DNA of 51,900 nucleotides, from the NCBI RefSeq assembly GCF_004010195.1, contig NC_057752.1, positions 4,353,626-4,405,525 of the forward strand, in the 5' to 3' direction. A program made the position numbers and the translations under genes. The stretch is from Chiloscyllium plagiosum. Lineage: Eukaryota. Position 1 is the first letter of the stretch. Every line of letters begins with the position of its first letter. A model generated the notes under the pieces. That model made no database searches. It had not been told where the DNA came from and worked only from the letters and a program-made list of their open reading frames with translations. Below are positions 1 through 51,900 of this stretch, one piece after another.

Positions 1-734
1 ATCGAAACGTCAGTTGTTAGTGTCTTATGGATACAAGAGTGCCCTGTTGTGATTGGAGATGAGGGTTGTGCAGAGGTGGAGGGAAGATTTGACGTATTAT
101 GGGGAAATGTCATTCACATGTTGTGTGATGAGGAGTCTTACCTCGGCAGCCCTAATAAAGTCATGAAATATTGAAGCCAGCACTGTGGCCTGGTTCTGGG
201 AATGATGTTGGTGGCATCAACTTGCGTAGCCACCTCTCTCCCTGGGTTGCTGTTTTACTTGGTGTAAAGGGAACAGGGCATCCTTCCTAGCGCTGACCTT
301 ATCAATAAGTAACTCCAACGCAGGGTCCTAAGTTTGAGATTAGGTCTGCTGCTTCACAGGTTCCTCTTTAAGAAACCACTAGCCCACCAGATTCTAAACC
401 AGCGAGCTGCCTCATGTTTTATCTCACCAGGGCCGAATGCTCACCACTTATACTTCAACACAGTCCAAATCCATTCGGGCCTCTCACTGGCACCTGAAGG
501 ACATACAATGATCACAAATGTCACTGTATGCCAGTGAAATGAAAAGCAGGTTGCTATACTGAGATTACAGTGGGATGCAAAATTTATTGTCACTTCAGCA
601 GCAGGATAGATCGACAATTTTATTGTGGGGAAGAAACTGAGGTGTGTAAACACGTTTCTTTCGTGGTGTTGGCTTTAGATTCTTCTCAGGGCGAGGACGT
701 AAATCGAAATATATTATAAATGCACTCCCCATAA

Positions 735-980
735 TAAAGTGAATGGGGAATTCAGGACAAAATGCCTTTTTTCAGATGACAATCTGGAAGTCACTGCTGC
801 AGCAAGTAGATAAGGTGAATCGTTTAGATGCATTTAAAGAGAAACTGGAGGGAGAAAGATACAAAAGGATATGTTGACAGGGTGAGATGTCGTAAACAGA
901 ATGGGAGGAGACTCATGCAAAGCACAAGTGTTGGCATGGACCAGTTGGGACCAATAGCCTGTTTCCACGCTGTAAACTCT
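735..980 (+). mobile_element. Old CR1-type LINE 3' end fragment
   Basis: Degenerate '...gatgcatttaaagagaaactgga...' followed by a CR1-like 3' stem/tail 'ggaccagttgggaccaatagcctgtttccacgctgtaaactct'. Confidence 0.6.
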
Positions 981-1574
981 GTGGTTTGGTATGAATACAG
1001 ACTCAGCTCATGTGGCATCAAACCGGGAACCGTGCTAGGATCTGGTCTGAATACCTCAGTGCCTTACTCGGTCGCACACTAAAGCAAGTTGCACAGGATC
1101 TCTTGTAAAGAAGCATTTGTTCAACAGGCTGGAAACGAGACTCAAGCAAAACGAGTGACAGAGTGCTGGCTGCTTCCAAAGTGTAATATGTTGGTGAAAG
1201 GGTAAAAGATGAGTTTACATTGATGATGCATTATTTAATCACTGTGTGAAACTAGTCTATGGTCCATGTGTTACAGGTAGGATAACAACCACTTAGTGTA
1301 GAATTACAAAGCTGAAACACATTCAAGTGACTTGAATGGCATTGTGACAGCCCAGTTCATTTCCAAATTCTGGCGTGAGCTTTCGATCATTGCCTTCTTA
1401 TTTATTTATGCACCTTTTATAAGTTCTGCTATTTTCTTCCTCACTCTCCTTCTGCCATATGCCATTCCCGGGTGAAATTGATGATCTTTTTGTTTCATTC
1501 ACTCGTGTATATGTAACCACAATCTTTCTTGTCCTCAATCAAAAATTCAAAATGGCTGTAGGCTGGGAAGGGAA

Positions 1575-1900
1575 GGCAGTTGTGGGTCAATTGGTCAGAA
1601 GGTCATGGGTTTAAATAGCCTTCCATAGACTTGGCAGCAGCATCCAGGCTCAGGCATCAGTGCGGTCCTGAGGGTGTGCTACACAGTTAGGGATGTGAAC
1701 TTTCGGATGAGATGTTAAACTGAAGCCTCATTTGGCAATCTCGAGTAAAAGATCTCCTAGTGTCATTTCAAAGAAAACCAGAAGAGTTCTCTTTGGTGTT
1801 TTGGCCAATATTTATCCCTCAGTCAAAATCAATAACGCAGATTATTGGCCATTAACACATTGCTCTTTGTGGGAGTTTGCTGTGCTCAAGTTCGCCAGGG
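1575..1900 (+). mobile_element. Old Deu-domain SINE (SacSINE1/AmnSINE-like)
   Basis: 'ctttcggatgagatgttaaactgaagcc...gtaaaagatctc...ggccaatatttatccctcag...ttgctctttgtgggagtttgctgtg' matches the Deu-SINE core as I recall it. Confidence 0.75.
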
Positions 1901-2083
1901 TTCAGGCAACCTTTCTCCACCACACAGCAAGGAAGGCCCCGAGGGAACTCACCCCATTGTTCGGAGCAAGGATTCAAATCTTTACCAGCTGATCTGTTTT
2001 GGGGAACCATTTCGGGTCAATTCACAAACACCCGACATTTTTCCTGCTCATTTCACAAATATAGGGCACATATGATCCATTAC

Positions 2084-2202
2084 GAGAAAGTGAGGACTGC
2101 AGGTGCTGGAGCTCAGTCGAGAGTGGAGTGCCTGAAAAGCACAGCAGGACAGGCAGCTCTTCATTGTGCCCGAAATGTCGATTCTCCTGCTCCTCGGATC
2201 CA
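2084..2202. mobile_element. Short Penelope pLTR-derived insertion with 16-bp TSD
   Basis: gagaaagtgaggactgcag... arm plus an oppositely oriented gcccgaaatgtcgattctcc arm; flanked by acatatgatccattac at 2068-2083 and 2203-2218. Confidence 0.8.
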
Positions 2203-2334
2203 ACATATGATCCATTACATGTCCACACCTCTGTCTGGCTTTAAATGTCAGCTTGCTTGAGCACTGCCACTCTTGCACTCGCCTCTGATTGTGAAGGGAC
2301 AACAACACACACTCCAGGACTGAGATCCTGATCT

Positions 2335-2610
2335 AGAACTGTTATTTCACTGGGGTGCTGCACTGTCGGAGGTGCCATTCTTCAGACGTTGCCCTGTTTG
2401 TGCCTCTTAGCTGGATGGCAAAGATTCGGTCATGCTGTTTGTAGAAAAGCTTTGATTTGTCCTGCTGTCATTGCCAACTCTCATCCCTCTGTCAACCCAA
2501 CACAAATTAAGTGATCATTCACTGATTTGCTGCCTGTGAGACTTTGTGTGAAAATCCACTGTAGAGTTTGCTGACATCGCTGTGAATGCGATTGAAAGAT
2601 TCAACATTGG
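2335..2610 (+). mobile_element. Old Deu-domain SINE fragment
   Basis: 'actggggtgctgcactgtcggaggtgccattcttcag...cctcttagctggatggcaaagat'. Confidence 0.65.
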
Positions 2611-3505
2611 TGAGAAAAAGTGTTTCCACTCTGCGACTCATGTTGGCTATATCAGTAGAATGGCAATTGTTTGTGGGTCAGCCTGAATATTTGGTGTTGA
2701 GAGGGCATTTTTTTTGTCTCCATCACCATTTGAAGAGGTGAGCCCACTCAGTGAATATTGCATTGCTGCATGTCCCCAAGACAATGAAAAATCTTAGGAT
2801 GTCCTCCAAATGATAAAGATCCATTCATAATGAAGTGACACATCTATTTTATTCATTCTTTCTTGTGATGTGGGTAAGCCCAGTATTTATCTCCCATTTG
2901 ATGTTAGGGAGGATGTTCCAGCATTTTGACCCAGCGCCCATGAAGGAACAATGATATAGTTCCAATTAAGTCAGGGGGAGGGGAACTGGCAGGTTGTCAT
3001 GTTTCCATTGTGGACTGATGGACTTGAACAACTTGACCAAATATAAGAACTATGGGCAAAATGGTCAACCCCTAGAAAAGGCTGAGCCTGTAAGAAACAG
3101 GGTCTGGGCTCCAAGAATGGAAAGTATTGAAACTGCAGAAACTAAAGGGTGAGGAAATTGCAGAACACGTACTCGTCTTGGAAACGTCTGCAGGTGACAG
3201 CAACAGAAGCATTTGGAAGTGTACCAGTTGAAGGTGAGTGTGCATTGGAGATTGATCTTGGAAACAGGATCTAAGACCCAGCCAAAAAGTCAATCTGTGG
3301 TGAGAACCTAGGAAGCCCTGGGTTAGGGACCCAGCGCAGGAACAGGAACCCAGGAGCCAAGACAGTTCGAATCAGCAAGGGTTAAGTGTTCAGTTTCCAC
3401 TCAACTGCACCCACAGCTGTGATCCAGCTGATCGCTACATCGTCTGAACTCACATCAATTTACAAAACAGCATGCATGAGCCTTGTGAAAGATGCAAATC
3501 TATAG

Positions 3506-3809
3506 ATAAGATTCCCTACAGTGTGGAAACAGGCCCTTCGGCCCAACAAGTCCACACCGACCCTCCGAAGAGCAACCCACCCAGACCCATTCCCTTACAT
3601 TTACCTCTTCACCTAACACTACGGACAATTTGGCATGGCCAATTCACCTAACCTGCACATTTTTGGACTGTGGGAGGAAACCGGAGCACCCGGAGGAAAC
3701 CCACGCAGTCACGGGGAGAATGTGCAAACTCCACACAGACAGTTGCCTGAAGCGGGAATTGAACCCGGCGCTGTGAGGCAGCAGTGCTAACCACTGAGCC
3801 ACCGTGCCA
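3506..3809 (-). mobile_element. HE1-type V-SINE
   Basis: tRNA-like head (A/B box), V-domain 'gcgtgggtttcctccgggtgctccggtttcctcccacagtccaaa', CR1-like tail; ctatag flanks both ends (3500-3505, 3810-3815). Confidence 0.9.
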
Positions 3810-4214
3810 CTATAGTGGCGTGTGCCTTTCTCTTAACCAGGTTTTGGGTTCCATCGTTCGCTCACCTATGACCCATCCTATGAAGAACTAAAGTGGCATC
3901 ACTGGCCCATTGCAACAAGAGCTTGGCTGTCAGCTCCCAGCACAATTCAGATCACCCCTTTGCCAGCTGCTGCCCAGGGAGCGGAACCAAGTTCTGGAAG
4001 GCACCTGAGGAACATTGTTTCAAATAAAACTCTGCCAGCGAGACCACAAACTGTAATGGTGTTGGGATCATTCTCAACATCACTGGCTGGCTACGTACAT
4101 TGCTGGAGGAAAGTCACCCACTCAACGTGGAACCTGACGGACGAGCATTTGGATGGATGTCAGTGAGATGGAAATTGAGCAGGTTCGACCAAGTAGGTGG
4201 CTCCTCTGGTCAGC

Positions 4215-4640
4215 TGGGCTAGGTTGGTCGCATTCTAGCCTCTGAGCTGGTTGGAGGCTTTTAGCTCCATATCGCACACTAGCTTCACATTGGCTGACGC
4301 TCCAGTAGAGTAACAGGAGACTGCAGCACTACCAAAAGTACCGTCTTCTGGTTGAGCTGCTAAACTGAGGGCCCTGCCTGTCCATTCAGACGTAAACAAA
4401 CCTCTGGTGCTATTTCCGAGAAGGGGAAAGGCATTCTCTCAGTGTTCTGGCCAGTATTTATTTCAACAAACACCACAAATAAAACAGCGTTTCTGGACAT
4501 TATCGCAGATGTGAGAGCTTGCTGCTGCTTTTCCTGCTGTAGCGACTGCACCTCAAAAATATTTCATTGGCTCCACCATGCTCTGAAATATCCGGTGGTG
4601 GAGAAAGGTGTGATATACATTTCGGCCTATCTTTTGTTTT
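4215..4640 (+). mobile_element. Old Deu-domain SINE
   Basis: 'ggctgacgctccagtagagtaac...taaactgagggccctgcctgtcc...ttctggccagtatttatt...ttcattggct' plus an L2-like tail. Confidence 0.7.
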
Positions 4641-4769
4641 TCTTACCAGCCTGATCACCTGCTTTGTCCTCCACACACCTTAATCTAACTTCTCCCGTCA
4701 GTGTTCTGTGAGTGCTAGTATTAAACCATTGAGAAAGAAATGGGTTAACCAGTATGTGATTCTCAGTGG

Positions 4770-4950
4770 GCTTCACCAAGGTAGATACAGGGTGTCTGTT
4801 TCCAAACGCTTGGAGGCTCTTGAACTAGGAGAGGGAGCAAACTGAGCCATAGAGAATGTATTTCACTCAGAGAGTTGTGAATCTTTACCCCAGGGAGCTG
4901 TGGATGTTCAGTTTTCAAGTATATTCAAGGCAGGGATCAGTGGATTTGTG
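4770..4950 (+). mobile_element. Old CR1 3' coding fragment
   Basis: 'tttcactcagagagttgtgaatcttt...gctgtggatg...agtatattcaaggcag' (FFTQRVV-like segment). Confidence 0.6.
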
Positions 4951-4956
4951 GGTACT

Positions 4957-5255
4957 GATTAGATTAGATTCCCTACAGTGTGGAAACAGGCCCTTCGGCC
5001 CATCAAATCCACACTGACCCTCGAAGAGCAACCCACCCAGACCTATTCCCCTACATTTAACCCTGACTATTGCACCTAACACTATGGGCAATTTAGCATG
5101 GGCAATTCACCTCACCTACACATCTTTGGACTGTAGGAGGAAACACATGCAGACACAGGGAAAATGTGCAAACTCCACACAGACAGTTGACCAAGGTCGG
5201 AAATTGAACCTGGGTGCCTGGCGCTGTGAGGCAGCAGTGCTAGCTGCTGAACCAC
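4957..5255 (-). mobile_element. HE1-type V-SINE (internal deletion)
   Basis: (ttaga)n tail and body similar to the other copies. Confidence 0.85.
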
Positions 5256-5364
5256 CCTTCCACCCCATTTCCTGAGGGAAATGAAGGCATGTGGAGTCAG
5301 GATGAAAAATTAGGTCGAGGTGGAAGATTTCACTGAATGGCAAAGTGAGCTAGAGGCACTGTTG

Positions 5365-5426
5365 CGCTTTTCCAGCAACACATTTTCAGCTCTGATCTCC
5401 AGCATCTGCAGACCTCACTTTCTCCG
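5365..5426 (+). mobile_element. Penelope pLTR terminal fragment
   Basis: 'cttttccagcaacacattttcagctctgatctccagcatctgcagacctcactttctcc', nearly identical to 50172-50230. Confidence 0.7.
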
Positions 5427-6109
5427 CACTGAAATAGTCTCCCAATGCTCCTATCTCATATGTTTCATAAGACTTTTGGATGAGAACTCAGCTGCTGAAT
5501 CACTATTGGAATAACTGTAGTGAGCAGGAATTTAGAATTGCCTCAATATTGAAGATAAGAGGTGCTGCATTTGCACTGAAACCTAGACAAACTCCAGGAC
5601 TGAATGGTACAGTGATAAGCACCCGGGTCTGCTCTTGCACTGTGGAGAAGCTCAAACAAAGAATAGCTTGCAAAACCTAGAAGATTTCTCAATGTGGTGT
5701 TGCCTAGCAACAGTGATAAAGCTTTGAGCAGCTATCCCAGAGCTGCAATTCATATCCTGAGCCTGGTATCATTGTGCTTTCACAGCCGATCCTGTTTTAC
5801 ATCAGCATAGCATGGTGACTGCTACTCTCTTACTTCAGGAAGGGCTGGTACACTTAATAACATGTCAATTGAAGAGTCTGTTTTGCCTCCCATTAGGTCT
5901 AATCTTAGATTCTTACCAACAAATCAAAATTGCACATTCCAGGTAATCTGAATGGACACATTCACCCAAATAGCTCAAATACCCAGTTTGGGTGACACAG
6001 TGAAAAGGGATGGGATAGATACCACTCTCCCTCTGGTCCTGAATGCACTGACTGACTTGGCTGTGCTCCCACTGGTAAACGACACCCTAATTTCAATCAC
6101 TCCACTCAC

Positions 6110-6557
6110 TGTGGCCCAAAGGACAAAGCGGCCTGTTTGATCAGCAACCCCAAACACCCCCCGCAACCGTAACCTTTCATTCCCTCCAGCACCGATGCAC
6201 AGCAGCAGCAATGTACCATCTACAAGATAAGCTGTAACCTGCCAAAGCTCCCAAGGCAGCACCTTCCAAACCCACAATCACTTCCATCCAAGACAAGGGC
6301 AGCAGATACATGGGAACACCACCCCCTGGAAATTTTCCTCCAAGTCATTCCCCATCCTGACTTGGAAATCTATTTCCGGTCCTTCAGTGTTGCTGGGTCA
6401 CAATCCTGGAATTTCCTCCCTAAGGTCATTGTGGGTCAACCCACAGCACATGGACTGCAGCAGTTCGAGAAGGCAGCTCACCCCCACCTGCTCAAGGGGG
6501 CAACTAGGGGTAATAAATGCTGGGCCCAGCCAGCGATGCCCACATCCCAAGAAAGTT
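6110..6557 (+). mobile_element. Old CR1-like LINE 3' end (second family)
   Basis: Degenerate ORF end 'FRSFSVAGSQSWNFLP...GLQQFEKAAHPHLLKG' and tail 'aataaatgctggg...gatgcccacatccc'; related tails near 2850-2950, 10410-10510, 33185-33345 and 40720-40815. Confidence 0.7.
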
Positions 6558-6574
6558 TCTTCTGAAGAACTACG

Positions 6575-6750
6575 CTCTGGAATTTCCTCCCTGCAGCTCT
6601 CAGCCTCTCTATCTCTCTCATTCTTCAGTCACTCTTTAAAGCTCATCACTTGAGCCAAGCTTTTATCTTGGAGATATCGATAGCCGTGCGCTTCCGGTCT
6701 TGATGTTCACCCACAAAGCGTTGTCTGGATGTTAGAATGTGGAAGGGCAG
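6575..6750 (+). mobile_element. L2 LINE 3' tail fragment
   Basis: 'ctctggaatttcctccct...tttaaagctcatcacttgagccaagctttt...aaagcgttgtctggatgtt'. Confidence 0.55.
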
Positions 6751-7170
6751 CCGGACAGACACATTCTGAGGCAGACCAACATCCCCCACATGCCAATTAA
6801 AATATTGAATGTTGCTTCTGTTTGCCTCAGGGCACACCTGACAAGATTGATGCCCGGTCGTGGACGCTAATGCAATGCCAGGTGTGCAGCTTGAAAGTGC
6901 ACCCTGCAGCGTTACGGCAATCAAAGCCTTGTGTGCAGAGCTTTACAAGTCAGCTCCACGTGCTGCTTCCAACTGTAACAGCCTCATTTCTACCCTGCCT
7001 TCAATGTAAGAATGAGCCCAAGGGAGACTGAACAAACAGCGACAGGGAGGGAGAAAGAGCGACGGTGTTCACAAGGTGGGATTTGAGGAAGTCTTTCAAA
7101 GTGGAAAGATGGAAGGGGAAAAGGTTCAAGGAAGCAAATAGGTCCAAGGCAGTCACAAGGGTCTGCAGCC

Positions 7171-7485
7171 TGCACGGTGACTCAGTGGTCAGCACTGCTG
7201 CCTCACAGCACCAGGGTCCCAGGTTCGATTCCAGCCTCAGGTGACTGTCTGTGTGGAGTGTGCACATTCTCCCCGTGTCTGCGTGAGTTTCCTCCGGGTG
7301 CCCCAGTTTCCTCCCACAGTCCAAAAATGTGCAGGTCAGCTGAATTGGCCATGCTGAAATTGCCCATGGTGTTAGGTGCATTAGTCAGAGGGAAAACGGG
7401 TCTGGGTGGGTTACTCTTCAGAGGGTCGGTGTGGACTGGTTGGGCTGAAGGGCCTGTTTCACACTGTAGGTGATCGAATCTAATC
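7171..7485 (+). mobile_element. HE1-type V-SINE
   Basis: Full head, V-domain and tail. Confidence 0.9.
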
Positions 7486-8221
7486 AAAGCAGGACGAAAG
7501 GGGCTGAGGAGATGCAAAAAGACAGCAGGGGGATATGAAGCTGGAGGAATTCCAGAGATCCAGCAGTCTAAGAGTCTTCAGCTGGAGTCTTTTGTCTTTG
7601 ATTGAATCTGTTGGTGGTTGGGGAGCCAGTGCAGACAACAAAGAGGCCAAAGTGAAACTTAGTGCAGGACAGGACAGGGGGTTGCAGTTCTCAATCAGAG
7701 GAAGAAAGTTCAGTGAGGAAACCTTCGAAAAACATTGAGTCCAGAGCTGAGAAAAGCTGGGATAATTGTCTCAGAAACAGAAGAGCAGTGATCGGGATAG
7801 GAGCAATCAAAGATATGAAACTCTAGAGGGAGAGAACGCCCTTATCTTGGCCTGTACAGTTCACTCAATGCTTTCCACAGCACCAAGAAAATCCCATCCC
7901 TCTGACAGCAAGAGTTAAGTACCCCATCAGAATCGACACTCCCCTCCCCCTGCCCCCACACCCAATCCACACCACTCCAGCCAAGCACATGGATTCCTGG
8001 TCTATCAATACACCGACACATGGAGCCTATTAACAAAGGACCAACCTCACGATATCCACTGCACTTCCAGTTGCAACCTGCCAGTATCTGGATCTCTGAG
8101 TCCGTTGGGATTAATATCTATTCATATTAATTTTCACTGCAGTCCTTGAAGGTGGTGCTAATCCCCGGCATTGTGTTAGCTGACTTAATCCTGACAGTAA
8201 ATATGCCAGGATTAGCCGAAG

Positions 8222-8359
8222 TCAGAAGTCATACAACACCAGGTTACAGTCGAATAGATTTATGTGAAATCACAATCTTCCGGAGCGCTAGTCCTTCATC
8301 ATCTGACGTGTGACTTCTGACTTTGTCCACTCCAGTTGAACACTGGCACTTCCACATCA
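8222..8359. mobile_element. Degenerate Penelope pLTR fold-back remnant (second family)
   Basis: 'acaacaccaggttacagtc...cggagcgctagtccttcatca' followed by the opposite-orientation end 'ttgtccactccagttgaacactggcacttccacatca'; related to 12849-12970. Confidence 0.6.
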
Positions 8360-8569
8360 GGATTATCTGAAACTGGGAAGATTTGTTTCTCCCAGATCTA
8401 TTAGAATTGACAAATTCTCTCACTTACTGCCAGTGTGTACTTGGTTACAACGTGTGCATGAGGAGCCAATGCCCTGAGCAGAGAACACCACCACACCATT
8501 GAACTATCTCAATGACTGGACCTTTATATTGGAATGGTCAGAATTCTCTTCTCCATGAGAAATAAAAAA

Positions 8570-8990
8570 CAAAAAATGCAGCTGCTTAACACCTTTGACA
8601 ACCTTGAGCCATCCCCCAAAGTGCTTGAAAACTGATTTTTGTAATCCACGTTGGGATGTCGGAAGCATGGCAGCCAGTTTATACACAACAAACGTCCACA
8701 AGCAGCAATTTAATAATTAACCACATAATCTGTTTTTGAGGTAATGGTTGATGGATAAATATTAGCCATGATACCAGGGATGACTTCCCTGCTTATCTTT
8801 GAAGCAGTGCCATGGAGCCTATTAACTATATTCAAGAGGACAGTTTGGGCCATGGTCTCATCCAAATTACATCATCTCCAACTGTACGTAAACCCCTCAG
8901 TACTGCATGAGTATGTCAGTTTGTATTTTGTACTTATGTCTCTAGAGTGGGACTTAACCCCAGGACCCAGAGCAACCCATTGAGCCACAG
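8570..8990 (-). mobile_element. Old Deu-domain SINE
   Basis: Reverse complement of the Deu core: 'ggttgatggataaatattagcca...gtgccatggagcct...cccctcagtactgca...ctctagagtgggactt'. Confidence 0.75.
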
Positions 8991-10784
8991 CATCGTTCTT
9001 TATTTTCCAATTGCCTTTTGATTCTGTATAAGTTTGTATCTTAGAAAAAAATACTTTTCACAGTTTAGCCTGGAATGGCTGGTGCATCAGCATCCAGTTC
9101 TGTCAGAGGTACACTGCTCTAGTGCATCCCCTGGCAGTACAAAGGGAGATTGTTAATACTAAGGGATATTATCCCAGTCACTGTAAACCTAACCGGGAGC
9201 CATATTAACCTCATTCACCCAGTTGTAAACCAAAAGGATCATGTGGGACATTGGTTTTATATCCCAGTTACTGATGTTACTCACCACTACCTTCCATGCA
9301 GAGCAAAATGGGAATCTTTCCTCAAGGAATGAGAAGGATGGATAACACTGGAATGGAATGAATTATACACGAACAATGGAATTAACATGATTCATATTCT
9401 TTCCCCATTTGTTTTGTTGTCTTAATCTCCTCAGACTACTCATTCGCTACCTGGATTACCCTTAATTGAAGTAATTTGATGCAAGGCAATTAGAAATTAA
9501 TGATGGAATTTAAGAAGGGTATCTAATTTCTGCTCAGGGTGAAGAGAGGATAGAGGCTAAGAACTCTTCTGTTGGAAGAGTAACCACTTGGTCAAGGTAC
9601 TGGAGGAGCTGAACAGAGCCCCCATCACAAGTCAGTGTCTTCAGGGGTTAGGAACTTAAAAGGCTCAGGAAACGAACACAAAAATGCTTCCAGTCAACAA
9701 TTAAAGGTGTGTTGCTGTGGATTAATAACTACCCTGCACTTTGGTAAAAAGAGGATCAGTACTCCAAGTTCATAGAGTGCTTAAATTACTGTGTAATTTA
9801 AGGACTCAGCACTCCAAAGCAGTTCTCAGTAGCAGAAAGCCTCAGTTTTGCAGACTGGCTTTTATTGTTAAGCAGCAAAATAATTACAATGAACAATGGT
9901 TGGAACAAGATATTAGAGGAGTGGTCTGTTTATTGTCCTGCTGTTGGATTACAGCCTGGAGCTACTCTTTGTAAAAGGGCGATTAGTTTTACACAAAACC
10001 TCAGGTGTTCTCTTTCACAACACCATTGATCTGCAATAGGCCCGGTAAGCTTCCAAACTCGGAATTGGTTTGAGGTGCTGCAGGGGCATTTACTGGCAGG
10101 AACCGATTTCAAATTCTCGCCCAAACTCACCCATTGTAGATAAAGGCATCAAAAATGCAGCCAGTAAGAAACACTGGAAAACTTGCGGTCCCTTCTGAGT
10201 ATTGTAGTTTGTTAACTAAAAGTAAATATGCCAACAGTAAAGTTTGGCGTGGCAGGATAGTAGAATAAATAGTAATACAAAAATTGAAGTAAATATTTAT
10301 CGATTTGAAGGCATGGGTGGGTCAAGGGTGGGTCAATAAGATTACAGATCACATCCAGATGACATCTAAGTGGTTTTATGAAGGCAATTTATTGTTAATT
10401 TGGCCGTATTGGCAAAGCTATCTTTTTGCCCATCCCAGACTGCCCTGGGAAGATGGTGGCGCCTTTCCTGAACATTTTCAGCTCCCTACAGTCACATGTG
10501 ATTAACAGTGATTCATACCTTGCGACACTTCGAGGCCATTTGTAAAGGGCATTTAGACACATCCCTCTGCTATATCATTGAGGCGGACATACCAGTATCT
10601 GTCTAACATTTATGTTACATTGGTTGATCTCAGCTGAGACAACAGTTACCCTCAGTATTTCTCAGTCACTTCTCACCACTCGGGAAGTCTCAACAACTAC
10701 ACTGTGCAACCCCCTCACGAGTTTGAAACCCTCTATCAGAGCTCCTCTCAGCCGCTTTCTCTCCAAGGAGACCTGTTCCAACTT

Positions 10785-11592
10785 AGAGTCACCGAGATGT
10801 ACAGCATGGAAACAGACCCTTCAGTCCAACTCGCCCAGGACAACCAGATAGCCTAACCGAATCCAGTCCCATTTGCCAGCACTTGGCCCACATCCCTCTA
10901 CATCCTTCCTATTCATGTACAAAAGATGCCTTTTAAATGTTGTAGCTATACCAGCCTCCTCCATTTCCTCTGGCAGCTCATTCCACACACGCACCACCCT
11001 CTGTGTGAAAAGGTTGCCCTTAGGTCCCTTTTAAATCTTTCCCCTCTCATCTTAAACCTATGCTCTTTAGCTTTGAACTTCCTTACCCTGGGAAAAAGAC
11101 CTTGGCTATTCACTCTATCCATGCCCCTCATGACTTTACAAACCTCTATAAGGTCACCCCTCAACCTCCGACACTCCAGGGAAAATAATCCCAGCCTATT
11201 GAACTTCTTCCGAAAACTCAAATCCTCCAACCCGAGTAACATCGTTGTATATCTTTTCTGCACCCTTTCAAGTTTCACAACATCTTTCCTATAGCAGGGA
11301 GACCAGAATTGAATGCAATATTCCAAAAGTGGCCTCACCAATGTCCTGTACAGCGACAACATGACCTCCCAACTCCTGTACTCAATACTCTGACCAATAA
11401 AGATTAGTATGAGAAAAGCCTTCTTCACCACCCTGTCTACCTGGGACTCCACGTCCAAGGAACTGTGAACCTGTATCCCAAGTTCTCTTTGTTCATCAAC
11501 ACTCCCCAGGACCTTACCTTTAAGTGTAGAAGTCCTGCCCTGATTTGGCTTTCCAAAATGTAGCACTTCACATTTATCTAAATTAATCGCCA
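10785..11592 (-). mobile_element. CR1/HER1 LINE, 5'-truncated 3' fragment
   Basis: ORF 10946-11713: KCEVLHFG...LYRTLVRPLLEYCIQFWSP...RLRGDLIE; CR1 3' UTR and tail. Confidence 0.95.
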
Positions 11593-11839
11593 TGAACCTC
11601 TTCAATCCATCTTTGTCATTGAAGTTTCTCATTACTATTATGGATTTTTTTTTCAAATGTTGTGTAGTTATGAAGGGAAAACTGAAGGCTTCATATTCTG
11701 GAATTGGGAGCAATGTCTCCTGGTGTCAGTCTGAGGAGCTGAACTGGGCCAAGGCTAAGGATTGTGGGTGTGTAATGTTTATCCAACGTCACCTGCCTGC
11801 TGAATGCTTCTGCAACAAGGCCTCTGATATATGGACACA

Positions 11840-12152
11840 TTAGATTAGATTAGATGCCCTACAGTGTGGAAACAGGGCCTTCGGCCCAACAAGTCCACAC
11901 TGACCCTCCGAAGAGTAACCCACCCAGACCCATTTACCCCTGACTAATGCACCTAACACAATGGGCAATTTAGCATGGCCAATTCACCTGGCCTACACAT
12001 CTTTGGATCGTGGGAAGAAACTGGAGCACCCGGAGGAAACCCACGCAGAAACGGGGAGAATGTGCAAACTCCACACAGACAGTCGCCCAAGGCTGGAATT
12101 GAACCTGGGACCCTGGTGCTGTGAGGCTGCAGTGCTAACCACTGAGCCACCG
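11840..12152 (-). mobile_element. HE1-type V-SINE
   Basis: (ttaga)n tail, V-domain, tRNA head. Confidence 0.9.
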
Positions 12153-12249
12153 AGCAGCCCGTTGCTCGAAGAAATTATCTTTCTCTTTTTTTCTCAAGCT
12201 TTGATCTATTTCGTACTCATCAACATAAGGTGTCATCAGTGTTGGGGGA

Positions 12250-12755
12250 GAAACAGTTTGCTTTTATGTAGCACCTTTAAAGTAGTAAAACATCTCAAGG
12301 CGGCACGATGGCACAGTGGTTAGCACTGCTGCCTCACAGTGTCAAAGACCCGGGTTCAATTCCTGCCTCAGGCGACTGACTGTGTGGAGTTTGCACGTTC
12401 TCCCCGTGTCTGCGTGGGTTTCCTCCGGGTGCTCCGGTTTCCTCCCACAATCCAAAGATGTGCAGGGTCAGGTGAATTGGCCATACTAAATTGCCTGTAG
12501 TGTTAGGTAAGGGGTAAATGTAGGGGTATGAGTGGGTTTCGCTTCGGCGGGTCGGTGTGGACTTGTTGGGCCGAAGGGCCTGTTTCCACACTGTAATCTA
12601 ATCTAAAAGGTGCTTCACAGAGCCGTCAGCAAACAAGGCAAGCCATAAGGACATTGAGTAAAGTCTTAGACATATTTGGGTTTTAAGGGAATGCTTAAAG
12701 GAGAGGGAGGTAGAGAGAGGCTGAGATATTTAGGAAAGGAATTGCAGAGCTCAGC
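12250..12755 (-). mobile_element. L2 3' tail interrupted by a SINE
   Basis: 'ttttatgtagcacctttaa...catctcaagg|SINE|aaggtgcttcacag...ttaggaaaggaattgcagagct'. Confidence 0.55.
12299..12606 (+). mobile_element. HE1-type V-SINE (young)
   Basis: Near-consensus copy with CpGs retained and (taatc)n tail; aagg on both flanks. Confidence 0.92.
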
Positions 12756-12826
12756 AAGGGACATCAGTGTGTCTTGCTGTTCTGCAGCAGATCCGTAAAC
12801 TGCTGCAGCAGATCTTTTTGAGTCTC

Positions 12827-12970
12827 CTTCATCAGGTGATAGGTCTATCACCTGATGAAGGAGCGTCGCTCTGAAAGCTAGTGTGCTTCCAATTAAACCT
12901 TTTGGACTGTAACCTGGTGTTGGGTGATTTTTAACTTTGTACACCCCAGTCCAACACCGGCATCTCCAAA
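12827..12970 (+). mobile_element. Penelope pLTR insertion with 5' fold-back and 11-bp TSD
   Basis: TSD ttttgagtctc at 12816-12826 and 12971-12981; perfect 19-bp hairpin at 12824-12863. Confidence 0.85.
12849..12883 (+). ncRNA. Minimal type-I hammerhead ribozyme motif (Penelope-associated, dimer type)
   Basis: cac-CTGATGA-a-GGAGC-gtc-GCTCT-GAAA-GCTA-gtg: core boxes, stem II, palindromic AGCT in place of stem III, and cac/gtg stem I. Confidence 0.7.
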
Positions 12971-13271
12971 TTTTGAGTCTCACATTACCGTGGTTATGCT
13001 TCTGGTTTTGAAATTCACCAGGCCTGGTTCTTGGGTGTGGGTTTCACGACTCATGACCTGCCCACATTGGATCTGACTAAGGTGGGTGCCACTCAAAGTT
13101 ATGTGCCCAATTGTAAGGTATGACCAAACAGGCCCTGAGCTGCTGTTTACACCATCGTGCTGCCACCTCCTCTGTAGGGTGCCAAGCAATATTGTGCAGA
13201 TATGTAGTCCAGCCAACCTTCTCGAAGGCCGATGCCCCTGTTAAAGGGACGTTGTGCTGAATAATATTGGT

Positions 13272-13488
13272 GTCGAGAGTGTGGTGCTGGAAAAACACAG
13301 CAGGTCAGGCAGCATCCAAGGAGCAGGAGAGTCGACATTTCGGGCATAAACCCTTCATCAGGAATTGATGAAGGGCTTTTGCCTGAAACGTCGATTCTCC
13401 TGCTCCTCGGATGCTGCCTGACCTGCTGTGCTTTTCCAGCACCACACTCTCGACTCTGATCTCCAGCATCTGCAGTCCTCACTTTCTC
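13272..13488. mobile_element. Penelope pLTR fold-back element (about 90-bp inverted arms)
   Basis: Arms meet at cttcatcaggaattgatgaag; imperfect TSD ctgaataa(t/c)attgg(t/c)g at 13257-13272 and 13489-13504. Confidence 0.85.
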
Positions 13489-13589
13489 CTGAATAACATT
13501 GGCGGAATTTGCATGATATGACATCAGAGCAAAGAGAGGCTTCGAGGAGGATGATGGATGCAGTGAAAGGAAAGTGGAGTTCCCGGCTT

Positions 13590-13975
13590 TCTCTGTAATC
13601 TTGCATTGATACAACACCTTTCACAACCTCAGTATGTCCCAAAGTGTTTTCTAATCGATTCGTTACTTTTGAAGTGTAAGAAGTTATATTGTAGGAAACA
13701 CAACAACTAATTTCTATATCACAGGCTTCCATAAACTACAGTACAACTCATGCCTAGGATACCAGGGGTAGCACCTCTGATCTTCTTCATAATAGTTCCA
13801 TGGGATCGTTGACATCTATGTGTGAGGGTAGGCAGGACCTTAGGTTAGTTTAACACCTTGCCCTCCCCCTATTAAGGTAGTCCCCCGACACTCTCTCACT
13901 ACCTCACTGGAGTGTCAGCTGAAGCTGTGTGCTCTGTTTTGGAGTGAGAATTGAACACACAACCTCTCAAAGCTG
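13590..13975 (-). mobile_element. Old Deu-domain SINE
   Basis: 'acctttcacaacctcagtatgtcccaaagtg...tacttttgaagtgta...ccatgggatc...cactggagtgtcagc'. Confidence 0.75.
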
Positions 13976-14444
13976 TCAGCTGGCTAGTAAAATTCCATTC
14001 TCAGAAAATGCCTGTTAAAAAAGTTTCCTTGTAAGTCATTAATTATAGCGAAACCTTTTTGCCTGCTTTGTGTCTGAAATGCTGCTGAAGATAAGACTGT
14101 GATGTGTCCAAAAAAGTTTTGAAGATAAGGTATTGGGCAGGGCAGTCATGAAGAGTGACTTGCATTTACCTTAAAGTCAATAGGAGGGGGTTGGGGGAGA
14201 GATTGGAATTCTGTTGCATTCCCTAAATCAGTCTACTTCACTTACCCAAACACATCAAAGGTCAGGTAAGTTCATCAGCAATTCAGTGAAACCCCAATGA
14301 TTCTGCAGAGTAATCTTTTCCAGTTATATTAAAACAATGTTTGTTCACTCCATTGAACATGATAGTTCAAGCAGCCGGGAACATCAGGGCTGGAGTTCCA
14401 CTGGGGGTGCTCTGGGTTTTGAATGATGGCTGACAGTCATGGAA

Positions 14445-14690
14445 TACACGTGCAGAAGGAAGCTATGTGGCCCATCAGGTCTGGATTGGGTCTTTCAGAG
14501 AGCAATCCAGCGAGTTCTTTCCCTACATCCTGGCAGTTTTTAATCCCACTCTCTTTCAAAGATGGTGACTGATTTGGCCTCTGCCACACTGTCAGGCACT
14601 ACATTCCAAATCCCAACCACTTGCTATGCAACTTTCATGTTGTTTCTGGTTCTTTCGCCAATTCTTTTAATCCATACACTGTGGTTTTCA
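14445..14690 (-). mobile_element. Old CR1 3' fragment
   Basis: 'gcagaaggaagctatgtggcccatc...ccacactgtcaggcactacattccaaatcccaaccactt'. Confidence 0.55.
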
Positions 14691-15254
14691 GTACTACTGT
14701 GACCAGAGCTGCAGACACAGCTCTTCCTTGAGCTGCAGAGACAGACCGTTTTTACAGTGTTACTGTAGTGTTACAGTAGGGTAGTATTAATTACAAGACA
14801 ATTTGAATTAAATTACATTCAATGGAAAATAATCCATTGTCCGGCAGTTGCAGTCAGATAATAATTGTAACAGGAGGTTCTGTTCCTCTGCTAGAGCAAG
14901 TGCTAGTGTCCAGTATCCTGGTTACAGTGGGTCAGCAGGGTGGAGTGCATTCTCGTCAGGCATCTGGGTGCCACTCAGTCTAGGTAGGCTTTGTGGGGTT
15001 TCAGTACCTGAGGACACTGGGGATGCTCTCGGGCTGCAGGAGCACGGATGCTATTGTGAGGTAAGAAGTCTGTTATCAGATCATTGAAGGATTGTATTCT
15101 TTCAGTCTGGAAGCTGTTTAGGTAAAGTCTCATTTTGCTGTTTAGTTCCTGAGCTGGTTGTGGTCAAATTGAGGCTCTGTTTAGCTAAGAACAGACATGG
15201 CTTCTGTGAACAAGTAGTGGGCAGGCAGAGCGGCTTATTTTTTCTCCCACACGA

Positions 15255-15803
15255 CGAACCTAATCTCGTCCCATTTGCCAGCATTTGGCCCATATCCCTC
15301 TAAACCCTTCATTTTCATATACCCATCCAGATACCTTTTAAATGTCATTGTACCAACCTCCACCACTTCCTCTGGCAGCTCATTCTATACACACAGCACC
15401 CTCTGCGTGAAAAGTTTGCCCCTTCTGTCCCTTTTATATCTTTTCCCTCTCACCTAAACCAATGCCCCACCCCAGGGAAATAACCTTGTCTATTTATCCT
15501 GTCTATGCCTCTCATGATTTTACAAACCTCTATAAAGTCACCACTCCAACGCTCCAGGGAAAACAGCCCCAGCCTATTCAACCTCTCCCTATAGCTCAAA
15601 TCCTCCAACCCTGGCAACATCCTTACAAATCTTTTCTGAACCCTTTCAAGTTTCACAACATCCTTCTTATAGCAGGGAGACCAGAACTGCATGCAATATT
15701 CCAAAAGTGGCCTAACCAATGTCCTGTACAGCCACAATATGGCCTCCCAATTCCTGTACTCAATGCACTGACCAGTAAAGGAAAGCATACCAAGCGCCTT
15801 CTT
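15255..15803 (-). mobile_element. CR1/HER1 3' fragment
   Basis: ORF 15450-15788: LYRTLVRPLLEYCMQFWSP. Confidence 0.93.
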
Positions 15804-16358
15804 CCAGGGCTATCAAACAAAAATGTTGTGAAAAATGTGTTAACCAGGCTAGAAAAATGATAACCATCTCAACACAAACTGATAGTCTGAGACTTCTGTC
15901 CTTTTCTGATACCAGGTCGCAAGGCCATAGGGTCAGAGCCTGTTTTCTGGCCCTAGCATACATTTGACGAGAGAGGCCTGAAACTATCCAGCGACTAAGC
16001 CTCAGGCTGTCCAGAAATAACGGCCTAACTGCTTGCTCAGGCCTCCAGAACTTGTGTCACCAGAAAAATTAATTTAGGATTTCCAGCAATGACATTTTGG
16101 TAAGAAACATCTGAGGGGATGTTGTGGGGTGGATTACATCAGGCAATTGCGTGGAAAGGTTCACTGGGGAAGGAGATCAATCAGCAGGACTATAGAGTCA
16201 GTGAGGAAGGGGGAGGGAAGGGGACATCGGTGGTAAAGGGAAGCATTGATCCCCTGGATTAAACAGAAAATTATATTTAGCAGGAGAAAAATTGGACATG
16301 AAGCATTCCACGGTGAAATGAGCACAACTCGAGCTCATAAGCTTGAAAAACAAGGGCA

Positions 16359-16838
16359 ACATTCCTGATGAAGGGCTTATGTGTGAAGCATTGACTCTCC
16401 TGCTCCTCAGATTGATAGAATCCCTCCAGTGTGGAAACAGGCCCTTCAGCCCAACAAGTCCACACTGACCCTGCAAAGAGTATCACATCCAAGTCCATTC
16501 CCCTACCCTGTCATTCTACTTTTACCCCTGACTAATGTAGTTTACCTACACAGTCCTGAAGACTATGGGTAATGTAGCACGGCCAATTAACCCAACCTGC
16601 ATATCGTTGGACTATGGGAGGAAACTGGAGCACCTAGAGGAAACCCACGCAGACACAGGGAGGATGTGCAAACTCCACGCAGACAGTTACCCAAGGCTGG
16701 GATTGAACCTGGGTCCCTGGGGCAATGAGACAACAGTGCTAACCACTGAGCCACCCATGCTGCCTGACCTGCTGTGCTTTTCCAGCACCCCACATTTCGA
16801 CTCTGATTTCCAGCACCTGCAGTCCTCACTTTCACCCT
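16359..16838 (+). mobile_element. Penelope pLTR fragment split by an HE1 SINE
   Basis: 'cattcctgatgaagggcttatg...ctcctcagat' resumes as 'atgctgcctgacctgctg...cagtcctcactttc' after 16756. Confidence 0.75.
16411..16756 (-). mobile_element. HE1-type V-SINE (longer subfamily)
   Basis: V-domain and head, with an extra 'cctacacagtcctgaagactatggg' segment. Confidence 0.85.
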
Positions 16839-17395
16839 GAAAAAAGCTGCAAGCCATTCACAAATATTGAGCCCAGTATCCTTGAGATCTTAAATTCTCC
16901 TGTGGTGTTGTTCACAGATACTGTGGTGAGACGACATAAGGTTCAATGAAGCAGAATAAATTTGAGAGAGAACTGGACATATTTTCTTGTGGGCAAAATG
17001 ATATGGCTGAGGAAATTCAAGTCAGAGGGTATAGGCTGAAAGAAACTGGCGTGGGACAGATTCAGTGACTGGTGTCAAAGCTTGACAATGAAGAGTTCCA
17101 AAGAGTTCAGAGAATGATCAGAGACACAGCACTGAGAAATGAAAATTAAGCTGCATTATTAAATCAGTGGGATATGAATTTTTGAGACTGCTGTTCTGAA
17201 ATTGGACAAAGCCACGTCCTGAAATTGCCAGTTAAAAATAGAAAATGCAGGAAACATTCAATAGCTCGAGCAAGAGGAATGGAGAGAGCTCAGTTGGCTG
17301 ATTTGCAGGGTGATGCCAACAAGCATGGGTTCAATTCCTGTACTGCCTGAGATCACTGCTGAAGGTCTTGTTTTCTCAACCTTGCCCAAGAAGTG

Positions 17396-17612
17396 TTCTC
17401 CCCGTGTCTGCGTGGGTTTCCTCCGGGTGCTCCGGTTTCCTCCCACAGTCCAAAGATGTGCAGGTCAGGTGAATTGGCCATGCTAAATTGTCCGTAGTGT
17501 TAGGTAAGGGGTAAATGTAGGGGTATGGGTGGTTTGCGCTTCGGCGGGTCGGTGTGGACTTGTTGGGCCGAAGGGCCTGTTTCCACACTGTAAAGTAATC
17601 TAATCTAATCTA
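17396..17612 (+). mobile_element. 5'-truncated young HE1 SINE inserted in an older tRNA-derived SINE (about 17280-17700)
   Basis: TSD aagtg at 17391-17395 and 17613-17617; the host has a B-box-like 'ggttcaattcc' near 17328. Confidence 0.85.
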
Positions 17613-17752
17613 AAGTGGTCACCCTCAGGTTAAACTCGCCAGCACCAGTCCCCCCACCGCCTCTCTTTCTCTGTCATCGAAGAGCAGCTTCTGAATTTAT
17701 GGCAGGATTTTCCCTAGCGGGCTTCTGATCCATGCAGCCTCAAATGGCTCAG

Positions 17753-18045
17753 AGGCGGCACAGTGGCTCACAGCACCAGGGTCTCAGGTTTGATTCCAGC
17801 CTCGGGTGGTTGTCTGTGTGGAGTTTGCACATTCTCCCTGTGTCTGTGTGGGTTCCCTCCAGGTGCTCCGGTTTCCTCCCACAGTCCAAAGATGTGCAGG
17901 TCAGGTGAATTGGCCATGTTGAATTTCCCATAGTGTTAGGTGCATTAGACAGAGGGAAATGGGCTTGGGTGGGTTACGGCTCAGAGGGCCGGTGTGGACT
18001 GGTCAGGCCGAAGGGCCTGTTTCCACATTGCAGGGAATCTAATCT
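17753..18045 (+). mobile_element. HE1-type V-SINE
   Basis: Head with small deletion, V-domain, tail. Confidence 0.88.
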
Positions 18046-18185
18046 GAAGTCCGCACTGTGTGCGAAACAGCCACTCACTGTAATTTTCCCAATTTACTGG
18101 CCAGAGGGAAGGCTTGCAACCCAAACTGGACTCTCAAAGCTGGAGGGCCAATCGTAGAAAAAGGAGCAGGAGTGAGCCATTCATT

Positions 18186-21100
18186 CAGAGAGTCAGAGAG
18201 TCATAGAGTCACAGAGTCATAGAGTCATAGAACCATCGAGTCATAGAGATGTACAGCACGGAAACAGACCCTTCGGTCCAACCCATCCATGCCGACCAGA
18301 TATCCCACCTGCCAGCACCCGGCCCATATCCCTCCAAACCCTTCCTATTCATACACCCATCCAAATACCTTTTAAATGTTGTAATTGTACCAGCCTCCAC
18401 CACTTCCTCTGGCAGCTTATTCCATNNNNNNNNNNNNNNNNNNNNNNNNNNNNNNNNNNNNNNNNNNNNNNNNNNNNNNNNNNNNNNNNNNNNNNACTTT
18501 CAAGGAGCTATGAACCTGCACTCCAAGGTCTCTTTGTTCAGCAACACTCCCCAGGACCTTACCATTATGTGTATAAGTCCTACTAAGATTTGCTTTCCCA
18601 AAATGCAGCACCTCGCATTTATCCAAATTAAACTCCACCGGCCACTTCTCAGCCCATTGGCCCATCTGGTCAAGATCCTGTTGTAATCTGAGATAACCTT
18701 CTTCGCTGTCCACTACACCTCCAATTTTGGTGTCATCTGCAAACTTACTAACTGTACCTCTTATGCTCACATCCAAATCATTTATGTAAATGACAAAAAG
18801 CAGAGGGCCCAGCATCGATCCTTGAGGTCACAGGCCTCCAGTCTGAAAAACAACCCTCCACCACCACCCTCTGTCTTCTACCTTCGAGCCAGTTTTGTAT
18901 CCAAATGGTTAGTTCTCCCTATATTCCATGAGATCTAACCTTGCTAATCAGTCTCCCATGGGGAACCTTGTTGAATGCCTTACTGAAGTCCATATAGATC
19001 ACGTCCACTGCTCTGCCCTCATCAATCCTTTTTGTTACTTCTTTGAAAAACTCAAGCAAGTTTGTGAGACATGATTTCCCACGGACAAAGCCATGTTGAC
19101 TATCCCTAATCAGTCCTTGTCTTTCCAAATACATGTAAATCCTGCCCATCATGATTGCCTCCAACAACTTGGCCACAAACAACATCAGGCTCACCGGTCT
19201 ATAGTTCCCTGGCTTTTCCTTACCACCTTTCTTAAACAGTGGTACCATGTTAGCCAACCTCCAATCTTCCAGCACCTCACCTGTGACTATGAAAGCAAAT
19301 CTTAGCAGGACTTATACACTTCATGGTAAGGCCCTAGGGAGTGTTGCTGAACAAAGACACGTTGGAGTGCAGGTTCATAGCTCCTTGAAAGTGGAGTCGC
19401 AGGTAGATAGGATAGTGAAGAAGGCGTTTGGTATGCTTTCCTTTATTGGTCAGAGTATTGAGTACAGGAGTTGGGAGGTCATGTTGCGGCTGTACACAAC
19501 ATTGGTTAGGCCACTGTTGGAATATTGCGTGCAATTCTGGTCTCCTTCATATCGGAAAGATGTTCTGAAATTTGAAAGGGTTCAGAAAAGATTTACAAGG
19601 ATATTGCCAGGGTTGGAGGATTTGAGCTATAGGGAGAGGCTGGACAGGCTGGGGCTGTTTTTCCTGGAGCGTCAGAGGCTGAGGGGTGACCTTATAGAGA
19701 TTTACAAAATTATGGGGGGCATGGATAGGATAAATAGACAAAGTCTTTTCTCTGGGGTCGGAGAGTCCAGAACTAGAGGGCATAGGTTTAGGGTGAGAGG
19801 GGAAAGATATAAAAAAGACCTAAGGGGTATCTTTTTCACACAGAGAGTGGTACATGTATGGAATGAGCTGCCAGAGGAAGTGGTGGAGGCTGGTACAATT
19901 GCAACATTTAAGAGGCATTTGGATGGATATATGAATAGGAAGGGTTTGGAGGGATATGGGCCGGGTGCTGGCAGGTGGGACTAGATTGTGTTGGGATATC
20001 TGGTCGGCATGGACGGGTGGGACTGAAGGGTCTGTTTTCATGCTGTACATCTCTATGACTCTATGACATATCTCAGCAAAGTGCCCAGCAATCACTTCCC
20101 TGGCTTCCCACAGAGTTCTAGGGTACACCTGATCAGGTCCTGGGGATTTATCCCCTTTTATGCGTTTCAAGACATCCAGCACCTCCTCCTCTGTAATAAA
20201 GACATTTTTCAAGATGTCACCATCTATTTCCCTACATTCTATATCTTCCATGCCCTTTTCCTCAGTAAACACTGATGCAAGATACTTGCTTCGTAACTCC
20301 CCCATCTCATGCGGTTCCACTCAAAGGCCGCCTTGCTGATCTTTGAGGGGCCCTATTCTCTCCCTAGTTACCCTTTTGTCGTTAATGTATTTGTAAAAAC
20401 CCTTTGGATCTCCTTAACCCTATTTGCCAAAGCTATCTCTTGTCCCCGTTTTGCCCTCCTGTTTTCCCTCTTAAGTATACTCCTACTGCCTTTCTACTCG
20501 TCTAAGGATTCTCTCGATCTCTCCTGTCTGTACCTGACATATGCTTCCTTCTTTTTCTTAACCAAACCCTCAATTTCTTTAGTTACCCAGCATTCCCTAC
20601 ACCTACCAGCCTTCCCTCTCACCCTGACAGGAACATACTGTGTCTGGACTCTCATTATCTCACTCTGAAGGCTTCCCATTTTCCAGCCGTCCCTTTACCT
20701 GTGAACATCTGCCCCCAATCAGCTTTCGAAAGTTCTTTCCTAATACCGTCAAAATTGGTCTTTCTCCAATTTTGAACTTCAACTTTTAGATCTGGTCTAT
20801 TCTTTTCCATCATTATTTTAAAACTAATAGAATTATGGTCGCTGGCCCCAAAGTGCTCCCCCACTGACACCTCAGTCACCTGCCCTGCCTTATTTCCCAA
20901 GAGTAGGTCAAGTTTTGCACCTTCTCTAGTAGGTACATCCACATACTGAATCAGAAAATTGTCTTGTACACACTTAAGAAATTCCTCTCCATCTAAACCT
21001 TTAACACTGTTGCAGTTCCAGTCTATGTTTGGTCAGTTAAAATCCCCTACCATAACCACCCTATTATTCTTACAGATAACTGAGATCTCCTTACAAATTT

Positions 21101-21776
21101 GTTTCTCAATTTCCCTCTGACTATTGAGGGTCTATAATACAATCCCAAGAAGGTGATCATCCCTTTCTTATTTCTCAGTTCCACCCAAATAACTTCCCTG
21201 GATGTATTTCCGGGAATATCCTCCCTCTGCACAGCTGTAATACTATCCCTTATCAAAAACACCCCCCCCCCCCCCCTCCTCTCTTGCCTCCCTTTCTATC
21301 CTTCCTGTAGCATTTGTATCCTGGAACATTAAGCTGCCAGTCCTGCCCATCCCTGAGCCATGTTTCTGTAATTACTATGATACCCCAGTCCCATGTTCCT
21401 AACCATGTCCTGAGTTCATCTGCCTTCCCTGTTAGGCCCCTTGCATTGAAGTAAATGCAGTTTAATTTATCAGTCCTACCTTGTTCTCTGCTTTGTCCCT
21501 GCCTGCCCTGACTGTTTGACTTGCTCCTTTTCCCAAATGCACCAGTTTCAACTTGATCTCTTTCCTCACTATCCCCCTGGGTCCCAACCCCCCACCTTAC
21601 TAGTTTAAATTCTCCTGAGTAACTCGAGCAAATATCCCTATCAGTATATTAGTCCCCTTCTAACTTAGGTGCAATCCATCCTTCTTGTACAGGTCACTTC
21701 GACCCCAGAAGAGATTCCATAGATCCAAAAATGTGAAGCCTTCTCCCATGCACCAGCTCCTCAGCCACGCATTCCT
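18186..21776 (-). mobile_element. Long CR1/HER1 LINE (ORF1 esterase end, APE endonuclease, RT), decayed
   Basis: (gagtcata)n tail; LGPLLFVIYINDLD...FADDTK, PGNYRPVSL...QHGF...DFSKAF, PTREGAKLDLLLG...SDH, GLYYRP; ORF1 'NLFWGRSDLYKKDGLH' near 21670-21720. Confidence 0.95.
19291..20066 (+). mobile_element. Young CR1 3' fragment nested antisense within the long CR1
   Basis: Uninterrupted frame KANLSRTY...PGAGRWD* (to 19984) with its own (ctatgact)n tail; the host sequence resumes at about 20069. Confidence 0.93.
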
Positions 21777-21996
21777 CTTGGTTGGGAGTGTGAAGTTTGC
21801 AGCAAAGCAAGAGGAACTGTCAGAAGAGCAGGATGGCACAAGGTCTTACCCACAGAGGAGCTACAAGGGGCACCCCTCTTACCTCAGTTCACAGAGGAGC
21901 AGTGGTGTCAGGAGACTGTGAGGGAGATATGCTGCTGCTGTCAAGAACTCACTGCCTCTGAATGACTGTGTAACAGTCTCCATCTTTAATCATGCA

Positions 21997-22343
21997 ATGC
22001 CTACAGTGTGAAAACAGGCCCTTCAGCCCAACAAGTCCACACCAACCCTCCGAAGAGTTAACCAATCCAGACCCATTCTCCTACCCTATTACTCTACATT
22101 TACCCCTGACTAATGCACCTAATGCACACATCCCTGAACACTATGGGGCAGGGATTATATTGGCCAATTCACCAAACCTGCACATCTTTGGACTGTGGGA
22201 GGAAATCAGAGCACCCGAAGGAAACCCACACAGACACACGGGGGAAGAACTTGCAAACACCACACAGACAGTTGCCCGAGGCTGGAATCGAACTCGGGTA
22301 CCCGGTGCTGTGAGGCAGCAGTGCTAACCACCGTGCTGCCACC
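21997..22343 (-). mobile_element. HE1-type V-SINE (longer subfamily)
   Basis: Head, V-domain, tail. Confidence 0.85.
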
Positions 22344-22469
22344 CCCCCACAATACAGCATAGCAACCCGCAGTGCTTGGCCAAGGTCCTCGACAACACAA
22401 AAGGAAATGCTTTAGAATTTCATGAGCCAGGGAGTTTAACCTCCATCTCCACAATCAAGGCTAACACTT

Positions 22470-22755
22470 CTGTGTCACACTGTGTGTTCAAGATGTCCAA
22501 TCCGAGGCCCAGTCTGCCTGTTCTGCTGGTTTCGAGGGATGTTGGATGTTAAAGATCTCGTGGCACAACTTTGAGAAGTTCTGCTGGGGTCTTGTAACTT
22601 CCTCCTTCAATCAACCTGCCTGGACTGACTCATCTTTCATTGTGTGCTCAAAATGGCTGGCCTGCTTATCGAGCGAGCACACTTTAAAATGTGTCAAGCG
22701 TCTTGGGATGGCTCAGGCTGGGTATGTTGAGGGGGCTACACAAATGCAAGCATGT
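22470..22755 (+). mobile_element. Very degenerate Deu-domain SINE
   Basis: 'ccgaggcccagtctgcctgttc...ggatgttaaagatctcgtggcaca...aaaatggctgg'. Confidence 0.5.
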
Positions 22756-23529
22756 GCCCACTCTCGACTGGACTCAAATGCAGCTGATGTGCGGAGGTTG
22801 GAGGGGAAGAGGTGATTCTTTGCCCACCATCGTCTGAGCTGGCTTTGAACTCTGCCACCCACTCCTCCTCCCCAGCCATGTGGGTTTCACAGGGAAGCAT
22901 GGTTCAGCCCACTATACACACAATTCGAGGTAAGCTTTGCTGAGGGAAAGACCGATAGCAATGCAAACTGAACAGGGAAGGGTCAGGAGTGGCACAACGC
23001 CCATGCAAAAGGGGAGTGATAAGCTCCTGAGTTATTACCTTGTTTAATTGCACAAGTTACAACCTTGCATGCAAAAGACTCACAATCAGTTGATCAATTT
23101 AAACTCCCCCACTGCATTACTCACTCTGCACTTTGGCTCCTGCTTTGGGGTGTGGAAAATAGGTAAACAGGGCTGTTGAGGGGAATTGTAATGGGTAGGG
23201 GAAAGAAAGGGAAGGGTCCGATATCAGAATGCATTTCCTTAGATTATATGAGGCAATTAGAATTGACATGACAAACATTTGTGATTAGGACTTCATGCAG
23301 AACAATGGATGTAAAGTGGAAGCTGACTTTGTAGTAAGTATTCGGCCGGTATCACACCTGTTAGAGAAGAGGATTCAGATGTGTACTATGAACAAAGGTG
23401 TGGCACTTTATAGGTTGAGAACTATCATAATTCTGTTTGCTAAAATAGATACATGGCACTCAGTAAGTCATCACCAAATGCTAACAGTTTGCAGATAGGC
23501 TCCAGCTAACAAAACCTTAACTTAAGCCA

Positions 23530-23724
23530 CCTATACCTCCTATGTTCATATCCAAATCATTTATATAAATGATGAAAAGTAGAGGACCCAGCACGAATCC
23601 TTGTGAGACACCACTGGTCACAGACCTCCAGTCTGAAAAACAACCCTCCACCACCACCCTCTGTCTTCTACCTTCGAGCCAGTTCTGTATCCAAATGGCT
23701 AGTTCTCCCTGTTTTTCCATGAGA
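23530..23724 (-). mobile_element. Inverted 5' segment of a CR1 insertion
   Basis: [20 protein letters not shown]...[20 protein letters not shown]. Confidence 0.9.
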
Positions 23725-23726
23725 TG

Positions 23727-24632
23727 TAATTAGTAAGTTTGCAGATTGCACCAAAACTGGGGGTGTAGTGGACAGCAAAGAAGGTTACCTCAGAGTACAA
23801 TGGGATCTTGATCAGATGGGCTAACGGGCTGAGGATTGGTCGATGGAGTTTAATTTAGATAAATGTGAAAAGCAAATCTTAGCGGGACTTATACACTTAA
23901 TGGTAAGGTCCTAGGGAATGTTGCTGAACAAAGAGACCTTGGAGTGCAGGTTCATAGCTCCTTGAAAGTGGAGTCGCAGGTAGATTGGATTGTGAAAAAG
24001 GCGTTTGGTATGCTTTCCTTTATTGGTTAGAGTATTGAGTACAGGAGTTGGGAGGTCATGTTGTGGCTGTAGAGGACATCGCTTAGGCCACTGTTGGAAT
24101 ATTGCGTGCAATTCTGGTCTCCTTCCTATCAGAAGGATGTTGTGGAACTTGAAAGAGTTCAGAAAAGAAGGATGTTGCCAGGGTTGGAGGAGTTGAGCTG
24201 AAGAGAGAGGCTGAACAGGCTGAGGCTGGTTTCCCTGGAGTGTTAGAGGCTGAGGGGTGACCTTATAGAGGTTTACAAAATCATGAGGGGCATGGAAAGG
24301 GTAAATACACAAAGTCTTTTCCCTGGGGTGGGGGAGTCCAGAACTAGAGGGCATAGGGTTTAGGGTGAGAGGGGAAAGACATAAAAGAGACCTCTGGGAC
24401 AACTTTTTCACACAGAGGGTGGTACGTGTGTGGAATGAGCTGCCAGAGGATGTGGTGGAAGTTGGTACAATTGCAACATTTAAAAGGCATCTGGATGGAT
24501 ATATGAATAGGAAGGGCTTAGAGGGATATGGGCCGGGTGCTGGCAAGTGGGACTACATTGGGTTAGGATATCTAGTTGGCATGGACGGGTTGGACCGAAG
24601 GGTCTGTTTCTATGCTGTACATCTCCATGAGT
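23727..24632 (+). mobile_element. CR1 3' segment continuing the inverted part
   Basis: Starts at ISKFAD- (ttagtaagtttgcagat) and runs to the CR1 tail. Confidence 0.93.
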
Positions 24633-25314
24633 CTGTGTCGCTATTTTGCAGCATTGCCTTGCAAAGATGCTCGCTCTCATTTTATTGCCTGTGCCTGGTA
24701 CATGGTGGCAAGCTACAGCACTGGCAGTTGATCTTGAAGAAAGCTTCCCACAATGATCTTGCAGTCTCTGTGGCATCTCAGCTTGAATCTGGTGACAAGT
24801 CAAAGGGATCTCCAAGCATCCAGCAGCATGGGCTCAAGAATCAAAGTCAGTCACATCAAAGCATTCGCACCCACAGCAATTGCATGCAACCAGAGCTAGG
24901 AAGTTAAAAACCACTGAGAGTTTTCACTCCTCATTTATTAAATTTTACAGATAGTGAGCAAAATGATTGGGAGATAACATGCGATTGAGTTAAAAACTTA
25001 AAGGTCAGAAAGAAGTTTGAAAGATAAATTGTGGAGGTAATGCAGAAATTGGACATTCGACAAGCGTTAAAATATTCTTTCTGGACCAGTCTGGTTGGTT
25101 AGCAGTAATTAAGATTTCACATCTTGTTTAAAAACTGAATTTGAGTCAACAAGATGCAACCTTTTCAAGGACTTTTACAGTAGACCCAAGAGAATCTGAG
25201 CTAACTCAAGTCAGTTCAGTGATTCCTGATTAATTACTGTCTGGGAAGAGATCTCAACAGCACACCTTTGAGAGAAGGGTTTCACTGCGTGCGTGTAGAT
25301 TCCAGAATTTACTG

Positions 25315-27136
25315 AGGAGAAAGTGAGGACTGCAGATGCTGGAGATCAGAGTCGAAGAGTGTATTGCTGGAAAAGCACAGCAGGTCAGGCAGCATCCGAG
25401 GAGCAGGAGAGTCAACGTTTCAGGCATAAGCCCCTCATCAGGAATGAGGCTTGTGGCCCAAGGAGGCTGCGAGATAAATGGGAGGAGGATGGGGCTGAAT
25501 TTGAATGGAATTTATTGTCACGTGAACCGAGGCACAGTGAAAAGCTTTGCCTTGCGAGCAATACTGGCAGATCATATCGTTAAGTAGTATAGATAAGCAA
25601 ATAATAGGGAAACAACAGCAAAAGCAAAAACACAGGTACAGGCTAATGTTAAGACTGTTTCGAAACCGGCTGGTGCGTGTGTTCAGGCTTCTGTACCTTC
25701 TCCCTGATGGTAGAGGTTGTAGAAAAACATTGCCAGGGTGGGATGGATCTTTGAGAATGCTGGCGGCCTTTCCGTGACAGCGGGCCTGGTAGACGGATTC
25801 TACAGATGGGAGGTTGACCTTTGTGATTGTCTGGGCTGAGTTCACCACTCTCTGTAACAGTCTCTGATCTTGAATGGCACAGTTGCCACACCAGGTAGTG
25901 ATACATCCAGACAGAATGCCCTCGATGGCGCACCTATAAAAGTTGGCAAGGGTATTCGCCGTCATGCCAAATTTCCTCAGCTGCCTGAGGAAGAAGAGAC
26001 GTTGTTGGGCCTTTGTAACCAGTGCACCCACATGAAGAGTCCAAGAAAGCTTGTTGTGGATGACCCACTCCCAGGAGCTTGACACACCCCACTGGTTCCA
26101 CTCTGTGCTGTTAATGTGTGTGGGGGGGAGGGGGGGGAAGGGGGGGCGTGAGTAACATCNNNNNNNNNNNNNNNNNNNNNNNNNNNNNNNNNNNNNNNNN
26201 NNNNNNNNNNNNNNNNNNNNNNNNNNNNNNNNNNNNNNNNNNNNNNNNNNNNNNNNNNNNNNNNNNNNNNNNNNNNNNNNNNNNNNNNNNNNNNNNNNNN
26301 NNNNNNNNNNNNNNNNNNNNNNNNNNNNNNNNNNNNNNNNNNNNNNNNNNNNNNNNNNNNNNNNNNNNNNNNNNNNNNNNNNNNNNNNNNNNNNNNNNNN
26401 NNNNNNNNNNNNNNNNNNNNNNNNNNNNNNNNNNNNNNNNNNNNNNNNNNNNNNNNNNNNNNNNNNNNNNNNNNNNNNNNNNNNNNNNNNNNNNNNNNNN
26501 NNNNNNNNNNNNNNNNNNNNNNNNNNNNNNNNNNNNNNNNNNCCCTCTTGGAACAGGCAGGGACAGTGGCCTGCTGCAGGGAGAGGTTGCAGATGTCCGA
26601 GAAGACCTCTGTCAGTTGATCTGAGCATGCTCTGAGTGCACGGCCTGGTACTCCGTCTGGTCCCATCGCTTTCCTTGGATTCACAGGAAGGAAAACTGAT
26701 CTGACCTCTGATGCAGTGACTGTTGGGATAGGTTTGTCCAGACTTATTGGAATAGGTGTTACCTCTCCGCCGAAATTCTTCTCAAAGTGAGCGTAGAAGG
26801 CGTTGAGATGATCTGGGAGGGATATGTCATCATCTGCTATCTTGCACTGTCTCTGGGGGGAAGGGAGCTGAGAATGTGATAGGTGGATGGAGGTGGGGGT
26901 GAAGGTGATAGACCATTATGCATCCCTCTGACCTATCACCTTCACCCCCACCTCCATCTACCTATCACATTCCCAGCTCCTTTCCCCCCAGCCCCAACCC
27001 CCTCCTATTCATCTCTCATCCCCCTTGGCCCACAAGCCTCATTCCTGATGAAGGGCTTATACTCCAAACGTCGATTCTCCTGTTCCTCGGATGCTGCCTG
27101 ACCGGCTGTGCTTTTCCAGCACCACACTCTTTGACT
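25315..27136. mobile_element. Penelope fold-back element split by a Rex1/Babar insertion
   Basis: Left arm 25315-25497 continues at 26853-26909; inverted right arm about 26925-27136; cagaatttac at 25303-25312 and 27138-27147. Confidence 0.8.
25497..26852 (-). mobile_element. Rex1/Babar non-LTR retrotransposon 3' portion (contains an assembly gap)
   Basis: PRKAMGPDGVPGRALRACSDQL; KAQQRLFFLRQLRKFG...FYRCAIEGILSGCITTW...DPSHP...LPSGRRYRSL..RTSRFRNS; (attca/ttcaaa)-type tail. Confidence 0.9.
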
Positions 27137-27750
27137 GCAGAATTTACAGTCACTTACAGAGGAAGCACAACAGCAGATGTGAAAATCTTGGTCAATGGAA
27201 AATGTGTCCTGTGAAAGTACAATAGAATTGATTCTAAGCTTTCAAAGCTCCTGGCAACTGGGGTTTGTAGGTTTCTCCAGCTGCACGTTGTTAATATCTC
27301 ATGAAGTGCAGAAGCTTAAAGGATAACACTGGTTATATCACAAAAACAATCATATTGCAGCCTATTGTTTTACAACAGTCACAAGATTCAGCTTTCAAAG
27401 CTGTTAAAATAGCCAATCATTGTGGGGGGATTGCTGGCTTGGAATAAAACCCCCTGTCATGCAGCACTTGCTCCCATTGTACAGTTCACACATCATTCCA
27501 TTCACCTTCCAGCCTTTCAAAGTTGCAAACAATAACAGTTGAGGAAAAGGATAGAGTAACAGGGACTTGGAAATACATTCAAAACTGATCACTGATATCA
27601 GCCTTCAAAAGGTTATGGATATATTCCATTTTCTTCTTTTGGTTCCTGCAACACTGTTTGATGAAAAGCATTCATTTTTTTTTCAAAATTTCAAACAGTT
27701 AATCAGGTAAAGAAAGTCCTGCTTGTAAACAAACTAGAATCATGGAGTCA

Positions 27751-28068
27751 CCATAGAATCCCTGCAGTGAGAAAGCTGGCCATTCAGCCCATCGAATTCA
27801 CACTGACCCTCCAAGACCTATCTCCCGACCTCATTCCTGTAACCCACATTTCCCATGACTAACCCATCTACGTCCCTGAACATTATGGACACTATAGCAT
27901 GGGCAATCCACCCTAACTTGCACATCTTTGGACTGTGGGAGGAAACTGTGGGAGCACCTGGTGGAAACCCACACAGACACGGGGAGAATGTGCAAAATCC
28001 ACACAGACAGTCGCCTGGGGGTCCCTGGCACTGTAAGGCATCCCTGCTAACCACTGAGCCACCGTGCT
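27751..28068 (-). mobile_element. Diverged HE1-type V-SINE
   Basis: V-domain 'cacatctttggactgtgggaggaaac' and head. Confidence 0.8.
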
Positions 28069-28379
28069 TCCCAGATGTTAAAGGGACATTTGGATTTTTC
28101 TGACTGGGGATACAAAATACCTTATATAGTTTTGGAGATAAACTCTCAACAGTGAGACCTAGGTCACAGTATACAGTCCGTCTACAATTATTCAATTTCT
28201 ATTGTTCATTTAGAAACTCACACTCGTCAGAACTTGATTTGCCAAAAATTTGCAATGGCTTTGGAGTCAGCCTTTTCGGTTAGTTATGGTTATCACGGTT
28301 GGTAATGGCATTTGCTGATCCGTCACCATAATGTTCACCTTCCCCTTAACTGTGTCAGTTCAGAAACATCAGTTCCCTG

Positions 28380-29060
28380 CAATGTGTGTGCATGCATTGA
28401 TATGTAAACATTCCCATGCAAATCAAACAAGGTGGCAGTTTGGGGCAGCTGGAAACCCAGAGCAAAGCTGTGAAAGCTTTTGTTTTGAGCAGCCTAGTAG
28501 TATGGAAAAGACCGTCACCCATGTCTTTCAGGACTTTGCAAAAGAAGGTCTGGAGAGAGATGCAGCGGATCTTTGTCGAGGTTAATAGTGAGCTGCTCCA
28601 TGACGCAGGATTCTGGTGCTCTATGGGCTGTTCCCAAGGATTCACACCAAGTCAGACATCAACTGTTGTTGGAGGATCATCAGCTTGGTGAAAGAAGTCT
28701 TTGGTTTGCCGAAAACTTAGCCTTCCGGAGTAAAGAGCCGTTGATGACTGAGTGTTGCAGACTGGGACATTCCAAGGTCTAGGACTATGTGCTGAGGATG
28801 CACTGAAGTTTGCGGCAACTGTCATTGAGGCACAATGGGGAAAGGCCAGTATCTAAGGGTTCTCATCCTTAATACACCAAGGTGTCGGAACCTGTGGAAA
28901 GCCCCTCAGCCTGTATACACCATGGAATGTTTGACACAAAATGTATATGTGTGCATTGTAAAATACTGATAATTGGAATGACAAGTGTAGTGAGGCACCT
29001 CATGGACTGTAAATAAAGAAACTGATCTCCATTACACTTTATATAATGTACCTTTATACA
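28380..29060 (+). mobile_element. Tx1/L1-clade LINE 3' remnant (zf-RVT region plus 3' UTR)
   Basis: Frameshifted 'EKTVTHVFQ..FAKKVWREMQ..LSR..TQDS..LYGLFP..INCCWRI..LWFAENL..TECCRLGHSKV.DYVLR'; aataaa near 29012. Confidence 0.8.
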
Positions 29061-29703
29061 TTTTATGAACAAGGTATATTTTGGAGAGTAAATACCACAG
29101 ATGTTTTCTTTACAGAAGACGTATGTCCGTTAAATATTAGTAATACTTTACTTTTTGTCACCTTTTTTATCATTGCGATTGAAAGTACTCTTGGATTTGA
29201 GCCAAACATTTGTAGGTTCAAGCCCCAGCGGTGATGGAAAGCTTTTCAAAGGAGAGACCTTTCACCACTAATTCTGACTTGTTTGCAGACACGATTCAGT
29301 TATTGTTTGCACAATTCTCACAATACCCAATGATTCCAGTTTTCCGGTTCCATTCCCTCTGATTTACATTTAATGCAAACACCTTGAGGTTGAGATTGTT
29401 ATGGAGGAGATCCCACCCACCTTTTTGGACATATCGCATCCTGGTTGATTCTATGTTGCCTTATGTGACCTCTTCAACCAGCCTGCCACTTTATTACTTC
29501 CACACTGAAACCTTTCACGGCTTTTCCGAGCTCTCTAAGCGGCTGCACCCTGTCCAATCAAAACATTTAATCTGCCCTTTGACACCATGTGAGTCTCCAA
29601 CTGCTGCTTCTTGGGGAAACAGCAATTGAATTGCTCTTGCTGCTCACAGCAGAGGCTGCTTCATGTTACGGACACTGAATGCCGATTGCTTGACTGTTTT
29701 TTG

Positions 29704-30018
29704 TAGATTACTTACTTACAGTGTGGAAACAGGCCCTTCGGCCCAACAAGTCCATACCGACCCGCCGAAGCGCAACCCACCCAGACCCATTCCCCTACAT
29801 TTACCCCTTCACCTAACACTACGGGCCATTTAGCATGGCCAATTCACCTAACCTGCACATTTTTGGACTGTGGGAGGAAACCGGAGCACCCGGAGGAAAC
29901 CCACACAGGCACGGGGAGAACCTGCAAACTCCACACAGAGAGTCGCCTGAGGTGGGAATTGAACCCGGGTCTCTGGTGCTGTGAGGCAGCAGTGCTAACC
30001 ACTGTGCCACCGTGCCAC
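29704..30018 (-). mobile_element. HE1-type V-SINE (young)
   Basis: Near-consensus copy. Confidence 0.92.
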
Positions 30019-30019
30019 C

Positions 30020-30480
30020 CATCTCCATTAATCCACAACTGGGACACTTCATTGTCCGTTCTCAGCCTCCAACGTAGTTCCAGTGGAGCTCAGGACAACC
30101 TCGAGGAACGGCACCTCACCTTTCAACTTGGCCCTTTAAGCCTTCTGGACCTAACTCTTGGAACTATTTTAGTTTAGAACCTCTGCCCGCTCTTATATTG
30201 TGTTTCTTTGCTGGTTTGGTTATTTTTCACTTGTTTTTTTCCTTCTCTTTGCTTTATTGGGCATTCAGTCAGCAGTTATTCTGCCATTTATCCTGTTGTG
30301 TACTTGCTCCATTATTTCTTCCTTTTGCCTGGTCTCAAAACCCATTTACCTCAAAACTGATTATGCTTCTAACTTTTCTCAGTTCTGCCGAAACCTCATC
30401 GAGCTCAAACGCTAACTCTGCTTCTCTCTCCGCAAAGACTGCCAGACCTGCTGGGATGTGTTTGCTCTCATGTCTCTAGC
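30020..30480 (+). mobile_element. Old Penelope 3' end: GIY-YIG C-terminus plus decayed pLTR
   Basis: 'SVLSLQRSSSGAQDNLEERHLTFQLGPL' resembles the (R/K)LEEQHLIFRLGTL end of vertebrate Penelope endonucleases; 30385-30460 resembles a decayed hammerhead-bearing pLTR. Confidence 0.7.
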
Positions 30481-31534
30481 TGCTACACGGACCAACATTT
30501 TATCTGCATGTGAACTCCCAGGATTTAGCCAAACCAAAGCATAAAGGCCTGTAATTAGAGGGGTCCACAAAGGCCAGATTTAGGCCTCTAACGAAAGGTA
30601 TCCTCAGGGAAATTAATTCATGAAAAACACTTCTGACACTGAGGTGTTTAAATATACATTCCCATGGCACAATGTCAACTAAAGTGAGAGTGGTCCACAC
30701 AGCTGGCATTTTCAGCAATAGCATGTTTAACATTAAAATACACGAAGGAGGGACATTGGGGGCCCAGAGCAAGTGGTGTCCTATTCCTGATGCTGAACAT
30801 TAGTTGGAAACCTGACATCAAAATCAAGGTGGGCTCCTGAACTGGAGGGGAAAGCCCCCATGTTGGAGCCATGGGACTGCTTTCCCTCGATTTGTGAGGT
30901 AAATCCTCCTCCCCTCCCTCAACAGGTTTCGGCTGGGAGGCCGCTCTCATTTAGCTGGTGGCCTCCTCCAAAGACAGGGGAGTATTCAGTCTAACCCCAA
31001 CCCTATTGCAAGCAGCGTATCAAGAGAGCCATAAAATGGCCGCTAATTGGGCCTTTGATGACGGAAATCCGGGGGCCAGTGAAATTCTGGTCCCGGGTTT
31101 CAAATCCCTGCGTGGGCCTGCTTCTGAATTCCTCTGGCAGCAATATCCTCCAGCCCTACAACCCTCCTCCTCCAATTCTGGCCCCTTCCAGCCTTGGTCA
31201 CCCTTCCATGAACTCCCCTACCATGTTGGAACAACACTGCAAGCAACTAAACCAGTTGTTACCATGGCTAGGAGACAGTTAAACTAGCAATGGGAAAGCA
31301 AGAGTAGTAATTTACTCAGCAACGGTCCCTGGTGTGAGGACGAAAGCCAGTTTGACAGGTTCCAAGAGCTGCAAGCCTTGAGCAATAACTGGCAATGTAC
31401 AATTTCAGGACTTGGCTCAAATGGCTTCATCTGCTTAGTTGCTTTAATAAGATCATGTGTGGAAAACTATAAATGGGATGAGGTAACAACAATAAGGGTA
31501 AAGCATTGCTAACAGAGTAAAATTCCCCATTGAG

Positions 31535-31690
31535 CTTCACAAAGATGTAGTTAGACAAAAATGGACACCAAACTTCAAAGATTGTGGTATTGAGAGCGGT
31601 GAGCAGAGGTACCGAGAGGAGCTGGAGGAAGTTATAAAAACAGCAAGTTTTAGGGAGGGAATTCCAGAGTTTGGACCATAAGGTGCTGGA
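31535..31690 (-). mobile_element. L2 3' fragment
   Basis: 'ttagggagggaattccagag' (LWNSLP motif on the minus strand). Confidence 0.55.
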
Positions 31691-32149
31691 GACACAGTCA
31701 CCCCAGGAGGAAATATTCCATAAAACTGGGGAATGAGACATACTGTATGACTCAGCTTGTTGGTATTTTCCTCACCAACCGATTCAGGGATGTTATGACA
31801 CACCACTGAAGCAAGTGGAACTTGAACCCAGACTCCTCCTGATTCAGAGGTACAGATATTATCACTGTGCCACATGAACCCTTGACTTAGCTTATTTACT
31901 TGTATACAAATGGAGCTCCAGTACGACCAGTATACTCATTTCCAAGTATTGCTGCTTTTGTTTTCCTGTTTTTACCTCTCGGACTAAATGGACAAAGTGA
32001 GAGATGGTAAGGTTAGAGTCAGAGAGTCCAGTGTGGGAGCAAGGTGATTGGGAGGGGTGGCTGTCCCAGAGGATTGTCACTGGCACATAATTCCGTACAA
32101 AGCGTAATTAGTCAATCAGGTCGATTCATCTCTCTGTCATCATGCTGAT

Positions 32150-32285
32150 AACGCAGCCTCTACACGAGGATCTTCAGGCCTCTTACTCATCTCTAATTTT
32201 CATCAAAGCACCATCAGTAGCCATATCTTGAGCTGCCAAAACTCAGCACCTTATGGTCCAAACTCTGGAATGCCCTCCCTAAGCT
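32150..32285 (+). mobile_element. L2 3' fragment
   Basis: 'caccatcagtagccatatcttgagctgcc...ctctggaatgccctccctaa'. Confidence 0.5.
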
Positions 32286-32499
32286 GTTGGTTATGTTGTC
32301 GAAGATACACAGATGATGGGCACTGCTTGACTGAGGACTGGGTTCACAGGCAGAGATAGTAGTGGGGGGGCCTTGTGACACACTGGAATTGTCTTTGTCT
32401 CTGAACCAGAAGGTTTCGGTTCAACTCCCACCTGCCCCCGCAGTGTGCCATACCTGCCTGGAGGGGTTGATTCACAGTAATGAGAAAGAGATTCAGGAG

Positions 32500-32780
32500 A
32501 GATCTTGTGTGGTGCAATTGTGGTGCCCCTATATTTCTGAGTCAGGAGATTTGAGTTTGAGTTCCCATGTGAAAACTCATTGTCCATGGGAGACACATCT
32601 GTAACAGGATAAAATGTATTGCCTATCATATGTAAATCCTTCCAATCCTTCTGATGGCAGACAGTAAGAGAGAATGGAGAGTGTTTCCTGATCGGCCATC
32701 TTGTAGAAGGCAATGGCAAACCACTGCAGTCCTTTGCCCAGAAGTGTGAACCAAGCCAATGGAAGTCTATGACCCACTTT
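32500..32780 (+). mobile_element. Old tRNA-headed SINE with RTE/Bov-A-like segment
   Basis: Head-like 32508-32570; 'agaaggcaatggcaaaccactgcagtcctttgcc' at about 32705-32738. Confidence 0.5.
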
Positions 32781-34499
32781 TGGAAATGGGAGAAAACAGT
32801 CAGGGAGATCATGTGATGCAGTGGGTGATGTCCCTGCCTCTGAGCCAAAAGCTCTGGGTTCAAGTCCCACTTGAGGACCAAGGAAGGCGTATCCATAACG
32901 CAGCTAAACAGATTGACCCAAAGTTTGCACCGACTTTATTTTGTGTTTGCCTTTCGTCTGCCTAGTTTCTCCACTTTCTCACCCCCCCATCCCCTCCTTC
33001 AAGATTGTTGATTTTGTGCTTAGTAATAGAACTAACCTCGGTTCCTCACCCATCTTGGGTACAATAAACAAGACACCGTCCTTAGTAATAGGGAGCCTGT
33101 TGGGATTGGATCAGGGCACAGGGCCAAGGAGCAGCACTAGAGCCTGTGATTTTCTTTAATTTAAAAAAAAATTATTTCGCTTTTTTTTATTCATTCATGG
33201 GATGTGGGCATTGCTGACTCGGCCATAATTTCTTGCCTGACCCTAGTTGCCCTGTGAGAAGGTGGTGATGAGCTGCCCTCTTGAACTGCTGCAGTCCATT
33301 GGGTGTGGGCACACCCCACAATGCTGTTAGGGAGGGAATTTCAGGTCTCCTTTGCAGAGAGATAGCACAGACACAATGGGCTGAATGATCTCTCTGTATC
33401 CTGCAGCCATTTTGTGATTCTAAACGCTGTCAGGGAAATGTTGAACAAAATGGTAAGAAAGACAGAATGGAGTGGGGGTGTCCAGTCTCAGGATTTGGGG
33501 AAGGAAGTTCATCTAAAACATGGGAGAAGCTGATTGTTAAAAGTCAGCAGATTGGTTTTTATTGCTTCGGAGTTCCCTGCTGCTTGCACACTCAATTTGT
33601 GGGATTTTTTTGCTACTTCAATCAGCAGAGTCATTTCCTGCAATCAGATTAGATTAATTTCTGTCGGTCCAAATAGTTAACATCCAGACAACCATTGTGA
33701 CTAATAATTTTTTCTTTTGCCTGTATCACCCCACATCACAGCTATTAACCTCTAACTAGTTGCTGGGGAAGAAAATTTCACTAATACAGACTGGCTATAA
33801 GCAATGTGCATCACCACACCACACTGAGTCAAACCTTGGTTAAACATTATACGTTGTCATGGAAACGGGGAAGAGAAAAATGCCCACTTGATATGGACAT
33901 TGCCCTTTGGACTATCTGTCGATGATTGACTCAGCACCAAACTGATTTTATGTGTGTGTGTGTCATTGTGAAGTGAGTCTGGGCTGTACCGAAACATCCG
34001 AAGTGTTAATGAAGTTCAACTGCACATGCTTAATGTGGCTTGGAATACTGCCTTTACTCCAGTTTCTGACACTATTTCACAAGTAGGGATCTGATATTAC
34101 CTGAGCAGTGTCAATAAGTCAGTGCTCAAAGTTATACTTTTGGGGTTTTAATGGAATTCTCTGACAGTTACAGCATCATGCAAGTTAATAAATGCTCAGC
34201 CTCACCCGTAAATATTACTGATTGATCAACGTTGAATGTTATAAGAATCCATTCCACTACCTAAAACTGAAAAACAGTGACACTGGAAATCTGAAATTAA
34301 AACAGAAATTGCTAACAAACATTCAGTAGGGCAGGCAGCATCTGTGAAGAAAGAAACGGAGTTTCTGTTTCTGTTAGAAGTTGCCCTTCTGTCCCTCTCC
34401 TCCTTGACTTCAGGTTCTGTTCCCCAGCAGGCGCTCTGGTTCCTCACCCACCTGCAGGACAATCCAGTGAGAGTCAGAAATCCAATCAGAGTCAGAATC

Positions 34500-34790
34500 C
34501 TGAGAAATACTTGTTCCCATTTAATGCCATTAACTGAGGAATGAATATTGACCAGTGCACTGGGGGAAACTCCCTTTCTTTTCTTCTTCTTCAAGATGAT
34601 CTCACAGGACCTTTCATATCCATCCAAGATGACAGAGAGGACCTTCAGTTTAGCACCTCACTCAAAGAATAGCACTATTGCATTGGAGAGTCAGCTTTGA
34701 TTTTGTTGCATTCAAGTCCTGAAGTGAGGCTTGAACCCACAACCTTCTGATGCAGGGACCAGATCACTGCCAACTGAGCCAATGGTACCG
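34500..34790 (-). mobile_element. Old Deu-domain SINE
   Basis: 'ctgaggaatgaatattgaccag...ttcttcaagatgatctcacaggacctttcatatccatcc...gcattggagagtcagc...cttgaacccacaaccttctga'. Confidence 0.75.
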
Positions 34791-35994
34791 CCACCACCTC
34801 CATTGAGGCATTGGTTCTCTCCCATTGTTGTATGCCACTGAGCCACAGAGGCATAAGGACAAGGTTGAGCTCAACTATGATGGAGCCCACTCATATTTGC
34901 TGTTTAAGCTTGCAAGTGGTCAGCCTGGGCAGGGAACTCGAGAGCTGCTGCTATCTGTGGAGCTATAGCCAGCATGAATCTTCAGGAGAGCAGGGAAAAC
35001 TGAAAGAAAACAGTGCGGTATTTAGGTAGTCTCTCGCTGGCAAAGAGCTTGAGTCTTGCTGAAAAGAGAAAAGCGCTTGTGAAGCTTTTCATTTTGTACG
35101 CACAATTTGCAGGAATGCCAAATTTCAAACGGTCACAACAAATTATACCAAGCTTTGATTAGTTGGCAAGTTGGTTTTGATTTGCTGAGGCATTGCCATG
35201 GAGAAATCAACAGGAAACGACCCCTCTTTCAGAGAGTGTGTGTGGAACATACCGAATAATCTCTGCAGTTTGCTTTCTTCTTTAGCTATGTAGTTCATGT
35301 GAGCATTGGTGATTCAGGGGTACAATTGGTGATTCAGGGATTTTGTTCCTGGCTGATATATCATTTCTGGCATGGACTCGATGGGCTGAATGGGCTCCTT
35401 CTGGTCTGTAATTGGGTCTACTGCTGTGCAGTCCACCTCCATCTCAAAGGCTACTTGTTGTTATTCCTGTGATGGGCAATGCAGCAGATTGAATCCCAGT
35501 TCAGTTATTTATTTTCCACAAAACAAATACAGGCTTTGTCTACACTGGAGGGGAATAATCTTGATATGGCCTCTGGCAAAACAGATTCCTGATCGCTATG
35601 GAAACCAAGGCACACCTAACGTGGCCATTGCCTCCCTTCACCTGCCTTGTTTACCATAAAAGGAATTGTTCCATAAAGTAATCAAGGTCAATTGCAGATA
35701 AAGAATAAACAGGATGGTTGACAGCGGTTACTTATTTTATTTATACAGTAGGGTTGGAGAGCTGCAGGGTAGAGTCCTCCTTGATTGTCTTTTGTTAAAG
35801 CTGTGAAATTTGGATGTGTTAAATAATGAGTGGTTGGGGGTTGGTTGCACAGTCAGTGGGCTGAGCATTGTTAAGAAACAGTGATTGGCATGCACATGGA
35901 AACTATTTGATTTGCAAAGTACGAAGATGTGAAACCAGTTGAACCTGTGATAATGAATTGGCAGCCAAATTTTTCAACGGCTGAATGGGTGTTA

Positions 35995-36310
35995 GCTGTG
36001 GCACAGTGGGCATAACACTTCCCTCTAGCTCAGGTGGTTGTCAGCTCAGGTCGTACAGCAGGATAAAATCCATATTCCCAGCATAGTTCAGAGGGAGTTC
36101 TGCACTTGGTGCTTCGGATGAGGACTGAGGTCCCCTCTGCTCTCTCAGACAAGCAAGAAAGATCCCACCAAACTATTTTGAAAACAAGCAGGGGCGTTCA
36201 GCCTGGTATCTTGACTAATATTTATCCTACAATCAACATTGCAAAAACAAATTATATGAGCAATGTCACATTGTAGATTGTGACATATTGTGGTACATAA
36301 ACTGGCTACT
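35995..36310 (+). mobile_element. Old Deu-domain SINE
   Basis: 'gagggagttctgcac...ttcggatgagg...aaagatcccac...aatatttatcc'. Confidence 0.7.
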
Positions 36311-36319
36311 TAGACTAAG

Positions 36320-37256
36320 GTATAAAGGGAAATGCAGGATATTGGAACTGAAATTACAGGGAAAATGCAGGGCATTGGGGCTGAAAATATAAAGGGAAAA
36401 CACACGGTATTAGAGCTTAAAGTATGAATGGAGTGCAAGGGCATTAGAGCAGAAAGTAGAGGGGTACATCGAGCATTAGAGCTGAAAGAATAGAGGGAAT
36501 TGGAGGTATTTAGAGCTGAAAGTATAGACAGTATTAGAGCTGCAAGTAAAGAAGGACATTCAAGCTGTTCGAGCTGAAAGTACAGAGGGAAACTCAGGAC
36601 ATTAGAGCTGAAAGTACAGAGGGAAACACAGGGTATGAGAGCTGAAAGTACAGAGGGAAACACAGGACATTAGAGCTGAAAGTACAGAGGGAAACACAGG
36701 GTATTAGAGCTGAAAGGACAGAGGGAAACACAGGCCATTACAGCTGAAAGTACAGAGGGAAACACAGGACATTAGAGCTGAAAGTACAGAGGGAAACACA
36801 GGGTATTAGAGCTGATAGTACAGAAGGAAACACAGGGTATTAGAGCTGAAAGTACAGAGGGAAACTCAGGACATTAGAGCTGAAAGTACAGAGGGAAACA
36901 CAGGGTATTAGAGCTGAAAGTACAGAGGAAAACACAGGACATTAGAGCTGAAAGTACAGAGGGAAACTCAGGACATTAGAGCTGAAAGTACAGAGGGAAA
37001 CACAGGGTATTAGAGCTGAAAGTACAGAGGGAAACACAGGGCATTAGAGCTAAAAGTACAGAGGGAAACACAGGACATTAGAGCTGAAAGTACAGAGGGA
37101 AACACAGGGTATTAGAGCTGAAAGTACAGAGGGAAACACAGGCCATTACAGCTGAAAGTACAGAGGGAAACACAGAACATTAGAGCTGAAAGAACAGAGG
37201 GAAACACAGGGTATTAGAGCTGAATGTACAGAGGGAAACACAGGCCATTACAGCTG
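36320..37256. repeat. 34-bp minisatellite (attagagctgaaagtacagagggaaacacagg[gt/ac]) running into an assembly gap
   Basis: Units start at 36601, 36635, 36669, 36703 and onward; degenerate units at about 36320-36570. Confidence 0.97.
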
Positions 37257-38294
37257 NNNNNNNNNNNNNNNNNNNNNNNNNNNNNNNNNNNNNNNNNNNN
37301 NNNNNNNNNNNNNNNNNNNNNNNNNNNNNNNNNNNNNNNNNNNNNNNNNNNNNNNNNNNNNNNNNNNNNNNNNNNNNNNNNNNNNNNNNNNNNNNNNNNN
37401 NNNNNNNNNNNNNNNNNNNNNNNNNNNNNNNNNNNNNNNNNNNNNNNNNNNNNNNNNNNNNNNNNNNNNNNNNNNNNNNNNNNNNNNNNNNNNNNNNNNN
37501 NNNNNNNNNNNNNNNNNNNNNNNNNNNNNNNNNNNNNNNNNNNNNNNNNNNNNNNNNNNNNNNNNNNNNNNNNNNNNNNNNNNNNNNNNNNNNNNNNNNN
37601 NNNNNNNNNNNNNNNNNNNNNNNNNNNNNNNNNNNNNNNNNNNNNNNNNNNNNNNNNNNNNNNNNNNNNNNNNNNNNNNNNNNNNNNNNNNNNNNNNNNN
37701 NNNNNNNNNNNNNNNNNNNNNNNNNNNNNNNNNNNNNNNNNNNNNNNNNNNNNNNNTATGTCCATTAAGGATGTGTTTACATTACAGGGTGTCAAACAAG
37801 AAAGGGTGAAGCAAGACTGATGTTAGCAGAGGGTGAGCAGTAGAATCACACAACTGGATTGGTTTTGAGGCTCATGGCGAGGCCTGTCACAAATACATAT
37901 CAGTGACTGCCAGTTAGGAGGTAGTCACAAGATCAGTCTTCATACCACTTACCAGCATTTCTTTAAAATGATCAGCAAAATGATGCCTTTACATATCAAG
38001 GAGAAACAGAATCCTTTGTGATCTTGAAGTGTGTTGATTGAACCTCCTTGCTCTACGGTACCAGCACTGTATCCACCCGAGGTCTACATGATGAAAGGTG
38101 TCTCCTGCTGATGCTTGTTACAATTTGGAGATTGAACATGTTGGGAGATTCTCAGCTGTGTTGTGGTCTTCTCCACAAGAATACAACTTTACAATGTCTG
38201 TATCCAGCAAAGGTACCATCCCAGAAATCACATCCATCAGAAACCCCTTTGTGTATCCCCCCAGATGACTGATACATATTCAACATTGAACCAA

Positions 38295-38539
38295 TCAACA
38301 GGCACAGGTCGCCCTGTTACAAAACCACATCCAAATCTTGCACTTGCTCTTTGGATATCCTTGTTTCAGAAATTAATTGATTGTCGACACACCAGTATTT
38401 ATCTCCCGTGAACAAATAAATCTTGTAGTTTTTCCAAGTGATTGCAGCATTGAAGTTTTGGTGGAGATCTAGTGAAGAGGGTCTTTGGAAAACAGAGGCT
38501 GTTGCAGTGGTTTCCATCCCATTGCCAGTAACCATCACC
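38295..38539 (-). pseudogene. MMP19: Frameshifted terminal exon of an MMP19-like matrix metalloproteinase (hemopexin repeats 3-4)
   Basis: Acceptor ttgttttctgtag| then phase-0 GDGYWQWDG...FPKTLFT /fs/ NFNAAITWKNYKIYLFTGDKYWCVDNQL /fs/ QGYPKSKCKIWMW; parallels the MMP19 last exon (GSGYWQWDE...YPK...LFTG...AAMSW...VYFFKG..YWRLNQQLRVEKGYP...WM). Confidence 0.8.
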
Positions 38540-38564
38540 CTACAGAAAACAAATGACCTATTTA

Positions 38565-38915
38565 ATTATTGTATCTGATTCCCTTTTGCAAGTTCCTATT
38601 GAAACTGCTTCCAACACCTTTTCAGGCAGTGCATTCCAGATGACATCAAAGCCAAAGAAATTTCCTCAACATTCCCTCTGGTTCTGCTGATAGTCTCCAA
38701 CCCGTGTTGCTCTGGTTACTGACTCTCTTGTTATTAGAAATAGTTCCTCCTTGTTTACTCTACCTAAACCCCTCATGATTTTGAATGCCTCTAATAAATT
38801 TCCCATTAAGCTTCTCTATTCTAAGGAGAATATTCCCAGTTTCTCCAACCTTCATACATTAACTGAAGTCCCACATCCCTGGTACTGTTTTGATGAATCT
38901 CTGCAATTTGACATC
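38565..38915 (-). mobile_element. Old CR1 3' fragment
   Basis: 'ttcaggcagtgcattccaga...cccctcatgattttgaatgcctcta...tctaaggagaatattcccag'. Confidence 0.7.
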
Positions 38916-40032
38916 CTTCATTAGCATAACATATTCTACTCTTTACCTTCTGATGAAAGATGTGTGCATTATTTTTATTAATGTTTTATTTGTTTGGATT
39001 TCAAACTGGTGGTATATGGGAGATGGGTAAAATTTGTGAAAGGGGGTAAAAATTAACAAGGTCGATGTTTCTGGAACCATGACTTAAAATCCATATGTGT
39101 CAGAAAGTAACTGGCTGCAAGGTGTCTCACAGTGTGAATGGAAATTTGTTTCTACTGTGGAGGTTTATGACAGGAGAGAGAAAACATTCAGCCATTAGCT
39201 GTACCAGCATCTAGAATGAACAGGGTTTTTTTTTTCAATTTAGTTCAAAAACGTTTGTGATCAGTTCAAAGGACGCCTGACAAGTCAAATGGAGCTACAC
39301 TGTCTCCTCAAAATGGAGATTGTTCAGAGCAGTTAAGGAAATAAATTACCTTTGTGAAAGCGTGTAGTTGTGAAACTTCCAGTCCAGGAGAGTCTGGTTA
39401 GAAATCTGCATCGGTTATTCAGAGTTGATAAATACATCAGTTGTGTGAGTAATCAAGGAATAGGCTTCATAACTCACAGGACAAAAACTAAGAAGAGGCA
39501 GTTAGATCAAGATGTTACAGAGTAAGAACATTTCTCAGGATTTTCATTAACTGTAAAGTAATGGTGTTGGGGAATAGATGCAATTTTGTTTGCTGTGTGT
39601 CTTGAAATCTTTCCAACGGTTATATTTAGATAGCTTTGTTTCTTTTCTTTTATTCTGATTTATTTTGTATAATAACTTCTGTTTGATTATTAAGCACACA
39701 AGGCTGTGGATTTGGTTTTATGTTTCAGTGAAAGCCTGCCATGTTAAATTGAAAGTATACAAAATATGCTCTACCAAGCCAGATTTCAGTCTGGGATCTG
39801 ACTTGTCCAGTGGTAACATCAGCTGGGATCAGAACCACCACTGTTTATGAGCCAAGATCCTATATACATTTTTTTTTAAACGTCCTCATCAATTGTCCTT
39901 CACCTTCAAAAATTTAAGTGCATGAACCTTCTGGTCTTTTTCTTACTTCGTCCCCTTTAAAACTATACAATTACTTTATATCACCTCTCCTCATTTGTAT
40001 ACAAATGGATACAAATAGATCCTGACTCACCG

Positions 40033-40130
40033 GATTTTAGATCAGAATGGTGCTGGAAGAGCACAGCAGGTCAGGCAGCACCACTCTAATCTAAATTCTG
40101 GTTTTCAGCATCTGCAGTCCTCACTTTTGT
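40033..40130. mobile_element. Tiny Penelope pLTR fold-back remnant
   Basis: 'tggtgctggaagagcacagcaggtcaggcagcacca...cagcatctgcagtcctcactttt'. Confidence 0.65.
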
Positions 40131-40344
40131 CAACTTAACTGAGAGCAAGCTTTATTTCCTCAATTATTGTATTGCCTGTCCTGATATTTCTGGTGATTTG
40201 ATTCTAAGGTGTGGGGGTGGACAGTTCCCTGGAGTTGCAGATAGGTGGATCAGATTGATCAAGGAGTCAAATGGATAGGTGCCACACAAGTATGGGACCC
40301 CCTGGAGTCAGCAGATCAGCTACGTAAGACAGTTATGGGAATTG

Positions 40345-40572
40345 CAAGTATTTTTTCACCCAGAAGGTAGTAGGGGTCTGAAACTCACTGCCTGAAAGAA
40401 TAGTACAGACAGAAATGCTCAAATCATTTAAAAGAGTATCTAGAGGTTGTAATACAGGTACTGTAACCTGCAGGGCTACAAACCAAATGGTGGAAAGTGG
40501 GATCAGGCTGAGAGGATCATTTTTTGGCTAGTACAGAAGCACTTTCTGTGCCATAAACACTCTCCGATTCTA
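40345..40572 (+). mobile_element. Old CR1 3' end
   Basis: 'ttttttcacccagaaggtagtaggggtctgaaactcactgcctgaaag...ggaaagtgggat'. Confidence 0.65.
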
Positions 40573-42436
40573 CTATTGGAGAAACTCTGAGAACACAACC
40601 TCCAATTTGCTGGGTGCAATTCTGAAGCAGTCGCTTGTATTATTCTGTTTGGAATCGATGTAAGGTATCTAACTATGACCATGTGTTTGACTGTCTTATG
40701 TTAGTGTGCTTGGACCCATTATCACAGAGGCTGCAGCGATTTAAGTACCCATACTCTGGGGAAGTGGGGATGAGCAATAAATAACAGCTTGGCCAGTGAG
40801 GTTCACACCCCAAAAGTAAATCAAGAAATATTTAATTTCACTGCCATTGCATTTTGCGCCTTGTACTGCACTGTTGTGCTGGAGCATTGGAAAGATCAAA
40901 GCTTAAAATTGACAATCTTTCTGTTGCTCTTCCATTGGAAGGCAGCGTCTGGGTAGGAGGCAGAACAAAGATTTGGCAATTCCGCATTTTCTCATTTTAT
41001 ATCAGAAGTGGAACAATTTGAACGAAGTGCAACTTTCATAGAACCACTACTTTTGTTCCTAATTTTTCATGCAAATTGAAGGCTGACAATTACCATAACT
41101 TCAGTTACAGAGACCTATTATAAATTCAGTGAATGAATCCATTAGATGGATTGTGCCAATTGAAAAGATCCCAGATTAACACTCTGTGCTAAGTCAGCGG
41201 ATCTCAGCTAGGAGCAGTGCTAGTGGTGCAACACTTGCCCTGAATATTAGTTGGAATAATCCTGACTGGATGTTGCAGGGAGGGGTTAAATCACTCAAGC
41301 TTCCAGTTCCAGGTGGCTACCAGGCTTCACCTGTCGGGACTGTGTCTGTGAAACAGCATACATTTGTCACAATTTTCATTACCTTCATCTGAGTTGCTTG
41401 CCGACATAAATTGCCCTGTGCAGTTTGTAAACAGTTATGGCTGTTTGGTATATATGGTGCTCACCCCAACAAGATGCCTATGACTACAGGAGAAAACTTG
41501 AAATAAAATGTTGCTCATAATTTATCTAATCAACTATTAAAATTATTTTTGAAATATACAGTGAAAGCTTCTGAAGAAGAGATATGTCAGACTCAACAAA
41601 TTAACTTGGTTTCTCTGCCACAGCTGCTGACGTTTTCCAGCTTTCTGGGCTTGTTTCACATTTCTAGCATCCGCAGTAACTGGCTTATATTAAAGCAAAA
41701 GCAGTTAAGTGATCTCGCTTTATTTGAACTTGCATTTTACAAACAATTGATAGTGTTCCTGCACATATCAAACTCCTTATTCTCAACAGCACCAGGATAA
41801 TATACCCATAGGTAGTTAGGGCTGAATTTTTCTTATTATCAGAGTGTTTCTGCTGAAACGTCCAGAGACGGGGAGGCAAGGACCTGGAGACATCGAAAGG
41901 CAATATAAGAATGAAGGTGACACAGGAGGATACCAGGCATAGAGAGAAATGACAGCAAGAAGAGGAAATAAACCTCCAATGCAACAACTTTTTGACTGTT
42001 CTCAAATTAGCTGCAATGGAACTTTGGGTGAAGCTCATTTTAGTTTGCTAAGTAATTGATTTCTTTGTATTCCCCCCACTCTCCTCTCCACAAGAGTACG
42101 ATCCCTGTTGGGTCAGAGTCCTACAGATATTTCTCTCCCCTCTGGTAGACTTCATGTGAGAGTCGAAACAGCGATTACCAGTGTGCTATTCAACAGCAGA
42201 AGGCATCATATTTCAAATCCAGTCTGGTCCCGCCTGATACACTGACACTCTTTAAGAAAGGCTTTTTATGCTCCCTCAGACGGATGGTTGCTTACCTACG
42301 TACATCCATAAATAATTACATATGGTGAAGACATTGGGAGTGAAATTGGTGTCTGCCAGTAGTGCAAAAATGAGCCATCTTGAAGTCACGATCCAATTTA
42401 GCTGCGCATGAAAATCATGAGGATGGAAATCCGGGA

Positions 42437-43995
42437 ATCGAGTCCTAGAGCTGTACAGCACAGAAGCAGACCCTTCGGTCCAACCTGTCCATGCCGACCA
42501 GATATCCCACCCCAATCTAGTCCCACCTGCCAGCACCCGGCCCATATCCCTCCAAACCCTTCCTATTGATATAGGATGCCCCTTAAATGTTGCAATTGTA
42601 CCAGCCTGCACCACTTCCTCTGGCAGCTTATTCCATACACGTACCACCCTCTGTGTGAAAAAGTTGCCCCTTAGGTCTCTTTTATATCTTTCCCGTCTCA
42701 CCCTAAACCTATGCCCTCTAGTTCTGGACTCCCCCACCCCAGGGAAAAGACTTTGTCTATTCATCCTATCCATGCCCCTCATGATTATATAAGCCTCTAT
42801 AAGGTCACCCCTCAGCCTCCAATGCTCCAGGGAAAACAGCCCCAGCCTATTCAACCTTTCCCTATAGCTCAAACCCTCCAATCCTGGCAACGTCTTTGTA
42901 AATCTTTTCTGAACCCTTTCAAGTTTCACAACATCTTTCCGATAGGAAGGAGACCAGAATTGCATGCAATATTCCAACAGTGGCCTAACCAATATCCTGT
43001 ACAGCCGCAACATGACATCCCAACTCCTGTACTCAATACTATGACCGATAAAGGAAAGCATACCAAACGCCTTCTTCACTATCCTATCTACCTGCGACTC
43101 TACTTTCAAGGAACTATGAACCTGCACTCCAAGGTCTCTTCGTTCAGCAACACTCCCTAGGACCTTACCATTAAATGTATAAGTCCTGCTAAGATTTGCT
43201 TTCCCAAAATGCAGCACCTCGCATTTATCTGAATTAAATTCCATCTGCCACCCTTAGCCCATTGGCCCATCTGATCAAGATCCCATTGTGTTCTGAGGTA
43301 ACCTTCTTTGCTGTCCACCATACCTCCAATTTTGGTGTCATCTGTAAACTTACTAACTATACCTGTTATGCTCACATCCAAATCATTTATATAAATGACG
43401 AAAAGTAGTGGACCCAGCACTGATCCTTGTGGTCACGGGCCTCCAGTCTGAAAAACAACCCTCCACCATCACCCTCTGTCTTGTACCTTTGAGCCAGTTC
43501 TGCATCCAAATGGCTAGTTCTCTCTGTATTCTGTGAGATCTAACCTTGCTAACGGCGGCACGGTGACACAGTGGCTAGCACTGCTGCCTCACAGCGCCAG
43601 AGACCCGGGTTCAATTCCCGACTCAGGCGACTGACTGTGTGGAGTTTGCACGTTCTCCCCGTGTCTGCGTGGGTTTCCTCCGGGTGCTCCGGTTTCCTCC
43701 CACAGTCCAAAGATGTGCAGGTCAGGTGAATTGGCCATGCTAAATTGCCCGTAGTGTTAGGTAAAGGGGTAAATGTAGGGGAATGGGTGGGTTGCGCTTC
43801 GGCGGGGCGGTGTGGACTCGTTGGGCCGAAGGGCCTGTTTCCACACTGTAAGTAATCTAACCAGTCTCTTTTGGGGAACCTTGTCAAACACCGTCCAGAA
43901 GTCTATATAGATCACGTCTATGACTCTGCCCTCATCAATCCTCTTTGTTATTTCTTCAAAAAACTCAATCAATCAAGTTTGAGAGACATGATTTT
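42437..43995 (-). mobile_element. CR1/HER1 LINE RT 3' half
   Basis: ORFs 42276-43244, 43157-43420 and 43757-43972 carry CR1 RT motifs. Confidence 0.95.
43554..43860 (+). mobile_element. Young HE1 V-SINE inserted in CR1
   Basis: Near-consensus copy; ctaac duplicated at both ends. Confidence 0.93.
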
Positions 43996-45028
43996 CCATG
44001 CATAGTGTAAAACAGGCTGCAGATTTGCTATTGTGTGCCACCAGGCTGCTGGGCAAGCATACATTTTAACCCTGTAAATCTGCACTTCTGCACAGAAATG
44101 AAAACAGTGAGTGTAACCAATCCTTCATCTCTTAAAGCTGAGCAAACTAGTTGAAAGCCTGGTTAACATCTTTCATGATTATGCTCCTTAAGAATGCATT
44201 AACTCACTCGGGAATGTCAGCAATATTTTGCAAGAGCTGCCAGCTGGAGTATACCACAGTTACTCAGCACTGGGGAAGTAGAAATAATAAAAAGTCTGAA
44301 GTCCATTGATTGCTTGCACATGTTACAGCTGGGGCTTGCCAATTAAGTCACAGGTTAAAGAGATAGCCACCTCATTCTGCAGCCTTATGTGAGAATTTAT
44401 TTCTTAAAAGTTCAGAGTTAGTAGATCATCAGAGGTCTCAGATTAAGAAGCAACGCATATCGATAAAAGGGATCTTCCAAAGCAAGATATATTTCTATTG
44501 AAAACAGGAAATAGATTGTGCTTTCGAATTTGTTCAAAAACATGACTGTTTAAGAAGACAATTCTGGATAGTCAGGAGTGACCTATAGATGGCAGTCTCA
44601 TTAAGTCTTAAAAATAGTTCGAATATCTTCTAATATCTGCAATACTGCAATAGCAATTGTAATTATAAAAGGGTACATTTTCTTCTTCTGCCCTGCAAAT
44701 AGTTTTGTGCTTTTTGGGAGTACCAACGGGAACACATTCCATTATCTTTTTTCATCTCAAGTATGTCATGTGAGCCCTTAAGTGATTATTGTTATGCAGT
44801 ATCCAATCAGCCTCAGCAATGTCATGCAAGCAGCCAAGTTGATGAGCAATTGATTGTCTGGTGGTTATAACGGTTGGTGAAGGATCATTGACCTAGACTT
44901 GCTGGACAGACTATGATGTAACCTTGCCAATCTGATAAGGATTATCACACTGTCTACCTCCTGCCCAGGGGCGGTCTATCTTTCAAAACCGATGAACCAT
45001 AAAAGTAACATTTTAACTGTATAGTGAT

Positions 45029-48000
45029 TGTAACAAGATCAACCAGGTGGACCTCATAGAATATGAGTTGCCTGATTAGATCAGATTAACGGCCCCTGAC
45101 AGATAGAAAACCAGTGTTGAGGTTCTGTTCACTCAGAACTGGCTCTGAGGAAGCTGGACCAGTGTCAAGGACTATGTACTTCAGTGGCGATGAGAGTGGG
45201 ATTAATGATGTAACCATGCAAAAGCCTACTAGCTGAAGCCCAACTGGAATTCAAACAGGCACTTCAACTGGCTTTGTCATTAGAAAATGTAGCAAGTGGA
45301 GTATATGAGTTACATGGTATTCCGATGGAAGTGAACATCGATACCAGGCCGACTGAGTTTGGGAAAGACCATTCGAGTGAAGGCAATTGCATAGCCTCAC
45401 TCAGGGCATATCCTGAACAGAGGGACTCTAGGCCAGCTCACAGCAAAACCCCAAAACAAAAACAAGCCTCGACAAAATGGTTAAAATTTTCTTCAGGATC
45501 TTGGCTAGCAAGTCATTGTAGTTACTGCCGGTATGTGAACTCAAGACAGCAAGAGAGTCCCACTAGATCCAAAATGGAGTAAAAGAACTCAGAGTCGAAG
45601 AGTGTAGTGCTGGAAAAGCACAGCAGGTCAGGCAGCATCCGACGAGCAGGAGAATCAACATTTTGGGTGTAAGCTCTTCATCAGGCATTCCTGACAAAGG
45701 GCTTATGCTCAAACATCGATTCTCCTGTTCCTCGGAAGCTGCCTGACCAGCTGTGCTTTTCCAGTACCACACTCTTCAACTCTGATCTCCGGCATCTGCA
45801 GTCCTCATTTTCCCCTGAGAGAACGCACGAGGCTGGAATCCAGGAGAATTCCACACCCTGGAAAGTTCTCCTACACCTGGTTTGGAACAGTTAAATTGCT
45901 TAGCAACATCCAAATCAGAACCAATCAAAATAAATGTCTGGTGAAACAGTCACCCTGTTCTAATAAACGTCGATACTGGTGCGGCTGTTTCAGGAATTGC
46001 AGAACCAGTCTTTAACAAAATCTGCTCTGGACTCCAATCCTTAAATTTGCGCAAGACCTCGGCTAGACTGTGAACCTGGACCGGAGAACCATTATAGATT
46101 AATGGTACAACTTTGGTTTTAGTCTCCTGTGAGAAGCAGCTGGTTCAGTGATTGTAGTAAGAGGCTTGGACCCAAGCTTGATGGGGTGGAATTGGTTGAA
46201 AAAGATTAATCTTGATTGACTCAACATTTTTGAATTAGAAAATGGCTGCCTGATTAAACACTTCGAGGGACTGTTAAAGGACCCAAGGCCATTTTGCATG
46301 TTGACCAGGACACAGTTCCATGATTCAGTAAGGCCCACGTAGTACTATTTGTCTTATTGGCCAAAATAGAAGCAGAAATCAGGAGGCTGGAAAGTAAAGG
46401 AATCGCCAAACCAGTCCAGTTTGTGGAATGGGCAGCACCGGTCGTACTGATTGTGAAGCCCGATAGGTTCGTTCACCTTTGTGGGGATTTTAAACAAACA
46501 GTAAACCACTTCTCACACCTGGATAAATACCCAATCCCTCACATAGAGGGTTTATACGCAAAGCTGGTCAGGGGGAGGGTGTCCTTCACAAAGCTGGACA
46601 TGAGCCATGCGTACCCTGCAATTGCAGTAAGATGAGGATTCCCAGAACTATACTACAATTAATACTCATAAGGGTTTGTATCAATATATGAGACTGCCAT
46701 TTGGGGTATCATCAGCCTGTGCAATCTTTCAGTGGACAATGGAGAACATTTTACAAGGTCTACCTCAGGTTGCCATTTATCCAGATGACATGTTAATAAC
46801 AGGGAAGACCAATAAAGAGCACTTAGAGAACTTGAAACACAGTGCTTAGATGTTTATCCAAGGCAGGCATATGCCTTAGAAGGGAAAAATGTGTGTTCCC
46901 TATAGCCCACATAAGTCACTTGGGGGGGGCCTGGTCGATACGACTGGCTTACACCTGTTGGAAGATAAAGTGAGGATGTTCAAAGATGCTTCATGTCCAT
47001 ACCAGACCTTAGGTCTTTCCTTGGATTGGTGAATTATTATAGAAAACTCATACATCACCTCTGACTTCAGTCCTGCACCCTTGAAAAAAAGGGTCAACCT
47101 TAGAAATGGTTTCATAGCCAAGACGTAGCCTTTAGGGAGGTGAAGCAGCAGCTATTGTCATCAAAGGTGTGAGCACACTATGATCCCAGGATCTGATGCT
47201 GACATGCAATGAATCCTCATACGGTATCAGGGTGGTATTGGCTCACTGATGGCCCAATGGAGAGAAACGCCCAATAGCTTCTGGCTCCCAGACTTTAGCT
47301 GATGCAGAACACAAACATTCCCTGATAGAAAGGGAAGGTTTGATGTTCATCTTTGATGTGAGAAAGTTCCACCAATACCCTTACAGATATAAATTTGTAA
47401 CAGTAACAATCCAAAAACGCGCTAGGGTGACTCAAAGAGGACAAGGTCATGCTGCCCATAGCTTCAGGTTGAATTCAGCAGTGGGCTCTCATTCTGTGCA
47501 CATACAATTACACATTGGAACTCCATCCAGGAGGACAAGGAGTAAATGGGCATGCATTGAGTGGCCTCCCATTGTCAGATACTTCACTGGTGTCACTGCC
47601 ACTGTAAGAGTCCATTCTGATTTTAAACTTTCAGGACACCCTTCTAGTCACTGCTGACAATATCCGAATGTGGACATAAAAGTATGTGGTCTTGGCAAAA
47701 CTAAAACAGCTGGGTGGTGATTGAGAAAAAACAGAAGGCCATCACAGCCAGGACTGAAACCTTTCTGGACACGGCGAGACCAGAGCACCATAGAGAAAGG
47801 CATCTTATTATGGAGAGCAAGAGTGACTGTCCAGAGTAAAGTTCGCCACTCTACCAGGGTCATCCAGGGGTTTCCAAAATGAAGATGTTGGTGAGAAGTT
47901 ACATGACCAGGATTGGATGCAGACATACCCATATTGGTGGGGCAGATCCCAAATTGCCAATGAGGACAAAGATTAGTGCCTTACGTTCCCCCACATTCAT

Positions 48001-48147
48001 GGGAGTGGCTGGGTAAACCCCGAACTCGGTTACATGTCGATTACTCTTTCATGGATTCCAACTTCTTAGTCATTGTAGACACCACTCAAAGTGGTTGGAT
48101 ATTCATAGAGATCATTTGTCAAACACAGGCACAACAATAGAAAAACT
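45029..48147 (+). mobile_element. Decayed Gypsy (Mag-like) LTR retrotransposon: short LTR, PBS, partial gag, PR, RT, RNase H, start of IN
   Basis: TG...CA at 45029-45183 then tggcgatgag; VDTGAAVS (about 45970); WAAPVV..KPD...LCGDFK, FTKLDMSHAY, RLPFGVSSACAIFQ, YPDDMLITG; SYGIRVVL; RLHVDY...FLVIVD; many stops and frameshifts. Confidence 0.9.
45589..45815. mobile_element. Penelope pLTR fold-back element inside the Gypsy element
   Basis: Two inverted arms of about 95 bp meeting at cttcatcaggcattcctgacaaag. Confidence 0.8.
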
Positions 48148-49899
48148 GGCCATCTGATCAAGATCCCGTTGTAATCTGAGATAACCTTCTTCGTTGTCCA
48201 CTACACCTCCAATTTTGGTGTCATCTGCAAACTTACTAACTGTACCTCTTATGCTCACATCCAAATCATTTATATAAATGACAAAAAGTAGAGGACCCAG
48301 CACCAATCCTTGTGGCACTCCACTGGTCACGGGCCTCCAGTCTGAAAAACAACCCTCCACCATCACCCTCTGTCTTCTACATTTGAGCCAGTTCTTTATC
48401 CAAATGGCTAGTTCGCCCTGTATTCCATGTGATCTAACCTTGCTAACCAATCTCCCATGGGGAACTTTGTTGAATGCCTTACTGAAGTTCATATAGATCA
48501 CATCAACCACTCTGCCCTCATCAATCCTCTGAGTTTTTTGAAGAAGTAACAATCAAGTTTGTGAGACATGATTTCCTACGCACAAAGCCATGTTGACTAT
48601 TCCTAATCAGTCCTTGCCTTTCCAAATACATGTACATCCTGTCCCTCAGGATTCCCTCCAACAACTTGCCCACCACTGACGTCAGGCTCACTGATTTGTA
48701 GTTCCCTGGCTTTTCCTTACTACCTTTCTTAACTGGTGGCACCACATTAGCCAACCTCCAGTCTTCCGGCACCTCACCTGTAACTATCAATGATACAAAT
48801 ATCTCTGCAAGAGGCCCAGAAATCACTTCCCTAGCTTCCCAAAGAGTTCTGGGTACACCTGATCAGGTCCTGGGGATTTATCCACCTTTATGTGTTTCAA
48901 GATATCCAGCACTTCCTCCTCTGTAATACAGACATTTTTCAAGAAGACACCTCTCCTTACAAATTTGTTTCTCAATTTCCCTCTGACTATTAGGGGGTCT
49001 GCAATACCATCCCAATAAGGTGATCATCCCTTTCTTATTTCTCAGTTCCACCCAAATAACCTCCCTGGATGTATTTCTGGGAATATCCTCCCTCAGCACA
49101 GCTGTAATGCAATCCTTTATCAAAAACACCACTCCCCCTCCTCACTTGCCTCCCTTTCTATCCTGGAACATTAATCTGCCAGTCCTGTCCATCCCTGAGC
49201 CATGTTTCTGTAATTGCTATGATATCCCAGTCTCATGTTTGTAACCATGCCCTGAGTTCATCTGCCTTCCCTGTTAGGCCTCTTACATTGAAATAAATGC
49301 AGTCTAATTTATATCGTTCACTGCTTTGTTCCTGCCTGCCCTAACTATTTGTTTGGTACAGTTGGGAAAAGGAGCAAGTCAGTGTCAGACTGATCTCTTT
49401 CCTCCCACCTTACTAGTTTAAATCCTCCCGAGCAGCTCTAGCAAATCTCCCTGCCAGTACATTAGTCCCCTTCCAGTTTAGGTGCAATCCATCCCTTTTG
49501 TACAGGTCACTTCTACCCCAGGAGAGATTCCAATGATTCAAAAATGTGAATCCTTCTCCCATACACCAGCTCCTCAGGCACACATTCATCTGCTCTATTC
49601 TCCTATTCCTACCCTCACTAACTTGTAGCACTGGGAGTAATCCAGATATTACTACTCATAAGGACCTCCTTTTTAAATTCCTGCCTAACTTTCTATATTC
49701 TCCCTTCAGAATCTTATCCTTTTCCCTTTCAATGTCGTTGGTTTCAAGTGCACAATGAGCTCCTTCTGGTCCCTGTTCCCCTTGAGAATATTCTGTACTT
49801 TCTCAGAAATATTTTTGATCCTGGCACCAGGGAGGCAACACACCATGCTGATTTTTCACTGCTGGCCATAGAAACATCAGTCTGTGCCTCTGACTAGAG

Positions 49900-49935
49900 A
49901 ATCGACGTTTCGGGCATAAGCCCTTCTTCAGGAAT
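49900..49935 (-). ncRNA. Minimal hammerhead ribozyme motif (dimer type)
   Basis: Minus strand: attc-CTGAAGA-a-GGGC-ttat-GCCC-GAAA-CGTC-gatt; palindromic ACGT and a GUC cleavage triplet. Confidence 0.7.
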
Positions 49936-50228
49936 GAGGAAAGTTTGTCCAGCAGGCTAAGATAAAAGGTAGGGAGGAGGGACTTGGGGGAGGGGCGTCG
50001 GAAATGCGATAGGTGGAAAGAGGTCAAGGTGAGGGTGATAGGTCAGACTGGGGTGGGGGCCTCCCTACCTTTTATCTTAGCCTGCTGGACAAACTTTCCT
50101 CATTCCTGAAGAAGGGCTTATGCCCGAAACTTCAATTCTCCTGTTCCCTGGATGCTGCCTGACCTGCTGCGCTTTTCCAGCAACACATCTTTAGCTCTGA
50201 TCTCCAGCATCTGCAGACCTCATTTTCT
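49901..50228. mobile_element. Young Penelope pLTR fold-back element with 14-bp TSD inside CR1 ORF1
   Basis: TSD cctctgactagaga at 49887-49900 and 50229-50242; perfect 71-bp inverted arms 49907-49977 and 50060-50130. Confidence 0.9.
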
Positions 50229-50691
50229 CCTCTGACTAGAGAGTCCCCTAACACAATCGATCGCTTGGAACCTGACGTACCTCTCGTCACCCTAGAGCCA
50301 GTCTTGGTACCATCACTCCCTACATTTTCCAAAACAGCATACTTGTTTGAGATGGGGATAGCCACAGAAGACTCCTACGCTACCTGCCTACCCCCCTACC
50401 TTTCCTGGAGGTAACCCACCTACCTGACTGTATCTGTGGCGTTTTTTTCTTCCTATAACTGCCATCCAGCACACCCCCTAGCTCTTGTAAATTCCTCATT
50501 GCATCTAACTGCTGCTCCAACCAATCCATGCGATCTGATAGGATGCACAGCCAAAGACACTTCCTACAGCCATATCATCAGTAATATGGAAACTCTCCCT
50601 AAACTCCCACATCTGACAGGAAGAGCACATCACTCTACTAAAGGCCACCTTTGCACCATCTACAGATCCAGAAAATAACACAGCCTTACTA

Positions 50692-51668
50692 GCACCTATT
50701 TGTAGCCACTGTATTTACATGGCCAGTCCAGTTGAGTTTCTGGTCAATGGTAACTCCCAGGATGTTGACAGTGGGGGATTCAGTGATGGTAAAGCCATTG
50801 AATGTCAATGAATGATGGTTAGATTGTTCCTTATTGGAACTGCTCATTTCCTGACAAATGTTACTTGTCACTTTTCAGCCCAAGCCTGATTATTGTCCAG
50901 GTCTTAGACATGAACTGCTTCAGTATTTTGAGGAGTCTCAAATAGTGCTGAAGGTTGTGCAGTCATCCCCACTTCTGACCCAAGATGGAGAGAAAGCACT
51001 GAAGACGGTTGCACCTAGGACACTACCCTGTGGAACTCCTACAGAGATGTTCTGGAGTTGAGATGACCTCCAACAACCACAACCATCTTCCTATGTGTCA
51101 GGTATGACTCCAACCAGCAGAGAGTTTGCCTCTATTGCCGCTGACTCCAGTTTGCTAGGGCTCCTTGATGCCACACTTGGTCGAATGCAGCCTTCATGTC
51201 AAGGGCTGTCACTCTCACCTCCCCTCTGGAATTCAGCCCCTTCGTCCAGGTTTGAACCAAGGCTGTAATGAGGAACTGAGTGGCCCAGGCAGTACCCAAA
51301 CTGGGTGTCACTGAGCAGGTGCTGCTCGATAGCACTGTCGATGACACCTTCCATCACTTTACTGATGATTGAGTGTAGACTGATGGGACAGTAATTGGCT
51401 GGGTTGGATTTGTGCTGTTTTTTATGTACAGATCATACCTGGGCAACTTTCCACATTGTCAGGTAGATGCCAATGTTGTAACTGTATGGGAACAGCTTGG
51501 CTGGGGGAGCGACACATTCTGGAGCACAAGCCTATGGTACACTTGCTGGAACATTGGCAGGGGACATAGCCTTTGCAGTTTCTAGTACCTCTGACGATTT
51601 CTTGATAACACAGTGAATTGAATTGGTTGAAGACTGGTAGCTGTGATGCTGGGGACCTCTGGAAGATG
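50692..51668 (-). mobile_element. Old CR1-like LINE RT fragment (second family)
   Basis: VRVTALDMKAAFDQVWHQG; ILGVTIDQKLNWTGHVN. Confidence 0.8.
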
Positions 51669-51750
51669 GTTAGGGCCTGTGATGGGATGCTGTTGGAATT
51701 GCATTTTTGTGTGTTTTACAATTTTTGAAAGGCCTCTTGTGTAAATAATT

Positions 51751-51900
51751 TAGAGTCATAGTCATAGAGATGCACAGCATGGAAACAGACCCTTCAGTCC
51801 AACCCGTCCATGCTGACCAGATATCCCAACCCAATCTAGTCCCACCTGCCAGCACCCGGCCCATATCTCTCCAAACCCTTCCTATTCATGTACCCATCCA
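51751..51900 (-). mobile_element. CR1/HER1 3' end (continues beyond window)
   Basis: (gtcata)n tail and the same 3' UTR as the other copies. Confidence 0.9.

Follow-up and report, generated by a model that had tools for sequence, protein, structure and literature searches.

Short ORF-less ends of Penelope-like elements with minimal hammerhead motifs in a genomic window of Chiloscyllium plagiosum

Introduction

A stretch of 51,900 nucleotides of Chiloscyllium plagiosum DNA (the window in the following) carries many short repeats with hammerhead motifs. Do they constitute an under-described system, as proposed in a preliminary description, or are they ordinary remains of Penelope-like elements (PLEs)? 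Minimal hammerhead ribozymes (min-HHRs) are known from the pseudo-LTRs (pLTRs) of metazoan PLEs, and the sections of the original report considered here (Cervera and de la Pena 2014, PMC4209133) cover the motif with its palindromic helix III and an additional base following A9, as well as covarying families and genome-wide single copies. For EN+ PLEs, the parts of two papers considered here describe an insertion unit with an inverted 5′-truncated copy and a 30–40-bp tail as well as TSDs of 8–10 bp (Arkhipova et al. 2013, PMC3846280; Craig et al. 2021, PMC8557442). The Penelope pattern in the window is real but mostly ordinary: as far as these sections go, motif, covariation and dispersal are contained in PMC4209133, and inverted copy and tail are standard PLE anatomy; an under-described system of latent self-cleaving modules is not supported.

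Two repeat families account for ten insertions

All ten coordinates listed previously are genuine pieces of two repeat families, but the piece at 25315 has no separate status, as it joins an unlisted piece (26853–27136) in one insertion. The ten insertions are ORF-less ends of PLEs, eight of family A and two of family B, and cover 3.85% of the window bases. These stubs are short and mostly decayed, and their self-cutting RNA motif is already known from the class. Their assignment to Penelope-type ends is supported; inverted copy, one-sided tail and TSDs fit PLE anatomy. Family coordinates are given relative to C3 of CUGANGA (+1).

Family A is represented at 2084–2202 (minus strand) by an insertion between exact 16-bp TSDs (2068–2083 and 2203–2218). 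Its direct arm (+49 to +124, with tail, minus strand) and its inverted arm (+13 to +48, at 2164–2199) abut in family coordinates in a twin-priming-like manner, and the core is reduced to its 3′ half. A head-to-head pair at 13271–13490 (plus strand; 14-bp TSD with one mismatch; predicted hairpin of −167 kcal/mol) combines an inverted arm (−3 to +90), carrying a near-intact core at 13361 on the minus strand, with a direct arm (+2 to +126) that has the tail and a core without C3. One insertion at 25313–27136 (minus strand) is flanked by 10-bp TSDs (25303–25312 and 27138–27147); its minus arm with tail (25315–25497, near-intact core at 25441) resumes at 26853–26911 and is followed by a tailless plus arm (26927–27136, broken core at 27045). 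The two parts, 25315–25497 and 26853–27136, are separated by about 1.35 kb of foreign sequence (25498–26852) that contains an assembly gap and which we take to be LINE-like. A second head-to-head pair lies at 45589–45816 (plus strand; inverted −3 to +95, direct −4 to +126), with both cores broken. The insertion at 49897–50231 (plus strand; exact 13-bp TSD) has divergent upstream sequence; its inverted arm (about −128 to +31/35) carries the only perfect core (C3 at 49931, minus strand), and the core of its direct arm (−46 to +126) is broken. A family A variant at 40029–40127 (plus strand; inverted arm from +48, direct arm +73 to +121) is coreless. Single arms were found on the plus strand at 5359–5425 (+59 to +125, coreless) and at 16359–16836 (about −6 to +125, core broken), the latter being one single-orientation copy (16359–16412 and 16757–16836) interrupted by a SINE (16413–16756).

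Both family B insertions lie on the plus strand. The first (8215–8357, 8-bp TSDs at 8207–8214 and 8358–8365) consists of an inverted arm (about −3 to +86, 8306–8219) with a broken core and a direct arm covering the tail end (+73 to +117). The second (12824–12970, 11-bp TSDs at 12816–12826 and 12971–12981) has a 19-nt fold-back head and a direct arm (−7 to +119) with a near-intact core (C3 at 12852, predicted cut after 12880).

The preliminary description had counted at least three families. Two are clear. A third is plausible, although weakly shown, from three decayed pieces that resemble one another and hold no usable core: 30385–30480 (plus strand, nhmmer E 0.017), 34270–34379 (34365 on the minus strand, coreless, E 0.0023) and, as the weakest, 41568–41680 (plus strand, with a core remnant, E 0.27). 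Their score is matched by 0–2 of about 290 random stretches, and their E-values against the middle of family A range from 0.002 to 0.27.

TSDs and arm ends

Five insertions (2084, 12827, 13272, 25315–27136 and 49897) have the 10–16-bp TSDs noted before. With the 8-bp TSD at 8219, six of the ten reach at least 8 bp, a score attained by 8 of 400 random boundary pairs (4 of 400 for at least 10). The remaining four are without a convincing TSD: candidates of 6–7 bp at 5359 (6 bp, chance level) and 16359 are near chance, and none was found at 40029 or, clearly, at 45589. In agreement with the earlier view of inverted pairs with different turn-around points, eight of the ten insertions are head-to-head. 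The 30–40-bp tail is confined to one arm at 8219, 13272, 25315–27136, 45589 and roughly 40029, and three inverted arms (2084, 12827, 49897) end away from the tail boundary.

The starts of the arms are unevenly distributed. Eight of 18 arms, belonging to five of the ten insertions, begin between −8 and +2 (rough p 0.03, 20 bins allowed for), and none of the 18 begins at the hammerhead cut. Compared with the described parts of EN+ PLE units, the insertions are alike in head-to-head arms, a one-sided tail, TSDs in the range of about 8–16 bp, junction palindromes and solo pLTRs; they differ in that all ten are ORF-less and that in half of them the turn-around or stop lies at the core's upstream edge.

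Proposed origin of the stubs

We consider it likely that the units arose from the pLTRs of EN+ Penelope-like retrotransposons, as cDNA stubs that lacked an ORF and were dead on arrival. An element protein would cut A+T-leaning DNA in a staggered manner, which would account for the observed 8–16-bp TSDs. Reverse transcription would then begin inside the RNA at either of two sites about 32–36 nt apart, at about +90 and +126 in family A and about +87 and +119 in family B; these ends are seen, and the mechanism is borrowed from the green anole element Poseidon (Frangieh et al. 2024, PMC11167929, as far as considered). Two such start sites would place the tail on one arm only. Either both cut strands would be primed or the first cDNA would fold back, and the differing turn-around points suggest that the head-to-head pair is built anew at each site. 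Synthesis would often halt just upstream of the hammerhead core and not at the cut site. Finally, copies would decay neutrally and be transcribed on both strands as passengers in other RNAs. In the passages considered, Poseidon is alike in two internal RT start sites around the tail, priming of both strands, an A+T-rich target and RNA-seq without ends at the ribozyme cut. For the window units no ORF could be linked, and a ribozyme-adjacent poly(A) site, as described below for family B, is absent from these Poseidon passages.

EN+ PLEs have a single ORF with a telomerase-like RT and a GIY-YIG endonuclease. Word-index protein searches linked no PLE reverse transcriptase or GIY-YIG ORF to the units, and a HMMER search for an attached ORF gave three weak hits, two of them to unrelated named proteins (one with Ig repeats, the other an adhesion receptor) and the third to a protein without family. 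Nor does the window contain partial-tandem master copies of the form pLTR-ORF-pLTR, as known for EN+ PLEs. The absence of ORF sequence from every insertion and of a protein link would also be expected if the units were copies of short non-autonomous masters (SINE-like units of about 125 nt that start with the hammerhead) using a Penelope protein in trans rather than by-products of autonomous transcripts; non-autonomous PLE derivatives and mobilisation in trans by pLTRs are described in the parts of the literature considered. Indeed, the clustered 5′ ends, within 8 nt of the core in five of ten insertions, fit such a dedicated master equally well. Nevertheless, four arms extend upstream by another 46–128 nt and come in two subfamily versions, six start downstream at scattered points, and about 788 family B RNA reads include 17–23 or more nt of common upstream sequence and thus imply longer templates. 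We therefore regard short masters as doubtful and favour stubs of autonomous elements.

Non-LTR retrozymes spreading via small circular RNAs share with the units the lack of ORFs, the type I hammerhead, TSDs, a derivation from pLTRs and the occurrence in a cartilaginous fish, as stated in the consulted parts of two reports (Cervera and de la Pena 2020, PMC7229834; Li et al. bioRxiv 10.64898/2026.07.22.740005). However, those retrozymes are head-to-tail tandems with one ribozyme per unit, processed to circles, whereas the window holds dispersed head-to-head stubs of variable length, no tandem arrays of the Penelope unit and, as mentioned above, no arm beginning at the cut. The anatomy contradicts this origin, which is exceedingly improbable.

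Hammerhead cores

A strict min-HHR descriptor found five sites in the window, whereas 200 Markov resamples gave 0.015 on average. Eleven full cores are present, one perfect, three with wobble pairs and seven broken, leaving four usable. Of the listed pieces, 5359 and 40029 do not contain a core, and 2084 holds the 3′ half of one. The cores match the published consensus CUGANGAH-G..C-GAAA-palindrome-UH. They resemble the min-HHRs in the sections of PMC4209133 considered in being of type I, with CUGANGA, one unpaired base between 9 and 10.1, a helix II of G10.1–C11.1, GAAA, palindromic 15.2–16.2, UH, a short helix I and no loop 3; likewise in several covarying families per genome and mostly single, dispersed copies, some of them close together on opposite strands. 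Family A nearly equals the Nematostella(2) row, and family B resembles the turtle row in its GCU palindrome and in an AAUAAA further downstream. In contrast to the published motifs, helix I of family A has only 2 bp and a mismatch. The rows examined include no cartilaginous fish. With the window, the known class gains two families of very high abundance from the genome of a shark-like animal.

Stem II differs between the families as described previously, but GGAGC/GCUCU is not the family B form: most copies have GGAGC/GCUCC, and the U is a change in the 12827 copy (T>C at 12872, 1,828,336 of 2,327,775 summed contig depth). Compensatory changes between the families exist in helix I (U-A versus A-U) and helix III (C-G versus G-C); such covariation is an already published trait of PLE hammerheads. 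Cores were parsed by position, as MAFFT did not align those of A and B by structure; the parse of the core at 8303 is one base out of register, and C3 is absent in either register. No Rfam hammerhead family matched the window at E up to 5, the best matches being sub-threshold microRNA models on the hairpin 26853–26991 at the junction of two PLE arms.

Decay, masking and RNA evidence

Latent self-cleaving or dsRNA-forming modules had been inferred in the preliminary description, an idea taken here to include action on host transcripts and shaping by selection. The potential for dsRNA was borne out, with predicted hairpins of −121 to −181 kcal/mol in four insertions, and so was the very large copy number, with at least about 250,000 contigs from two species matching the families. 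Four usable cores, 6,835 of 12.96 million RNA reads on the two families and the used poly(A) site right after the family B core likewise speak for this idea, as does the under-representation of Xenopus retrozyme copies in genes, reported in literature seen in part. Its self-cleaving component was not supported: only four of eleven cores are usable, all four are predicted to be buried, and the other seven are broken, with a decay that looks neutral. Changes affect 3 of 90 non-CpG catalytic sites and, outside the cores, 21 of 402 sites (p 0.59; nine cores, little power), an outcome that goes against the idea. The check on strand bias revealed no sense depletion, again with low power, sense reads on the families being about 1.5-fold more frequent than antisense reads (one RNA sample). 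Read begins or ends did not pile up at predicted cut sites in one poly(A) RNA library, which gives a poor view of cleavage products. Editing from A to I left no signal: A>G plus T>C places numbered 84 in RNA and 31 in DNA, and transversions were alike (84 and 34). The unique flanks of 12720–13620 had no reads in 2% of one RNA run.

In folding models, the pairing probability of helix II is 0.00 in three whole insertions compared to 0.18–0.98 for lone arms, and for the fourth a duplex of −259 kcal/mol is predicted. Fold-back would compete with self-cleavage: transcription reaches the antisense arm before the core, which this arm then buries. With the surviving cores hidden in the predicted duplex, host RNA should rarely self-cleave, and such copies are probably harmless. 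A helix III dimer is predicted for three family A cores and not for the family B core, and the nearest same-strand full cores of one family lie 3–20 kb apart, which is unfavourable for the required dimer. According to the sources as far as considered, minimal hammerheads are poor cleavers in vitro and the anole one requires the element's protein. Selected modules are thus a very improbable explanation.

Abundance

Published min-HHR counts amount to about 4,000–9,000 per genome in the sections of PMC4209133 considered. If the window is typical, five strict hits per 51 kb point to far more than this. In thousands of contigs of two species, the 3′ ends lie at fixed positions with unrelated A+T-rich sequence beyond them, as seen from loose ends behind 12971 and 13489/13490 (agreement 0.33–0.41). 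Contig joints at +86 to +92 of family A and +87 of family B coincide with the tail boundary. Exact-pattern scans of viral and metagenome contigs gave no match. Opposite-strand joints of A to B occur in contigs, and contigs can end in the repeat at both ends.

A used poly(A) site in family B

What is new here is that family B supplies a canonical, used poly(A) site just after the hammerhead. Sequence and RNA reads place the signal ATTAAA at 12892–12897, cleavage at about 12910–12912 and a GU/U-rich element at 12915–12936 (plus strand), the site being about 30 nt downstream of the predicted ribozyme cut. In one RNA sample, 806 family B reads with poly(A) loose ends (429 at 12908, 377 at 12912) pass uncut through the core, and sense depth falls from 1166 to 441 across the site; the poly(A) reads stem from copies other than the 12827 insertion. 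A poly(A) function is expected for a retroelement 3′ UTR. RNA polyadenylated here would end upstream of both RT start sites and could not be copied from its 3′ end, which would explain the dominance of ORF-less stubs. Both the concentration of 5′ ends just before the core and the polyadenylation of family B bear on the PLE life cycle.

The geometry resembles that of the hammerhead in the Clec2 3′ UTR (review PMC6765202, considered in part), with a cut just upstream of the poly(A) signal, so that cleavage would remove the tail. The Clec2 hammerhead is active, conserved and found in a single gene, whereas the family B motif is minimal and repeated, and its cleavage is predicted. By analogy, family B ends might serve as portable hammerhead and poly(A) cassettes: cleavage in a trans-dimer or with the help of a protein would deprive the transcript of its tail, giving a decay switch of the Clec2 type at many loci and a candidate role of PLE hammerheads. 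We consider this very unlikely; regulated cleavage next to the poly(A) site, if it occurred, would amount to a new switch for RNA decay throughout the genome. Among the literature matches listed, none described a poly(A) signal adjacent to PLE hammerheads (the term 'polyadenyl' is absent from PMC2377424); subscription papers, some supplements and Repbase/Dfam may hold the feature or the families. In about 11 of 56 published min-HHR rows examined, AAUAAA or AUUAAA lies within about 15 nt of the cut, as counted by eye and uncontrolled for the A+U-rich flanks.

Two families of Penelope end-stubs

The window, eukaryotic DNA of 32-51% GC, is rich in repeats, among them numerous SINE and LINE pieces; its SINE type suggests a shark-like source. 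All ten pieces listed in the preliminary description were retrieved by self-comparison and a profile search and are real, making up eight insertions of family A and two of family B, but two of the items are only halves of larger units. The piece at 25315-25497 resumes at 26853 and finishes at 27136, giving one unit flanked as a whole by a 10-bp target-site duplication (TSD), and 16359-16836 is a single copy interrupted by a SINE. Three decayed pieces resemble one another and faintly family A, not family B. The two families jointly cover 1,961 of the 50,947 called bases, and a strict hammerhead descriptor found five cores, compared with a mean of 0.015 in 200 resampled windows. The TSDs of 10-16 bp described for five insertions were confirmed (random boundaries reached a score of ≥10 in 4 of 400 trials), and one further insertion has 8 bp. 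A strong hairpin at 26853-26991 (-121 kcal/mol) attracts sub-threshold Rfam microRNA matches; it was rejected as a microRNA family member and marks where the 25315-27136 insertion turns around.

Contigs and reads were compared with the stretch 12720-13620 at a likeness threshold of 82. At least 250,684 of 21.2 million contigs matched in organism A and at least 250,528 of 23.1 million in organism B, which are contig counts and not copy numbers. In both species the two families are clearly very abundant, and their fixed 3' ends are followed by unrelated A+T-rich flanks. In some contigs of both species (5-10 per joint) the 33-35-nt family A tail is repeated head to tail, with joints from 13488/13490 to 13456.

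The family A core (UUC CUGANGA A GGGC UUAU GCCC GAAA C G U C GAU) and the window copy of the family B core (CAC CUGAUGA A GGAGC GUC GCUCU GAAA G C U A GUG) both match the consensus given for minimal hammerheads of metazoan Penelope-like elements (PLEs), and covarying families inside one genome are a stated trait of these ribozymes (PMC4209133). Families A and B are new, very abundant PLE end-stubs with minimal hammerheads, of a kind that is already known.

Arm anatomy and proposed origin

With +1 set at C3 of CUGANGA, direct arms stop at +121 to +126 in family A and at +117 to +119 in family B. The opposite arm stops 31-36 nt sooner in four insertions (+90 in 13272, +95 in 45589, about +91 in 27136 and +86 in 8219), and roughly so in 40029. 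This offset is the one-sided 30-40-bp tail reported for PLE insertions (PMC3846280, PMC8557442), which in an anole element is described as marking two internal start sites of reverse transcription (PMC11167929). The inverted arm departs from this in three insertions: the arms of 2084 abut at +48/+49, resembling twin priming, the head of 12827 is a 19-nt fold-back, and the inverted arm of 49897 stops 3-7 nt past the cut, within a 4-nt microhomology with the target. None of the 18 arms starts at the ribozyme cut; eight, from five of ten insertions, start between -8 and +2 (rough p 0.03, from hand-entered arm ends).

The TSDs, the two preferred 3' ends, the head-to-head arms and the clustering of 5' ends are direct observations. 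We propose that a Penelope protein would cut the target and that copying would start inside the element RNA, about 90 or 125 nt past the core. A one-unit transcript would begin in the upstream pseudo-LTR (pLTR) and, in family B, run as far as the downstream pLTR's poly(A) site. The only such start sites would then lie near the 5' end of the transcript, so that copying would yield a short stub that lacks an ORF and terminates close to where the transcript starts, and ORF-bearing copies could arise only from read-through RNAs. Membership in the endonuclease-positive PLEs is suggested by motif and insertion anatomy, since protein searches attached no ORF to the units. The same result fits the possibility that the units are copies of a short non-autonomous master element.

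Core decay and masking

Among 11 full cores one is perfect, three have wobble pairs and seven are broken. Catalytic positions are altered in 6 of 99 cases in the nine family A cores; with the CpG position excluded, 3 of 90 catalytic positions changed vs 21 of 402 non-core sites (p 0.59). Decay of the family A cores thus appears compatible with neutrality, in a test that is blind to weak selection. All four usable cores sit within head-to-head units whose antisense arm is transcribed first. In three whole insertions the predicted pairing probability of helix II is 0.00, vs 0.98, 0.97 and 0.18 for the isolated arms; the fourth core has its partner 1.5 kb off, with a predicted duplex of -259 kcal/mol. 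PLE minimal hammerheads are described as requiring a dimer and cleaving weakly (PMC4209133), and same-strand family A cores lie 3-20 kb apart. With neutral-looking decay, cores predicted to be buried and this spacing, the suggestion of latent self-cleaving modules found no support.

Pyrimidine-rich, splice-acceptor-like tracts ending in AG lie upstream of family A cores at 26999-27032 and 50060-50079; in D. virilis an intron is reported to end at helix I of a hammerhead (PMC4209133).

Transcription and polyadenylation

In about 2% of one single-cell poly(A) run, 6,835 of 12,955,460 records matched; a second run yielded no matching read. The matched reads derive from other copies, as 98% extend into other sequence and none fell on the unique flanks of 12720-13620. 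Outside the poly(A) peak sense reads were about 1.5-fold above antisense, so sense-strand depletion was absent from the RNA. Read starts or ends piled up nowhere in 12720-13620 in this run, the cuts at 12880 and 13392 included. Cleavage is still compatible with this result, because a poly(A) library does not capture the tail-less upstream product and would lose the 30-nt downstream product.

Poly(A) loose ends were seen on 429 and 377 reads at 12908 and 12912, which is one site at about 12910-12912 when templated A's are allowed for (duplicates uncollapsed; genomic A-runs at some loci may contribute). It lies 13-15 nt past ATTAAA (12892-12897), directly before a GU/U-rich stretch; a hexamer of this type is absent from family A. 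Sense coverage drops from 1166 to 441 over the site and stays flat across the ribozyme cut (1129 vs 1166). Two shared sequences (agreement 0.80 and 0.73) lie upstream of the core in about 788 reads, which points to longer copies of two subfamilies or to a few loci. Besides passenger transcription, the data thus indicate that family B ends serve as poly(A) sites for RNAs whose hammerhead is uncut. That the pLTR can act as a 3' UTR is already described (PMC2377424); a literature search found no published account of a poly(A) signal beside a PLE ribozyme, and this site is a modest, testable lead.

Neighbouring repeats

Inverted SINE pairs lie close together at 11852-12606 and 16417-18045, the arms 11992-12159 and 12299-12466 being 87% complementary and 139 nt apart; they are as likely a dsRNA source as the PLE pairs. 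LINE remains, consisting of reverse-transcriptase fragments (RVT_1) and several nested 3' ends that do not all share one orientation, occupy 48115-48552 on the minus strand and repeats at 10787-11600, 18239-20060, 23531-24635 and 42441-43552. A broken LTR-retrotransposon-like pol remnant, which we take to be Gypsy-like, spans 45820-48130 (RNase H domain at 47250-47654), with the 45589 unit at its left edge. A 34-bp minisatellite of 20 copies (36571-37256) reaches into an assembly gap and has no hammerhead core. Plus-strand splice-donor-like sequences at 15030-15070 and 14255-14275, outside the read-compared stretch, suggest that the window may lie within a gene.

Follow-up and report, generated by a model that had tools for sequence, protein, structure and literature searches.

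In a 51,900-nucleotide stretch of the Chiloscyllium plagiosum genome, here called the window, a minimal hammerhead ribozyme motif lies directly downstream of an inverted copy of its own core. Is this fold-back a device that governs the ribozyme, or a trace of the way in which the sequence arrived? The comparisons described here favour the second answer, at a probability of about 0.9: the locus is a 5'-truncated insertion of a Penelope-like element (PLE), immobile by itself, and the hairpin is an insertion scar rather than an evolved switch.

Anatomy of the locus

Three pieces make up the insertion: an inverted arm, two nucleotides of filler, and the terminal 126 nt of a PLE pseudo-LTR (pLTR) of very high copy number, referred to below as family A. 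Its parts are as follows.

12816..12826 (+): 11-nt target-site duplication, left copy; the final 3 nt double as the outer end of the arm and pair there (microhomology)
12824..12842 (-): inverted 5'-truncated arm, antisense of 12845-12863 (5' strand of stem I, core and first 4 nt of stem II)
12843..12844: GT, two filler bases where the arms meet head to head; the family upstream letters there are CA, judging by loose ends before 12845
12845..12970 (+): forward arm, the last 126 nt of the family A pLTR, with 3-4 differences from the family majority letters
12849..12883 (+): minimal type-I hammerhead motif
12872 (+): T at a CpG, against C in the family majority, so that the conserved G10.1-C11.1 pair becomes G-U
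12892..12897 (+): hexamer ATTAAA, resembling a poly(A) signal; poly(A) follows 12908 and 12912 in family RNA
12971..12981 (+): target-site duplication, right copy, whose first base, 12971, is the commonest 3' end of the family too

The arms at 12824-12842 and 12845-12863 are exact reverse complements of 19 nt each, separated by GT, just as the first-pass annotation had described the inverted copy over the core. No other perfect hairpin in the window combines arms of at least 12 nt with a loop no longer than 10 nt. When the window was simulated 20 times with an order-2 Markov model, the longest perfect arm reached 8-12 nt. The hairpin 60-mer has a folding z of -6.5 against shuffles. An exact 11-nt target-site duplication (12816-26 and 12971-81) encloses 144 nt holding both arms, and matches of at least 11 nt occurred in 11 of 2861 random zone pairs of equal size. 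Because the duplication surrounds the arm as well as the hammerhead motif, both arrived in one insertion event. An inverted, 5'-truncated copy at the 5' end, with the whole unit inside a target-site duplication, is the form that PLE insertions take. The outer 3 nt of the arm (12824-26) are also the last 3 nt of the left duplication copy, so that just 16 nt of the arm are certainly element-derived. On its left the insertion adjoins a small local duplication (12782-12814, CTGCAGCAGATC twice), in which a short hairpin is possible.

Sequencing data were compared with positions 12610-13265 at 85% likeness in four of 24 runs: three DNA runs, from organisms A, B and C (the first covered whole, the others to about 85% and 61%), and one single-cell poly(A) RNA run (about 2%). 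A sample of a second study bridges the 3' junction (12947-13265) with 0 differences. The left flank has no depth in the read and contig comparison, and none of the contigs listed for the four runs bridges the hairpin junction, which is known only from the assembly. Such a junction could be a fold-back artefact of assembly or library preparation at a real insertion. An artefact would have had to close exactly on an 11-nt duplication with a 3-nt overlap. The arms at other inverted stubs in the window have diverged, moreover, which marks such structures as old genomic DNA, and an artefact is highly improbable here.

A very common family of PLE ends

Matching contigs number 26,073, 27,699 and 21,972 in the three DNA runs, and matching RNA reads 2,206; nearly all fall on 12845-12971. 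Contig depth in the DNA runs, a crude measure, is about 1e6-5e6 on 12852-12961 as against 136-901 on 12808-29. Loose ends behind 12971, the commonest family 3' end, were found in 774, 1665 and 1221 contigs respectively. Family A is thus a repeat of high copy number, dispersed, whose 3' ends are fixed and whose 5' ends vary, as is expected of PLE insertions. The present copy diverges from the family majority at 3-4 of 126 places (2.5-3.2%). Depth on the orthologous flanks in organisms B and C was nil at 85% likeness, with a filter that omits records, and an empty insertion site was not found in those two organisms. The locus is one short copy, already ageing, of the end that carries the ribozyme in a very common retroelement, and the family may already be catalogued in the supplements of PMC4209133 and PMC8557442.

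The antisense arm is not shared by this family. The listed loose ends before 12845-49 carry other family upstream sequence in place of the arm, and depth at 12840, by the same crude measure, is 0.03-0.2% of core depth. Since family copies carry different sequence upstream of 12845-49, the arm is copy-specific. This bears on the idea that hairpin and hammerhead together form a small non-autonomous mobile element that is copied whole. Some contigs in all three DNA runs do reach 12840-44, with fold-backs in nearly the same register. Depth at 12840, however, is the small fraction of core depth given above, the fold-back contigs differ by 1-6-nt indels at the apex, and the listed opposite-strand joints pair 12845-50 with many partners (12883-12931), so that a mobile unit of this kind has very little to commend it. 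The near-register fold-backs, a few contigs per run (2-8 per listed indel), are either independent hot-spot events or a small subfamily.

Family RNA carries poly(A) behind 12908 (429 reads) and behind 12912 (368 reads). Polyadenylation thus falls 11-15 nt after the ATTAAA/AATAAA hexamer and upstream of the usual 3' end at 12971; the hexamer region is common to family A and its distant relative L002. Family RNA reads also cross the cleavage site of the hammerhead, with a depth of 1244 before it and 1173 over it and no pile of ends, cut pieces being mostly lost in such a library.

Which element the family belongs to can be judged through relatives. A search of metagenome contigs returned two marine loci, L001 and L002, with the same motif; viral contigs searched for relatives gave no match. 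L002 aligns along the full forward arm, and its pLTR follows a frame that scores 0.97 with GIY-YIG clusters (Atlas) and has no Pfam hit. Ahead of this GIY-YIG-like frame (L002:48-578) stands a CxxxxCxxC motif, which would be compatible with the linker that PMC8557442 describes for PLEs of the Neptune/Nematis type. In L001 an inverted reverse-transcriptase fragment (RVT_1, E 1.5e-5, below the curated cut-off) lies upstream of a homologous pLTR. The window holds no PLE reading frame of family A, and the link to reverse transcriptase and GIY-YIG runs through relatives from another organism. The adjacency of these coding pieces to homologous pLTRs argues that family A is probably the pLTR end of an endonuclease-bearing PLE.

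The hammerhead motif

The geometry of the motif agrees with that given in the first-pass annotation. Stem I has just 3 bp (12849-51 with 12881-83). The core CUGAUGA (12852-58) is followed by an extra unpaired A (12859) between positions 9 and 10.1. Stem II (12860-64 with 12868-72) consists of the pairs G-U, G-C, A-U, G-C and C-G and is closed by a 3-nt loop. GAAA occupies 12873-76 and the palindrome AGCU 12876-79, and the cleavage triplet CUA ends at 12880. Minimal type-I hammerheads of PLEs are recognized by a CUGANGA core with GAAA and a U-H cleavage site, an extra nucleotide at 9/10.1, a palindromic 15.1-16.1 and the absence of loop III. All of these are present, and the core, the extra nucleotide and the loop-less palindrome bear out the assignment to this class.

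Positions 10.1 and 11.1 depart from the class. This copy has G-U there, a pairing that would lower hammerhead activity. The family majority, L001 and L002 have G10.1-C11.1, a pair described as highly conserved (PMC4209133). The G-U pair reflects decay of this copy, in which C at a CpG has changed to T: C at 12872 makes up 74%, 65% and 79% of contig depth in the three DNA runs and is read in 1022 of 1441 RNA reads (71%). 'Intact-looking', the earlier description, was thus too generous, although the missing pair lowers the case for an intact ribozyme and not that for a copy of a family having one.

The covariance search that had been proposed for the motif scored nothing against the Rfam hammerhead families, at E up to 5 in the window or up to 10 on 12800-13000; the stem III loop being absent, this miss is not counted against the motif. 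Rfam miRNA-type matches to the hairpin lie far below gathering scores and were set aside as generic stem matches. Between family A and a second family of the window, family B (two lineages only), the third pair of stem II changes from A-U to G-C, the palindrome from AGCU to ACGU, and the second pair of stem I is swapped. Within family A the listed variation falls in loop II and at CpG sites.

The nearest related motif, at about 8300, is degraded and on the opposite strand, and a tandem partner is absent. A single unit with no tandem array differs from a retrozyme, in which two or more hammerhead units stand in tandem. In a folding model without tertiary terms, the minimum-energy fold of two copies is not the active dimer, either for this copy (-12.5 versus -29.7 kcal/mol) or for L001 with its G-C pair (-19.3 versus -32.1 kcal/mol); given the missing terms, this outcome carries no weight here. 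Cleavage of lone minimal hammerheads in vitro is reported as undetectable, and dimers cleave weakly (PMC4209133); dimer cleavage was described by Lunse et al., as reviewed in PMC6765202. The ancestral family motif, should it be active, would cleave weakly, as a dimer within tandem RNA of the element.

Other PLE stubs in the window

A BLAST search with the window's own copies yields 10 PLE-end insertions, two of family A and eight of family B. Besides the locus described above, they are as follows.

8207-8365: degraded relative of family A
2068-2218, 5356-5431, 13257-13496, 16344-16844: family B stubs
25303-27147, 40048-40127, 45589-45819, 49887-50242: family B stubs, continued

An 18-nt match at 14179-96 was too short to be counted. 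Eight of the 10 stubs have an inverted arm and seven the hammerhead core, five of these seven with an antisense core as well; the two family B stubs at 2068-2218 and 40048-40127 have no core. Arm complementarity is perfect at 12824-12863 and 87-98% at the other arms in the window. Exact duplications of 6-16 nt flank eight of the nine stubs tested, those of 6-8 nt being weak alone (among 2861 random zone pairs, 925 match over at least 6 nt). Of six inverted stubs checked, two show microhomology where the arm ends on its outer side (3 nt at 12824-26, 4 nt at 49897). At two stubs, 8207-8365 and 2068-2218, each arm carries sequence that is missing from the other arm; in the latter the inverted and forward arms abut (reference positions 69-104 and 105-181) inside a 16-nt duplication.

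Two of the family B stubs (13257-13496 and 45589-45819) are near-symmetric hairpins with arms of 89 and 75 nt, an apex at the 5' edge of the core and a hammerhead-like motif in each arm, on its own strand. Another (25303-27147) has a 59-bp fold-back at 26853-26991 and a 10-nt duplication, and is split by a later LINE-like fragment containing an assembly gap. The window also holds two SINE-like copies of about 310 nt (11845-12159 and 12299-12606) in opposite orientation, 139 nt apart and 87% complementary, with at least 10 further copies of the same repeat elsewhere. A 34-nt minisatellite occupies 36316-37256, with about 20 copies in its core array. At 6801-7028 (+), 18417-19311 and 46631-48552 lie a weak match to a PHD finger and, from other retroelements, several fragments of reverse transcriptase and RNase H.

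Origin of the hairpin

The insertion could have formed in the following way. (i) The element's endonuclease would nick both target strands, 11 nt apart. (ii) One target 3' end would prime a cDNA from the usual start at 12971 back to 12845. (iii) The other 3' end would anneal over 3 nt to the RNA at 12861-63; from there a second cDNA of 16 nt would be primed, likewise stopping at 12845. (iv) The two cDNAs would be joined head to head with 2 filler bases. In an alternative to the second priming, the first cDNA would snap back on itself, giving the same product. (v) Later drift of 2.5-3% would include the C-to-T change in the G10.1-C11.1 pair.

Published work on PLEs provides several of these elements. 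A recurrent pattern is an inverted, 5'-truncated copy beside the 5' end, together with a one-sided tail of 30-40 nt (PMC8557442); rotifer pLTRs have 5' ends with palindromes of 18 and 38 bp (PMC3846280). Purified PLE protein nicks and extends both target strands and begins reverse transcription downstream of the hammerhead, at internal sites that are fixed (PMC11167929). In an alga, the median length of new PLE insertions is 128 bp (PMC9977147).

As between the two routes, two primings account for somewhat over half of the total likelihood and snap-back of one cDNA for about a third. Two primings are indicated at 8207-8365 and 2068-2218, because each arm there holds sequence that the other lacks, which snap-back cannot give. 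Against two primings, microhomology appears at only two of the six inverted stubs, and arms that end at one base also fit snap-back; self-priming is the route favoured in PMC3846280.

A switch or a side effect?

The opposing interpretation takes the arm as a selected antisense switch, with the ribozyme off in read-through RNA and cutting when transcription starts inside the hairpin. The calculated energetics fit. Forcing the hammerhead fold costs 23.5-23.9 kcal/mol with the arm and 1.0-3.0 kcal/mol without it, and with the arm the core bases are unpaired with a probability of at most 0.001. The earlier expectation that a read-through hairpin would sequester the core is thereby upheld by calculation, at some 24 kcal/mol against the hammerhead fold. 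Sense read-through RNA would fold into the hairpin and not the ribozyme, as a side effect of the insertion. The arm is also still perfect, in contrast to the others in the window.

That perfection needs no selection, however: at 2.5-3.2% divergence a 19-bp stem would remain perfect with a probability of 0.29-0.38. An inverted arm is the commonest state of PLE stubs in the window, and the present one is absent from family upstream sequence and lies inside the target-site duplication. The notion of a ribozyme 'with its own' antisense as a regulatory feature finds no footing in these results. There is also little to switch off, given a lone copy with a decayed 10.1-11.1 pair, the absence of a tandem partner and the undetectable cleavage of lone motifs in vitro. 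RNA depth on the flanks (12764-12829 and 12984-13265) was nil in 1,943 million letters of one 3'-biased run, a 2% sample and weak evidence. Finally, host gene context was sought by comparing 164 open frames with Pfam (39 of the 49 of at least 120 aa, and 125 of 62-119 aa outside repeats, a range that misses shorter exons), and the sole host-like exon that this brought up is frameshifted and lies 25 kb away on the minus strand. A selected switch is therefore most unlikely.

The host-like piece itself (38300-38540, minus strand) is an exon-like hemopexin repeat (Pfam E 8e-7) resembling those of matrix metalloproteinases, after a splice-acceptor-like AG. It is either a pseudogene or an assembly error, because its protein-like reading shifts frame twice.

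Does the apex mark the start of element RNA?

Tentatively, the apex of the hairpin might be the 5' end of the element RNA, where cDNAs primed on the two nicked strands would run off before being joined head to head; this proposal is rather doubtful. In such a model a promoter in the upstream pLTR would start transcripts 4-8 nt before the hammerhead core, which in family B means the A of an initiator-like motif. Reverse transcription would begin about 125 nt downstream, at an internal site in the 5'-most pLTR copy, because transcripts ending at the poly(A) signal of the last pLTR would stop short of that site.

Several observations point this way. Five of the seven core-bearing stubs begin at most 8 nt before the core, and the apex here lies 7 nt before it. 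Among the opposite-strand joints shown, six of nine have one side at 12845-50; the nominal p of 5e-6 is inflated, because the stretch lacks family sequence further upstream and the joints are 9 of 17 rows. The initiator consensus is YYANWYY, which 636 of 7278 background windows of 14 nt contain. All four family B arms that keep native upstream sequence have an initiator-like TCATTCC with its A at -4, and the three short core-bearing stubs of that family start at -4 or -5. Agreement is poorer in family A, where six of the seven consensus positions match, with the A at -8 and arms from -7.

Against an RNA start, three rows among the loose ends listed comprise 1,017 RNA reads that extend upstream beyond 12845-49, and a pile of RNA starts is not among the matches listed. 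The upstream-continuing reads are 3'-anchored and may stem from the last pLTR. In Drosophila Penelope, as described in PMC4209133 and PMC2377424, transcription starts further upstream, with an intron between. Two other causes of the 5' boundary were rejected: ribozyme cleavage, the cut site being 35 nt downstream of the apex, and a splice acceptor as in Drosophila Penelope, there being no AG directly before 12845 among the listed loose ends. A literature search over titles and abstract openings, including few subscription journals, found none on 5' boundaries clustered at a PLE hammerhead.

Relation to known systems

The closest counterpart of the motif is the minimal hammerhead of the pLTRs of metazoan PLEs (Cervera and De la Pena 2014, PMC4209133). 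As described there, it has the same core, the extra nucleotide at 9/10.1, a short stem I, a palindromic 15.2-16.2 and no loop III, and it likewise occurs as dispersed single copies of truncated elements and as pairs in opposite strands. The present copy differs in its G-U at 10.1-11.1, its 5-bp stem II and the antisense repetition of half of the motif directly upstream.

Endonuclease-positive PLEs (Craig 2021, PMC8557442; Arkhipova 2013, PMC3846280; Schostak 2008, PMC2377424) are reported to show the same head-to-head 5' inverted copy and junction palindrome, with target-site duplications of about 8-11 nt and microhomology at the 5' junction as here. Unlike those elements, the present locus has no reading frame, an arm of only 16-19 nt and an apex 7 nt before the core.

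PAc, a Poseidon element of Anolis carolinensis (Frangieh 2024, PMC11167929), likewise has fixed 3' start points downstream of the hammerhead, and its nicking and extension of both strands would give two cDNAs. RNA ends do not pile at the cut site in either PAc or family A; the PAc reading frame starts in stem II. The PAc hammerhead needed its protein and was dispensable for insertion in vitro (PMC11167929). The parts of that study at hand contain no account of inverted arms or of a 5' boundary at the hammerhead.

Non-LTR retrozymes (bioRxiv 10.64898/2026.07.22.740005; PMC7229834) resemble the locus in being non-coding and in having a type-I hammerhead derived from PLE pLTRs. They are defined by tandem units (bioRxiv 10.64898/2026.07.22.740005), whereas the locus is a single unit.

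The arrangement of the arms also invites comparison with LINE-1. Twin priming in that element (Ostertag and Kazazian 2001) reportedly yields an inverted 5' part and a short stretch of homology to the second target end. Abutting arms of the kind that this model describes occur in the stub at 2068-2218, whereas the arms at 12824-12863 overlap fully and end at the same base.

Biological significance

Taken singly, the locus is of little import, one among very many decaying PLE ends. What appears as a ribozyme with its own antisense is, in this genome, the default product of PLE insertion, which is a warning for readers of such motifs. That the arms begin just before the core, and not at the cut site, bears on the origin of inverted PLE ends and on the role of the hammerhead. 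If the RNA-start proposal is true, the stubs are complete run-off copies and not random truncations, and in most of them antisense has silenced the ribozyme from the outset. Should transcription start at the apex, the positions of PLE promoters could be read from genomic stubs, which would also offer a direct test of priming on both strands.
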